DNA of 39,445 bases from contig ONTV01000031.1 in the NCBI GenBank assembly GCA_900320855.1, forward strand, positions 1 to 39,445. Reading direction: 5' to 3'. Source of the stretch: an uncultured Lentisphaerota bacterium (lineage in GTDB: Bacteria > Verrucomicrobiota > Kiritimatiellia > RFP12 > UBA1067). A program made the position numbers and the translations under genes. Position 1 is the first letter of the stretch; each line of letters opens with the position of its first letter. The notes beneath the pieces were generated by a model that did not search any database, was not told where the DNA came from, and saw nothing but the letters and a program-made list of their open reading frames with translations. This document shows, in pieces, positions 1-39,445 of the stretch.

Positions 1-25
1 ATTTTTCCTGTCGCGGCGCGGCGTG

Positions 26-54
26 TTGACACGCTCGCGCGAATATGGTTTAAT
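26..54 (+). promoter_or_regulatory. sigma70-type promoter
   Basis: TTGACA (26-31), 17-nt spacer, TGnTTTAAT (-10 at 49-54), 14 nt before ATG 69. Confidence 0.7.
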
Positions 55-68
55 CCACCGACAAACAC

Positions 69-1172
69 ATGAACTCGGCATTTCTCATGGCATCGATCCT
101 CAATTGCTACGTCGGCTGCAACACGGGCTCGCCCGATCTGCAGGCCCTCCATGTCCTTTCGTGCGACACGGAGACGGGGCTGGCGAAAATCGTCCAGTCC
201 GTGAAGGGCATCCAGGGCACGACCTACTTCCAGCAGAGTCCCGACGGACGATGGCTCTACTCCGCCATCGGCGAGAAGCGCGACGCGAAGAGCGTCGGCA
301 CCGTCGTGCGCTTCCCGATTGGCCCGGACGGGCGGCTCGGCGAGGTGGAGCGTCTCGCCGAACTGCCGTGCGAGGCGCCGTGCCACGTCTCGCTGTCGCC
401 GGACGGGTCGCGCGTCTTCGCGGCGGCCTATCTCTCCGCGACGGTCGTCTCGCTCAAGGCGGACGGCTCGGACCTGAAGAGCTACGTCTTCCCGGACGAT
501 CACGTCGGCCCGAACCGCCTGCGCCAGAAGAAGGCCTATGCGCACTTCACGTTCCTGACGCCGGACGCCTCGCGGCTCGGCGCCATTGACCTCGGCTGCG
601 ACCGCATCCGCTTCTTCGACCCCGTGACGCTTCAGGTCGATCCGTCGCTCGAAATCACGTGCAATCCCGGCGACGGCCCGCGCCATGCCGTCTGGTCGAA
701 GGACGGGCGCTTCCTTTTCGTTCTCCACGAACTGGGCTCCAGCGTTGCGTCCTACGCCTTTGACGGGCGTTCGTTCACGAAGGTCGGCCAGTGGTCGATG
801 CTGCCGACGACGTTCAACCGCTGGGCGGCGGACGGTGAGACGCTGACGACGAAGGCGGCGGCGATCAAGCTGACGGCGGACGGCGCGGTTCTGCTGGCGT
901 CGAATCGCGGGCACGACTCGATTGCGCTCTTTTCGGTCGATGCCGCGACGGGGCGGCTTGCGTGCCGCAACGTCGCGAAGCTGACCGGGCAGTTCCCGCG
1001 CGACTTCGCGTTCCTGCCTGGCGAGCGGTTCGTGGTCGTCGGGCACAAGATGTCCGACGAGATCCAGGTCTACCGTTTCGACCGTGACGCCTCTGCGCTT
1101 GCGCCCGTGGGCGCGCCGATTCCCTGCTGGCGGCCGCTCTGCTTCGCGTTTGCCCGTCCGGCGGCGCGCTGA
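69..1172 (+). CDS. pgl: 6-phosphogluconolactonase-like 7-bladed beta-propeller lactonase
   Basis: Motifs PCHVSLSPDG, RQKKAYAH, DLGCD, GDGPRHAVW, SNRGHDSIA, GQFPRDF; alternative start at ATG 87. Confidence 0.85.
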   Translation: MNSAFLMASILNCYVGCNTGSPDLQALHVLSCDTETGLAKIVQSVKGIQGTTYFQQSPDGRWLYSAIGEKRDAKSVGTVVRFPIGPDGRLGEVERLAELPCEAPCHVSLSPDGSRVFAAAYLSATVVSLKADGSDLKSYVFPDDHVGPNRLRQKKAYAHFTFLTPDASRLGAIDLGCDRIRFFDPVTLQVDPSLEITCNPGDGPRHAVWSKDGRFLFVLHELGSSVASYAFDGRSFTKVGQWSMLPTTFNRWAADGETLTTKAAAIKLTADGAVLLASNRGHDSIALFSVDAATGRLACRNVAKLTGQFPRDFAFLPGERFVVVGHKMSDEIQVYRFDRDASALAPVGAPIPCWRPLCFAFARPAAR

Positions 1173-1195
1173 CCCTTCCGCTCGTGTCCGTTTCG

Positions 1196-1204
1196 TGGTA
1201 TAAT
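1196..1204 (+). promoter_or_regulatory. extended -10 promoter, likely leaderless
   Basis: TGGTATAAT, ending 8 nt before ATG 1213; no SD in between. Confidence 0.65.
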
Positions 1205-1212
1205 TCGTCCCC

Positions 1213-2127
1213 ATGAAAAGATTCTTCAGGTTTCTTTCCCTTGCCGCGCTCCTGTTCGCGGCTGGCTGTCTTTCCGCGCCGTCGTCGCGCGTCGCGATTC
1301 CCGCCGACCGCATCGGCGTCTGCAGCTGGAGCTGGCGGCTGCCGATGAAGGAGGTCGCCCGCGAGATGGCGGAGGCCGATGTGAAGGGCATCCACCTTGC
1401 GCTGGGGCCGTTCATCGCGCCGGACGAGCGGCATGGCGCGGCGGAGGACGCGGCGGCGCTCGCGTTCGTGAAGGAGAAGATCGCGAAGGGCGAGTGGGTT
1501 CTCATGTCCACGATGATCGGAACGGTCGGGGAGGACTACTCGACGCTTGAGACGATCCGCGAGACGGGCGGCATCGTGCCTGACCGCACGTGGGAGGCGA
1601 ACAAGAAGATCGTGACGGCGGGCGCGCGCCTGACGCAGGAGCTCGGCTGCCGGTACATGTCCACGCACGCGGGCTTCCTCGACGAGTCGAATCCGGCCGC
1701 GCTGAAGAAATACGTCCAGCGCGTGACGTGGATGCGTGACGAATGCCGGAAGTACGGCGTCGAGCTGATCCTCGAGTCGGGGCAGGAGACGGCCGAGGAC
1801 CTGGCCGCGTTCATGCCGCGCGTGCCCGGCGTCGGCATCAACTTCGACCCCGCGAATATGATCCTCTATGCGAAGGGGAAGCCGCGCGAGGCGGTGCGCG
1901 TCCTCGCGCCGTGGATCAAGCAAGTCCATGTCAAGGACGCGCGCGAGACGAAGAAGCCGGGAACGTGGGGCACGGAAGTCCCGTGGGGCGAGGGCGAAGT
2001 GGGCGGCGAGGCGTTCCTGGCGGACTTGGAGGCTTTGGGCTACAAGGGCAACTATGTCGTCGAGCGCGAGGCGGGCGACGACCGTCCGGGCGACATCCGG
2101 CGCGCCGTTCGGGCGCTGCGCCGCTAA
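1213..2127 (+). CDS. sugar phosphate isomerase/epimerase (xylose-isomerase-like TIM barrel), predicted lipoprotein
   Basis: LILESGQE, INFDPAN, HVKDA, VVERE metal-binding motifs; N-terminal signal with lipobox-like LFAAGC. Confidence 0.8.
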   Translation: MKRFFRFLSLAALLFAAGCLSAPSSRVAIPADRIGVCSWSWRLPMKEVAREMAEADVKGIHLALGPFIAPDERHGAAEDAAALAFVKEKIAKGEWVLMSTMIGTVGEDYSTLETIRETGGIVPDRTWEANKKIVTAGARLTQELGCRYMSTHAGFLDESNPAALKKYVQRVTWMRDECRKYGVELILESGQETAEDLAAFMPRVPGVGINFDPANMILYAKGKPREAVRVLAPWIKQVHVKDARETKKPGTWGTEVPWGEGEVGGEAFLADLEALGYKGNYVVEREAGDDRPGDIRRAVRALRR

Positions 2128-2167
2128 GGGCGGCCTTGTAACAGAACAGTAAACGAAGGGTTTTCCT

Positions 2168-3853
2168 ATGACGATTCGCGGTCTGATCGAGAAGTGGGCG
2201 GGCATTCAGCCGAATGCGAAGCTCTTCACCTACAACGAGGACAAGGTCTGGAAGACCCGCTCCTACGCGGCGTCCCTGAAGGGCGTCCGCGAGATTGCCG
2301 AGGGCTACGGCACGCGCTTCGGGCTGAAGCCGCGCGACGAGAACGCGGCGCTGATTCTGGCGAACTCGCCGACCTGGATCGAGTCGTACCTCGCGCAGGT
2401 CGGCACGGGCGTCTCGGTCGTGCCGATCGACCCGAAGCTCCACAACGAGGAGGTCGCCTACATCCTGAAGGACGCCGAGGTGCGCGTCGTGACGACCGGT
2501 CCCGAGCATCTCCGGATGATGATGCAGATCGCGAAGGAGCTTCCCTGCCTTCGGGCCGTCGTCGTCGTCGGGGGCGTCATCAACGCGGGGCAGAAGATCG
2601 ACGGGCGCGTCGAGGTCGTCGGCTATGAGAGCCTGCGCCTCGCGGGCGGCGGCGCGTGGTACGACGCCCACGTCGCCGAGCCGTCGGACATCGCGTCCAT
2701 CATCTACACGTCGGGCACGACGGGCAAGCCCAAGGGCGCGATGCTCACGCACGCGAACTTTATCGCCGACCTCGAAGGGGCCTACAAGCTCTTCGGCACC
2801 GTCACGAACAAGGACTCGTTCTTCGTCGTCCTCCCGCTTTTCCACGCCTTCTCGTTCTCGGCGAACTTCATCGCCTCGATGATGAAGGGCGCGTCGATGT
2901 GCTTCTGCCAATCGCTGCGCACCGTCGGGCAGGACATCCACGACCTCAAGCCGACCGTCATCTGCGCGGTGCCGCTCCTCGCGGAGAAGCTGCACGAGAA
3001 GATCGAGTCGGGGCTCGCGAAGTCGAAGCTCGCGCAGTTCCTCATGAAGATCGGGCTACGCGGGCCGGTCATGCACATGGTGAAGCTGAGACTCGGCGGA
3101 CGCCTGCGTTTCTTCATCACCGGCGGCGCGCCGTGCCCGCGTCCCGTGATGGAATGCTTCAAGCGCATCCACGTGCGCTTCCTCGAAGGCTACGGGCTGA
3201 CGGAATGCTCGCCGATCGTCTCGGTGTGTCCGCCCGAAGTCATCAAGATCGGCACGATCGGCCCGGCGATCGGCGGCATCGAGGTGCGCCTCGCCGATCC
3301 GAACGAGCAGGGCGTCGGCGAGATCCAGGTGAAGGGCCCGATTGTCATGCAGGGCTACTTCCACAATCCGGACGCGACGGCCGAGGCGTTCGAGGACGAC
3401 GGCAAGGGCGGTCTCTGGTTCCGCACGGGCGACCTCGCGTCGATGGACGAGGACGGCTTCATCACGATTCGCGGGCGCAAGAAGGCGCTGATCGTCAACC
3501 GCGAAGGCAAGAACATCTATCCGGAGGAGGTCGAGAACACGATCGCGAAGGAGCCGTGCATCTCGGACGTCGTCGTCGTCGGCTACACGCAGGGGGACGA
3601 TCCGGGCGAGAAGGTCGGCGCGATCATCTATCCGAACGAGGACTGGTTCAAGGATCGCAACGGCGGCACGTTGCCCGCGTGGGAGGACGTCGAGAAGTTC
3701 GCCATCAAGCACGCGCAGGAGCGCTGCGCGGAGCTCGCCGACTACAAGCGCGTGCGCAAGGTCGTCTGCGCGAAGGAGCCGCTCGTGCGCACGTCGATCG
3801 GCAAGGTCAAGCGCGTCGCCTACAAGGGCGCGCTGGACGAGGATGGGAAATAA
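2168..3853 (+). CDS. fadD: long-chain fatty-acid--CoA ligase (AMP-binding)
   Basis: IIYTSGTTGKPKG, GYGLTE, WFRTGD, GRKKALIVNREGKNIYPEEVE. Confidence 0.85.
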   Translation: MTIRGLIEKWAGIQPNAKLFTYNEDKVWKTRSYAASLKGVREIAEGYGTRFGLKPRDENAALILANSPTWIESYLAQVGTGVSVVPIDPKLHNEEVAYILKDAEVRVVTTGPEHLRMMMQIAKELPCLRAVVVVGGVINAGQKIDGRVEVVGYESLRLAGGGAWYDAHVAEPSDIASIIYTSGTTGKPKGAMLTHANFIADLEGAYKLFGTVTNKDSFFVVLPLFHAFSFSANFIASMMKGASMCFCQSLRTVGQDIHDLKPTVICAVPLLAEKLHEKIESGLAKSKLAQFLMKIGLRGPVMHMVKLRLGGRLRFFITGGAPCPRPVMECFKRIHVRFLEGYGLTECSPIVSVCPPEVIKIGTIGPAIGGIEVRLADPNEQGVGEIQVKGPIVMQGYFHNPDATAEAFEDDGKGGLWFRTGDLASMDEDGFITIRGRKKALIVNREGKNIYPEEVENTIAKEPCISDVVVVGYTQGDDPGEKVGAIIYPNEDWFKDRNGGTLPAWEDVEKFAIKHAQERCAELADYKRVRKVVCAKEPLVRTSIGKVKRVAYKGALDEDGK

Positions 3854-3936
3854 TCGAATGGTCGAATGATCGAATGATCGAATGATCGAATGAGCGAGTG
3901 AGCGAATGGGCGAGTGAATGATCGAGTGATTGGATG
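3853..3936 (+). repeat. degenerate octamer tandem array (ATCGAATG family)
   Basis: 10 units plus a half unit (atcgaatg, gtcgaatg, atcgaatg x3, agcgagtg, agcgaatg, ggcgagtg, aatg, atcgagtg, attggatg) filling the intergenic space. Confidence 0.9.
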
Positions 3937-4920
3937 AAAGAGAGTAATTTCTACCTCATCTGGCTGGAATGGCCGGAGTCGTGCTTCCGCGCGGACGCGG
4001 AAGCACTTCGGTTTCTGAAGACGCTTGTTCCGGTGGGCAGCTGCCTCGTGCGCGCGCGGAGCGAGGCCGCGTTCCTGAGCCAGCTGCCGCAGGCGACGCA
4101 TGTCGTGACGTGGCACTTCAAGAGAGAGTGGTTTGTCCGCGCGCCGAAGCTGAAGGTGCTGGCGACGCCGGGGGCCGGCCGCGAGCTCGTCGCGCTGGAG
4201 GCGCCGCCCGGCGTGACGCTGCACTTCGGGCGCTTTCACGGCGACATCATGTCCGAGTCGGTCGCGGCGTTCGTCCTCGCCTGGGCGCGCGGCTTCTTCG
4301 CCGTGCGCGACTACGCGGGCTATGGCGGCGCGCAGGCGACCGCCGTTCCGAACTGGCCGCGCGCGGAATTGAGCGACCGCTGCTTCACGGTCGCCGGCAC
4401 GAAGGCCGTGATCGTCGGCTACGGGCGCGTCGGCGGCGCAATCGGGCGGCGGCTGGAGTCGCTGGGCGTGTCCGTCCAGGGCTTCTCGCGGCGCAACCTC
4501 GGCGACCTCGACGCGGCGCTGAAGACGGCGGACTGGCTCGTCCTCGCGTTGCCGAGCGACACGGGGACGGACGGCTTCCTTTCGCGGACGCGGCTTCGGA
4601 AGCTGCCGAAGCGTGCGGTCGTCGTCAATGTCGGGCGCGGCAATGCGGTGGACGAGCCGGCGCTCGTCGAGGCGCTGCGGACGGGGCGGATTGCCGGTGC
4701 GTATCTCGACGTCTTTCTGTCCGAACCCGGCCCGCTGGAGAGGATTATTGGGCGTGGGAAGGTGGGAGCGTGGGAAGGTGGGGACAGGCCCCGAACAATC
4801 CTGGGGACAGACCCCCAGAGGTTGCCGCCGAATTTGATTCGAATGCCGCATGCGTCGGCGTTTTCGCGCGATTATCTGAAGCGTTGCTTTCAGGAGCTGA
4901 AGGATGACGGGTGTCTTTGA
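3934..4920 (+). CDS. D-isomer-specific 2-hydroxyacid dehydrogenase family protein
   Basis: IVGYGRVG Rossmann motif, VNVGRGNAVDE, GAYLDVFLSEP, MPHASA. Confidence 0.85.
   Translation: MKESNFYLIWLEWPESCFRADAEALRFLKTLVPVGSCLVRARSEAAFLSQLPQATHVVTWHFKREWFVRAPKLKVLATPGAGRELVALEAPPGVTLHFGRFHGDIMSESVAAFVLAWARGFFAVRDYAGYGGAQATAVPNWPRAELSDRCFTVAGTKAVIVGYGRVGGAIGRRLESLGVSVQGFSRRNLGDLDAALKTADWLVLALPSDTGTDGFLSRTRLRKLPKRAVVVNVGRGNAVDEPALVEALRTGRIAGAYLDVFLSEPGPLERIIGRGKVGAWEGGDRPRTILGTDPQRLPPNLIRMPHASAFSRDYLKRCFQELKDDGCL
4754..4818 (+). repeat. in-frame GTGGGAAN octamers plus two GGGGACAGNCCCC palindromes
   Basis: gtgggaag gtgggagc gtgggaag gtggggac; ggggacaggcccc (4780-4792) and ggggacagacccc (4803-4815). 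Confidence 0.75.
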
Positions 4921-5347
4921 GGCCAATTCCGTCGAGGAGACGTGGGCGCTTGCGCGGCAGTTTGCGGCCGAGCTGAAGCGGGGTGACGTCGTTTGCCTCG
5001 AAGGCGATCTGGGCGCGGGGAAGACGACGTTCACGCAGGGGCTCGCCGCCGCGCTTGGCGTCGCGGGGCGCGTGACGTCCCCGACCTTCTGCCTGGTGCA
5101 GGAGCATCGGAGAGTGGGAAAGTGGGAAAGTGGGAAGGTGCCACTCCTCCTCGTCCATATGGACCTCTATCGTCTGCGTGGCGAGGACGACGTGCTGGCG
5201 ATCGGATGGGAGGACTATTTGGCCGAAGGCGCGATTCTCGTCGTCGAGTGGCCGGAGCGGGCGGGCTCGCTCATTCCGCCGACGGCGAAGCATGTCGTCT
5301 TCACGCATCTGGACGGACACGAGCGCCGTCGCCTTGAGTTTGCGTAG
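4904..5347 (+). CDS. tsaE: tRNA threonylcarbamoyladenosine biosynthesis ATPase TsaE
   Basis: LEGDLGAGKTTF, VTSPTF, HMDLYRL, VVEWPE. Confidence 0.95.
   Translation: MTGVFEANSVEETWALARQFAAELKRGDVVCLEGDLGAGKTTFTQGLAAALGVAGRVTSPTFCLVQEHRRVGKWESGKVPLLLVHMDLYRLRGEDDVLAIGWEDYLAEGAILVVEWPERAGSLIPPTAKHVVFTHLDGHERRRLEFA
5114..5137 (+). repeat. three GTGGGAAR octamers in frame within tsaE
   Basis: gtgggaaa gtgggaaa gtgggaag = 24 bp, encoding VGKWESGK. Confidence 0.85.
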
Positions 5348-5398
5348 TGGGCGCCCACGGGCATTTCCCATTTTTGCTATAATACAGCGATACGATAT

Positions 5399-5440
5399 GT
5401 TTCACAGAACAGAAAGGAAGTTTCACAGAACAGAAAGGAA
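5399..5440 (+). repeat. perfect 21-bp tandem duplication in 5' leader
   Basis: gtttcacagaacagaaaggaa x2, downstream of a TGCTATAAT promoter box (5375-5383). Confidence 0.9.
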
Positions 5441-5447
5441 AAATCGG

Positions 5448-6680
5448 ATGACCATGAAGAAGACACTCCTCCTCTCCGCGTTGGCGGCGGCGCTTGCTGG
5501 CTGCTGCACGGCCAAGGGCCCCAAGGATTCGGGCACGACGTTCGCGCGAGACGCGCTCCAGCCCTACGTGGACTCCGGCGAACTGCCGGGTGCGATCAAC
5601 GTCTTCTACAAGGACGGCGTGCAGGAGACGTGCGCGATCGGCTATGCGGACGTCGCGGCGAAGCGCAAGATCACGCTGGACGACGTCTATATGCAGTGCT
5701 CTCAGACGAAGGGCTTCTGCGGCGTGACGATCGCGAAGCTCGTGGAGGAAGGGAAGATCTCGCTGGACGACCCCGTCTCGAAATACCTCCCCGAATTCAA
5801 GACGCTGTGGATCAAGTCGTCCGAGTCGAACGGCGTGCGGACGCTCGTGAAGGCGAAGAACATCCTCACGGTCCGCATGGTGCTGAACCACACGGGCGGC
5901 TTCCCGTTCGAGATCTGCGCGAAGCAGGGCAACATCAGGGGCGGCGGCTGGTCGGGCGGCGCGCCGCTTCGCCAGACGGCGGCGATCGCGGCGGCCTCGC
6001 CGCTCCTGTTCGAGCCGGGCACGAAGGTGCAGTACTCGAACACGGGCATCGACATCGGCGCGGCGGTCGTCGAGGTCGTGACGGGGATGCACTGGGAGGA
6101 CTACCTCCAGCAGACGGTGCTGGATCCGCTCGGCATGAAGGACACGACGTTCTGGCCGACGGACGAGCAGCTCTCCCACCTCGTCGAGAGCTACACCTGC
6201 CAGAAGGGCCAGCCGGCGAAGTACCTCTACGAGCACGCGATGGAGCAGCGGCCCTACAACGACCGTGGCCGCATCTTCGCCTCGGCGGGTGCGGGCCTCT
6301 GGACGACGGCGAACGACCAGCTCAAGTTCTACAAGATGCTCATGAACCTCGGCGTCGGCGACAACGGCGTGCGGATTCTCAAGGAGGAGACGGTCAAGTC
6401 GATTCTCGCGGTCTCGACGCGCCCGGCGGGGTTCAACGGCTACTCGCTCGGCCTGACCGCGCCGGTGAAGGACGGGGATGCCCAGTGGTTCGGCCACGGC
6501 GGCGCGTGGGGCACGAACTGCATGGTCAACTGGCACCGCAAGGAGCTGAAGCTCTGGGCCGTGCAGCTCGAGGGCTCGCCGCGTCCGTGGGACAAGGCGC
6601 GCGGCGAGGCCGAGAAGAAGTTCTTCCAGTACGTGATCGACAATTCGGGCGTCAACGCCTACACGGGGCGCGTGAAGTAA
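5448..6680 (+). CDS. serine hydrolase (beta-lactamase class C/esterase family) lipoprotein
   Basis: SxxK (SQTK), LNHTGG, YSN, FGHGG; lipobox LAGC; start trimmed from ORF 5130 to ATG 5448 (or 5454). Confidence 0.85.
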   Translation: MTMKKTLLLSALAAALAGCCTAKGPKDSGTTFARDALQPYVDSGELPGAINVFYKDGVQETCAIGYADVAAKRKITLDDVYMQCSQTKGFCGVTIAKLVEEGKISLDDPVSKYLPEFKTLWIKSSESNGVRTLVKAKNILTVRMVLNHTGGFPFEICAKQGNIRGGGWSGGAPLRQTAAIAAASPLLFEPGTKVQYSNTGIDIGAAVVEVVTGMHWEDYLQQTVLDPLGMKDTTFWPTDEQLSHLVESYTCQKGQPAKYLYEHAMEQRPYNDRGRIFASAGAGLWTTANDQLKFYKMLMNLGVGDNGVRILKEETVKSILAVSTRPAGFNGYSLGLTAPVKDGDAQWFGHGGAWGTNCMVNWHRKELKLWAVQLEGSPRPWDKARGEAEKKFFQYVIDNSGVNAYTGRVK

Positions 6681-6713
6681 GCGCACGAATCCAGGGAGAG
6701 AAAGAGACAGGCG

Positions 6714-8021
6714 ATGTTTGAGGGAACGGTTTTCGGGCGGCTCGACCAGAAGCTGCAGCAGGCGATCTCGGAGGCGGGCTACGCGAAGCCGACGCCGATT
6801 CAGGCGCAGGCGATCCCGCATCTGCTGGACGGGCGCGACCTGATCGGCATCGCCCAGACGGGCACGGGGAAGACGGCGGCGTTCATGCTGCCGATCCTGA
6901 ACCACCTCGTCAAGGTGCGCCGTCCGCGCCACATCGGCCACCCGCGTGCCCTCATCCTCTCGCCGACGCGCGAGCTCGCCGCGCAGACGGCGGAGAACGT
7001 GCGGAAGTACGCCAAGCACGCGAGCCTGCCGTTCGCGTGCGTCTTCGGCGGCGTCTCGCAGTTCGGCCAGGTCAAGGACGTCAAGAAGGGCGCGGAGATC
7101 GTGATCGCCTGCCCCGGCCGGCTCATCGACCTCATGACGCAGGGCATCCTCTACCTCGACCAGGTGGAGTGCTTCGTCCTTGACGAGGCCGACCGCATGC
7201 TCGACATGGGCTTTCTGCCCGACATCAAGCGCATCATCTCGAAGCTCCCGAAGGCGCGCGAGTCGCTCTTCTTCTCCGCGACGATGTCGCCGGCGATCGC
7301 GAAGCTCGCGGGCGAGCTCGTGACGGATCCGGTGAAGGTCGAGATCTCGCCCGAGACGCCGACCGTCGAGAAGATCAACCAGAAGGTGATGTTCGTCGAG
7401 AAGTCGAACAAGGACTCGCTGCTCATCCACCTCCTGAAGACGCATCCGGAGTGGGCGAAGGTCATCGTCTTCACGAAGATGCGCCATGGGGCGGACCGCA
7501 TCGTCAAGAAGCTCCTGAAGGCGGAGATCCCCTGCGCGGCGATCCACTCCGACAAGACGCAGAACCAGCGCACGCGCGCGCTGGACGGCTTCCGCAAGGG
7601 GCAGGTGCGCGTCCTCGTCGCGACGGACATCGCAAGTCGCGGCATCGACGTGCCCGACGTCGCGTGCGTCATCAACATGGAGCTTCCGCTCGAGACGGAG
7701 AGCTACGTCCATCGCATCGGCCGCACGGCGCGCGCCGGCGAGTCGGGCGCGGCGATTTCGTTCGTGACGGTCGAGGAGCGCGGCCAGCTCAAGGCCGTCG
7801 AGCGCCTCATCAAGAAGACGATTCCCGTCGACCGCGACCATCCCTATCACTCGGACGTCGCCGACCGGAAGACGGGCCATCAGGGCGAGGGGCTTCCCCA
7901 GGCGCCGTGGGTGCATCCCGCGAACCGGAACCGCAACAACCGCAAGCGGCAGGGCCACACGGGCTACCAGGGCCGCCGCCAGCCCGACTTCGGCCAGAAG
8001 AGGCGTCCGCCGGACCGGTAG
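6714..8021 (+). CDS. rhlE: DEAD-box RNA helicase (RhlE-like)
   Basis: AQTGTGKT, PTRELA, LDEADRMLDMGF, SAT, HRIGRTARAG; basic C-terminal tail. Confidence 0.9.
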   Translation: MFEGTVFGRLDQKLQQAISEAGYAKPTPIQAQAIPHLLDGRDLIGIAQTGTGKTAAFMLPILNHLVKVRRPRHIGHPRALILSPTRELAAQTAENVRKYAKHASLPFACVFGGVSQFGQVKDVKKGAEIVIACPGRLIDLMTQGILYLDQVECFVLDEADRMLDMGFLPDIKRIISKLPKARESLFFSATMSPAIAKLAGELVTDPVKVEISPETPTVEKINQKVMFVEKSNKDSLLIHLLKTHPEWAKVIVFTKMRHGADRIVKKLLKAEIPCAAIHSDKTQNQRTRALDGFRKGQVRVLVATDIASRGIDVPDVACVINMELPLETESYVHRIGRTARAGESGAAISFVTVEERGQLKAVERLIKKTIPVDRDHPYHSDVADRKTGHQGEGLPQAPWVHPANRNRNNRKRQGHTGYQGRRQPDFGQKRRPPDR

Positions 8022-8030
8022 TCCCGCCGC

Positions 8031-9068
8031 CTAGTTCGCGTAGTGGCGGACGAGGGTCTCGTAGTCGTCGGCCTGCGCTTCCATCGACTCGACCATCTTG
8101 AACTGCGTGCGGCAGCGCACGAGGTTGTGGTCGTCGTAGGCCGTGCGGAAGTAGGTGTCTCCCGCCAGGTAGTCGGTGAGGAAGCGGATGCCGATCGTGA
8201 GCGTGATGAGCCGCCCTGCAAACGCGAGGTTCGCCTTCTCGGCCTCGGTCAGGAACTTCGCGCCCGCGAGATAGCCCTTGACGAGGGCCTCGAAGTACTC
8301 CTTCTTGGAATAGACCTTCGAGAGGTCTTTCTCGTCTTCGGCGGCAGCGGCGGACGACGTGCGCACCATGTCGCCGAAGTCGTAGAGCGCCGAGCCGGGC
8401 ATCGTCGTGTCGAGGTCGATGACGACGCTCGTGCCGTCCGGCGCGAGCATGACGTTGTTGATCTTCGTGTCGTTGTGCGTGACACGTTCGGGGATCTCGC
8501 CGCTGCGCATCATCGTCACGATCTTCGCGGCCTCTTCGCGACGCCTGTCAATGAACGCGAGCTCGGCGGCGACCTTCGCCTTGCGGCCCTTCACGTCCGC
8601 TGCCGACGCCGCGTCCAGAAGGCGCAGGCGGTCGACCGTGTCATGGAACTTCGGGATGATCTCGCCGAGGCGCGGCGCGGGCAGGTCGGCGAGGTCGTTC
8701 TGGAACTTCGCGAACGCGCCCGCCGCGAGCTCGGCCTGCGCGGGGCTCGTGATGAGATCGACGGACGTGTAGCCCTCGAGGAACGCATAGACGCGCCAGG
8801 GGTTCTCGTAGGCGACCACGTCCAGCGACTTGATGCCCTTCGCCTGGAGGTGGCGCGTCACGCGCAGGATGTTGCTCTTCAGGAGGTCGGGCGGAAAGAT
8901 GTCCGTGTTGACGCGCTGGAGGATGAAGCGCGTGCCGCGCGCCGTCTCGACCTTGAACGTGTCGTTGATGTGCCCCGAGCCGTAGCGCGCGACGTCCGTG
9001 ACGCCGTCGATGCCCATCAGGGCGAGCGCGTCGTGAAGTTCTTCCTGCGAATAGGTGCGGTTTGACAT
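8031..9068 (-). CDS. aminoglycoside-phosphotransferase-fold sugar kinase (N-acetylhexosamine 1-kinase-like)
   Basis: GSGHINDTF, LQRVN, THNDTKINN, IDLDTTMPG, YDFGD, RFLTDYLAGDTYF; GGAGGA SD upstream of ATG 9068. Confidence 0.85.
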   Translation of the reverse strand: MSNRTYSQEELHDALALMGIDGVTDVARYGSGHINDTFKVETARGTRFILQRVNTDIFPPDLLKSNILRVTRHLQAKGIKSLDVVAYENPWRVYAFLEGYTSVDLITSPAQAELAAGAFAKFQNDLADLPAPRLGEIIPKFHDTVDRLRLLDAASAADVKGRKAKVAAELAFIDRRREEAAKIVTMMRSGEIPERVTHNDTKINNVMLAPDGTSVVIDLDTTMPGSALYDFGDMVRTSSAAAAEDEKDLSKVYSKKEYFEALVKGYLAGAKFLTEAEKANLAFAGRLITLTIGIRFLTDYLAGDTYFRTAYDDHNLVRCRTQFKMVESMEAQADDYETLVRHYAN

Positions 9069-9099
9069 GGAATCGTCCTCCTTTGTTTGTCGAATTTGA

Positions 9100-9137
9100 A
9101 TTATAGCAAAATTCGCGGCGGCGATTTGTGGTATACT
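9100..9137. promoter_or_regulatory. back-to-back divergent extended -10 promoters
   Basis: TGCTATAAT on - strand (9108-9100) and TGGTATACT on + strand (9129-9137). Confidence 0.65.
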
Positions 9138-9147
9138 ATCCCGCAAT

Positions 9148-11457
9148 ATGAAAAACAAGAAAGTGTTTTTGGTGGCCGCCACAGTCCTGTGTGCGGCGGG
9201 TGTTTTTGCGGCGCATGAGGGCGGTCCCCCGCCCTATCCGAACTTTGGCCTGCCCCGCGTGGAAGAGATGATGTTCCTCGTCCTCCAGATCGGCGTCATC
9301 ATCTTTGCGGCGCGCGTGGGCGGCGCGATCGCGGCCTGCCTGAAGCTGCCGTCGATCCTCGGCGAACTCGCGGCCGGCATCGTGATCGGCCCGTGGGCCC
9401 TGGGCGGGCTTGGCTTTGGCGACGGCCTGTTTGCGGGCGGCCTCTTCCATGGCGCGGAGCTGCGCGCGATCGCGAAGGAGACGGGCCATGCGTTTGACGC
9501 GACGTCGCCCGCGCTCTACGGCATCGCGACGCTGGCCTCGGTCATCCTCCTCTTCCTGTCGGGCCTTGAGACGAACCTCAAGCTCTTTCTCCGCTACTCG
9601 TTCGTCGGCCTCATGGTCGGCCTCGGCGGCGTGATCGTCTCGTTCGTCTTCGGCGACCTCTGCGCGGTCTACCTGCTGCCGGAGTTCTTCGAGCACTTCG
9701 CGTACCTGAAGGGCCTGCCGCTCGCCGAGGCGATGACGAAGGAGGCGCCGCTCTACATGGGCATCATGGCCACGGCGACCTCGGTCGGCATCACGGCGCG
9801 CATCCTCTCCGAGAAGAAGCAGATGGATTCCGAGGAAGGCGTGACGATCATGGCGGGCGCCGTGATCGACGACGTCCTGGGCCTCATCGTGCTGGCGATC
9901 GGCAACGGCATCATCGTCGCGAACCACGCGGTGGCGAAGGCCGGCACGGCCGCTGGGGCGATGGACTGGGGCGCGATTGGCCTCGTCGCGCTCAAGGCGT
10001 TCGGCGTCTGGCTCGGCGCGACAGCGATCGGGCTTCTCGCGGCGCCCTGGATCGCGAAGTTCCTGAAGGCGGCGTTCAAGAACCCGGTCGTCATCGCGAC
10101 GATGGCGTTCGGCCTCGCGCTTGTCCTCGCCGGCTTCTTCGAGTTCATGGGGCTGGCGATGATCATCGGCGCGTACGTGATGGGCCTCGCGCTCTCGCGC
10201 ACGGACCTCAAGCACCCGATTCAGGAGATGCTCACGCCGGTCTACACGTTTCTCGTCCCGGTCTTCTTCTGCTCGATGGGCATGATGGTCGACGTCACGG
10301 CCCTCTGCTCGAAGCCCGTCCTCATCTTCGGCGGCATCTACACGGCGCTCTCCGTCGCGGCGAAGGTGATCGGCTGCATGGTGCCGTCGCTCTGCTGCGG
10401 CTTCAATCTCCTTGGCGGCCTTCGGATCGGCGCGGGCATGATGCCGCGCGGCGAAGTCGCGCTCATCATCGCGGGCCTCGGTCTTTCGAGCGGCTTCCTC
10501 ACGCAGGAGATCTTCGGCATCGGCATCCTGATGACGCTCGTCACGACGGTCGTCGCGCCGCCCGCGCTCGTCGGGCTCTTCGCGCCGAAGGCGAAGGGCG
10601 TGCGGCATCCGAAGCAGAGCCACGACAACTCGCGTCCCGTCGTCTTCGAGCTGCCGACGGCCGACATTGCCGCGCTCATGCTCGACAAGCTCGTCGCCGA
10701 GTTCCGCGACGAGGGCTTCTTCACGTCGCTCCTCTCGAAGGAGGACAGCATCTGGGAGATTGCGATGGACAACCTGGAGCTGTCCGTCCAGCGCGACAAG
10801 AACGTGATCACCGTCTCCTGCACACCCGCCGAGGAGGCGATCGTGATGACGGCGTGGATGGAGGTCGCCTCCGAGATGAACGACCTCGCCCGCCAGATCG
10901 CCAAGCCCATCCGCCGCGAAGACGTCAGCCGGATGCTGAAGGACGGCGACTCGACGGCGTCGGCGAACAAGCGCCACACGGGCGTCGGCCGCCATCTGAA
11001 GGACTTCGTGATGCTGCCGAAGTTCCGGGCCTCTTCGAAGAAGGAGGCGATCGAGAAGCTCATCGCCGAAATCGCGGCGGCGTGTCCGTCGCAGGTCAAG
11101 GACGTCGCCGCCGCGACGGCGGCCGTCCTGCGCCGCGAGGCCTCGATGCCGACTGGGCTTGACCACGGCATCGCCGTGCCGCACGGCCGCTGCGCGGAAG
11201 TGGACGGCATCGTCGGCGCGGTCGCGATCCTCGACAACGCGGGCACGGCGAACGGCTGCATCCCGGACTACGAGACGATCGACAACTCGCCGCTCGCGAT
11301 CATCGTTCTGACGATTGCGAACGACTCGACGCAGACGCCCTACCTGCAGCTGATGAGCTACATCTCGAAGGCGCTGCGCGGCGACTGCGGCTACGAGAAG
11401 CTTGCGCAGTGCACGACGGCGGACGAGATGCGCAAGTTCTTCCGCAGCGTGAAGTGA
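9148..11457 (+). CDS. CPA2 cation:proton antiporter fused to C-terminal PTS EIIA (Ntr/Fru-type) domain
   Basis: LPSILGELAAGIVIGP, ATSVGITARIL, AVIDDVLG, MMPRGEVAL; C-terminal RREASMPTGLDHGIAVPHG EIIA signature. Confidence 0.85.
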   Translation: MKNKKVFLVAATVLCAAGVFAAHEGGPPPYPNFGLPRVEEMMFLVLQIGVIIFAARVGGAIAACLKLPSILGELAAGIVIGPWALGGLGFGDGLFAGGLFHGAELRAIAKETGHAFDATSPALYGIATLASVILLFLSGLETNLKLFLRYSFVGLMVGLGGVIVSFVFGDLCAVYLLPEFFEHFAYLKGLPLAEAMTKEAPLYMGIMATATSVGITARILSEKKQMDSEEGVTIMAGAVIDDVLGLIVLAIGNGIIVANHAVAKAGTAAGAMDWGAIGLVALKAFGVWLGATAIGLLAAPWIAKFLKAAFKNPVVIATMAFGLALVLAGFFEFMGLAMIIGAYVMGLALSRTDLKHPIQEMLTPVYTFLVPVFFCSMGMMVDVTALCSKPVLIFGGIYTALSVAAKVIGCMVPSLCCGFNLLGGLRIGAGMMPRGEVALIIAGLGLSSGFLTQEIFGIGILMTLVTTVVAPPALVGLFAPKAKGVRHPKQSHDNSRPVVFELPTADIAALMLDKLVAEFRDEGFFTSLLSKEDSIWEIAMDNLELSVQRDKNVITVSCTPAEEAIVMTAWMEVASEMNDLARQIAKPIRREDVSRMLKDGDSTASANKRHTGVGRHLKDFVMLPKFRASSKKEAIEKLIAEIAAACPSQVKDVAAATAAVLRREASMPTGLDHGIAVPHGRCAEVDGIVGAVAILDNAGTANGCIPDYETIDNSPLAIIVLTIANDSTQTPYLQLMSYISKALRGDCGYEKLAQCTTADEMRKFFRSVK

Positions 11458-12866
11458 CGCGCGCTTTGACGATAGCTGCCATTGCGACCGCCCCCGGCCC
11501 TGCCGGCGTGGCGGTCGTTCGCGTCTCCGGGCCGGAGGCGTTGGCCATCGCCGCGCGCCTGACCGGCACGCCCGTGACGCGGCGCGGCCTCTATTTTCGC
11601 AAGATCTACGCGGCGGCGGACAAAGGACCGCGGGCGTCCGACAGCGGCGCGGCGCGGGGCGGCGTGATTGATGAGGCGGTCGTGCTTGCGTTCCGGGCGC
11701 CGCAGTCCTATACGGGCGAGGACGTGGTCGAGTTCCAGTGCCACGGCGGCGCGGTCACGCCGCGTCGCATCCTGGAGGCCTGCCTGGCCGCCGGCGCGCG
11801 GCTGGCGCGACGCGGCGAGTTCACGGAGCGCGCGTTCCTGAACGGACGGCTCGACTACGATCAGGCCGAGAGCGTTCTCGACCTCATTCAGGCGAAGACG
11901 GCGCGGGCGGCGGATGCCGCGTTGGATGGCCTGGCCGGACGGCGCACACGGGCGAACCGCGCGCTCTACGACCAGGCGCTCGCGCTTTCGTCCGAGCTTG
12001 AGCATGCGCTCGACATTGACGAGGGCGAGCTGCCGGACTCGTTCTTCGCGGGCATTCGGTCGTCGCTGGCCGCGCTCGCCGCCGCGCTGGACGCGGCGGC
12101 CGTGCGCGTGCGCGAGGGACGGATCCTGCGCGACGGCGCGCGTGTCGTCCTGGCCGGGCCGCCGAACGCGGGCAAGAGTTCGCTCCTGAACGCCCTGTTG
12201 GGCGAGAGCCGCGCGATCGTGAGCGACGTGCCGGGCACGACGCGCGACGCGGTCGAGGCATGGCTCGACCTCGACGGTTGGCCCGTCCGGCTTGTGGACA
12301 CGGCGGGTTTGCGCGCGACGGGCGACGCCATCGAGGCCGAAGGCGTGGCGCGCGCGGAGAAGCTGATCGCCGACGCGGACGTGGTGGTGATGCTCGGAGG
12401 GGGAGAAGGAGTAAGGAGTAAGGAGAAAGGAGTAAGTAGTTCTCCTTGCTCCTTATTAATTTCCGTTCATGCCAAGTGCGACTTGGGGCGCGGCGACGGG
12501 CTGAACGTCTCGGCGAAGACGGGCGAGGGGCTGGTGGAACTCAAGCGGGCGATCGTCGCCGCGCTGGAGACGCGGGCGGCGTCCGCCGCCGCCGAGTCGT
12601 CGTCCGACACGCCCGACGACCGAACGCTTGCCGTCCTGTACGACGCGCGCGCGTGTCTTGCGCCGTTCCTCGACGGGCGGCCTGTCCTGTGCGACGCGCG
12701 CGCGCGCGTCGAGCCTCCTCTGTGCACGGGCGGCCCGGCCCTCGACCTCGTGCTCGCGGGGAACGCCGTGCGCGGCGTCGCCGAGCGGCTGGGCGAACTC
12801 GTCGGCGCGACGTATTCCGCCGACTTGCTCGACAACCTCTTCTCGCGCTTCTGCGTCGGCAAGTGA
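11454..12866 (+). CDS. mnmE: tRNA modification GTPase MnmE
   Basis: TIAAIATAPG, SYTGEDVVEFQCHGG, GPPNAGKSSL, GTTRD, DTAG, C-terminal FCVGK; likely GTG start overlapping the upstream stop (GTGA). Confidence 0.95.
   Translation: MTRALTIAAIATAPGPAGVAVVRVSGPEALAIAARLTGTPVTRRGLYFRKIYAAADKGPRASDSGAARGGVIDEAVVLAFRAPQSYTGEDVVEFQCHGGAVTPRRILEACLAAGARLARRGEFTERAFLNGRLDYDQAESVLDLIQAKTARAADAALDGLAGRRTRANRALYDQALALSSELEHALDIDEGELPDSFFAGIRSSLAALAAALDAAAVRVREGRILRDGARVVLAGPPNAGKSSLLNALLGESRAIVSDVPGTTRDAVEAWLDLDGWPVRLVDTAGLRATGDAIEAEGVARAEKLIADADVVVMLGGGEGVRSKEKGVSSSPCSLLISVHAKCDLGRGDGLNVSAKTGEGLVELKRAIVAALETRAASAAAESSSDTPDDRTLAVLYDARACLAPFLDGRPVLCDARARVEPPLCTGGPALDLVLAGNAVRGVAERLGELVGATYSADLLDNLFSRFCVGK
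12400..12455 (+). repeat. AGGAGTA-family heptamer array with inverted copy, in frame in mnmE
   Basis: aggagta aggagta aggagaa aggagta agtagtt followed by ctccttg ctcctta. Confidence 0.8.
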
Positions 12867-12895
12867 CCGGCGCGCGTGGGCCGTTTCTTGTCTTC

Positions 12896-12940
12896 CATAC
12901 AATTATCGATATTGTATGCAGAGCGGCCTTCTGCTAGAAT
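12896..12940 (+). promoter_or_regulatory. pdxS promoter with overlapping inverted-repeat operator candidate
   Basis: CATACAAT-N7-ATTGTATG; TTGTAT (12912-17), 17-nt spacer, TGnTAGAAT (12935-40). Confidence 0.6.
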
Positions 12941-12997
12941 ACGCGCCGTTGTCCGCCGAAGGGGCGGACGTGACGAAAGGAAGGAGCGACAGAAGAA

Positions 12998-13873
12998 ATG
13001 GCAGAAGACCGGCAGACCCTCAACCGTAACTTGGCGCAGATGCTCAAGGGCGGCGTGATCATGGACGTGACGACGCCCGAGCAGGCGAAGATCGCGCAGG
13101 ACGCGGGCGCGTGCGCCGTCATGGCGCTTGAGCGCATTCCCGCCGACATCCGCGCGGCCGGCGGCGTGAGCCGCATGAGCGATCCGGCGATGATTCGCGG
13201 CATCCAGGAGGCCGTCACGATTCCCGTCATGGCGAAGTGCCGCATCGGCCACGTCGCCGAGGCGCGCATTCTGGAGGCGATCGAGATCGACTACATCGAC
13301 GAGAGCGAAGTCCTCTCGCCGGCCGACGACCTCTACCACATCGACAAGGCGGCCTTCAAGGTGCCGTTCGTCTGCGGCGCGCGCGACCTCGGCGAGGCCC
13401 TCCGCCGCATTGGCGAGGGCGCGACGATGATCCGCACGAAGGGCGAGCCGGGCACGGGTGACGTCGTGCAGGCCGTCCGCCACATGCGCAAGATGCAGGC
13501 CGAGATCCGTCGGATCGCCGCGTTGCGCGAGGACGAGCTCAACGAGGCGGCGAAGGAGCTCGCCGCGCCGCTCGACCTCGTGCGCGAGGTGCATCGCCTC
13601 GGCAAGCTCCCCGTCGTCAACTTCGCGGCGGGCGGCGTCGCGACCCCGGCGGACGCCGCGCTCATGATGGAGCTGGGCGCCGAGGGCGTGTTCGTCGGCT
13701 CCGGCATCTTCAAGAGCGGCGACCCTGCGAAGCGCGCGGCGGCGATCGTCCAGGCCGTCACGAACTGGCAGGACGCCGCCTTGCTCGCGAAGCTGAGCGA
13801 GAACCTCGGCCCGGCGATGGTCGGCATCAACGCCGACGAGATCGAGACGATCATGGAAGAGCGGGGGAAGTGA
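12998..13873 (+). CDS. pdxS: pyridoxal 5'-phosphate synthase lyase subunit
   Basis: [44 protein letters not shown]. Confidence 0.97.
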
Positions 13874-13874
13874 G

Positions 13875-14450
13875 ATGCGCGTCGGCGTTCTCGCGGTGCA
13901 GGGCGCGTTCGTCGAACACGAACGCGCCTTTGCGGACGTCGGGGCGGAGACGTTCGAGATTCGCCAGACGCGCGACCTCGCGCGTCCGTTCGATGCCCTC
14001 GTCCTCCCCGGCGGCGAATCGACGACGCAGGGCAAGCTCCTCAAGGACCTCGGGCTCTTCGCGCCGCTGAAGGCGCGGATCGAGGCGGGGCTGCCCGTCT
14101 TTGCGACGTGCGCGGGCCTTATCCTGCTCGCGGAACGGCTCATGGGCGACCCGACCGTCTGGTTCGGCGTCCTGCCCGTGACCGTGCAGCGCAATGCCTA
14201 CGGCCGCCAGCTCGGCAGCTTCGCGGCGATGCGCGCGGGCGGCGCGGGCGGTGGCGAAGGGTTGGACGACCGTGTGCCGATGGCCTTCATCCGCGCGCCG
14301 GCGATCGTCGACGTCGCCCCGGACGTCGAGATCCTGTCCCTGCACGGCGGGCGCCCGACGGCCGTCCGCTGGCGGAACGTCTGGGCCTTCGCCGGACACC
14401 CCGAGCTGACGGACGACCGTCAGGTCTTCGAGGCCTTCTGCCGGCGGTAG
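13875..14450 (+). CDS. pdxT: pyridoxal 5'-phosphate synthase glutaminase subunit
   Basis: GVLAVQGAF, PGGEST, TCAGLIL, RNAYGRQLGSF, FIRAP, HPELT. Confidence 0.95.
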   Translation: MRVGVLAVQGAFVEHERAFADVGAETFEIRQTRDLARPFDALVLPGGESTTQGKLLKDLGLFAPLKARIEAGLPVFATCAGLILLAERLMGDPTVWFGVLPVTVQRNAYGRQLGSFAAMRAGGAGGGEGLDDRVPMAFIRAPAIVDVAPDVEILSLHGGRPTAVRWRNVWAFAGHPELTDDRQVFEAFCRR

Positions 14451-14476
14451 CGGCAGTTGTGGTATAATACGGTCCC

Positions 14477-15859
14477 ATGCGGCAGATGTCGTTGATTGAA
14501 GGGGCCTTGGGGGGCGACGCGCCGGCGGCGCCCGAGCCGCTGGCCGCGCGGATGCGTCCGCGCGACCTCTCGGAGTTCGTCGGGCAAGAGCATCTCGTCG
14601 GCGAGGGGAAGATCCTCCGCCAGATGATCGAGCGCGACCAGGTGCCGTCCATGATTCTCTGGGGCCCGCCCGGCGTCGGCAAGACGACGCTCGCGAACGT
14701 GGTCGCGAACCTCACGAAGGCCGAGTTCGTCAACTACTCGGCCGTGACGAGCGGGATCAAGGAAATCAAGGAGATCATGGCGCGCGCCGAATCGGGCCGC
14801 CGCGTCGGCCTCCGCACCGTCCTCTTCGTGGATGAGATCCACCGCTTCAACAAGGCGCAGCAGGACGCGTTCCTGCCTTTCGTCGAGCAGGGCTCGATCG
14901 TCCTCATCGGCGCGACGACGGAGAATCCGAGCTTCGAGGTCAACTCGGCGCTCCTCTCGCGCTGCAAGGTGTTCGTCCTCAAGGGCCTGTCCGAGGCCGA
15001 CCTCGTCAAGCTCCTGCGCCGCGCGCTGACGAGCGCACGCGGCTTCGGCAAGCTGGACGTGCAGGCGAGCGACGGGACGCTCGCGAAGATCGCGGTCTAC
15101 GCGAACGGCGACGCGCGCAACGCGCTCGGCACGCTTGAGACGGCCGTCGCGAACGCGGCGTTCGACGCGGCGGGGCGGCCGACGATCACGGAGGACGTCC
15201 TTGCGCAGGTCGTGAGCCGCAAGGCGCTCCTCTACGACAAGAACGGCGAAGAGCATTACAACGTCATCTCGGCCCTGCACAAGTCGATGCGCAACTCCGA
15301 TCCGGACGCGGCCGTCTACTGGCTCGCGCGGATGCTGGAGGGCGGGGAAGACCCGCTCTACATCGCGCGGCGGTGCGTCCGTTTCGCGAGCGAGGACGTG
15401 GGGCTCGCCGACCCGAACGCGCTTCTCCTGGCGAACGCCGTCTGGGACGCCTGCCACAATCTCGGCGTGCCCGAGTGCGGCGTGCACCTGACGCAGATCG
15501 TCGTCTACCTTGCCCTGGCGCCGAAGTCGAACGCGATGGAGGAGGCGTACAACCGCGCGGCGGCGGACGCGCAGAAGATGATGGCCGAGCCGGTGCCGCT
15601 CCAGATCCGCAACGCGCCGACGCGACTCATGAAGAGCCTCGACTACGGCAAGGGCTATGTCTACGCGCACGACACGGACGAGAAGATTGCGCGGATGAGC
15701 TGCCTGCCGGACGCGCTCGCGGGCCGCCGCTACTACACGCCGGCGGGGCTTGGGCGCGAGGCGAACCTCAAGGCGCGCCTTGCCGCCGTGCGCGACTGGC
15801 GTGAAGGGCGCACGAACGTGCCGCCGTTCGCCTCGCCTGCCTATGCCGCCCGCGCCTGA
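14477..15859 (+). CDS. rarA: replication-associated recombination protein A (AAA+ ATPase)
   Basis: PLAARMRP, WGPPGVGKTT, DEIHRFNKAQQD, ISALHKSMRNSDPDA; TGGTATAAT 8 nt upstream. Confidence 0.95.
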   Translation: MRQMSLIEGALGGDAPAAPEPLAARMRPRDLSEFVGQEHLVGEGKILRQMIERDQVPSMILWGPPGVGKTTLANVVANLTKAEFVNYSAVTSGIKEIKEIMARAESGRRVGLRTVLFVDEIHRFNKAQQDAFLPFVEQGSIVLIGATTENPSFEVNSALLSRCKVFVLKGLSEADLVKLLRRALTSARGFGKLDVQASDGTLAKIAVYANGDARNALGTLETAVANAAFDAAGRPTITEDVLAQVVSRKALLYDKNGEEHYNVISALHKSMRNSDPDAAVYWLARMLEGGEDPLYIARRCVRFASEDVGLADPNALLLANAVWDACHNLGVPECGVHLTQIVVYLALAPKSNAMEEAYNRAAADAQKMMAEPVPLQIRNAPTRLMKSLDYGKGYVYAHDTDEKIARMSCLPDALAGRRYYTPAGLGREANLKARLAAVRDWREGRTNVPPFASPAYAARA

Positions 15860-15870
15860 CGGGTCATCGG

Positions 15871-15907
15871 CCTTGCAGCCTCGCGCGACCCCCGCGAGGC
15901 CGCAGGG
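15871..15907 (+). terminator. GC-rich hairpin after rarA (no U tract)
   Basis: ccttgcagcctcgcg / cgcgaggccgcaggg imperfect 15-bp stem. Confidence 0.35.
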
Positions 15908-15967
15908 CTGTCGTCGCCGCGTGGGCGGTAGGCACACGGACGAATTTATGGTATAATTCGCGCCTGA

Positions 15968-16531
15968 ATGAAGCTTCGCCTTTTCCTTTCGTTTTCCGCC
16001 TGCATGGCTCTGCGGCTGTTGGCCGCCGAGTCCTTGCTGTCGGCGATGGATGCGGGCGAGGCAGCTCCCGCGAAGCCGGCGGCGACGCGCCTGGCGCGCA
16101 TCACGTCCGACTCGACGTACTACGACCGCAAGGAGGGGATGGCCGTCTTCACGGGGCATGTCCACGTCGACGACGAGCAGTACCAGATGCATGCGGACAA
16201 GGCGTACGTCTTCATGACGACGACGAATACGCTGAAGCGCATCGTCGCGATCGGGAACGTCGCGCTGACGAACGAGATGAAGCGCGCCTACGGGACGAAG
16301 GCGTCGTACTACAAGGGAAGCGGCATGGTCGTCCTCTATGGCGGCGACGGCCAGAATGCGGAGATCGTTGATGCGTCGAAGGGCCAGAACCAGACGCTGC
16401 GCGGCACGAAGATCAAGTTCTGGATCGACTCCGAGCAGGCGGAGGTCCTCGATGCGACGATCGTTGCGCCGGTTTCGGGCGGTGGCTCGACGGGGCTGGG
16501 CGACGTCATTCGCGGGGGGCTGGGGCGCTGA
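15968..16531 (+). CDS. LptA/OstA-family beta-jellyroll periplasmic protein
   Basis: Signal peptide; ITSDSTYYD, AVFTGHVHV, MHADK, IVAIGNV, LRGTKIKF pattern. Confidence 0.75.
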   Translation: MKLRLFLSFSACMALRLLAAESLLSAMDAGEAAPAKPAATRLARITSDSTYYDRKEGMAVFTGHVHVDDEQYQMHADKAYVFMTTTNTLKRIVAIGNVALTNEMKRAYGTKASYYKGSGMVVLYGGDGQNAEIVDASKGQNQTLRGTKIKFWIDSEQAEVLDATIVAPVSGGGSTGLGDVIRGGLGR

Positions 16532-16636
16532 CGGGCGCGTGACTGTTGCAGAGCCGTGCGGCGAAATGCTATAATGTGCGAAATCCTCAAAACAAGAGAT
16601 TCGGACCTCCAACCAAAACAAACCTATAGGAGTTGC

Positions 16637-17537
16637 ATGAAGAAGCTGATGGCCGCTGTGTGCGCGGTGTCGTTGTTGTCCGTTTTCGCTGAAGAAAAGA
16701 AGGGCGAGGCTGAGAAGGTCGAAACCGAGCAGTCGAGTTTCCTCACGGTCTGGGGCTTTGGAAACTACGGGCTCTATTCGGGCTATCAGCTCTATGGGTC
16801 GCTCGTGAACGACAACCCGACGCTTCAGGGCTACATCGACGCGAACGTCAGCATCGGCGACTTTGGCTACATCGGCGTCGGTCTCTGGTCGAATACGGAT
16901 CTGACGCCCCGCCGCCGCGACAACGATCTTGGCCAGGCGTTCAACGAGTACGATCCGAACGTCCACTTCGGGCGCACGTTCTGGTTTGACGAAGACAGGA
17001 CCTGGGGCCTCGACTGGCGTTCGACGGTCGTGTGGTTCTACTATCCGCCGAAGAACTACCATGGAGCGACGCATACCCACACGACATGGGACTTTGACCA
17101 CAGCCTCGCGCTCGTGAACCCCTACGTCGTGCCGTACGTCACGGTCGTGCGCGAATACTCGAAGGGCGCGAACCTCCTGATCTTTGGCCTCAAGAAGACG
17201 GTGGCCGTCGATGACGGGCTTTCGCTGACGCCGTACGTCGAGGGCATCTGGCGCGAGTCGCAGTACAACTGGTGCTTCCCGACGGCGTTCGACAACGAGG
17301 TCGGCGGCATCCGCCACGCCAATTCGGGCATTGCCACGATGAAGCTTGGCCTGGACGCCAACTACCAGATCAGCGAGCACTTCGGGCTCTTCGCGAAGGT
17401 CGCCTACTGCTGCGTCGTCGATCCGGATCTCCGCGACAACTGCGACGCGATCCGCTCGATGCCCTACAGCTGGTACAGCTACGGCTCGCGCAAGGACTTC
17501 GCGTGGGGGTGGCGTCGGCGTGACGTTCAACTTCTAA
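16637..17537 (+). CDS. outer-membrane beta-barrel protein with apparent +1 frameshift near the C-terminus
   Basis: AGGAG SD, signal peptide, aromatic-rich amphipathic strands; removing one G from 17505-17509 restores ...FAWGGVGVTFNF* (stop 17535-37); as sequenced the ORF ends at 17557. Confidence 0.7.
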
Positions 17538-17611
17538 ACGATTTCGTGCTTGGATGAAGAGGGCGGGTGCTTTCGCGTTCAGGTGCAAAAAAGAAAACAA
17601 GGAAAGATCAG

Positions 17612-17962
17612 ATGGAAATCTATGTTGGTAACCTCGCGTACGCGACGACCGACGACGGCCTGAAGGCGGCGTTTGCGCCATTCGGCGAAGTTACCGCCGT
17701 TCGCGTTGTCACCGATCGCATGACCGGTCGCAGCAAGGGATTCGGCTTCGTCACGATGCCCGACGCCGCTCAGGCGCAGGCTGCGATTGACGCGCTGAAC
17801 GGACATGAGCTCGACGGGCGCACCGTGCGCGTCAACGAGTCGCAGCCCAAGCCCCGCGAAGAGCGCGAGGGCGGCTTCCGCGGCGGTCGCGGCGGCTTCG
17901 GCGGTGGCCGTGGCGGCTTCCGCGGCGGTGATCGCGGCCCGCGTCGCGAAACCCGCTGGTAA
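17612..17962 (+). CDS. RRM RNA-binding protein with RGG-rich tail
   Basis: RNP2 IYVGNL, RNP1 KGFGFVTM, RGGRGGFGGGRGG. Confidence 0.95.
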   Translation: MEIYVGNLAYATTDDGLKAAFAPFGEVTAVRVVTDRMTGRSKGFGFVTMPDAAQAQAAIDALNGHELDGRTVRVNESQPKPREEREGGFRGGRGGFGGGRGGFRGGDRGPRRETRW

Positions 17963-17984
17963 TCGAGAGATTGCCATCCAAGCG

Positions 17985-18016
17985 AAAGGGGCACGGCCAG
18001 TCGGCCGTGCCTTTTT
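17985..18016 (+). terminator. Rho-independent terminator
   Basis: ggcacggcc-agtc-ggccgtgcc followed by TTTTT. Confidence 0.85.
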
Positions 18017-18027
18017 GCCTCGCCGCT

Positions 18028-18056
18028 TTGCAAGGTCGGCGGAAGTCTGCTATACT
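18028..18056 (+). promoter_or_regulatory. sigma70-type promoter
   Basis: TTGCAA, 17-nt spacer, TGnTATACT. Confidence 0.65.
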
Positions 18057-18145
18057 ACGCACAATACGGGCAGGTGCGCTTTGGCGCTGGTCTGGCGGCG
18101 GGTGCCGCCGGGACGCGGAGCGGCACGGCCACCGGGACTAGACAG

Positions 18146-19837
18146 ATGGATCAGATACTGCAGCTTCTCGTTCAGAACGGGTACATCGACGAGGCCGGCG
18201 CGAAGGACCTCCAGGACCTCGCGAAGACCGAGTCGAAGACGACGCGCCAGCTCGTCATCGACCAGGGCATCCTCGACGAGGATTCGCTCCTCGCCGCGAT
18301 GGCCGCCTACCAGGACACGGAGGCGATCGACCTCGGCGCGATGACGATCGACACCGAGGTGACGGAGGCGATCCCCGCCTCGACGGCGCGCATGTACAAC
18401 GTCTTCCCCGTCGCGGCGGACGAGTCGTCCGTCACGCTCGCGACGTTCGACCTCGTCGATCCGCGCATCTCCGACGAGATGCTCTTCACGCTTTCGAAGG
18501 AGGTTCGGTTCGTCTTCGCCCGCGAGAAGGACGTGATGGACCGCATCGCCCAGTACTACGGCGACGCGAACGCCTCGGTGGCCGACATGATCAAGTCGCT
18601 CGGCGAGGGCATGAGCGACGACGAGACGCTGGCGGCGGGCGCGAACGCGAACGACATCGCCTCGATGGAGTCGGCGGCGAACTCGAACGCGATCATCAAG
18701 TTCGTGAACCTCGTCCTCTACCAGGGCGTCGTCGACCACGCCGCCGACATCCACATCGAGCCGTTCGAGGACGACTTCAAGATCCGCTACCGCGTCGACG
18801 GCGCGCTCTACGCGATGAAGGCGCCGGACGTGAAGATGGCCCCGGCGATCATCTCGCGCGTGAAGATCCTCGCGGGCCTCAACATCGCCGAGCGCCGCGT
18901 GCCGCAGGACGGCCGCATCGCGCTCACGGTCGCGGGCCGTCCGGTCGACCTGCGCGTCTCGTGCCTGCCGACGGCGCACGGCGAGTCGGTCGTCATGCGA
19001 ATCCTCGACCAGACGACGACGTCGCTCGACCTCGAGAACGTCGGTCTCCCCGAGGACGTCTACGAGCAGATCACGATGGACATCGAGAAGCCGAACGGCA
19101 TCTTCATCGTGACCGGCCCGACCGGCTCGGGCAAGACGACGACGCTCTACTCCGTCCTCCGCCGCATCAACCAGATCGACACGAAGCTCCTGACGGCCGA
19201 GGAGCCGGTCGAGTACAACGTGGACGGCATCGTGCAGGTGCCGATCGACGCGCGCGCGGGCAACACGTTCGCGAAGGTGCTGCGCGCGTTCCTCCGCCAG
19301 GACCCGGACGTGATGATGATCGGCGAGATCCGCGACCTCGAGACGGCCGAGATCGCCGTTCAGGCGGCGCTGACGGGCCACTTCGTCTTCTCGACGCTGC
19401 ACACGAACGACGCGGCGGGCGCGGTGATGCGACTGGTGGACATGAACGTCGCGCCTTACCTCCTCTCCTCGACGCTGGAGGGCGTCCTCGGCCAGCGACT
19501 CGTCCGCACGTGCTGCAAGGAGTGCAAGCAGCCGTATGAGCCGGACGACGACACGCTTGAGCGCATCGAGATGACGCGCGACCAGATCGGCGGGCGTCCG
19601 TTCTACTACGGCAAGGGCTGCAAGACGTGCAACGGCACGGGCTACAAGGGCCGCAAGGGCGTCTTCGAGTATCTGCGGATGTCGAACCCGCTCCGCGAGC
19701 TCGTGAACAACAAGGCGCCGACCCTGATCATCCGCGAGAAGGCGCGCGAGCTGGGCATGCGCACGATGCGCGAAGACGGCATCCGCTCGATCCTCGACGG
19801 CTACACGACGGTCGACGAAGTCCTGCGCTACACGTGA
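18146..19837 (+). CDS. GspE/PilB-family secretion/pilus assembly ATPase
   Basis: ADIHIEP, PQDGRI, GPTGSGKTTTLY, LRQDPDVMMIGEIRD, STLHTNDA, tetra-Cys zinc motif. Confidence 0.92.
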   Translation: MDQILQLLVQNGYIDEAGAKDLQDLAKTESKTTRQLVIDQGILDEDSLLAAMAAYQDTEAIDLGAMTIDTEVTEAIPASTARMYNVFPVAADESSVTLATFDLVDPRISDEMLFTLSKEVRFVFAREKDVMDRIAQYYGDANASVADMIKSLGEGMSDDETLAAGANANDIASMESAANSNAIIKFVNLVLYQGVVDHAADIHIEPFEDDFKIRYRVDGALYAMKAPDVKMAPAIISRVKILAGLNIAERRVPQDGRIALTVAGRPVDLRVSCLPTAHGESVVMRILDQTTTSLDLENVGLPEDVYEQITMDIEKPNGIFIVTGPTGSGKTTTLYSVLRRINQIDTKLLTAEEPVEYNVDGIVQVPIDARAGNTFAKVLRAFLRQDPDVMMIGEIRDLETAEIAVQAALTGHFVFSTLHTNDAAGAVMRLVDMNVAPYLLSSTLEGVLGQRLVRTCCKECKQPYEPDDDTLERIEMTRDQIGGRPFYYGKGCKTCNGTGYKGRKGVFEYLRMSNPLRELVNNKAPTLIIREKARELGMRTMREDGIRSILDGYTTVDEVLRYT

Positions 19838-19863
19838 CGCGGCTGCGGAGGGGGATCCCTTTC

Positions 19864-21297
19864 ATGGTCATTCATCCATCGGACAACGTGGAGGTCCGCG
19901 ACGACGGACACAAGTACGCGCGGCGCGACATCGCCGAAGGCGAGAACATCATCAAGTACGGCATGCCCATCGGGCACGCGACGCGGGCGATCGCGAAGGG
20001 CGAGCACGTCCACGTCGACAACGTGAAGACGAACCTCGGCGAAGTCCTCGAATACCGCTACGAGCCGTCGTTCGCCGACGTCCCGCGCGTTCCCGCGCCG
20101 ACGATCCGCGCCTACCGCCGTCCCGACGGGCGCATTGGCATCCGCAACGACCTCTGGGTCATTCCGCTCGTCGGCTGCGTGAACCGCCTTGCGGAACGGC
20201 TGGCCGCGCGCGTCGGTGGCCTCGCCCTCACGCATCCCTACGGTTGTTCGCAGATGGGCGAAGACCACGAGCGGACGGCGAACATGCTCGTGCAGTTCTG
20301 CCACCACCCGAACGCGGGCGGCGTCCTCGTCGTCGCGCTCGGTTGCGAGAACAACACGCTGGAGAGCTTTGCCGCACGTCTCGGCTACGACCCGAAGACC
20401 TTCGACGCCGCCTCCGGAACCTTCCAAACGCCCCAACCCCCAAACTCCCAAACTCCCAAACGCCCAAACATCCAGCCCCCTTTCAACATCCGTTTCCTCC
20501 GTGCGCAGGATCCGGGCGACGAGTTCGAGAAGGGACTGGCGCTGCTGGCGGAGCTGGACGCGGCGCGCCCGAAGACGCGCGAGGCGGTGTCGGCGTCCGA
20601 GCTCGTCGTGGGGCTCAAGTGCGGCGGGTCGGACGGCTTTTCGGGCCTCACGGCGAATCCGCTCGTCGGTCGGTTCTCCGACTGGCTCGCCGCGCGCGGC
20701 GGCTCGACGATCCTCACCGAGGTCCCCGAGATGTTCGGCGCGGAGACGCTGCTCATGAAGCGGTGCCGCACGCGCGACGTCTTCGACAAGTGCGTGAAGA
20801 TGATCAACGACTTCAAGGGCTACTACGCCGCGCACAACCAGGTCTGCTACGAGAACCCCTCGCCCGGCAACAAGGCGGGCGGCATCACGACGCTGGAGGA
20901 CAAGTCGCTCGGCTGCGTGCAGAAGGGCGGCTCGGCCCCGGTCGAGGACGTGCTGGGCTACGGCGAGACCGTGAAGCGCCACGGGCTTTCGCTCCTGACG
21001 GGCCCCGGCAACGACCTCGTCGCCTCCACGGTGCTGGCGGCGGCGGGCTGCCACCTCATCCTCTTCACGACGGGGCGCGGCACGCCGTTCGGCTGCGTCG
21101 TCCCGACGCTCAAGGTCGCGACGAACGACGCGCTCGCGGCGAAGAAGCCGAACTGGATCGACTGGAACGCGATGTCGAATCCCGACGTCGAGGCGTTCGC
21201 GCAGAAGGTGCTGGCGGTCGCGAGCGGCGAGAAGGCGAAGAACGAGGTCTGCGGCGCGCAGGGCATCGCGATCTTCAAGGACGGCGTGACGCTCTGA
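19864..21297 (+). CDS. uxaA: altronate dehydratase
   Basis: SAF domain (IIKYGMPIG), HPYGCSQ, LKCGGSDGFSG, NPSPGNKAGG, FTTGRGTP. Confidence 0.92.
   Translation: MVIHPSDNVEVRDDGHKYARRDIAEGENIIKYGMPIGHATRAIAKGEHVHVDNVKTNLGEVLEYRYEPSFADVPRVPAPTIRAYRRPDGRIGIRNDLWVIPLVGCVNRLAERLAARVGGLALTHPYGCSQMGEDHERTANMLVQFCHHPNAGGVLVVALGCENNTLESFAARLGYDPKTFDAASGTFQTPQPPNSQTPKRPNIQPPFNIRFLRAQDPGDEFEKGLALLAELDAARPKTREAVSASELVVGLKCGGSDGFSGLTANPLVGRFSDWLAARGGSTILTEVPEMFGAETLLMKRCRTRDVFDKCVKMINDFKGYYAAHNQVCYENPSPGNKAGGITTLEDKSLGCVQKGGSAPVEDVLGYGETVKRHGLSLLTGPGNDLVASTVLAAAGCHLILFTTGRGTPFGCVVPTLKVATNDALAAKKPNWIDWNAMSNPDVEAFAQKVLAVASGEKAKNEVCGAQGIAIFKDGVTL
20424..20479 (+). repeat. CCAAACNC octamer array in frame in uxaA
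   Basis: ccaaacgc cccaaccc ccaaactc ccaaactc ccaaacgc ccaaacat ccagcccc; reverse complement of the GTTTGG family at 36306. Confidence 0.85.
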
Positions 21298-21362
21298 CGG
21301 GCACTTCAAAGACTGACAAGAAAGTCAGGAAAAATACTCAAGGGAAAGCGAAGGAGAAGAAA

Positions 21363-22496
21363 ATGGAAACGAAGATTCTGCAGTTCGGGGAAGGGAACTT
21401 CCTGCGGTGCTTCGTCGACTGGATGGTTCAGCGGATGAACGACAAGGCCGGGTTTGACGGCGCCGTTCAGATCATCCAGCCCATCGGCGAGGCGCTGTCG
21501 GTGCCGTCGCAGATCCTGAATGCGCGCGGCGGCAAGTACCACACCTGCCTTCGGGGCATCAGCGGCGGACAGACGGTCGAGGAAATCGAGGAGATCACGT
21601 GCGTGAAGGGCGTCGATCTCGCGGCGAACGTCGAGGCGTACGCGACGGATCCGTCGATTCGCTTTGTCGTCTCCAACACGACGGAGGCCGGCATCCAGTA
21701 CGTGAAGGGCGTGGACACCTTCCCTGCGAAGATCGCGCGTCTCGTGGCGGCGCGTTGCCGCGCGAACCTGCCGGGCCTTGTCTTCCTGCCGTGCGAGCTC
21801 ATCGAGCACAATGGCGACAAGCTGAAGGAGTGCACGAAGAAGTACATCGACGATCCGGCCGTCTTGGCGTGGCTGGAGAAGGAATGCGTCTTCTGCTCGA
21901 CGCTCGTCGATCGCATCGTCGCCGGGCGGCCCGACCCCGCGTCGGCCGAACGCTATGCGCAGCAGCTCGGCGAGAAGGACGACGTGCTGGTCTGCGGCGA
22001 GCCGTTCCACTTCTTCGTCGTCGAGCTGCCCGCCGGCTTTGACCTTGAGGCGGAACTGCCGCTCAAGGCCGCCGGCATCAACGTCGTCTACACGCAGGAC
22101 ATGCAGCCCTACCGCACGCGCAAGGTTCGCTTCCTCAACGCGGCGCACACGACGCTCGTCTATCTCGGCCTTGAACGCGGCTTCACCGAGGTCGCGCAGT
22201 GCCTGGCGGACAAGGATCTCAACGCCTTCCTGCGCCAGGTGATCTTCGAGGAGATCTTCCCGACGGTCGATCTGCCGGAGGCCGAGAAGCGAGACTACGC
22301 CGAATCGGTTCTTGAGCGCTTCGCGAACCCCTTTGCCCATCACCAGCTTTCGTCCATCGCCCTCAACACGGCGGCGAAGTGGAAGGCGCGCTGCCTGCCG
22401 GTCGTGGCGGACTACTACCGTCTCTATGGCAAGATGCCCGAGGGCCTGCTGCTTGGCTACGACGCCATCGCCCGCCATTTCGACGCCGCGAAATAA
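21363..22496 (+). CDS. uxaB: tagaturonate reductase (altronate oxidoreductase)
   Basis: ILQFGEGNFLR, VSNTTEAGI, LPCELI, TLVDRIV, KVRFLNAAHT, RFANPF; adjacent to uxaA. Confidence 0.92.
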   Translation: METKILQFGEGNFLRCFVDWMVQRMNDKAGFDGAVQIIQPIGEALSVPSQILNARGGKYHTCLRGISGGQTVEEIEEITCVKGVDLAANVEAYATDPSIRFVVSNTTEAGIQYVKGVDTFPAKIARLVAARCRANLPGLVFLPCELIEHNGDKLKECTKKYIDDPAVLAWLEKECVFCSTLVDRIVAGRPDPASAERYAQQLGEKDDVLVCGEPFHFFVVELPAGFDLEAELPLKAAGINVVYTQDMQPYRTRKVRFLNAAHTTLVYLGLERGFTEVAQCLADKDLNAFLRQVIFEEIFPTVDLPEAEKRDYAESVLERFANPFAHHQLSSIALNTAAKWKARCLPVVADYYRLYGKMPEGLLLGYDAIARHFDAAK

Positions 22497-22563
22497 GGCG
22501 AAACGCCCTTATCCCGGATTTTCTGACAGGGCAATGGCAGACAGGCTCCTTGTCCGCCGCTGC

Positions 22564-22803
22564 GGCGCGGGGAGCAGCTCGCTCCGAGCTTTTTCGGGCA
22601 CACCACTGTAGCCATTTTGCTTCGCAAAACTCGCCTGTCGGCTCGGTGGATACCGCCTGTCGGCTCGGTGGATACCGCCGACAGGACTCCACGAGGTGAA
22701 TGGAGCCTCTGGCCTTCGCTTCCGCATCGGCCCCGCGAGGTGAATCGGCGCGTCGCCGGCCACGTCGGGCCCGAAAAGCTCTGCGCGACTCCTCCCCCGC
22801 GCC
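22564..22803. repeat. 240-bp element with imperfect terminal inverted repeats (MITE-like or structured RNA)
   Basis: Arms 22564-22599 and 22769-22803 are reverse complements with a few mismatches; internal hairpins and a 22-bp tandem duplication (22632-22675). Confidence 0.55.
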
Positions 22804-22978
22804 TCCCCTGCCCCTTGTGCGGAGGGCTAGCCTCGGCGGCGCCCAGTTCCAAAGTGTCTGCAACCGACCGAGCCGTGCGCGCGGCGCTTCTGGCGCGTCC
22901 CCGAAAATACCCCCTTGCGCGCGGGGCGAAAACTATGATATACTACGCTCCATTGAACGCAAGTTCATGAATGAACGT

Positions 22979-23053
22979 TCGGGCGTGGCGCAGTGGTAGC
23001 GCAGTTGACTGTTAATCAATTGGTCGCTGGTTCGAATCCAGCCGCCCGAGCCA
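22979..23053 (+). tRNA. tRNA-Asn (GTT)
   Basis: Acceptor stem TCGGGCG/CGCCCGA, anticodon loop CTGTTAA, GGTTCGAATCC T-arm, encoded CCA; TGnTATACT promoter at 22936-22944. Confidence 0.97.
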
Positions 23054-23069
23054 ATTCAGGATTGCAGGT

Positions 23070-23103
23070 GAGCCTCGCCGAGATGCCGGGGCTCTTGCTT
23101 TTT
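23070..23103 (+). terminator. probable terminator after tRNA
   Basis: gagcctcg...cggggctc stem followed by ttgcttttt. Confidence 0.55.
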
Positions 23104-23162
23104 CCGTCAATAATGCGCCGGGGGTGTTGGCAGGGGCGCGCATCGTGTGCTATAATACGGCC

Positions 23163-24464
23163 ATGACTGCTGCCAAGTTGCTGTTGGACAAGAAACGCGA
23201 GGGTCACGCGCTCGGAAGCGCGGAGATCCGCGAGTTCGTCACGGGCTTCACGCGGGGCGAGATTCCCGACTATCAGATGTCCGCCTTTGCGATGGCCGTC
23301 TGCTGCCGGGGCATGACGCCGCGCGAGACGGCCGACCTCACCGACGCGATGATGCGTTCGGGCGTGACGGTTGACTGGCGGGACGTGCCGTTGCCGACGG
23401 CCGACAAGCACTCGACGGGCGGCGTCGGCGACAAGCTCTCGCTCGTCGTCCAGCCGCTCGCGGCGGCCTGCGGCGTCGCCGTGCCCTCCCTCACGGGGCG
23501 CGGCCTCGGCATCACGGGCGGCACGGCCGACAAGCTCGAGACCATCCCCGGCTACAACGCCGCGCTTTCGCTGGACGCCTTCAAGCGGGTCGTGTCCGAG
23601 GTCGGCGTCTCGATGACCGTGCAGACCGAGGAGATCTGTCCGGCCGACCGCAAGCTCTACGCGCTGCGCGACGTCACGGGGACAGTCGCCTCCATTCCGC
23701 TCATCTGCAGCTCGATTCTCTCGAAGAAGTGGGCCGAGGGCGCGGGCACGCTCGTCTTCGACGTGAAGGTCGGGTCGGGCGCGTTCATGAAGACGCGCGA
23801 GGAGGCGCACGAGCTCGCGACGGCGCTCGTCACGTCCTCGCGGGCGGCGGGGCGCAAGGCTGCCGCGCTCGTCACGGACATGGACGCGCCGCTGGGCTTT
23901 GCCGTCGGGAACGTGAACGAGGTCGCCGAGGCGATCGCGATGCTGAATGGCGAACGCCCGGGCGCCGTCCTCGACCTCTGCGTCGAGGAGGCGGCGCTCA
24001 TGGTCTCGCTTGCGCGGGACTTGCCGCTGGACGAGGCGCGGGCGATGTGCCTGGCGCGCCTCGCGGACGGCGCGGCGTTCGCGAAGTTCGCGCAGATGGT
24101 CGCGGCGCAGGGCGGCGACCTCGACCGCTTCGCGCGCCTTCGGGAGGCGCCGACGTTCAAGTTCCGCATCCAGGCGATGAAGTCGGGCTTCGTGGCGGCG
24201 ATTGACGCGGACCGGGTCGGGCGCGTCGCGCTGGCGCTTGGCGCGGGCCGGGAGCGGGCGGGCGACCGGATCGATCCGCTTGCGGGCGTGACGCTGTCCG
24301 TGCAGGTCGGCGACCGCGTCGCCGTCGGCGCGCCGCTGGCGACGCTGGAGAAGTCCACGGCGCCCGAAGGGCTCGAGAAGGCGGCGGCCGAGCTCTACAA
24401 GGCGTTCCGGGTCGAGCCGGCCGCCCCGGAGCCGAAGCCGCTTGTCATCGAACGGATTGTCTGA
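23163..24464 (+). CDS. pdp: pyrimidine-nucleoside/thymidine phosphorylase
   Basis: PDYQMSAF, DKHSTGGVGDK, GRGLGITGGTADKLE, DVKVGSGAFMK; TGCTATAAT 6 nt before ATG 23163. Confidence 0.93.
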   Translation: MTAAKLLLDKKREGHALGSAEIREFVTGFTRGEIPDYQMSAFAMAVCCRGMTPRETADLTDAMMRSGVTVDWRDVPLPTADKHSTGGVGDKLSLVVQPLAAACGVAVPSLTGRGLGITGGTADKLETIPGYNAALSLDAFKRVVSEVGVSMTVQTEEICPADRKLYALRDVTGTVASIPLICSSILSKKWAEGAGTLVFDVKVGSGAFMKTREEAHELATALVTSSRAAGRKAAALVTDMDAPLGFAVGNVNEVAEAIAMLNGERPGAVLDLCVEEAALMVSLARDLPLDEARAMCLARLADGAAFAKFAQMVAAQGGDLDRFARLREAPTFKFRIQAMKSGFVAAIDADRVGRVALALGAGRERAGDRIDPLAGVTLSVQVGDRVAVGAPLATLEKSTAPEGLEKAAAELYKAFRVEPAAPEPKPLVIERIV

Positions 24465-24466
24465 CC

Positions 24467-25192
24467 ATGGTTGACCTGAACGAGTTGAAGCGGAAGTTCC
24501 CGGCGAAGCGGCGGGCGGACGATGCGGACAGGGCGCCGCTTCACCGCAAGTCGACGAAGGCCGCCGTGAAGGCAATTGCGCGCGAATACGAGCGCAAGCG
24601 GGCCGAATTGACGGGGGGCGCGCCGACGCTGCGGCGCGGGCCGGTCTTCTACGGGGCGGTCGTCCTCGTCCTGGTGCTGGTCGGGGGGCTGGTCCTTTCG
24701 GCGTCGCGTAACGGGATCGGGCTTGGCAAGGCGCGCATCGAGCGCAAGCCCCTGCAGGCGCAGAAGGCGATGCGGGCCCTCTCGGTCGCGCTCGGACGCT
24801 ACAAGTTCCATGTCGGCGCGTATCCGACGACGGCGGAAGGGCTTCACGTGCTGGCGTTCCGGCGTCCGAACGAGATCCGCCGGCTCCGTCGGGCGCATCC
24901 TGGATGGGACGGGCCCTACGTCAACCACATCGTGCCCGACCCGTGGGGAAACGACTACGTCTACGAGACGCGGCCCGAGGGCGGGCCGCCGATTCTCTAC
25001 TCGAAGGGGCCCGATGGCCGGGCCGGCACGACGGACGACGTGCTGCCCGACCAGCTCGCCTTCGAGGAGCCGTTCCGTGACACGACCTGGACGAACGGCT
25101 GGGCGCCGTGCGAGCTGCGCGGCGTCGTCGTCGCGCCGGACGAGGAGACGCGCCGCCGCGTCCAGGACGAGATGCGCCGCTACGACCCGTAG
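24467..25192 (+). CDS. membrane-anchored protein with T2SS pseudopilin GspG C-terminal domain
   Basis: ALGRYKFHVGAYPTTAEGL, WDGPYV, PDPWGNDYVY, LYSKGPDG...DD; one TM helix. Confidence 0.75.
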   Translation: MVDLNELKRKFPAKRRADDADRAPLHRKSTKAAVKAIAREYERKRAELTGGAPTLRRGPVFYGAVVLVLVLVGGLVLSASRNGIGLGKARIERKPLQAQKAMRALSVALGRYKFHVGAYPTTAEGLHVLAFRRPNEIRRLRRAHPGWDGPYVNHIVPDPWGNDYVYETRPEGGPPILYSKGPDGRAGTTDDVLPDQLAFEEPFRDTTWTNGWAPCELRGVVVAPDEETRRRVQDEMRRYDP

Positions 25193-25234
25193 GCAGGCGG
25201 AACGGCCTGTCCTTTTGGTATAATGTCGCCTCCC

Positions 25235-26020
25235 ATGAAAGTTCACTTCCACGTCAACGCGGAAAAGCCCGAGGCGGCGGCGCACAAGGGCGCGCTCGTT
25301 GCGGCGGCCGCGCGCCTTGGCCTTGCGGAGGCGGCGGAGGGGCGCGCGGCGGACGTCGTCATCGCGCTGGGCGGCGACGGCACGCTCCTGCGGGCCGTGC
25401 ATGCGCATCCCGGCGTGCCGATCCTCGGCTTCAAGCTCGGCGGGCTTGGCTACCTTTCAAGCGTCGGCGAGCGCGACTTCGGCGCGGCGCTCGCGGCGCT
25501 GGCGGTCGGGCGCTACCGCGTCTCCGAGCGGCGGCTGCTGCAGGTCGCGGGCCATGCCGCGCTCAACGACGTCGTCCTCACGCGCGAGATGAGCGGACAT
25601 TCCGCGCGCCTCGACCTGGAGGCGGACGGCAAGCTCGTCACGCGCTACATGGCCGACGGGCTCATCTTCGCGACGCCGACGGGCTCGACGGCCTATTCGC
25701 TCGCGGCGGGCGGGCCCGTCCTCATGCCGGACTCGCGCAGTTTCGTCGTCACGCCCCTGAATCCGCACGCCCTGGGCGTCCGTCCGCTCGTCGTGAGCGA
25801 CGACGTTGCGTTCACGGTGACGGTGCGGTCGCGCACGGCGGGGAACGCGCTGCGCGTCGGCGTCTATGCGGACGGGGAGAACGTGGGCGCGCTGGGGGCG
25901 GGCGATTGCGTGACGGTTTCGAAAAGCGCGGCGTCGGCGCGGCTCGTGGAGCTGGAGGGCTATGACCCCTACGACGTTCTCGCGCGCAAACTCGGCTGGT
26001 CGGGGAGCAATGTATCATGA
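25235..26020 (+). CDS. nadK: NAD kinase
   Basis: LGGDGTLL, GGLGYL, ALND, DGLIFATPTGSTAYSLAAGGP. Confidence 0.93.
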   Translation: MKVHFHVNAEKPEAAAHKGALVAAAARLGLAEAAEGRAADVVIALGGDGTLLRAVHAHPGVPILGFKLGGLGYLSSVGERDFGAALAALAVGRYRVSERRLLQVAGHAALNDVVLTREMSGHSARLDLEADGKLVTRYMADGLIFATPTGSTAYSLAAGGPVLMPDSRSFVVTPLNPHALGVRPLVVSDDVAFTVTVRSRTAGNALRVGVYADGENVGALGAGDCVTVSKSAASARLVELEGYDPYDVLARKLGWSGSNVS

Positions 26021-26943
26021 CGTCATTTGAACTGAACGAGGCGATTGCGGACGGCACGATCGCGGAGCTGATCCGCGTCGCCGAGGCGCGGCAGGTGAAG
26101 GCGCTCTCGAAGATCGCCGACATCGTGTGCGGGCGGGCGGGCATCCGGCTCATCCTCGTCGCGGGAGGCTCGGCCGCCGGCAAGACGACGACAGCGACGC
26201 GGCTCTGCACGCAGATCCGCGTGAACGGCCGCGCGGCGTACCATCTCTCGACGGACGACTATTTCGTCGGCGACGCGCGCAATCCGCGCGACGCGAACGG
26301 CGAGCTCGACTACGAGCACGTCGACTGCGTGGACATCCCGGCGCTTGCGGCGGACGTGAACGCGCTCCTGCGGGGCGAGACGGTCGGCGTGCGCAAGTTC
26401 GACTTCGTGCATCATGTGCCGCTCGCGCCCGTGCGCACGGTCTCGCTGCCGAAGGGCGGGTTCGTCGTCCTCGAAGGCATCCACGCGCTCAATCCGCGCC
26501 TCACGCAGGGAATCCCCGACGCGACGAAGTACCGTGTCCTCGTCGAGCCGCGTCCGAGCCTCGACGTCTTCGGCGGCATCGTCCCGAAGCCGAGCGAGGC
26601 GCGCTTTCTGCGGCGGCTCGTGCGCGACAACCAGTTCCGCAAGATGAGCCCGTCCGTGACGGTGCGGCTCTGGCCGAAGGTGCTGGCGGGCGAGGAGAAG
26701 TGGATTCGCCCGTTCTGCGGCAACGCCGACCTGACGTTCGACTCCTATCTCGTCTACGAGCTGGCGGTGCTCAAGCCCTATGCGGGCGGGCTCCTGGAGC
26801 GGGCGCGCCGCGAGCTGGGCGACGTGCGCGAAGTCACGAACATGATCCGGCTCCTTTCCGCCGTCGAATCGACGGGCTCGGCCTACGTGCCGGGCGACTC
26901 GATCATCCGCGAGACGATCGGCGGCAGCCAGCTCGAATACTGA
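26017..26943 (+). CDS. nucleoside (uridine-kinase-like) P-loop kinase
   Basis: AGGSAAGKTT, STDDYF, EGIHALNP, RRLVRD, SIIRETIGGS. Confidence 0.8.
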   Translation: MTSFELNEAIADGTIAELIRVAEARQVKALSKIADIVCGRAGIRLILVAGGSAAGKTTTATRLCTQIRVNGRAAYHLSTDDYFVGDARNPRDANGELDYEHVDCVDIPALAADVNALLRGETVGVRKFDFVHHVPLAPVRTVSLPKGGFVVLEGIHALNPRLTQGIPDATKYRVLVEPRPSLDVFGGIVPKPSEARFLRRLVRDNQFRKMSPSVTVRLWPKVLAGEEKWIRPFCGNADLTFDSYLVYELAVLKPYAGGLLERARRELGDVREVTNMIRLLSAVESTGSAYVPGDSIIRETIGGSQLEY

Positions 26944-26945
26944 AG

Positions 26946-28364
26946 ATGGCGACGGTCGGAACGGAAGGGGTTGCGGGGAAAGCGGCGGGGACGGCCTTGC
27001 GGGGCGGACGGAGCCGCTTTCGCCTGGGGCGGACGCTCCGCAACGTGTTCACGGTCGGCGGGCTGACGGCGGCGAGCCGCGTCCTCGGCCTTGTGCGCGA
27101 GATGCTGCAGTCGCGCCTCATCGGGGCTGGGGTCGAGCAGAGCGCGTTCACGCTGGCGTTCGCCTTGCCGAACATGGCGCGCAAGCTCTTCGGCGAGGGC
27201 GCGCTCACGGCGGCGTTCGTGCCGGTCTTCAAGGGCGAAGTCGCGGCGGGCGAAGTCGAGTCGGCGCGCCGTCTCGCCCGTGCCGTCCTCACGCTCGTCT
27301 TCCTCATTCTCGGCGCGGTCGTCGCCCTTGCGCTCGTCGGCCTCACGGTCGCGCTCGGCCTTTCGGCGGCGGATGTCGTGTCCCTCTCGCCGCGCGCCGT
27401 CCTCACGCTGAAGCTCGTGCGCATCCTCTTCCCCTACATGATCTTCATCTGCGGGGCGGCGTTCGGCATGGGCGTCCTCAACGCGCTCGGCCGATTCGTC
27501 GAGGGCGCGTTCATGCCAGCGTTCCTGAACGTGGTGTGGATCGCCGCGCTGGGGCTTCTCTGCTTCTTTCCGGGGCTGTCGCTCGCTGCGCGCGTGACGG
27601 TCGTCGGCTGGGCGATTCTCGCGGGCGGCGTCGCGCAGATGGCGTTCCTCTTCCGGTGCATGCGCCGGCGCGGCTACGGGTTCCGGTTCGCGCCGTTCGC
27701 GTCGTTCCGCGACGAGAAGTTCCGGCTCGTCTGGCGCAACACGCTCCTCGGCGCGGTGGGGGCGGGCGCCGTGCAGGCCAACTACCTGCTCGACCAGGTT
27801 CTCGGACAGGTCGCGGCGCCGTGGGCGGCGGGCGTCATCGGCTACGCGGAGCGCCTCATGGACTTGCCGCTCGGCGTCGTCGGCGTCGCGTTCGGCACGG
27901 TGCTGCTGCCGACGTTCGCGGGGCACTTCGCGGCGGGCGACGCGGCGGGCGCGCGGCGGGCCCTGAAGCGCGCCGTCCTGCAGATGACGGCGGTCATGCT
28001 GCCGGCGTCGGTCGTGACGTTCTTCTGCGCGCCGCTCATCGTGCGGCTCGTCTACGAGGGCCACGCCTTCGACGCGACGGCGACGCTGCGCGTCGCGCGG
28101 GCGCTCTCCGTCTACGGGCTCGGCCTTTGCTTCTTCGCGATCCAGAAATGCCTCGCCCCGTTCTTCCAGGCGCAGAAGGACATGAAGACGCCGCTGCGCG
28201 TGACCGTCCAGACGGTCTGCCTCAACGCGACGCTGAACGTCCTCGCGATCGCGCTTTTGCCGATGGACTGGCGGCACGTGGGGCTGGCGGCCTCGACGTC
28301 GTTCTGCGCGCTCGTCGGTTGCGTGCTGCTGGCGCGGCGCCTTCGCGTCCCGTCGGACGGGTGA
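26946..28364 (+). CDS. murJ: lipid II flippase MurJ (short C-terminus)
   Basis: SRVLGLVRE, AFALPNMARKLFGEGAL, YAERLMDLPLGVVG, FFQAQKDMKTP. Confidence 0.88.
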   Translation: MATVGTEGVAGKAAGTALRGGRSRFRLGRTLRNVFTVGGLTAASRVLGLVREMLQSRLIGAGVEQSAFTLAFALPNMARKLFGEGALTAAFVPVFKGEVAAGEVESARRLARAVLTLVFLILGAVVALALVGLTVALGLSAADVVSLSPRAVLTLKLVRILFPYMIFICGAAFGMGVLNALGRFVEGAFMPAFLNVVWIAALGLLCFFPGLSLAARVTVVGWAILAGGVAQMAFLFRCMRRRGYGFRFAPFASFRDEKFRLVWRNTLLGAVGAGAVQANYLLDQVLGQVAAPWAAGVIGYAERLMDLPLGVVGVAFGTVLLPTFAGHFAAGDAAGARRALKRAVLQMTAVMLPASVVTFFCAPLIVRLVYEGHAFDATATLRVARALSVYGLGLCFFAIQKCLAPFFQAQKDMKTPLRVTVQTVCLNATLNVLAIALLPMDWRHVGLAASTSFCALVGCVLLARRLRVPSDG

Positions 28365-28472
28365 CGCGCGCGACGGCAATATGCTATAATGCGCGAAACC
28401 CAGAATGTCAACAAGTGGCACGAAGACAGCCGTTAAAAGCCAGCCGTTAAGAAACAAATCGCAATCCGTTCA

Positions 28473-28618
28473 AGGAGCAAGTAGCAAGGAGTAAGTATGG
28501 AAGTTCAATTGTTCTCTCTTCAGCGTGCCATTCGGCCTTTGTCGCTTGTCTTTTGTCGTCTGTCCTCTCCTGTCTCGCGTCTCGCGTCCTCTCGCTTCTC
28601 ACGTCTCTTGTCTCGCGC
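28473..28618 (+). repeat. heptamer arrays spanning the RBS and N-terminus of the GH2 gene
   Basis: aggagca agtagca aggagta agt-ATG; then cctttgt cgcttgt cttttgt cgtctgt ... ctcgcgt ctcgcgt ... ctcacgt ctcttgt ctcgcgc. Confidence 0.7.
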
Positions 28619-30479
28619 CCTCCCCCTCTCGGCCGCCCTCTCTCTCTTCGTCTTCGCGCTCGCCGCCCCCGCCAACGCCGCGCCGTCCGCGCCGCTGACG
28701 ACGCCGTGGGGCGAGAAGGTGACGGACGCGAACGCCTGGCGGGAGTACCCGCGCCCGCAGCTCGTGCGCGACGGCTGGACATGCCTGAACGGCGACTGGG
28801 ACTACGCCGTGACGAGCGTCACGAACACGCCGGGGCGCCCGGAGAAATGGGACGGGAAGATCCGCGTGCCGTTCGCGATCGAGTCCGCGCTCTCCGGCGT
28901 CGGGCGGCTCCTCGGGCCGGACGAGTTCCTCTGGTACACGCGCAAGGTCGACTGCCGGAAGCGGCCCGGCGAGCGCATCCTCCTGCACTTCGGCGCGGTC
29001 GACTTCCGCGCGCAGGTCTTCGTCGGCCACCGCGAGGTGACGGACGTGCCGCACGAGGGCGGGAACCTGCCGTTCACGCTCGACGTCACGGACTACGTCG
29101 CGGACGGTGAGAACGAGCTGACGGTCTGCGCGTGGGACCCGACGGAGGACTTCGTCAACTCGCGCGGCAAGCAGAGCTTCGAGCCGAAGGGGTGCTTCTA
29201 CACGCGCGTGTCGGGGATCTGGCAGACGGTGTGGATGGAGAACGTGCCCGAGACGCACGTGGCGGGCTACGCGGTGGCGACGGACATCGACAAGGGCACG
29301 GTCACGCTGCGCTTCGACGTGCGCAGCCCGCGCTTCGCGAAGCCGGAGGTGACGGTCGAGGTCGCCGGGGTGAAGGCGACGACGGCGAACGGCGAGGTGA
29401 CGGTCACGCTGCCGAGACCCGTCCGGCTCTGGAGCCCGGACTCGCCGGAGCTCTACCGCTTCACGGCGGCCTGCGGGGCGGACTCGGTGAGGGGCTACTT
29501 CGGGATGCGCAAAATCGAGAAACGCGCGGACGCGAAGGGCGTGCTGCGGTTCTACCTCAACGACGAGCCGACGTTCCTCCTCGGGACGCTCGACCAGGGG
29601 TGGTGGCCGGACGGGCTCCTGACGCCGCCGTCGGACGAGGCGATGGCGCACGACATCCGGACGCTGAAGGACTGCGGGTACAACATGATGCGCAAGCACA
29701 TCAAGGTCGAGCCGCTGCGGTACTACTATCTGTGCGACACGCTGGGGATCCTCGTCGTCCAGGACCTGCCGAGCGGCAACCACAGCTACCTGTCGCCGCT
29801 GGACGCGAAGACGACGGCGAGGTACTGGCTTCAGCGGCAGGAGCAGAAGGGGCTCATGGACCTTCTGCAGACGTCGCCGTCGGTCGTGATGTGGTGCCCG
29901 TACAACGAGGCCTGGACGCAGCCGGGCGAGTTCCAGACGCACGCGATGCTCGACTTCGTGCGGAACTACGACCCGACGCGGCTCGTGAACGGGCCGAGCG
30001 GCTGCTGGGACTGGGAAGGCGGGTGCATCCTGCCGACGGGGTGGGTCGCGTGGGACAAGCGCATCACGACGGCGCACAAGCCGGCGGGAGTCTGCGAGGC
30101 GGGGGATACGGTTGACGCGCACCTCTATCGCGGGCCGGCGATGTTCCCCGTCAACGACCGGCGCATCTCGTTCCTCGGCGAGTTCGGCGGCCTCGGGCAT
30201 TCCGTCGAGGGCCATCTCTGGAAGAAGACGGCGAAGAACTGGGGCTATGGCGGCAACAAGGACACCGCGACGCGCGAGGGGCTCGAGAAGACGTACGTCG
30301 CGCTCCTCGAAAAGGTCGCGGACCTGGCGGCGCAGGGCCTCGGCGGCGCGGTCTACACGCAGACGACGGACGTGGAGGTCGAGATCAACGGCCTCATGAC
30401 CTATGACCGAAAGGTGATGAAGTTCGATCCGAAGGCCCTTCGCGCCGTGCATCGGAAGGTCCTGGACGCCGTGCGCTGA
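28497..30479 (+). CDS. secreted glycoside hydrolase family 2 protein
   Basis: EYPRPQLVR, LHFGAVD, SGIWQTVWME, LDQGWWPDG, RKHIKVEP, YNE acid/base, GEFGG nucleophile, YTQTTDVEVEINGL. Confidence 0.9.
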   Translation: MEVQLFSLQRAIRPLSLVFCRLSSPVSRLASSRFSRLLSRALPLSAALSLFVFALAAPANAAPSAPLTTPWGEKVTDANAWREYPRPQLVRDGWTCLNGDWDYAVTSVTNTPGRPEKWDGKIRVPFAIESALSGVGRLLGPDEFLWYTRKVDCRKRPGERILLHFGAVDFRAQVFVGHREVTDVPHEGGNLPFTLDVTDYVADGENELTVCAWDPTEDFVNSRGKQSFEPKGCFYTRVSGIWQTVWMENVPETHVAGYAVATDIDKGTVTLRFDVRSPRFAKPEVTVEVAGVKATTANGEVTVTLPRPVRLWSPDSPELYRFTAACGADSVRGYFGMRKIEKRADAKGVLRFYLNDEPTFLLGTLDQGWWPDGLLTPPSDEAMAHDIRTLKDCGYNMMRKHIKVEPLRYYYLCDTLGILVVQDLPSGNHSYLSPLDAKTTARYWLQRQEQKGLMDLLQTSPSVVMWCPYNEAWTQPGEFQTHAMLDFVRNYDPTRLVNGPSGCWDWEGGCILPTGWVAWDKRITTAHKPAGVCEAGDTVDAHLYRGPAMFPVNDRRISFLGEFGGLGHSVEGHLWKKTAKNWGYGGNKDTATREGLEKTYVALLEKVADLAAQGLGGAVYTQTTDVEVEINGLMTYDRKVMKFDPKALRAVHRKVLDAVR

Positions 30480-30503
30480 CGGACGTGCGCCGCCACGAGA
30501 CAC

Positions 30504-30533
30504 TTGCATTCGACGAGCAGATTGTAGTATAAT
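30504..30533 (+). promoter_or_regulatory. promoter of TPR-exbBDD operon
   Basis: TTGCAT, 18-nt spacer, TATAAT, ending 9 nt before ATG 30543. Confidence 0.65.
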
Positions 30534-30542
30534 CGCACCATC

Positions 30543-33500
30543 ATGAGACGAGAGGCTTTTTCAATTGTCGCGTTGGCGGCGCTTGCGGCGTCGCCGCTCT
30601 TCGCCGAGGAGGCGGCCGCGCCGGCGGCTGCGGCCCCGAATGAGAACCCCGAGCTTGAGGCCGAGATGAGCTATGTCGAGGCGCTCGTCAACTACGGGTA
30701 TCCCGACCTCGCGGGGCCGCTCATCGAGGCGACGAAGAAGCGGTGGCCCGAGTCCGAGGCGCGCTTCTTCGCGATCGAGATTCGCGGCATGCTCGCGCTC
30801 GGCCAGTTCGACGCGGCGGAGAAGAAGATCGCCTCGCTGCCCGACCGCAAGTCGACGAAGTACTGGGCGGCGCGCCTTGAGATGGCGAACAACTACTTCG
30901 GCCGTGGGCAGAAGCCCGAGTGCATGAAGATCTACGACGAGTTCTTCAAGGTCTTTGCGAAGCCGCCGGCCGAGATCCGCAAGTTCTACCTGGAGGCGTG
31001 CTACGCCTACGGCCAGCTGCTCGCGGGCGACAAGCAGTACGCGAAGGCCGTGCAGCGCTACGAGTCGCTTCTCGCGCAGCTGGAGCCGGGCAGCGACGCC
31101 TGGTGCAACCTCGGCTGCGAGACGGTCGATCTCTATCTGCGCCTGGCGGACCAGCAGACGGATCCGAAGCAGAAGAAGGCGCGCGACGCGAGCCTGAAGG
31201 CGGCCGAGAAGATCGTCGACAAGCTCCTCTGGCAGCTTGAGAAGCCCGTCTACTTCGGGCGCGCGGTCTCGATGAAAGCCCATATCGAGCAGATGAAGGG
31301 CGACATCGAGAAGGCCTCGGCCATCATCGAGGAGTACAAGCCGCAGCTGCAGGAGATCCATGAGCAGATCGTCCAGTTCGACCCGGAGGGCAAGCTGGGC
31401 CTGCTGAAGCAGTCGCCGCTCCCGGAGTGCCTGTTCCTCCAGGCGAAGATGCTGTGGGGCGAGGCGCAGGCCGAGTACAAGAAGCCGAAGCGCGATGACG
31501 AGAAGGTGAAGTCCCTCATGTTCGGCCCGCGCGGCAAGAACGGCAAGCGCCAGATCTCGAAGGGCGCGTTCGCGATGGCGCAGACGGTCTTCCTCGAATA
31601 CGAGGCGTCCTCGTGGGCGCCGCAGGCGGGCGACCTCGCGCAGGCCGTGAGCACGTTCGCGAAGGAGAAGTACAAGGCGAACATCAAGTGCAAGATTACG
31701 CCCGAGCAGATCGCGAAGGCGCGCGCGCGCCAGTTTGCGGACGCGAACGAGAAGTTCCTCGCGCAGGACTACGAGGCCGCGATCGAGGGCTATCTGCAGG
31801 CGCTTGCGAAGTATCCGGAGATCAAGGAGTCCGTGATGGCCGTCGAGAACGTCGCCTCGGCCTACCTGGATCTCATCCTCCAGACGAAGGACGCGAAGAA
31901 GAAAGACGAATACCGGCTGGACGCCGATGCGGTCGAGGGCTATCTCGCCGAGCGTTTCGCGGGGTCGACGGACCGGCTTCTCATGACGGCCGGCGGCGAC
32001 GCGACGGTCCGTCTCGCGGCGAAGGAGTCGCAGTACAAGAATCCGGCGCGCGCCGACCGCCTCTACACGGCGTTCTTCACGAACTACCGGCGTCATGCGA
32101 ACGCGGGCACGCTGGCGGCCGCGCGGGCGGCGGAGTTCCAGAAGGCCGGGCGGTATGACGACGCGATCAAGTACTGGTCGCTGATCGGCGAGTACTACAC
32201 GAACACGACGCACTACGCGACGTCGCTCGCCCAGCTCGCGGCCTGCTGCGGCAAGGTCGGCGACGTGAAGGGCGAGATCGCGAACATGACCAAGTACCTC
32301 GCGGTCGAGACGGTGAAGATCCGCCGCCTCCAGGCCCAGTTCAAGCTGGCGCAGACCTACCAGAAGGATGGCCTCGCGATGCTGGCCAAGGCCGCCGAGG
32401 AGACGGACGCCGCCAAGGTCGAGGCGCTGGAGAAGGAGGGAACTGCGCAGATTGTCCGCGCGATCCAGAACTTCTCGGGCTTCAAGAAGGAGGCGGACGC
32501 GGCGCTCGCCGACCCGACGACGACGAAGGAGGACGCCGCGAGCTACCGCAAGCTGCGCGAGGGCGCGATGTTCATGGTCGGCGTCTGCTGGCGGCGCATG
32601 AACCGTCCGGAGCAGAACCTCGAGGCCTACCGCAAGCGCGCGGCGGCCGGGTACGAGGCCTACGTGAAGGAATATCCCGAAGGGCAGTACGCGAAGCCCT
32701 GCTACGTAGACCTCGGGACGATCTACACGGCGCTCGGCGACATGGCGAAGTCGAAGGCGGCGCTGGACCGCCTGACGGAGAAGTTCCCCGATTCCGACGA
32801 GGCGAAGAACGCGAAGCCGCGCCTGGCGAAGAACCTCATCGAAATGGGCATGAAGCGCGAGGGCGCCGAGATCTACGCCGAGATGCTGCGGACGGACGGC
32901 GCGTACACGGCGAACCAGTTCGTCCAGGCGGGCGAGGCCCTGATTGAGGGCAAAAGCTGGGATCTTGCGAGCCAGGCGTTCGAGAAGGCGATTCGGCTCG
33001 CGGGCACGAATTCGGCGACGACCGTCGCGAAGGCGCGGCTCGGCCTCGCGAAGAGCGCGTGGAAGCAGGGCTCGCTTGCCGAGGCGCGCGACCAGCTCGA
33101 CAAGTTCCTCGAAGACCCGAAGATGTCGCGCATGGCGATTGCCGCCGACGCGAACTTCATGCTCGTCGAGGTCGCGTCCGACCAGGGCCGCACGGAGAAG
33201 GACGCGACGATGCGTGGCAAGTGCTTTGGCGCGGCGATTGGCGCGCTCAAGAAGGTGCGCCAGTACTGGGCGAAGAAGCCGCAGTGGGAGCAGGACCAGC
33301 TCGACCTCCTCTCCGGCGACGTGCTCGTCGATCGCATGAAGGCCGAGGAGGCGATGGGCCTCAAGGAAGAGGCGAAGGAGACGTGCGGGCGCGCGGCCGC
33401 GACCTTCCAGGTCTTCCTCCAGGCGCATGGCGTGACGGACGAGCATCCGCTCGACAAGATGGAGCCGGGCGAGGTCGCGAACCTCGAGCGCGCCTATGCG

Positions 33501-33659
33501 ACGCTCGTGCCGCTCTTTGCGAAGATGGGCGCCACGCAGGCCGACCTTGTCGTGAAGTTCGGGCAGGAGTATCTCGACCTCTTCCCGAACGGCAAGGCGC
33601 GGACGCTTGTCCAGAACTGCATGAACCAGGCCAAGGCGGATCTGCCGGCCCAGAAGTGA
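30543..33659 (+). CDS. large exported TPR/alpha-solenoid protein (1038 aa)
   Basis: Sec signal peptide (ending PLFA); repeated helical TPR-like units with YP/FP turns (YVKEYPEG, LTEKFPDS, YLDLFPNG). Confidence 0.8.
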   Translation: MRREAFSIVALAALAASPLFAEEAAAPAAAAPNENPELEAEMSYVEALVNYGYPDLAGPLIEATKKRWPESEARFFAIEIRGMLALGQFDAAEKKIASLPDRKSTKYWAARLEMANNYFGRGQKPECMKIYDEFFKVFAKPPAEIRKFYLEACYAYGQLLAGDKQYAKAVQRYESLLAQLEPGSDAWCNLGCETVDLYLRLADQQTDPKQKKARDASLKAAEKIVDKLLWQLEKPVYFGRAVSMKAHIEQMKGDIEKASAIIEEYKPQLQEIHEQIVQFDPEGKLGLLKQSPLPECLFLQAKMLWGEAQAEYKKPKRDDEKVKSLMFGPRGKNGKRQISKGAFAMAQTVFLEYEASSWAPQAGDLAQAVSTFAKEKYKANIKCKITPEQIAKARARQFADANEKFLAQDYEAAIEGYLQALAKYPEIKESVMAVENVASAYLDLILQTKDAKKKDEYRLDADAVEGYLAERFAGSTDRLLMTAGGDATVRLAAKESQYKNPARADRLYTAFFTNYRRHANAGTLAAARAAEFQKAGRYDDAIKYWSLIGEYYTNTTHYATSLAQLAACCGKVGDVKGEIANMTKYLAVETVKIRRLQAQFKLAQTYQKDGLAMLAKAAEETDAAKVEALEKEGTAQIVRAIQNFSGFKKEADAALADPTTTKEDAASYRKLREGAMFMVGVCWRRMNRPEQNLEAYRKRAAAGYEAYVKEYPEGQYAKPCYVDLGTIYTALGDMAKSKAALDRLTEKFPDSDEAKNAKPRLAKNLIEMGMKREGAEIYAEMLRTDGAYTANQFVQAGEALIEGKSWDLASQAFEKAIRLAGTNSATTVAKARLGLAKSAWKQGSLAEARDQLDKFLEDPKMSRMAIAADANFMLVEVASDQGRTEKDATMRGKCFGAAIGALKKVRQYWAKKPQWEQDQLDLLSGDVLVDRMKAEEAMGLKEEAKETCGRAAATFQVFLQAHGVTDEHPLDKMEPGEVANLERAYATLVPLFAKMGATQADLVVKFGQEYLDLFPNGKARTLVQNCMNQAKADLPAQK

Positions 33660-33680
33660 TGATTTGAGAAAGGCAACGGA

Positions 33681-34451
33681 ATGAACAAACTGACGATCAT
33701 GAGTCTGGCGGCCCTTGCGGCGGCGGAGGTCTTCGCCGTGCAGGGTACGCTCAACACCGAAACCGAGTCCCTGACGGGCGACATCAAGTGGCGCGCGCGC
33801 GACAAGCAGTACGTCGTCTCCGTGAAGAAGGGGCAGACGATGGTTGACATGGAGCGCAAGAAAGACGACGTCGTCTCGCTCGACATCCCGAAGCCGCAGG
33901 GCTTCGACAAGGCCGTGCAAATGGTCGAAAGCGGGTCGGGCGCGGCGGCGATCGCGATCCTGCAGAAGATCGTCGACGAGTACGTGATGCTTCAGTGGGA
34001 CAAGCCGGCCGGGCGCTATCTCGCGATGGCGCAGCTCGCGGCGGGGCATGCCCAGAAGGCCAATGACATCTGCACGAAGATCATCGCGTCCGACAAGGAG
34101 GCGGCCTATTCGGGCGATCTCGCGGCGGCCTACTGGCAGTCGCTCCTGAAGCTCGGCAAGAACGACCAGCTGGAGAGCCTCCTGAAGAAGGCCGCGACGT
34201 CCGGCGACCGCACGGCGTCCGCCGCCGCGCTCGTCATGCGCGGCGACATCATCGTCGCGAAGTCGAACGATGCGCCCGACGCGCTCAAGGACGCGTTGCG
34301 CGACGGTTACCTGCGCGTTGTCCTCATGTACCAGGACGAGGCGTGCAAGCGCGAGCGCGGCGAGGCGATGCTCAAGGCCGCGCAGTGCTTCGACAAGCTC
34401 GGCCAGTCCGCGCGCGCCGAGGCTCTCCGCGCCCAGGCGAAGGCGATGTGA
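33681..34451 (+). CDS. exported protein with C-terminal TPR-like helices
   Basis: Signal peptide; ALRDGYLRVVLMY...AMLKAAQCFDKLG. Confidence 0.75.
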   Translation: MNKLTIMSLAALAAAEVFAVQGTLNTETESLTGDIKWRARDKQYVVSVKKGQTMVDMERKKDDVVSLDIPKPQGFDKAVQMVESGSGAAAIAILQKIVDEYVMLQWDKPAGRYLAMAQLAAGHAQKANDICTKIIASDKEAAYSGDLAAAYWQSLLKLGKNDQLESLLKKAATSGDRTASAAALVMRGDIIVAKSNDAPDALKDALRDGYLRVVLMYQDEACKRERGEAMLKAAQCFDKLGQSARAEALRAQAKAM

Positions 34452-34456
34452 GGTGA

Positions 34457-34506
34457 GGGAAATAATCGAATGGTCGAATGATCGAATGAACGGTCGAATG
34501 GCCGAA
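34457..34506 (+). repeat. second ATCGAATG-family octamer array
   Basis: 34457-34489 is identical to 3845-3877 (33 bp). Confidence 0.9.
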
Positions 34507-34536
34507 ACTCTTTAAACCCAAAAACAAGATAAAACA

Positions 34537-35361
34537 ATGAACAAGATCAAGAAGTCTCTGCTGGCGATGTCGATTCTCGTTGGAACGTGCGTCGCGCCAA
34601 TGGCCGCGCTCCAGTCGTATGGCCAGGAAATCACCGATGCCGCCGGCAACGCGGTTGACACCAACGCGGCGAAGTCCCAGAGCTCGGGCGGCGGATTCTA
34701 CGAGATCGTCTTCGGTTCGGGCATCGTCGGCATGATCCTGTGGTTTGCGCTCTTCGGCGACGGCGCGCTCGCGATCTACTTCGCCCTTGACTCCGCGATC
34801 CTCATCAAGCCGGACAAACTCATGCCGAAGAAGCTCATGGACGGTGTGCAGGGCGCGATGATGGAGGGCGACGTCGTCAAGGCGATGGAGGTCTGCGACC
34901 AGAACCCGTCCGCGATGGCGTCGATCGTCAAGGCGGCCTTCCAGCACATCGAGGAGGGCTTCGAGGCGATTCAGGAGGCCGTGACGGCGGCGTCCGACCT
35001 CGAGCAGGAGAAGATCCAGCAGCGGCTGAACTGGATTTCGGTCTGCGGCAACCTCGGCCCGTCCCTCGGCCTTCTCGGTACGGTGCAAGGCATGATCCTG
35101 ACGTTCCAGGCGCTCGCCTCCGGCGGCGCCGGCGATGCGGCCGCGCTCGCGAACTCGATCGGCCAGGCTCTCTGGACGACGGCCGGCGGCCTGATCGTGT
35201 CGATCCCCTCGATCACCATCTTCTACTCGCTCCGCAACAAGGCCAACCGCCTCATCCTGAAGATGACCGCGATGACGATGGAGATCCTGAACGGCCTCCG
35301 CAATGTCGCCGTCGATCCGGGCGCCGAGGGCGACGCTCCGGCGGAAGCGGCCCAGGCGTAA
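34537..35361 (+). CDS. exbB: MotA/TolQ/ExbB proton channel protein
   Basis: GPSLGLLGTVQGMI and ALWTTAGGL TM signatures; extra signal-like N-terminus. Confidence 0.9.
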   Translation: MNKIKKSLLAMSILVGTCVAPMAALQSYGQEITDAAGNAVDTNAAKSQSSGGGFYEIVFGSGIVGMILWFALFGDGALAIYFALDSAILIKPDKLMPKKLMDGVQGAMMEGDVVKAMEVCDQNPSAMASIVKAAFQHIEEGFEAIQEAVTAASDLEQEKIQQRLNWISVCGNLGPSLGLLGTVQGMILTFQALASGGAGDAAALANSIGQALWTTAGGLIVSIPSITIFYSLRNKANRLILKMTAMTMEILNGLRNVAVDPGAEGDAPAEAAQA

Positions 35362-35379
35362 GCGAAAGGCCCTCGTTCC

Positions 35380-35880
35380 ATGGCCAGGAAAGCACAGGAG
35401 AATCCGGCCCTCGACATGACGCCGATGATCGACGTCGTCTTCGAGCTGATCATCTTCTTCGTCGTCACGCTGACCGAAGCGCAGCGCAAGGACGAGACGA
35501 TCGAGCTCGAAGACGGTCGGCACGGCATCGTGCTCGTTCCAGAGGAGTTGCCGCCGACGCATCTGCAGATTGACATCGCGAGCCGCGACAAGCGCGGCAA
35601 GCGTCTGCCGCGCGGTCGCATCTCGATGGGCGACCGCGAGATTACGCCGGACGAGATCGGCCGCCGCGTCAAGGAGCGGATGCGCAAGGTCGGGGAGTTT
35701 CCCGTCCTCATCCGTGCCGACTACGACGTGCGCCACGAGGTCGTCGCGCGCGTCATGGACGCCTGCACGGCGAACGGCATCTGGAAGATCTCGTTCATGG
35801 CGACGGCAGAGGACAAGCGCTCGAAGCCGGGGCATCCCGCCCGCAAGCATCTGGACGCGCTCAAGAGAAGGGGGAGGTAA
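35380..35880 (+). CDS. exbD: ExbD/TolR family protein 1
   Basis: LDMTPMIDVVF, VLIRAD, VMDAC. Confidence 0.9.
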   Translation: MARKAQENPALDMTPMIDVVFELIIFFVVTLTEAQRKDETIELEDGRHGIVLVPEELPPTHLQIDIASRDKRGKRLPRGRISMGDREITPDEIGRRVKERMRKVGEFPVLIRADYDVRHEVVARVMDACTANGIWKISFMATAEDKRSKPGHPARKHLDALKRRGR

Positions 35881-35883
35881 GCC

Positions 35884-36294
35884 ATGGCGCGCAAGCCACA
35901 GGAGAATCCCGCGCTCGACATGACGCCGATGATTGACGTCGTCTTCGAGCTGATCATCTTCTTCGTCGTCACGATCAAGCAGGAGGACACGCTTTCGAAG
36001 CTGAACGCGAACCGTCCCGCGCCCGCGTCCGGGTCATCGTCTTCAAACGAGTCCGACACGACCGTGACAATCGAGATCGGGCGGGGACACGACGCGAACG
36101 GCGTCCTCGTCTACAACAAGCGCGAGGTGCGGCGGTCGGAGCTCGACCAGAACCTGCGCGAGGTCGCCCGCACGTCGACGAAGACCCCCATCATCATCAA
36201 GTGCACGATGGATTCGCCGCACAAGGCGCTTGTCGATGCGCTTGACATCTGCTACAAGAACAACCTGTTCAGCGTCAGCATCTTCTCGATGTGA
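35884..36294 (+). CDS. exbD: ExbD/TolR family protein 2
   Basis: LDMTPMIDVVF, PIIIK, LVDALDIC. Confidence 0.85.
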   Translation: MARKPQENPALDMTPMIDVVFELIIFFVVTIKQEDTLSKLNANRPAPASGSSSSNESDTTVTIEIGRGHDANGVLVYNKREVRRSELDQNLREVARTSTKTPIIIKCTMDSPHKALVDALDICYKNNLFSVSIFSM

Positions 36295-36305
36295 GACGGG
36301 TGGGC

Positions 36306-36372
36306 GTAGGGAAGTTTGGATGTCTGGGCGTTTGGATGTTTGGAAGTCCTGAAAGTTTTGGAGGTTTAGGGC
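36306..36372 (+). repeat. GTTTGGAN 8/9-mer array abutting a start codon
   Basis: gtagggaa gtttggat gtctgggc gtttggat gtttggaa gtcctgaaa gttttggag gtttagggc ATG. Confidence 0.85.
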
Positions 36373-38112
36373 ATGGCTGAAGAGTTTGTCGAAGACGAGT
36401 TGCAGGAGGCCCCGCTGAGCGCGGAGGAACTCTTCGAGCAGCACAAGGCCGAGATTGAGGCGGCATTCGAGGAGAAGGGCTTTTTCCGCCGCATGGCGGA
36501 TATGTTGACGGGTCTCTCGAAGCCGCATTCATCTGCCGAGTTCAAGATCGCGAAGACGGAGCTCCAGCGGCTCATCGCCCCGATCGCGGCGATTACGCTG
36601 CCGGTCCTGGGCGTCGCCGTCCTCATTGTCGTGACGGCCGTCCAGGGACAGATGGACAAGAAGATCGAGGTCGAGGTCGCTCGTGCCCAGGAGGAGGAGA
36701 CCGAGCTCGAGGAGGAGCAGGAACAGGAGGAGATCGTCGAGCAGACGCCGCCCGAGGAGATGGTCGACGTCACGATCGACACGCCGGACGTCACCCCCGT
36801 GGCGGATGTCGTCACGCCGAGCGCGACGCCGACGGCCGAGCCGGTTTCCGTGAAGCCGGCCGCGCAGGATTCCGTCGCCCTCATCAAGTCGCCCGTCACG
36901 ATGAAGTCGATGACGGGTTCGCGGACGCCCGGCTCCATCGGCGCCATGACGCGGGGCGGCAATATGTACGGCGATGCGACGACGGAGGGTGCCGTCCTCA
37001 AGGCCCTGCGGTGGCTCAAGAAGACGCAGCTGCCGAACGGGACCTGGGGCAATGGCGGCAACCCGATCTCGAACGCGGGGCTGGCGATTCTCGCGTTCCT
37101 GGCCCATGGCGAGACGCCGGCCTCGAAGGAGTTCGGACCGACTGTCCAGAAGGCGATGCAGTTCCTGATCGATTCGCTGACGAAGAGGAAGGACAAGACC
37201 GGGCAGGAGGTCGTTTCCTTCAAGGAGACGGACGGCAACGAGTACGCGACGCTGATCGCGACCTACGCCCTTTGCGAAGCCTATGGCATGACGCGCAACC
37301 CGAACACGAAGATCGTGGCCATGCAGACCCTGCAGCGCATCGTCGACAACCAGTCGCCGACGGGCGGCTGGGACTACGGCATGAACCGCAAGTCGACGCG
37401 TGACGACATGTCATACGCGGGCTGGGCGCTTCAGGCGCTGAAGGCCGGCAAGATGGCGGGCATGCACCCAAAGGGGCTGGACGCCTGCATCAAGAAGGCA
37501 ATCAAGTGCCTGAAGACGCGCAACTTCAAGAACGGCGGCTTCAACTACACGGCGGGCGGCGGCCCGACGGGCCTGACGGCGACGGGCTGCCTTGCGATGC
37601 AGCTCCTCGGTTACATGAACGAGAACGAGGTGAAGGCCGCGCTCGACACGATGCGCGCGTGGAAGCCGTCGTTCGAGGGCACGAAGGGGAAGAAGCTCTC
37701 GGAGGCCCTGCCGGCGGCCAATCCCCAGTACTACTGCTACTACGCCGCGCAGTGCAAGTACCAGGCCGGCATGTGCCAGGGCGCAACGCCCGCGAACGTG
37801 AAGGCCTGGCAGGACTGGAACCTCGCGATGAAGGCCCTCTATCCACGCACGATGATCACGCTCCCCGAGAAGATTCCGGGGCTGGACGGCAAGCCGCGCG
37901 CAATCGGGTACTGGAAGTTCAAGGACCAGACGTGCGGCGGCGAGAAGGCGACGACGATGGCGACGTGCCTGGCGGCGCTGCAGATGATGGTTTACTACCG
38001 CTACCTGCCGACCACGCAGACAAAGGCCGCGAAGGCCATCACGTCGGGTGACGAGGACGAAGGCTCGAAGAAGAAGCAGAGCGACGAACTCGACATCGAG
38101 GTAGATATTTGA
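36373..38112 (+). CDS. single-TM protein with acidic/Pro-rich linker and prenyltransferase/squalene-cyclase QW-repeat alpha/alpha barrel
   Basis: TM IAAITLPVLGVAVLIVVTAV; linker EEETELEEEQEQEE...TPPEE; QW-like repeats ALRWLKKTQLPNGTW, IVDNQSPTGGWDY, LKTRNFKNGGFNY. Confidence 0.8.
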   Translation: MAEEFVEDELQEAPLSAEELFEQHKAEIEAAFEEKGFFRRMADMLTGLSKPHSSAEFKIAKTELQRLIAPIAAITLPVLGVAVLIVVTAVQGQMDKKIEVEVARAQEEETELEEEQEQEEIVEQTPPEEMVDVTIDTPDVTPVADVVTPSATPTAEPVSVKPAAQDSVALIKSPVTMKSMTGSRTPGSIGAMTRGGNMYGDATTEGAVLKALRWLKKTQLPNGTWGNGGNPISNAGLAILAFLAHGETPASKEFGPTVQKAMQFLIDSLTKRKDKTGQEVVSFKETDGNEYATLIATYALCEAYGMTRNPNTKIVAMQTLQRIVDNQSPTGGWDYGMNRKSTRDDMSYAGWALQALKAGKMAGMHPKGLDACIKKAIKCLKTRNFKNGGFNYTAGGGPTGLTATGCLAMQLLGYMNENEVKAALDTMRAWKPSFEGTKGKKLSEALPAANPQYYCYYAAQCKYQAGMCQGATPANVKAWQDWNLAMKALYPRTMITLPEKIPGLDGKPRAIGYWKFKDQTCGGEKATTMATCLAALQMMVYYRYLPTTQTKAAKAITSGDEDEGSKKKQSDELDIEVDI

Positions 38113-38244
38113 GTGGGGAAGTGGGAGAGTGGAACAGTGGGAAAGTGGAATGGTGGGAATGTGGGGAAGTGGGAGAGTGGGAATGTGAGAAAGTGGGAGA
38201 GTGGGAGGAAGAGGAGCGAGGCGGGAAAGTGGAAAGGTTTAAAG
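38113..38244 (+). repeat. GTGGGANN octamer array
   Basis: 12 consecutive units at 38113-38208 plus 3 at 38221-38244, starting directly after a stop codon. Confidence 0.92.
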
Positions 38245-38296
38245 ACAGCGGAAGGTTGGCGGAATGTGACGGACGGGTGTGAGTTGTCCGATGAAC

Positions 38297-38386
38297 ATCT
38301 GAGATCTGGAATTTGAGATCCGGAATGAACAGTTGAGGCTTGCCACGAGCATTTGAAATCTGAGATTTGAGATTTGAAATCTTGAA
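38297..38386 (+). repeat. two ATYTGAR heptamer arrays
   Basis: atctgag atctgga atttgag atccgga (38297-38324); atttgaa atctgag atttgag atttgaa atcttgaa (38351-38386). Confidence 0.85.
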
Positions 38387-39445
38387 ATTTCCTCTTTTCC
38401 TAGCTCTTAAATACCTTAAGCCGAAGCGATCCGTCGCTTCGGTCATCACGCTTGTCTCCATCTTGGGCGTGATGCTGGGCGTCGCGGTCGTCATCATCGT
38501 CCGCAGCGTCATGACGGGCTTCGGCGACATCTGGGAGGAGAAGATCCTCGACTTCAAGCCGCACGTCTCGCTCGTGCCGCAAGTTGGCAACGTCGTTCGC
38601 GGCGAAGAGGCCCTCGCGGCGAAGCTCCGCCAGATCCCGGGCGTGACGTGCGTGACGCCCGAAATCGACACGCGCGTTCTCCTTGCGCACAAGGGGCGTG
38701 TCCTCGCGCCGGTCATCCTCGGCGTGGACGGCGACGACTTCACGCGCGCCTACCGCATCGGCGCGCCGCGTGCCGGCACGTTTGACCTTTCGGGCGACTC
38801 GATCGTCCTCGGCGTCTCGGCGGCGCGGTCGCTCGGCGTCTGGGTGGGCGACGAGGTGACGGTCTACTCGCCGAAGACGCTCGTCGCGACGGACGAGGTG
38901 TTCCTGCCGGTCAAGTGGAGGGTCGTCGGCATCTTCTCCTGCGGACAGCACGAGTACGATTCCGGCTACGTCGTCGCATCGCTCCCGAATGTCCGCGACT
39001 TGATGGGAATGGAGCAGGGCGTCTTCGCGATCCACGTCAAGACGGACTGCCCGACGGACGCGGCGAAGTTCGAGCGGATCGTCTCGGCGGCCGTCGCCGT
39101 CGGCGACGGGAACGGCGCGCGGCTGCGCGCGATCTCCTGGCGGGAGGCCGACCGCGAGATCTTCAACGCGCTGGCCGTCGAGAAGAACATGACGGCGCTG
39201 CTCCTCTCGCTCATCTCGCTCGTCGCCGTCTTCTGCGTCATGAACACGCTGCTTGTGCTGACCGTGCAGAAGACGCCGGAGATCGGGCTCCTGAAGGCGC
39301 TGGGCTTCCGCAAGCGCGAGATCATGAAGGTCTTCCTCGTCCACGGCATGATCCAGTGCGGCGTCGGCATCGTCCTCGGATTGCTGGCCTCGTGGGCCGT
39401 TCTGTCGAACCTCCAGAACATCGTCGAGGGACTGGCGCGAATGGG
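38382..39445 (+). CDS. LolC/LolE-type ABC transporter permease (runs off window end; absent from ORF track)
   Basis: TTG start: MKFPLFLALKYLKPKRSVASVITLVSILGVMLGVAVVIIVRSVMTGF...EKNM...VQKTPEIGLLKALG. Confidence 0.88.
   Translation, partial: MKFPLFLALKYLKPKRSVASVITLVSILGVMLGVAVVIIVRSVMTGFGDIWEEKILDFKPHVSLVPQVGNVVRGEEALAAKLRQIPGVTCVTPEIDTRVLLAHKGRVLAPVILGVDGDDFTRAYRIGAPRAGTFDLSGDSIVLGVSAARSLGVWVGDEVTVYSPKTLVATDEVFLPVKWRVVGIFSCGQHEYDSGYVVASLPNVRDLMGMEQGVFAIHVKTDCPTDAAKFERIVSAAVAVGDGNGARLRAISWREADREIFNALAVEKNMTALLLSLISLVAVFCVMNTLLVLTVQKTPEIGLLKALGFRKREIMKVFLVHGMIQCGVGIVLGLLASWAVLSNLQNIVEGLARM

Follow-up and report, generated by a model that had tools for sequence, protein, structure and literature searches.

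Cyanobacterial STRR heptamers are short-unit tandem repeats. REP and REPIN elements are imperfect palindromes of about 20-40 bp associated with a RAYT transposase, and eukaryotic foldback transposons have long inverted arms of short tandem units, regular at their outer ends and degenerate inward, with many copies lacking the coding part. TAACTGA direct repeats occur in Beggiatoaceae, cyanobacteria and Bacteroidetes (MacGregor 2015, PMC4679880). Long simple sequence repeats (LSSRs) have units of 5-11 bp (Mrazek and co-workers 2007, summarised in the Introduction of PMC4679880), Borg tandem repeats arise independently at each site (PMC9879509), and the 23S rRNA of Coxiella contains an intervening sequence (IVS) with an S23p/IVP ORF, described as a selfish element (PMC4990558).

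The window, meaning the whole 39-kb stretch of DNA analysed here, belongs to the genome of a gut bacterium (G000; 2,409,262 bases in 217 contigs, 66.1 % GC). A sequence-only reading had claimed about 11 short arrays of 7/8-bp units in it. Using Tandem Repeats Finder (TRF) and direct reading we recovered all 11 at their positions; the letters show them to be higher in AT, or skewed towards G or purines, relative to the genome. The features are:

3841-3933, plus strand: TCGAATRR octamer array with head GGGAAATAA; period 8, 7.5 copies at 3849-3929 (TRF).
4752-4782, plus strand: GTGGGANN array within a 2-hydroxyacid dehydrogenase gene (3934-4920), in frame, where the variable C-terminal region is encoded.
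5109-5140, plus strand: four GTGGGAAR units (GTGGGANN array), in frame in a loop of ORF 4904-5347.
12402-12460, plus strand: AGGAGTA heptamers (array 12402-12440) and then their inverted complement, forming an 18-bp hairpin; in frame within mnmE (11409-12866), at the loop of the G domain.
20424-20469, minus strand: GTTTGGNN array (CCAAACNC in the sense direction), within an insert in the linker that joins the domains of altronate dehydratase (19849-21297).
28423-28497, plus strand: 14-bp repeat in two copies and CAAGGAG/CAAGTAG heptamers (AGGAGTA array 28471-28497), ending at the ATG (28497) of a GH2 gene.
28538-28617, plus strand: pyrimidine-rich heptamers (TTTGTCG, GTCTCGC) within codons 1-40 of the glycoside hydrolase family 2 reading frame.
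34452-34506, plus strand: TCGAATRR array with head GGGAAATAA and units at 34461-34506, placed straight after the stop codon (34449-34451) of the gene that precedes exbB (34537-35361).
36295-36372, plus strand: GTTTGGNN array (repeat 36301-36348) filling the spacer from the stop of the second exbD (36292-36294) to the next ATG (36373).
38113-38381, plus strand: 269-nt array-built insert separating a TGA stop (38110-38112) from the TTG start of the next gene (38382).
38300-38326 and 38351-38390: ATYTGAR runs as delimited by TRF.

The arrays do lie both at gene junctions and inside genes, as claimed, but the intragenic copies are in-frame inserts that are translated through, with no disruption. 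At the 3841-3933 locus, the TAA at 3851-3853 within the head is the stop of an AMP-binding enzyme gene (2168-3853), and the tail decays toward the ATG of the next gene at 3934. The array is absent in the relatives G040, G066 and G052, where the two genes overlap, and shorter and decayed in G050. About 14 nt of the relatives' overlap (GGATGAGAAGTAAT-like) imperfectly flank the array in G000 (3841-3854 and 3932-3948); apart from this imperfect case we saw no target-site duplication, and several arrays stand in place of native sequence and are not added to it. In relatives, the place of the 4752-4782 array is taken by a different repeat, GGGGACAGRCCCC, with a 22-23 nt period. ORF 4904-5347, which from its motifs we take to be tsaE, has no array in its loop in G040, a short footprint in G067 and, in G066 (the sister of G040), a 141-nt head-out inverted TCGAAT pair that stays open in frame. 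The mnmE loop carries another purine array with its complement in G066 and G067 and none in G050 and G052. The altronate dehydratase insert corresponds to an 84-column alignment gap in G040, G066 and G067, and none of the three has a match to residues 180-211 of the G000 protein.

At the 34452-34506 junction, orthologous arrays of differing lengths are present in G040, G066, G050 and G052, and G067 has a decayed trace; the 22 readable distant loci of the genus have no TCGAAT array there, and their plain spacers measure 47-177 nt, mostly 47-99. The 36295-36372 array has about five units in G000, fewer in G040, G066, G052 and G050, and is missing from more distant genus members. The insert at 38113-38381 consists, in order, of GTGGGANN x12 (38112-38206, 11.9 copies), a decayed purine-rich stretch and ATYTGAR heptamers (38297-38381), and its middle part is unique within the genome. 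It precedes a gene that is read as FtsX/LolE-like from its N-terminal sequence. The alignment shows a clean empty site in G040, G050 and G052, with a stop-start distance of 4-9 nt.

Arrays were counted non-redundantly by TRF score in the G000 contigs and in a Markov-order-4 shuffle of the same contigs. At a score of at least 50, G000 has 92 period-8 and 11 period-7 arrays and the shuffle has none of either; at a score of at least 40, the counts are 137 vs 5 shuffled for period 8 and 37 vs 3 for period 7. The arrays are far above the shuffles, and the possibility that they are no commoner than in shuffled sequence falls away. Five motif families cover 147 of the 174 period-7/8 arrays with a score of at least 40 (TCGAAT 60, GTTTGG 45, GTGGGA 20, AAGGAG 14, ATTTGA 8; the other 27 lie outside them), so the sharing of motifs across unlinked loci is real.

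As with STRR and TAACTGA repeats, one short unit is repeated in tandem at numerous unlinked loci, most of them intergenic and some within ORFs, the phylogenetic distribution is patchy and there is no known mechanism. Unlike those, most units here are octamers in which two positions vary, several families coexist, and the arrays have a defined head and a decaying tail. TCGAATRR arrays come after stop codons, whereas TAACTGA repeats lie just before start codons (PMC4679880). An excess of non-triplet 7-8 bp units in a non-pathogen, with copy number shifting by slippage, is shared with LSSRs; here, however, such units also survive in coding DNA as 24-nt super-periods, and nothing in LSSR theory leads one to expect heads in common, inverted pairs, placement at gene ends or association with a gene. 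Like Borg repeats, the arrays are fast-evolving and occur between genes and in frame, adding disordered peptide (PMC9879509), but a few motifs recur here at about 150 sites.

The head of the TCGAATRR arrays has the letters GAAATAA in a fixed register, each of the seven being found in 54-68 of 71 arrays. At the variable positions, the first unit has AA in 57/71 and the second GG in 37/71; unit variants run in patterns (alternating GG/GA/AA). The 5′ edge is sharp (TCGAAT identity in slots 2-4 of 1.90, 1.44 and 1.39 of 6, background 1.34) and the 3′ decay is graded (2.55, 1.97 and 1.87 of 6, same background). A sense ORF of at least 100 codons precedes 53 of the 71 array starts and in 22 of the 53 ends inside the head or array, the GAAATAA head often being the source of the upstream gene's stop codon. 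At co-directional junctions, TCGAAT arrays are biased to the sense direction (25 vs 10), and in the stop-free orientation arrays lie in frame in loops of housekeeping enzymes. Adjacent TCGAAT runs at most 1.5 kb apart in G000 are oriented +- in 11 cases, -+ in 1, ++ in 9 and -- in 4; the inverted pairs are 11 head-out and one head-in, and no common internal sequence was found among them.

Clean empty sites exist in relatives about 90 % identical in DNA, so the arrays are not fixed at the same sites everywhere. Loads among close relatives differ more than 30-fold and the patchiness is family-specific: TCGAATNN x3 has 163 matches in G000, 5 in a close relative (about 90 % identical) and 0 in 51 of 61 genus genomes. 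The exbB-exbD1 site is filled in G040 and G066 and, separately, in G063, with the common head TGAGAGAATAATCGAAT; it is empty in G000, G050, G052 and G067, and none of the 26 other listed loci has a TCGAAT array. The same permissive sites, such as the thrC and tsaE loops, were struck by different families. In the thrC loop, G000, G050 and G052 carry CCAAAC arrays and G066 carries a TCGAAT array in antisense; G040 and G067 have no array there. Assembly or binning artefacts have a negligible probability as the source of the arrays: contigs of other runs do break at arrays and the G000 assembly is in 217 contigs, but the insert is also contained in contigs that other studies obtained, in independent runs, for 35991-38549 and 37396-38555, assemblies of several species have orthologous arrays, and ORFs stay open through the coding copies.

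A conspecific contig (run X8) has 24 additional bases at 38152, exactly three units, in one strain; slippage thus acts on arrays once present, by whole-unit copy-number change within the species. Such length polymorphism also speaks for an explanation without any element, which we consider unlikely, though of real weight. The arrays would be endogenous LSSRs whose short seeds at junctions and loops expand by slippage, with 7-8 nt loops escaping mismatch repair and ectopic recombination or template switching homogenising or copying arrays; families would reflect lineage history, and IVP cassettes would merely attract or need arrays. Unit-like native sequence indeed stands beside arrays (the empty exbB-exbD1 site has GCGAAAGG, the empty G052 site has GAGAAATAA, and thrC has both GCGAAACTT and CCCTTCGAC), the ATYTGAR array 38351-38381 is similar to the local stop/start context, the mnmE loop of other species has unrelated repeats, and load correlates with no enzyme. 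However, local seeds predict locus-specific units in arbitrary registers and not one head, with each letter in 54-68/71, repeated in two separate gains. MutS and the PolA 5′-exonuclease domain are present, mutational bias cannot explain 163 vs 5 matches at about 90 % identity or 0 in 51/61 genomes, and neither arms at 31/34 IVP loci nor their fixed polarity (see below) are predicted. The arrays look like a spreading genetic element rather than chance slippage.

Arrays flank 31 of the 34 IVP (PF05635, Avd-like) loci of the genus, 22 on both sides and 9 on one side, with units of 5-11 bp, mostly 6-8; contig ends cut 4 of the 9 one-sided and 2 of the 3 array-free loci. The control loci have 33 arrays in 135,551 bases (0.243 per kb), and the enrichment proposed for four-helix-bundle/IVP genes is therefore borne out. 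The arms are inverted with a fixed polarity, the left having G>C in 25/26 and the right C>G in 26/28, and the G-rich strand runs 5′ to 3′ inward from each side independently of the strand carrying the IVP gene. IVP loci in Marinifilum, Mesohalobacter and an Anaerolineales MAG, which belong to other phyla by record titles, have arrays on both sides in 6, on one side in 6 and on neither in 1 (n=13). The TCGAATAG array was found by its repeat pattern alone, and an IVP ORF lies 19 nt away. In G000, TCGAATRR arms enclose the IVP ORF C64:1276-1662; they pair end to end, with an RNA fold of -249 kcal/mol (z -8.4). Solo arrays begin like the IVP arms, with the same head and first units, and it is their inner end that decays. 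None of the other TCGAAT-rich genomes has a close ortholog of the C64 IVP: the best match, at 60 %, is in G032, itself without a TCGAAT match; 2/3 of the G000 IVP genes have no array within 150 nt, and the TAGTGG arms of the G052 IVP are not dispersed, as 13/13 matches are on the IVP contig.

The arm architecture and the many copies without a coding part are as in eukaryotic foldback transposons, which differ in belonging to another domain of life; the arrays described here have no known transposase, and target duplication was not seen consistently. The cassettes share with the 23S rRNA IVS an IVP-family ORF within a long stem of flanking inverted sequence. They differ from it in lying between protein-coding genes and not in rRNA helices, in having stems of tandem units, mostly 6-8 bp, and in the dispersal of arm copies without the ORF. 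The available text of MacGregor 2015 (PMC4679880) makes no mention of an IVP gene link for TAACTGA repeats.

We tentatively favour, as somewhat short of probable, the reading that arrays are arms, or solo arm copies, of a small hairpin-type (foldback) cassette, spread by a copying mechanism that we infer. A full cassette would have two inverted arrays, their units mostly 6-8 bp long, with an IVP gene (PF05635, four-helix bundle, Avd-like) enclosed by them. New copies would arise when an arm is copied in a polar manner, starting at its outer end, onto a target with a few bases matching head or unit. With 66 % GC in the genome, genes ending in Lys-stop would commonly offer targets such as ...GAGAAATAA, and arrays would therefore begin at stop codons in the sense direction. 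The arrays would afterwards grow and shrink by replication slippage, and selection would spare only two kinds, gene-end sense copies and stop-free loop copies. Gene ends would be the only places where sense copies survive, as these carry stops in all three frames; stop-free copies whose length is a multiple of three would persist in tolerant protein loops and encode PNxQTxK-type peptides there. Short matches between target and unit were noticed by eye in about six junctions. The arm polarity and sense bias could stem from selection, for example against C-rich Rho-loading RNA preceding its partner, and not from polar copying. We counted against the cassette reading the mismatch of IVP copy number and load, the lack of a close C64 IVP ortholog in the other TCGAAT-rich genomes, the undispersed G052 arms, the array-free G000 IVP genes, the missing duplications and the lack of internal sequence common to the pairs.

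None of the 26 scanned window ORFs is a transposase, reverse transcriptase or IVP, in agreement with the earlier statement that the window encodes no responsible enzyme. Array load is not tracked by IVP copy number, a Y1 transposase-like family, group II intron RT, MutS, PolA 5′-exonuclease or SbcD. G060 has 13 IVP matches yet 0 TCGAAT or GTTTGG matches; G063 (59 % complete) has 0 IVP and 105 TCGAAT matches, and G062 (91 % complete) 0 IVP and 18 GTGGRA matches. Short intergenic repeats as inverted hairpin-forming pairs, in lineage-specific populations with very different loads in close relatives, are shared with REP/REPIN; here the repeats are tandem arrays, and the Y1 transposase-like family is present but does not follow them. 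The trans-acting process proposed by the sequence-only reading therefore stands in part: independent slippage cannot explain families with a shared head and register, but no enzyme is tied to the arrays, and we can only infer "scars" or "templated synthesis" as their source.

A dedicated repeat-adding polymerase (RT or telomerase-like, possibly with the Avd-like IVP as cofactor) that uses a short template to extend 3′ ends where the DNA is broken or nicked, and thereby writes the arrays, seems very improbable. The polarity of the arms and of the 11:1 pairs would fit 3′-end extension from both sides of a break, the head is defined and the length variable, and PF05635 is similar to Avd, which partners the reverse transcriptases of DGRs (PMC10053308). 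However, the only RVT_1 match in G000 (87 % complete) is a group II intron maturase-type RT, alternating GG/GA/AA units fit duplication of 16-24-nt blocks better than one 8-nt template, and several arrays substitute for native sequence and are not additions.

It is also improbable that the arrays are selected cis-elements in RNA or DNA, such as operon spacers in which translation stops in every frame and Rho loading is avoided, long stems around inserted cassettes that serve RNase III processing (cf. 23S rRNA intervening sequences), G-quadruplex formers or sites for abundant RNA-binding proteins. The sense bias of TCGAAT at co-directional junctions (25 vs 10), the stops supplied by arrays, the G-rich-first polarity on both strands of the cassettes and the pairing of arms are all consistent with such roles, as is GTGGGANN, which on reading has G3 runs every 8 nt. 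RNA-library contigs cross 36227-36741 and 28468-28922 (DNA carry-over possible), and binding of S1, Csp or CsrA was proposed for TAACTGA repeats (MacGregor 2015, PMC4679880). Yet the same junctions in close relatives work array-free with spacers of 4-30 nt, a regulatory role is unlikely for arrays within enzyme loops, solo arrays have no RNA structure beyond shuffles, and function leaves the origin of identical heads at new loci unexplained.

Among the window arrays, the mnmE hairpin folds at -26.7 kcal/mol (z -5.0; 0/200 shuffles as good), and the RNA fold of the 28538-28617 heptamers is no better than shuffles. The segment 28372-30500 is absent as a whole from G050 and G052, and the GAGACGC-type motif of these heptamers has further copies elsewhere in the genome.

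All eleven short arrays that the sequence-only reading had noticed in the window were recovered where it placed them, both by the repeat finder and by direct reading. The window is contig C106 of G000, an assembly of 2.41 Mb in 217 contigs (66.1 % GC, 87 % complete), and conspecific DNA is present in metagenome runs of bovine and pig gut; among the matches listed, related records bear the titles Kiritimatiellaeota, Verrucomicrobia or Lentisphaeraceae. The arrays consist of head-to-tail units of 5–11 bp in excess over random, as is expected of long simple sequence repeats. At a TRF score of at least 50, G000 holds 92 arrays of period 8 and 11 of period 7 versus none of either in a Markov-4 shuffle, and at a score of at least 40 the numbers are 137 versus 5 and 37 versus 3. 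The suggested sharing of motifs also extends to the whole genome, with 147 of the 174 arrays scoring at least 40 belonging to five families: TCGAAT (60), GTTTGG (45), GTGGGA (20), AAGGAG (14) and ATTTGA (8). A GAGACGC-type heptamer and other units are likewise recurrent in G000.

The TCGAATRR arrays are polar. At 71 array starts the first TCGAAT is directly preceded by a common GAAATAA (54–68 of 71 per position), here called the head, and the 14 nt upstream of the head are C-poor and purine-rich. The first unit carries AA in 57 of the 71 starts and the second GG in 37. The 5′ edge is abrupt and the 3′ side fades gradually: on the 3′ side, residual identity to TCGAAT (out of 6) falls from 2.55 in slot 2 to 1.97 and 1.87 in slots 3 and 4, and on the 5′ side the values are 1.90, 1.44 and 1.39, with a background of 1.34. 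Most starts (53/71) lie at, or up to 45 nt past, the stop of a sense ORF of at least 100 codons; in 10 cases the upstream sense ORF is closed by the head's own TAA, in 8 by a TGA directly adjoining the head, and in 12 it ends inside later units. As read from the sequence, the sense strand has TAA or TGA in most units, so that three units stop every frame, and the antisense strand is free of stops. At co-directional gene junctions, TCGAAT arrays are in sense 25 times versus 10 by our crude gene calls, and native ribosome-binding stretches are retained between the array and the next start. Where TCGAAT runs are adjacent in G000 (79 runs), 11 pairs are head-out and one is head-in; most arrays are solo. 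Selection, too, can account for this sense bias and for the arm polarity described below, and a selected cis-element is our third-ranked explanation, one that we consider improbable; besides the gene ends, arrays also occupy the interior of genes.

These intragenic arrays leave the reading frames unbroken. Genes were called with a crude GC3-based caller (78 % coverage), which over-extends frames across stop-free arrays, so the counts of "coding" arrays are upper bounds; coding status was checked against the protein context or an alignment of orthologs in 10 examples, as well as in thrC and in cases from the window, tsaE among them. With these calls, 21 of 23 GTTTGG arrays within genes are antisense, and they encode PNxQTxK-like peptides, e.g. 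in threonine synthase. The gene named tsaE here is one that we take to be tsaE from familiar sequence motifs. The window holds the following copies within genes:

Loop of the MnmE G domain: AGGAGTA array with its inverted complement, forming an 18-bp hairpin (z -5.0)
Linker of altronate dehydratase: CCAAACNC array in an insert that corresponds to an 84-column alignment gap in three relatives
Loop of the gene read as tsaE: GTGGGAAR array, in-frame copy
Tail of a 2-hydroxyacid dehydrogenase: second GTGGGAAR copy

The mnmE loop is a general hot spot for repeat-coded inserts, and in other species (L003 and L006, from G003 and G013) it contains unrelated in-frame repeats, a 9-bp GGGACAGGC x4 and a PLATS-type one. 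The small palindromic motif GGGGACAGRCCCC makes up a second repeat family, REP-like and likewise tolerated in frame. It has 72 copies in G000, 54 of them within crude gene calls, and is also found at 4783–4830 of the window; three to four copies with a 22–23-nt period lie in the C-terminal part of the 2-hydroxyacid dehydrogenase gene of G040, G066 and G050 (L171, L172 and L170).

The closest species to G000 are represented by G040, G066, G050, G052 and G067, with ExbB identities of 92–95 % and DNA identities of about 88–93 %. Filled and empty alleles of the same site, which the sequence-only reading had proposed to look for, both occur among these relatives. The stretch 38113–38381 is missing from G040, G050 and G052, where the alignment leaves 4–9 nt between stop and start. 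An array upstream of exbB is found in the close clade only, with varying lengths, and no TCGAAT array precedes exbB at 22 more distant readable loci, which have plain spacers. At the exbB-exbD1 junction, G040 and G066 carry an insert and the more distant G063 carries a separate one, each beginning with TGAGAGAATAATCGAAT; elsewhere the junction is empty. The thrC loop has CCAAAC arrays of 7 units in G000, 5 in G050 and 3 in G052, an antisense TCGAAT array in G066 and no array in G040 and G067. Similarly, the tsaE loop contains GTGGGAAR in G000, a 141-nt head-out inverted TCGAAT pair in G066 and nothing in its sister G040. At site 3845, the overlapping gene ends of the relatives (GATGAGAAGTAAT; GAGAAATAA in G052) resemble the head, and in G000 about 14 nt of the gene overlap lie on both flanks of the array (3841–3854 and 3932–3948) as an imperfect duplication. 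Slippage and recombination alone, ranked second among the explanations, are possible though doubtful as the source of the arrays. Within the species a single case of a whole-unit change in copy number was seen: a contig of run X8 is longer by three units (24 bases) at 38152. Assemblies of other runs break at arrays, and contig joints such as 20469->34457 were disregarded as repeat-induced. Among the RNA contigs listed, whose libraries may hold DNA, none spans 38112–38390 or 34461–34506. A 2.1-kb segment of the window (28372–30500) is absent from G050 and G052, where its flanks abut; it contains a glycoside hydrolase family 2 gene and a TATAAT-like promoter stretch of its own, and arrays stand at the 5′ end of the segment.

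Across the 61 genomes of the genus the array loads are family-specific and patchy. Matches to TCGAATNN x3 number 163 in G000, 105 in G063, 79 in G066, 43 in G052, 19 in G040, 5 in G050 and 4 in G067; three further genomes have 1–2, 51 of 61 have none, and the reversed control gave 0. For GTTTGGNN x3 the counts are 86 in G000, 55 in G052 and 32 in G050, 2–9 in three others and 0 in the rest, and for GTGGRANN x3 they are 43 in G000, 24 in G066, 18 in G062 and 14 in G005, plus a few elsewhere. A cross-genome scan of contigs covered at least 98 stretches with arrays. Among the matches listed, the multi-locus records of headed TCGAATRR arrays are titled Kiritimatiellaeota, Verrucomicrobia UBA1629, Lentisphaeraceae and a "Muribaculaceae" bin, have 57–71 % GC and share a common head. 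A spread of the headed arrays over several phyla was rejected, since all of these records share that head and several also have flanks matching G000 loci; we take them to be one genus recorded under various names. No head precedes the TCGAATAG arrays of Marinifilum, Labilibaculum and Anaerolineales. More broadly, octamer arrays of TCGAATAG and other types, without GAAATAA, are numerous in low-GC Bacteroidota (Marinifilum, Mesohalobacter, Labilibaculum) and in Anaerolineales MAGs, at densities of up to 11 in 8 kb (L081, L056, L021, L099 and others).

The suspicion that genes for IVP, the PF05635 four-helix-bundle protein, might be enriched beside arrays proved correct. Arrays lie within 150 nt on both sides of the IVP gene at 22 of 34 relatives' loci, on one side at 9 and on neither at 3, these loci being part of the matches listed (12 best, 13 from a second listing and 9 more); the control density is 0.243 arrays per kb across 135.5 kb of other genus loci. 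The two arms of a locus are inverted copies of one motif, which varies between loci, and their units measure 5–11 bp, mostly 6–8. Arm polarity is the same whichever strand the IVP gene is on, with G>C in 25 of 26 left arms and C>G in 26 of 28 right arms. G000 has three PF05635 matches above the cut-off (95.4, 52.7 and 48.9 bits). One of them, a 128-aa ORF on contig C64 (52.7 bits), is enclosed by a head-out TCGAAT pair, and an RNA fold (-249 kcal/mol, z -8.4) joins the arms of this cassette from end to end. A PF05635 ORF is thus combined with pairing inverted flanks that form a long stem, the features of IVS-type elements. In Marinifilum, Mesohalobacter and an Anaerolineales MAG, a biased sample picked through the octamer-array scan, arrays flank 12 of 13 IVP loci on one or both sides, and at L081 an IVP ORF (100.3 bits) was found beside an array that had been detected by pattern alone. 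PF05635 resembles Avd of diversity-generating retroelements (PMC10053308), and IVP/S23p ORFs occur in stem-flanked selfish intervening sequences of 23S rRNA (PMC4990558). In G066 an IVP gene with GTGGAAAR arms (C38:9095–9668; L158:465–1042) is situated about 600 nt upstream of thrC, the same thrC that carries the antisense TCGAAT array in its loop.

Our first-ranked reading, held tentatively and at somewhat less than even chances, is that the arrays are arms, or solo copies of arms, of an IVP-type hairpin element. A far broader version is speculative and in our opinion improbable: IVP (Avd-like) cassettes would be a widespread, undescribed class of bacterial hairpin elements, whose arms would arise by polar, target-primed repeat addition at DNA 3′ ends, solo arrays at stop codons and within protein loops would be remnants of aborted events, and the common process would lie behind STRR, TAACTGA and other unexplained 6–8-bp families across phyla. 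Still lower, fourth in our ranking and slightly below a selected cis-element, comes a dedicated repeat-adding enzyme. Two genes of G000 were considered as candidate factors:

C97:16291–16914 (L168:1063–2478), minus strand: group II intron-type reverse transcriptase, 471 aa, RVT_1 + GIIM
C54:28371–29057, to the contig end: Y1/HUH transposase-like ORF with an HFH motif, Y1_Tnp match of 24.8 bits at 28407–28583

The reverse transcriptase was rejected, as the sole RVT_1 match in G000 is of the group II intron type. Genes related to the Y1-like ORF are present in 39 of the 61 genomes of the genus, frequently more than once per genome, and show no relation to array load; the closest (74 % and 58 %) belong to genomes that have no TCGAAT match, and G050 yielded none, so this gene was rejected as well. 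No array lies beside it on the upstream side, and the contig ends within the gene. IVP as the cognate factor of one array family was likewise dismissed: IVP counts do not track the loads, no close ortholog of the C64 IVP was found in G040, G050, G052, G063 or G066, and the TAGTGG arms of the G052 IVP are local only, not dispersed. The idea that the 269-nt insert at 38113–38381 derives from a longer mobile element was rejected, the middle part of the insert having no other copy in the genome. No repair defect was seen to vary with the arrays, and G000 has MutS_V and the PolA 5′-exonuclease domain. SbcD (TIGR00619) was not found in G000 nor in 52 of 60 relatives, and 8 of the 61 genus genomes hold it. 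All eight have 0 TCGAAT and 0 GTTTGG matches; because many SbcD-less genomes have none either, array-rich and array-free genomes are not separated, and loss of SbcD was rejected as an explanation of load. Long inverted arms might persist more readily where this hairpin nuclease is lacking.

We file the finding with repeats of the STRR/TAACTGA kind, to which it adds an unusually testable lead. Those are tandem sets of one unit at many unlinked, mostly intergenic loci, and the arrays agree with this. The array units are not known to match any of the STRR heptamers, no listed period-7 consensus equals TAACTGA and the main families here are octamers. Repeats of the BOGUAY genome sit a few nucleotides upstream of starts; TCGAATRR arrays are instead found after stops. 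With regard to the terminal inverted repeats of MITEs and transposons, there are the head-out pairs, such as the one in tsaE of G066, but most arrays are solo. A cognate transposase would be expected for such elements, and the distribution of the Y1-like family is not that of the arrays. No fixed-length target-site duplication was found at 38113–38381, exbB-exbD1 or thrC, the only candidate being the imperfect case of about 14 nt at 3841–3948, and no conserved internal sequence was found in the inverted pairs, whose centres differ. REP/RAYT systems have imperfect palindromes of about 20–40 bp flanking a single RAYT gene, and CRISPRs have repeats of about 23–50 bp with unique spacers, whereas here contiguous 7–8-bp units follow each other without spacers. 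The 23S rRNA IVS is inserted in an rRNA helix and excised by RNase III, in contrast to the closely inspected cassettes, which lie between protein-coding genes. A diversity-generating retroelement would combine an Avd-like protein with a DGR reverse transcriptase and a template/variable repeat pair; the sole RVT_1 match in G000 is of the group II intron type. The searchable literature describes TAACTGA repeats, G-rich heptamers and Borg repeats, with STRR as mentions only; our searches of it returned no account of the present octamer families or of an association between IVP genes and flanking arrays.

We know of no mechanism for the dispersed 7–8-bp repeats of bacteria (STRR, TAACTGA, long SSRs), which have been on record for decades. 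Their origin becomes testable here through at least six species-level genomes of one clade, in which sites are filled or empty at about 90 % identity, through bursts that are specific to single families, through arrays that open at their 5′ edge with a defined head, and through an Avd-related IVP gene between or beside such arrays at 31 of 34 genus loci and at 12 of 13 in three genomes titled as other phyla. The octamer arrays add low-complexity peptides of 8–28 residues to housekeeping enzymes (ThrC, MnmE, the putative TsaE, UxaA and GatA), supply stop codons and break short-read assemblies. Gene callers will over-predict N-termini beside arrays, as the stop-free strand lengthens reading frames; on contig C64 (L196:172–1275, minus strand), stop-free antisense arrays add about 50 codons to the frame of what is presumably, by eye, a prepilin-type N-terminal domain protein. 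The window also contains perfect direct repeats at 5399–5440 (21 bp x2) and 22632–22679 (22 bp x2.2), and contigs of other runs skip or replace 22601–22692, so this spot is polymorphic between strains.

Follow-up and report, generated by a model that had tools for sequence, protein, structure and literature searches.

What is the task of an ExbB/ExbD-type motor whose operon carries, in the position of tonB, a gene for a protein ending in an (alpha/alpha)6 toroid? The question arises from contig ONTV01000031.1 of an uncultured Lentisphaerota bacterium, a gut member of the Kiritimatiellae (assembly GCA_900320855.1; all 39,445 nt were analysed and are called the window here), in which an initial annotation, made from the sequence alone, had proposed a candidate undescribed proton-motor complex. 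The operon probably encodes a machine of the Ton/Tol kind that is driven by the proton-motive force (PMF) and reaches out with a toroid-headed arm, with glycan capture leaning over envelope upkeep as its purpose.

The six open reading frames (Table 1) were annotated correctly as a co-directional cluster, all on the + strand within 30543-38112 and separated by gaps of 21, 85, 18, 3, and 78 nt. Its reported content of two TPR proteins, one ExbB, and two ExbD subunits also holds, with Pfam scores over cut-off for all but the 256-aa protein; the latter has a weak TPR_6 match, and its TPR assignment comes from an AlphaFold2 model (pLDDT 94.4) in which a five-stranded beta domain (residues 20-68) precedes TPR helices (75-255), and of which the top structural match, generic for TPR, is the TPR protein 2pl2 (Z 14.5). 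As the signal peptide of the 1038-aa TPR protein has no Cys, this protein is not a lipoprotein; its matches to BamD-type (34.8 vs. 81.4) and YbgF/CpoB-type (33.5 vs. 90.1) TPR models are both far below cut-off. Its orthologues are encoded by the first gene in the conserved order, and the beta + TPR gene is the conserved second. The stator subunit matches positions 4-125 of the 127 in the PF01618 profile, and falls below the NCBIfam equivalog cut-offs for both TolQ (TIGR02796, 67.1 vs. 221) and ExbB (TIGR02797, 36.2 vs. 206.2). In both ExbD paralogues the TM-helix Asp, which is the proton-binding residue of ExbD/TolR proteins in the account of Williams-Jones et al. (2025; PMC12204202), is invariant at position 18 among the aligned orthologues (32/32 and 33/33, respectively).

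Table 1. Features of the motor operon and of its terminal gene product (window positions).
Feature	Size or residues	Position	Strand	Basis
TPR protein, exported	1038 aa	30543..33659	+	Pfam TPR_14, 48.3 bits vs. cut-off 23.5; further TPR families
Beta + TPR protein, exported	256 aa	33681..34451	+	AlphaFold2 model; operon conservation
ExbB/TolQ-type stator subunit	274 aa	34537..35361	+	MotA_ExbB PF01618, 90.7 bits vs. 22.9
ExbD/TolR paralogue 1	166 aa	35380..35880	+	PF02472, 77.1 bits vs. 25.4
ExbD/TolR paralogue 2	136 aa	35884..36294	+	PF02472, 76.1 bits vs. 25.4
Candidate force transducer	579 aa	36373..38112	+	Structure model; fold matches; family and synteny
TM helix of the 579-aa protein	residues 55-90	36535..36642	+	Model helix, pLDDT ~90 or more
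Candidate motor box, KIEVEVAR	residues 97-104	36661..36684	+	Column conservation after TM helix
Disordered acidic Pro/Thr/Val-rich linker	residues 100-181 (~80)	36670..36915	+	pLDDT; sequence composition
(alpha/alpha)6 toroid, QW-type repeats	residues 186-545	36928..38007	+	Structure model; structural alignment
Acidic C-terminal tail, alternating hydrophobics at end (...DELDIEVDI)		38065..38109	+	Tail-pattern matching

The further claim that the cluster lies behind one promoter is unsupported, since a sigma-70 scan, which may not suit this host, returned no site over 30000-39445, where no + strand terminator was found either. Near-identical contigs from the RNA libraries of four studies cover the operon in 26-28 of 30 bins, and some of these cross gene junctions, with DNA carry-over still possible. 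Directly downstream lies a LolC/E reading frame (TIGR02212, E 1.1e-61) that is truncated by the window end. The window also contains a MurJ gene and an LptA-like gene, and a type II/IV secretion ATPase gene 10 kb upstream.

The 579-aa protein has the TonB-like topology first ascribed to it, in that its model runs from a cytoplasmic N-terminus through one TM helix and a disordered linker (pLDDT <50 over residues 100-125 and 127-181) to the toroid and an acidic C-terminal tail. Long disordered linkers are typical of transducers. With TonB and TolA the protein shares a bitopic N-in topology and such a linker, as well as a single TM helix encoded beside an ExbB/TolQ and ExbD/TolR motor; it differs from them in having no TonB_C or TolA C-terminal domain in Pfam or NCBIfam searches, and has no vWA match in Pfam. 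The TM helix was said to lack the S-x3-H (SHLS) motif of TonB and TolA (PMC12204202), and does so, with A73 and P77 where S and H stand in relatives; docking on the motor is therefore unproven in this clade. Columns 73/77 of 108 aligned family sequences soften the caveat, reading S/H in 38, A/H in 6, A/P in 40, and G/P in 3, and because of these 38 relatives the N-terminus of the toroid family looks TonB/TolA-derived. The same appears true of the short stretch behind the helix, I/V-E-V-x-V-x-E (98-104), in which, over the same 108 sequences, I/V98 is conserved in 79, E99 in 64, V100 in 68, and E104 in 65. Ton/Tol-type transducers carry a beta-strand 'motor box' just after the TM helix (PMC12204202), and by this placement residues 97-104 may constitute a motor box, at a point where the monomer model predicts no strand.

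That the protein would end in a cyclase-type alpha/alpha barrel is borne out by its model, the best structural match of which is squalene-hopene cyclase 1gsz (VIA-align Z 25.1, rmsd 3.2 A over 296 residues), while the top Foldseek match is 8paj (E 1e-5; structural alignment Z 24.3). Practically level with 1gsz are sugar epimerases and GH76 enzymes (Z 22-24), and the C3 thioester domain reaches Z 18.9; since the scores of these epimerases and GH76 proteins come so close to those of the cyclases, the fold indicates no single activity or ligand. The six-hairpin (alpha/alpha)6 architecture with QW-type repeats is common to this domain and to the toroids of squalene-hopene cyclases, prenyltransferases, and complement thioester-domain proteins, from which it differs as a single periplasmic toroid anchored by a TonB-like N-terminus, and in scoring below the cut-offs of cyclase sequence models (SQHop_cyclase_C PF13243, 19.6 vs. 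26.1; TIGR01787, 26.3 vs. 322.7; TIGR01507, 16 vs. 431.1). One relative bears the name 'terpene cyclase/mutase family protein' in one public source.

In the mechanism we propose, the stator ring would consist of ExbB and be plugged by a heterodimer of the two ExbD paralogues that bears the proton-binding Asp, and the 579-aa protein would dock on this motor through its N-terminal TM helix and the short conserved strand behind it. Proton flow would then pull on the disordered linker, and so exert force on whatever the periplasmic toroid head holds. The head most likely acts on a periplasmic scaffold or adaptor formed by the two co-inherited exported TPR proteins. As to the target, we tentatively prefer that large ligands, for instance glycans, are captured or imported, with envelope maintenance a somewhat doubtful second. 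The evidence extends to the domains, the fold, the conservation of gene order, and a TM motif of Ton/Tol type among relatives; physical coupling, force transduction, and target are our inference.

Such a machine would not be the sole Ton/Tol system of its host, the genome of which also encodes an ExbB-ExbD-TonB cluster with a canonical TonB and a TolQ/TolR/TolA-like (ExbB-ExbD-TolA-like) cluster, together with a TolB-like propeller (contig C105, 167.9 bits vs. 343.15) and a Pal-like lipoprotein (contig C48, 110.3 vs. 125.35), both below cut-off. Given these separate TonB and TolA-like clusters, the operon is a further system and not a replacement. The initial proposal was to fail if a canonical TonB or TolA elsewhere proved to be the partner of this motor; a canonical TonB and a TolA-like protein do exist, but as each is encoded beside its own ExbB-ExbD pair we judge them unlikely partners. 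The operon differs from Ton and Tol-Pal in having two ExbD paralogues instead of one, and in the absence of a TonB-dependent receptor, TolB or Pal; as first noted for the cluster, none of its six proteins matches TonB_C, TolA, TolB, Pal or a TonB-dependent receptor in Pfam or NCBIfam.

Linkage of the toroid and TPR genes with exbBD, set beforehand as the point on which the proposal might fail, proved to be conserved across classes of the phylum: the order TPR-TPR-ExbB-ExbD-ExbD-toroid recurs in Kiritimatiellae, Lentisphaerae/Victivallales, Opitutae (Opitutia), Spartobacteria, and other Verrucomicrobia. In a phylum-wide genome sample the toroid gene immediately follows exbD at 25 of 40 loci (26 counting L045, by phmmer), as it does at 44 of 72 further non-duplicate loci, and the complete TPR-(TPR)-ExbB-ExbD-ExbD-toroid chain is present at 23 and 38 of these, respectively; as loci were chosen by toroid-protein matches, the counts describe how often the toroid gene sits in the operon, not the reverse. 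About a third of family genes do not adjoin exbBD (13/35 and 15/45, counting loci that have 7.5 kb or more of upstream sequence), and three tandem toroid copies in genus g60 have no motor nearby. The protein occurs in 12/12 sampled members of the window's family and in 74/149 genera of the phylum sample, and its gene is single-copy in the 2.4-Mb genome of the host. In G032, a ~96% complete genome of the same class, the five-gene set is followed by mutL, and the 579-aa query finds no toroid protein at E 1e-10. At locus L057, tandem copies are 100% identical over the N-terminus and TM helix and 99-100% over the linker, with toroids of 57-78% identity, a pattern that would fit several heads on one motor. 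A related small-TPR/ExbB/ExbD/ExbD set in G173, also of this class, is followed by a TM-linker protein with a DUF4159 head, which suggests that heads are interchangeable.

Tichowtungia, which we take to be a member of the Kiritimatiellae, leads to published relatives of the operon. [quoted passage not shown] (2025, Mol Biol Evol; PMC12204202) describes. This order is seen in the window and conserved in relatives, within the same bacterial group; the operon differs from the vWA class in its (alpha/alpha)6 toroid head, in the TM helix without His, and in the extra small second TPR gene. In the main text of that paper, 'toroid', 'cyclase', 'terpen', and 'prenyl' do not occur. Hence the complex was called undescribed with partial justification: the machine type has been known since 2025, whereas the toroid-headed variant is absent from that main text (PMC12204202).

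The reading closest to our own retains motor and arm but assigns them to envelope upkeep, the toroid and TPR scaffold acting on the outer membrane or peptidoglycan in growth and division, by Tol-Pal-like action or in lipoprotein or outer-membrane handling. We consider it somewhat unlikely, even with the presence of the toroid protein throughout the window's family and in half of the sampled genera, its single gene copy in a small genome, and the MurJ and LptA-like genes of the window in its favour. The lolC/E gene, offered initially as a hint of envelope trafficking, does follow the operon immediately, both in the window and in close relatives, but the adjacency is restricted to these; likewise, the BamD- and YbgF/CpoB-type matches of the 1038-aa protein point the same way but are far under cut-off. 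The genome already possesses a TolQ/TolR/TolA-like cluster with its sub-cut-off TolB-like and Pal-like proteins, and a housekeeping part would not usually occur as tandem copies whose heads diverge.

An improbable reading is that the 579-aa protein is a membrane-anchored periplasmic six-hairpin toroid enzyme or binder, co-transcribed with the motor but uncoupled from it, and that the motor's partner is a TonB/TolA-like protein elsewhere or the TPR proteins. The missing S and H of its TM helix, the many sugar epimerases, glycoside hydrolases, and cyclases among its toroid relatives, the third of family members away from any motor, and the canonical TonB and TolA-like protein in the genome would be consistent with this, but S-x3-H in the 38 relatives, the conserved stretch behind the helix, the long linker, and the toroid gene directly after exbD across classes argue for coupling; cyclase models score well under cut-off, and the TonB and TolA-like genes have motors of their own. 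In Myxococcus, the AglRQS-Glt machinery combines one ExbB-like and two ExbD-like genes with TPR proteins, a layout that the operon may share. Gliding was suggested for the vWA-headed class too (Williams-Jones et al.; PMC12204202), and by extension the toroid might be an adhesive or track-binding head of a surface adhesion or gliding machine, to which the secretion ATPase gene upstream could be related. This is very improbable, in that the six proteins have no Agl/Glt-specific NCBIfam match at E 0.01, the operon holds no other Glt-like genes (Pfam, NCBIfam), and its host, a gut bacterium with a small genome, is known from assembled DNA alone.

On our preferred reading of a PMF-driven, toroid-headed arm, the TPR, ExbB, and ExbD1/ExbD2 genes might more broadly, and rather speculatively, constitute a modular PVC chassis with a shared TonB-like N-terminal docking and exchangeable heads, namely the toroid of this operon, the published vWA, and the DUF4159 of G173. 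Its toroid version, taken together with the 1038-aa TPR solenoid, would then join Ton and Tol as a third envelope machine powered by the PMF. Kiritimatiellae, Lentisphaerae, and Opitutae have few TonB-dependent receptors, and if this reading is true, the toroid machine could be the missing energised step for entry of large glycans into the periplasm in these groups. The EEVD tails of chaperone systems dock in TPR grooves, and the acidic C-terminal tail of the toroid head might do so in a similar manner. With a tail pattern devised in this analysis, applied to relatives that are not independent and to some unlinked loci cut by contig ends, the tail was found in 76/108 family members, including 58/67 operon-linked copies vs. 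17/40 unlinked ones.

A motor beside a giant TPR protein is found elsewhere in the phylum, in G078 of genus g60, where ExbB-ExbD-ExbD genes neighbour that of a 1101-aa exported TPR protein. Akkermansia has a mucin utilisation locus, MUL1 (Davey et al. 2023; passages in PMC12418764, PMC13174399, and PMC12997984). Its Mul1A (Amuc_0544) is presumably a TPR protein as well, and we liken the G078 locus to MUL1 by theme alone. Amuc_0546 is listed among 'biopolymer' transporters in PMC11480725. The G078 locus shares the motor and giant TPR protein with the operon, but has another gene order, a 1.1-kb gap between motor and TPR gene, and no toroid gene. The 1038-aa and 1101-aa proteins have no phmmer match at E <1, and align by hhalign (95%, 159 columns) in a generic, off-register TPR match.

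The Ton and Tol systems have long been the main known routes by which inner-membrane energy reaches the outer envelope of Gram-negative bacteria. A further class was opened in 2025 by transducers in which a disordered linker joins a TM helix to a C-terminal vWA domain (Williams-Jones et al., 2025; PMC12204202). The six-gene operon of the window is real and conserved, and constitutes a variant of this recently described kind of machine: the layout is common to both, whereas the head is here a toroid, set on the same chassis. The initial annotation had called the complex undescribed, which must be qualified, given that the layout is in print; the toroid head is nonetheless absent from the main text of that paper, where toroid, cyclase, terpen and prenyl have 0 mentions, and a full-text literature search returned no paper on a protein of this type (toroid together with ExbD). 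The best-supported reading is that the operon encodes a Ton/Tol-like machine, in which an ExbB ring and an ExbD1/ExbD2 heterodimer would form the motor, a TonB-derived arm would bear the toroid head, and the two TPR proteins would serve as periplasmic partners. The analysis establishes the domains, the fold, the conservation of the gene order and the presence of the Ton/Tol motif among relatives, while docking, force transduction and the target are inferences.

An ORF listing recovered the proposed six-ORF cluster with exactly matching coordinates (Table), the ORFs being separated by gaps of 21, 85, 18, 3 and 78 nt in a window of 64-72% G+C. In the 1038-aa protein, TPR models of the BamD and YbgF/CpoB type match weakly as well, with scores far under their cut-offs. 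As initially claimed, none of the six proteins matches TonB_C, TolA, TolB, Pal or a TonB-dependent receptor in Pfam or NCBIfam, and a LolC/E ORF (E 1.1e-61), cut by the window end, lies 254 nt 3' of the operon. Genes for a GH2 glycosidase and MurJ lie upstream (Pfam), as do an LptA-like protein, a secretion ATPase and several ORFs without a family match. The MurJ domain begins only near residue 304-330 of its ORF, reflecting either a long N-terminal extension or a first listed start codon that is too early. A simple sigma-70 and terminator scan of the + strand returned 0 promoter-like sites and no terminator, so that the single promoter of the initial annotation is putative. Contigs from RNA libraries of four animal-gut studies are near-identical to the operon, covering 26-28 of 30 bins, and single contigs bridge the TPR/TPR, ExbB/ExbD1, ExbD1/ExbD2 and ExbD2/toroid junctions; as neither strand nor a single transcript can be read from such contigs, and DNA carry-over is possible, they hint at expression of the operon. 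We attach no meaning to the few operon bins without cover in some RNA runs.

Features of the window and of related loci, with coordinates and family matches or content
Feature	Coordinates	Match or content
Six-gene operon, + strand	window:30543-38112	TPR, TPR, ExbB, ExbD1, ExbD2, toroid
1038-aa protein		TPR repeats; TPR_14, 48.3 bits against a cut-off of 23.5 (Pfam)
256-aa protein		weak TPR_6 match only (Pfam/NCBIfam)
Third protein		MotA_ExbB, 90.7 bits against 22.9 (Pfam)
Fourth and fifth proteins		ExbD, 77.1 and 76.1 bits against 25.4 (Pfam)
579-aa toroid protein		squalene-hopene-cyclase match, sub-threshold, 19.6 against 26.1; sole family match (Pfam/NCBIfam)
C-terminal tail of toroid protein	window:38065-38109	acidic, ending in alternating hydrophobic residues
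LptA-like protein	window:15968-16531	LptD_N, E 2.3e-12
Type II/IV secretion ATPase	window:18074-19837	T2SSE, E 5e-129
MurJ ORF	window:26127-28364	745 aa
DUF4159-headed set (genome G173, same class)	L183:3209-9692	homologues of small TPR, ExbB, two ExbD, then a 532-aa protein
Toroid-less set (genome G032, same class)	L184:250-7528	TPR-TPR-ExbB-ExbD-ExbD, then mutL
Tandem toroid genes, mosaic	L057:8633-15625	three copies
Tandem toroid genes, mosaic	L061:8915-12661	
Tandem toroid genes, mosaic	L051:6826-11857	
Tandem toroid genes, mosaic	L081:6303-11232	
Motor locus of genus g60 (genome G078)	L093:5368-11626	ExbB-ExbD-ExbD, 1.1-kb stretch, 1101-aa exported TPR protein, three proteins without family match

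Linkage of the QW and TPR genes with exbBD, on which the initial annotation had staked its reading, is conserved in several classes. Of 301 genomes drawn from across the phylum, 125 encode relatives of the toroid protein (E 1e-10); they represent 74 of 149 genera and include all 12 members sampled from the family to which the window belongs. We inspected about 19 kb around each of 40 genome-sample hits together with 78 loci on named public contigs, six of which duplicate the first set, leaving 72, and used profiles derived from the 40-locus set to score every ORF. The toroid gene lies directly 3' of exbD in 25 of the 40 loci (26 with L045, a locus counted by a search row that the overlap filter had removed) and in 44 of the 72, and the full chain, TPR-(TPR)-ExbB-ExbD-ExbD-toroid, is present in 23 and 38, respectively; the loci having been picked by toroid match, these counts speak for the toroid gene's neighbourhood only. 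When the count is limited to loci whose upstream flank reaches 7.5 kb or more, no motor is linked in 13 of 35 and 15 of 45, respectively, and the solo toroid genes include three in tandem in genus g60. By record titles, linked loci span Kiritimatiellae/Kiritimatiellia, Lentisphaerae/Victivallales, Opitutia, Spartobacteria and unclassified Verrucomicrobia; the closest are from gut Kiritimatiellae, and lolC/E follows the toroid gene in closer relatives only. The family is very large and without a name, numbering 18,634 cluster representatives at E 1e-3, 12,370 at E 1e-10 and 6,256 at E 1e-30, drawn from 1.84 billion; its hosts are Verrucomicrobiota of the gut and the environment, degraders of complex glycans.

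The N-terminus of the toroid protein appears to link this family to the known transducers. A Pro before the TM helix is near-invariant (99 of 108 aligned members), and two TM columns four residues apart read S/H in 38, A/H in 6, A/P in 40 and G/P in 3 of the same 108 sequences, S-x3-H being the TM motif of TonB, TolA and the vWA transducers (Williams-Jones et al., 2025; PMC12204202). The caveat, raised initially, that the TM lacks SxxxH is true of the window protein, which belongs to the A-x3-P group; judged from the alignment, the Ton/Tol signature is borne by the family as a whole, though absent from this member, and both groups are found within the conserved operon. Eight residues past the helix lies an alternating conserved stretch (position 98 I/V in 79, 99 E in 64, 100 V in 68 and 104 E in 65 of 108 sequences), at the place to which the 2025 paper assigns the beta-strand 'motor box' (PMC12204202). 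We infer that this stretch is a candidate motor box; it is not folded as a strand in the monomer model. On the motor side, the TM Asp of ExbD is kept in all aligned orthologues of both paralogues (32/32 and 33/33). A complex prediction for ExbD1, ExbD2 and residues 50-200 of the toroid protein, with alignments supplied, scored 0.00 against a mark of 0.32 and, run without controls, bears neither way on docking, through which the arm would transduce force.

An AlphaFold2 model of the toroid protein, built on the alignment of 108 relatives (mean pLDDT 81.1), has cytoplasmic helices at residues 17-48, a single long TM helix at 55-90 with high confidence, a disordered region at 100-181, acidic and rich in Pro, Thr and Val, and a confident helical toroid at 186-545. 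The alpha/alpha barrel recognized initially is assigned by structure search of this model to the six-hairpin (alpha/alpha)6 class, with matches to squalene cyclase 1gsz (Z 25.1, rmsd 3.2 A over 296 residues), 8paj (Z 24.3, also the best Foldseek match, E 1e-5), enzymes such as sugar epimerases and GH76 mannanases (Z 22-24), and the thioester domains of complement (Z near 18-19). The predicted structure confirms the toroid fold, yet points to no single activity. Reading the conserved H-G-E motif as a CGEQ-like thioester motif was set aside, as its basis was only a fold match of Z 18.9 and the placement of the motif. The 256-aa TPR protein is modelled at pLDDT 94.4; behind its signal peptide, a beta domain of five strands (20-68) precedes a TPR domain (75-255), and the structural matches of the model are generic for TPR (best Z 14.5).

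Several loci suggest that the head is exchangeable. The 532-aa protein that ends the gene set in G173 has a TM helix at its N-terminus, a linker rich in Pro and Gly, and a DUF4159 domain, a third head type on the TPR/ExbB/ExbD/ExbD layout; a 606-aa FG-GAP protein follows directly. In G032, about 96% complete, a search with the window protein at E 1e-10 found no toroid protein. Tandem toroid genes are mosaics: the three copies of L057 are identical across the N-terminus and TM (100%) and nearly so in the linker (99-100%), with toroids 57-78% identical, whereas in other loci the pattern is reversed, as in one L051 pair (linker 47%, toroid 92%); such mosaics are suggestive of recombination or gene conversion among the copies. 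Together, the mosaic copies, the DUF4159-headed set and the toroid-less set are consistent with one docking module serving several heads and with exchange among copies. The acidic C-terminal tail is present in 76 of 108 family members, in 58 of 67 operon-linked copies as against 17 of 40 unlinked ones, among related sequences and with some loci cut by contig ends; the three tandem genes of genus g60 lack it. We speculate that the tail might dock into a TPR groove.

The source genome, a 2.4-Mb assembly that is 87% complete, has five MotA/ExbB loci. One encodes ExbB, ExbD and a TonB with a canonical TonB_C domain; another encodes ExbB and ExbD followed by a 307-aa TolA-like protein (TIGR02794, E 3.5e-10; tonB_Cterm, 29.8 bits against 27.1). 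TonB and the TolA-like protein each own a motor, and the toroid operon is thus an additional system that does not take the place of Ton or Tol. A TolB-like propeller and a Pal-like lipoprotein lie on other contigs, both below model cut-offs, and there are two weak TonB-dependent-receptor matches. Two further ExbB loci (among contigs C46, C178, C79 and C144; loci L010-L013) sit beside large TPR genes, of 683 and 731 aa, and the ExbB match on C144 contains one in-frame TAG. Beside the motors of C46 and C178, a vWA or toroid partner was sought and not found: C46 encodes TPR-ExbB-ExbD and then a 149-aa Pro-rich protein without a family match, a 300-aa ORF there resembling a wrong-frame artefact, and on C178, a short contig, ExbB adjoins the 731-aa TPR protein.

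What the toroid machine might act upon can be approached from its context. We incline slightly towards a role in capturing or taking up large ligands, because the tandem heads diversify, the lineage degrades glycans and has few TonB-dependent receptors, and a GH2 gene lies next door. The broad conservation of the operon, and the proximity of lolC/E, MurJ and LptA, would suit the alternative of a role in envelope upkeep, and the evidence decides neither way between the two. If coupling of the toroid protein to the motor holds, then the known range of force-driven machines in the periplasm widens, and a phylum having few TonB-dependent receptors gains a testable candidate for energized uptake or envelope work. 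Many genes labelled 'terpene cyclase/mutase family protein', as a family member is in at least one public source, would then be mislabelled.

In Akkermansia, MUL genes are needed for mucin import, according to reviews (PMC12418764, PMC13174399, PMC12997984); a literature search for Amuc_0545-0550 gave a single paper, which mentions them once in passing. The motor locus of genus g60 shares with the window the theme of ExbB-ExbD-ExbD and a giant TPR protein; as the TPR homology is generic, the likeness is one of analogy only. Orthology of the window TPR proteins with this locus was not supported: phmmer returned nothing at E below 1, and in hhalign the large protein matched at a generic TPR level only, the small one with a probability of 3%. 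The 1.1-kb stretch within the locus is without a convincing ORF, and the tandem toroid genes of this genus lie elsewhere, with no motor nearby. Finally, six proteins of 937-1729 aa (P0133, P0217, P0246, P0261, P0266 and P0269) match the toroid profile strongly and carry the toroid C-terminally, as fusions or extended versions of the family protein.
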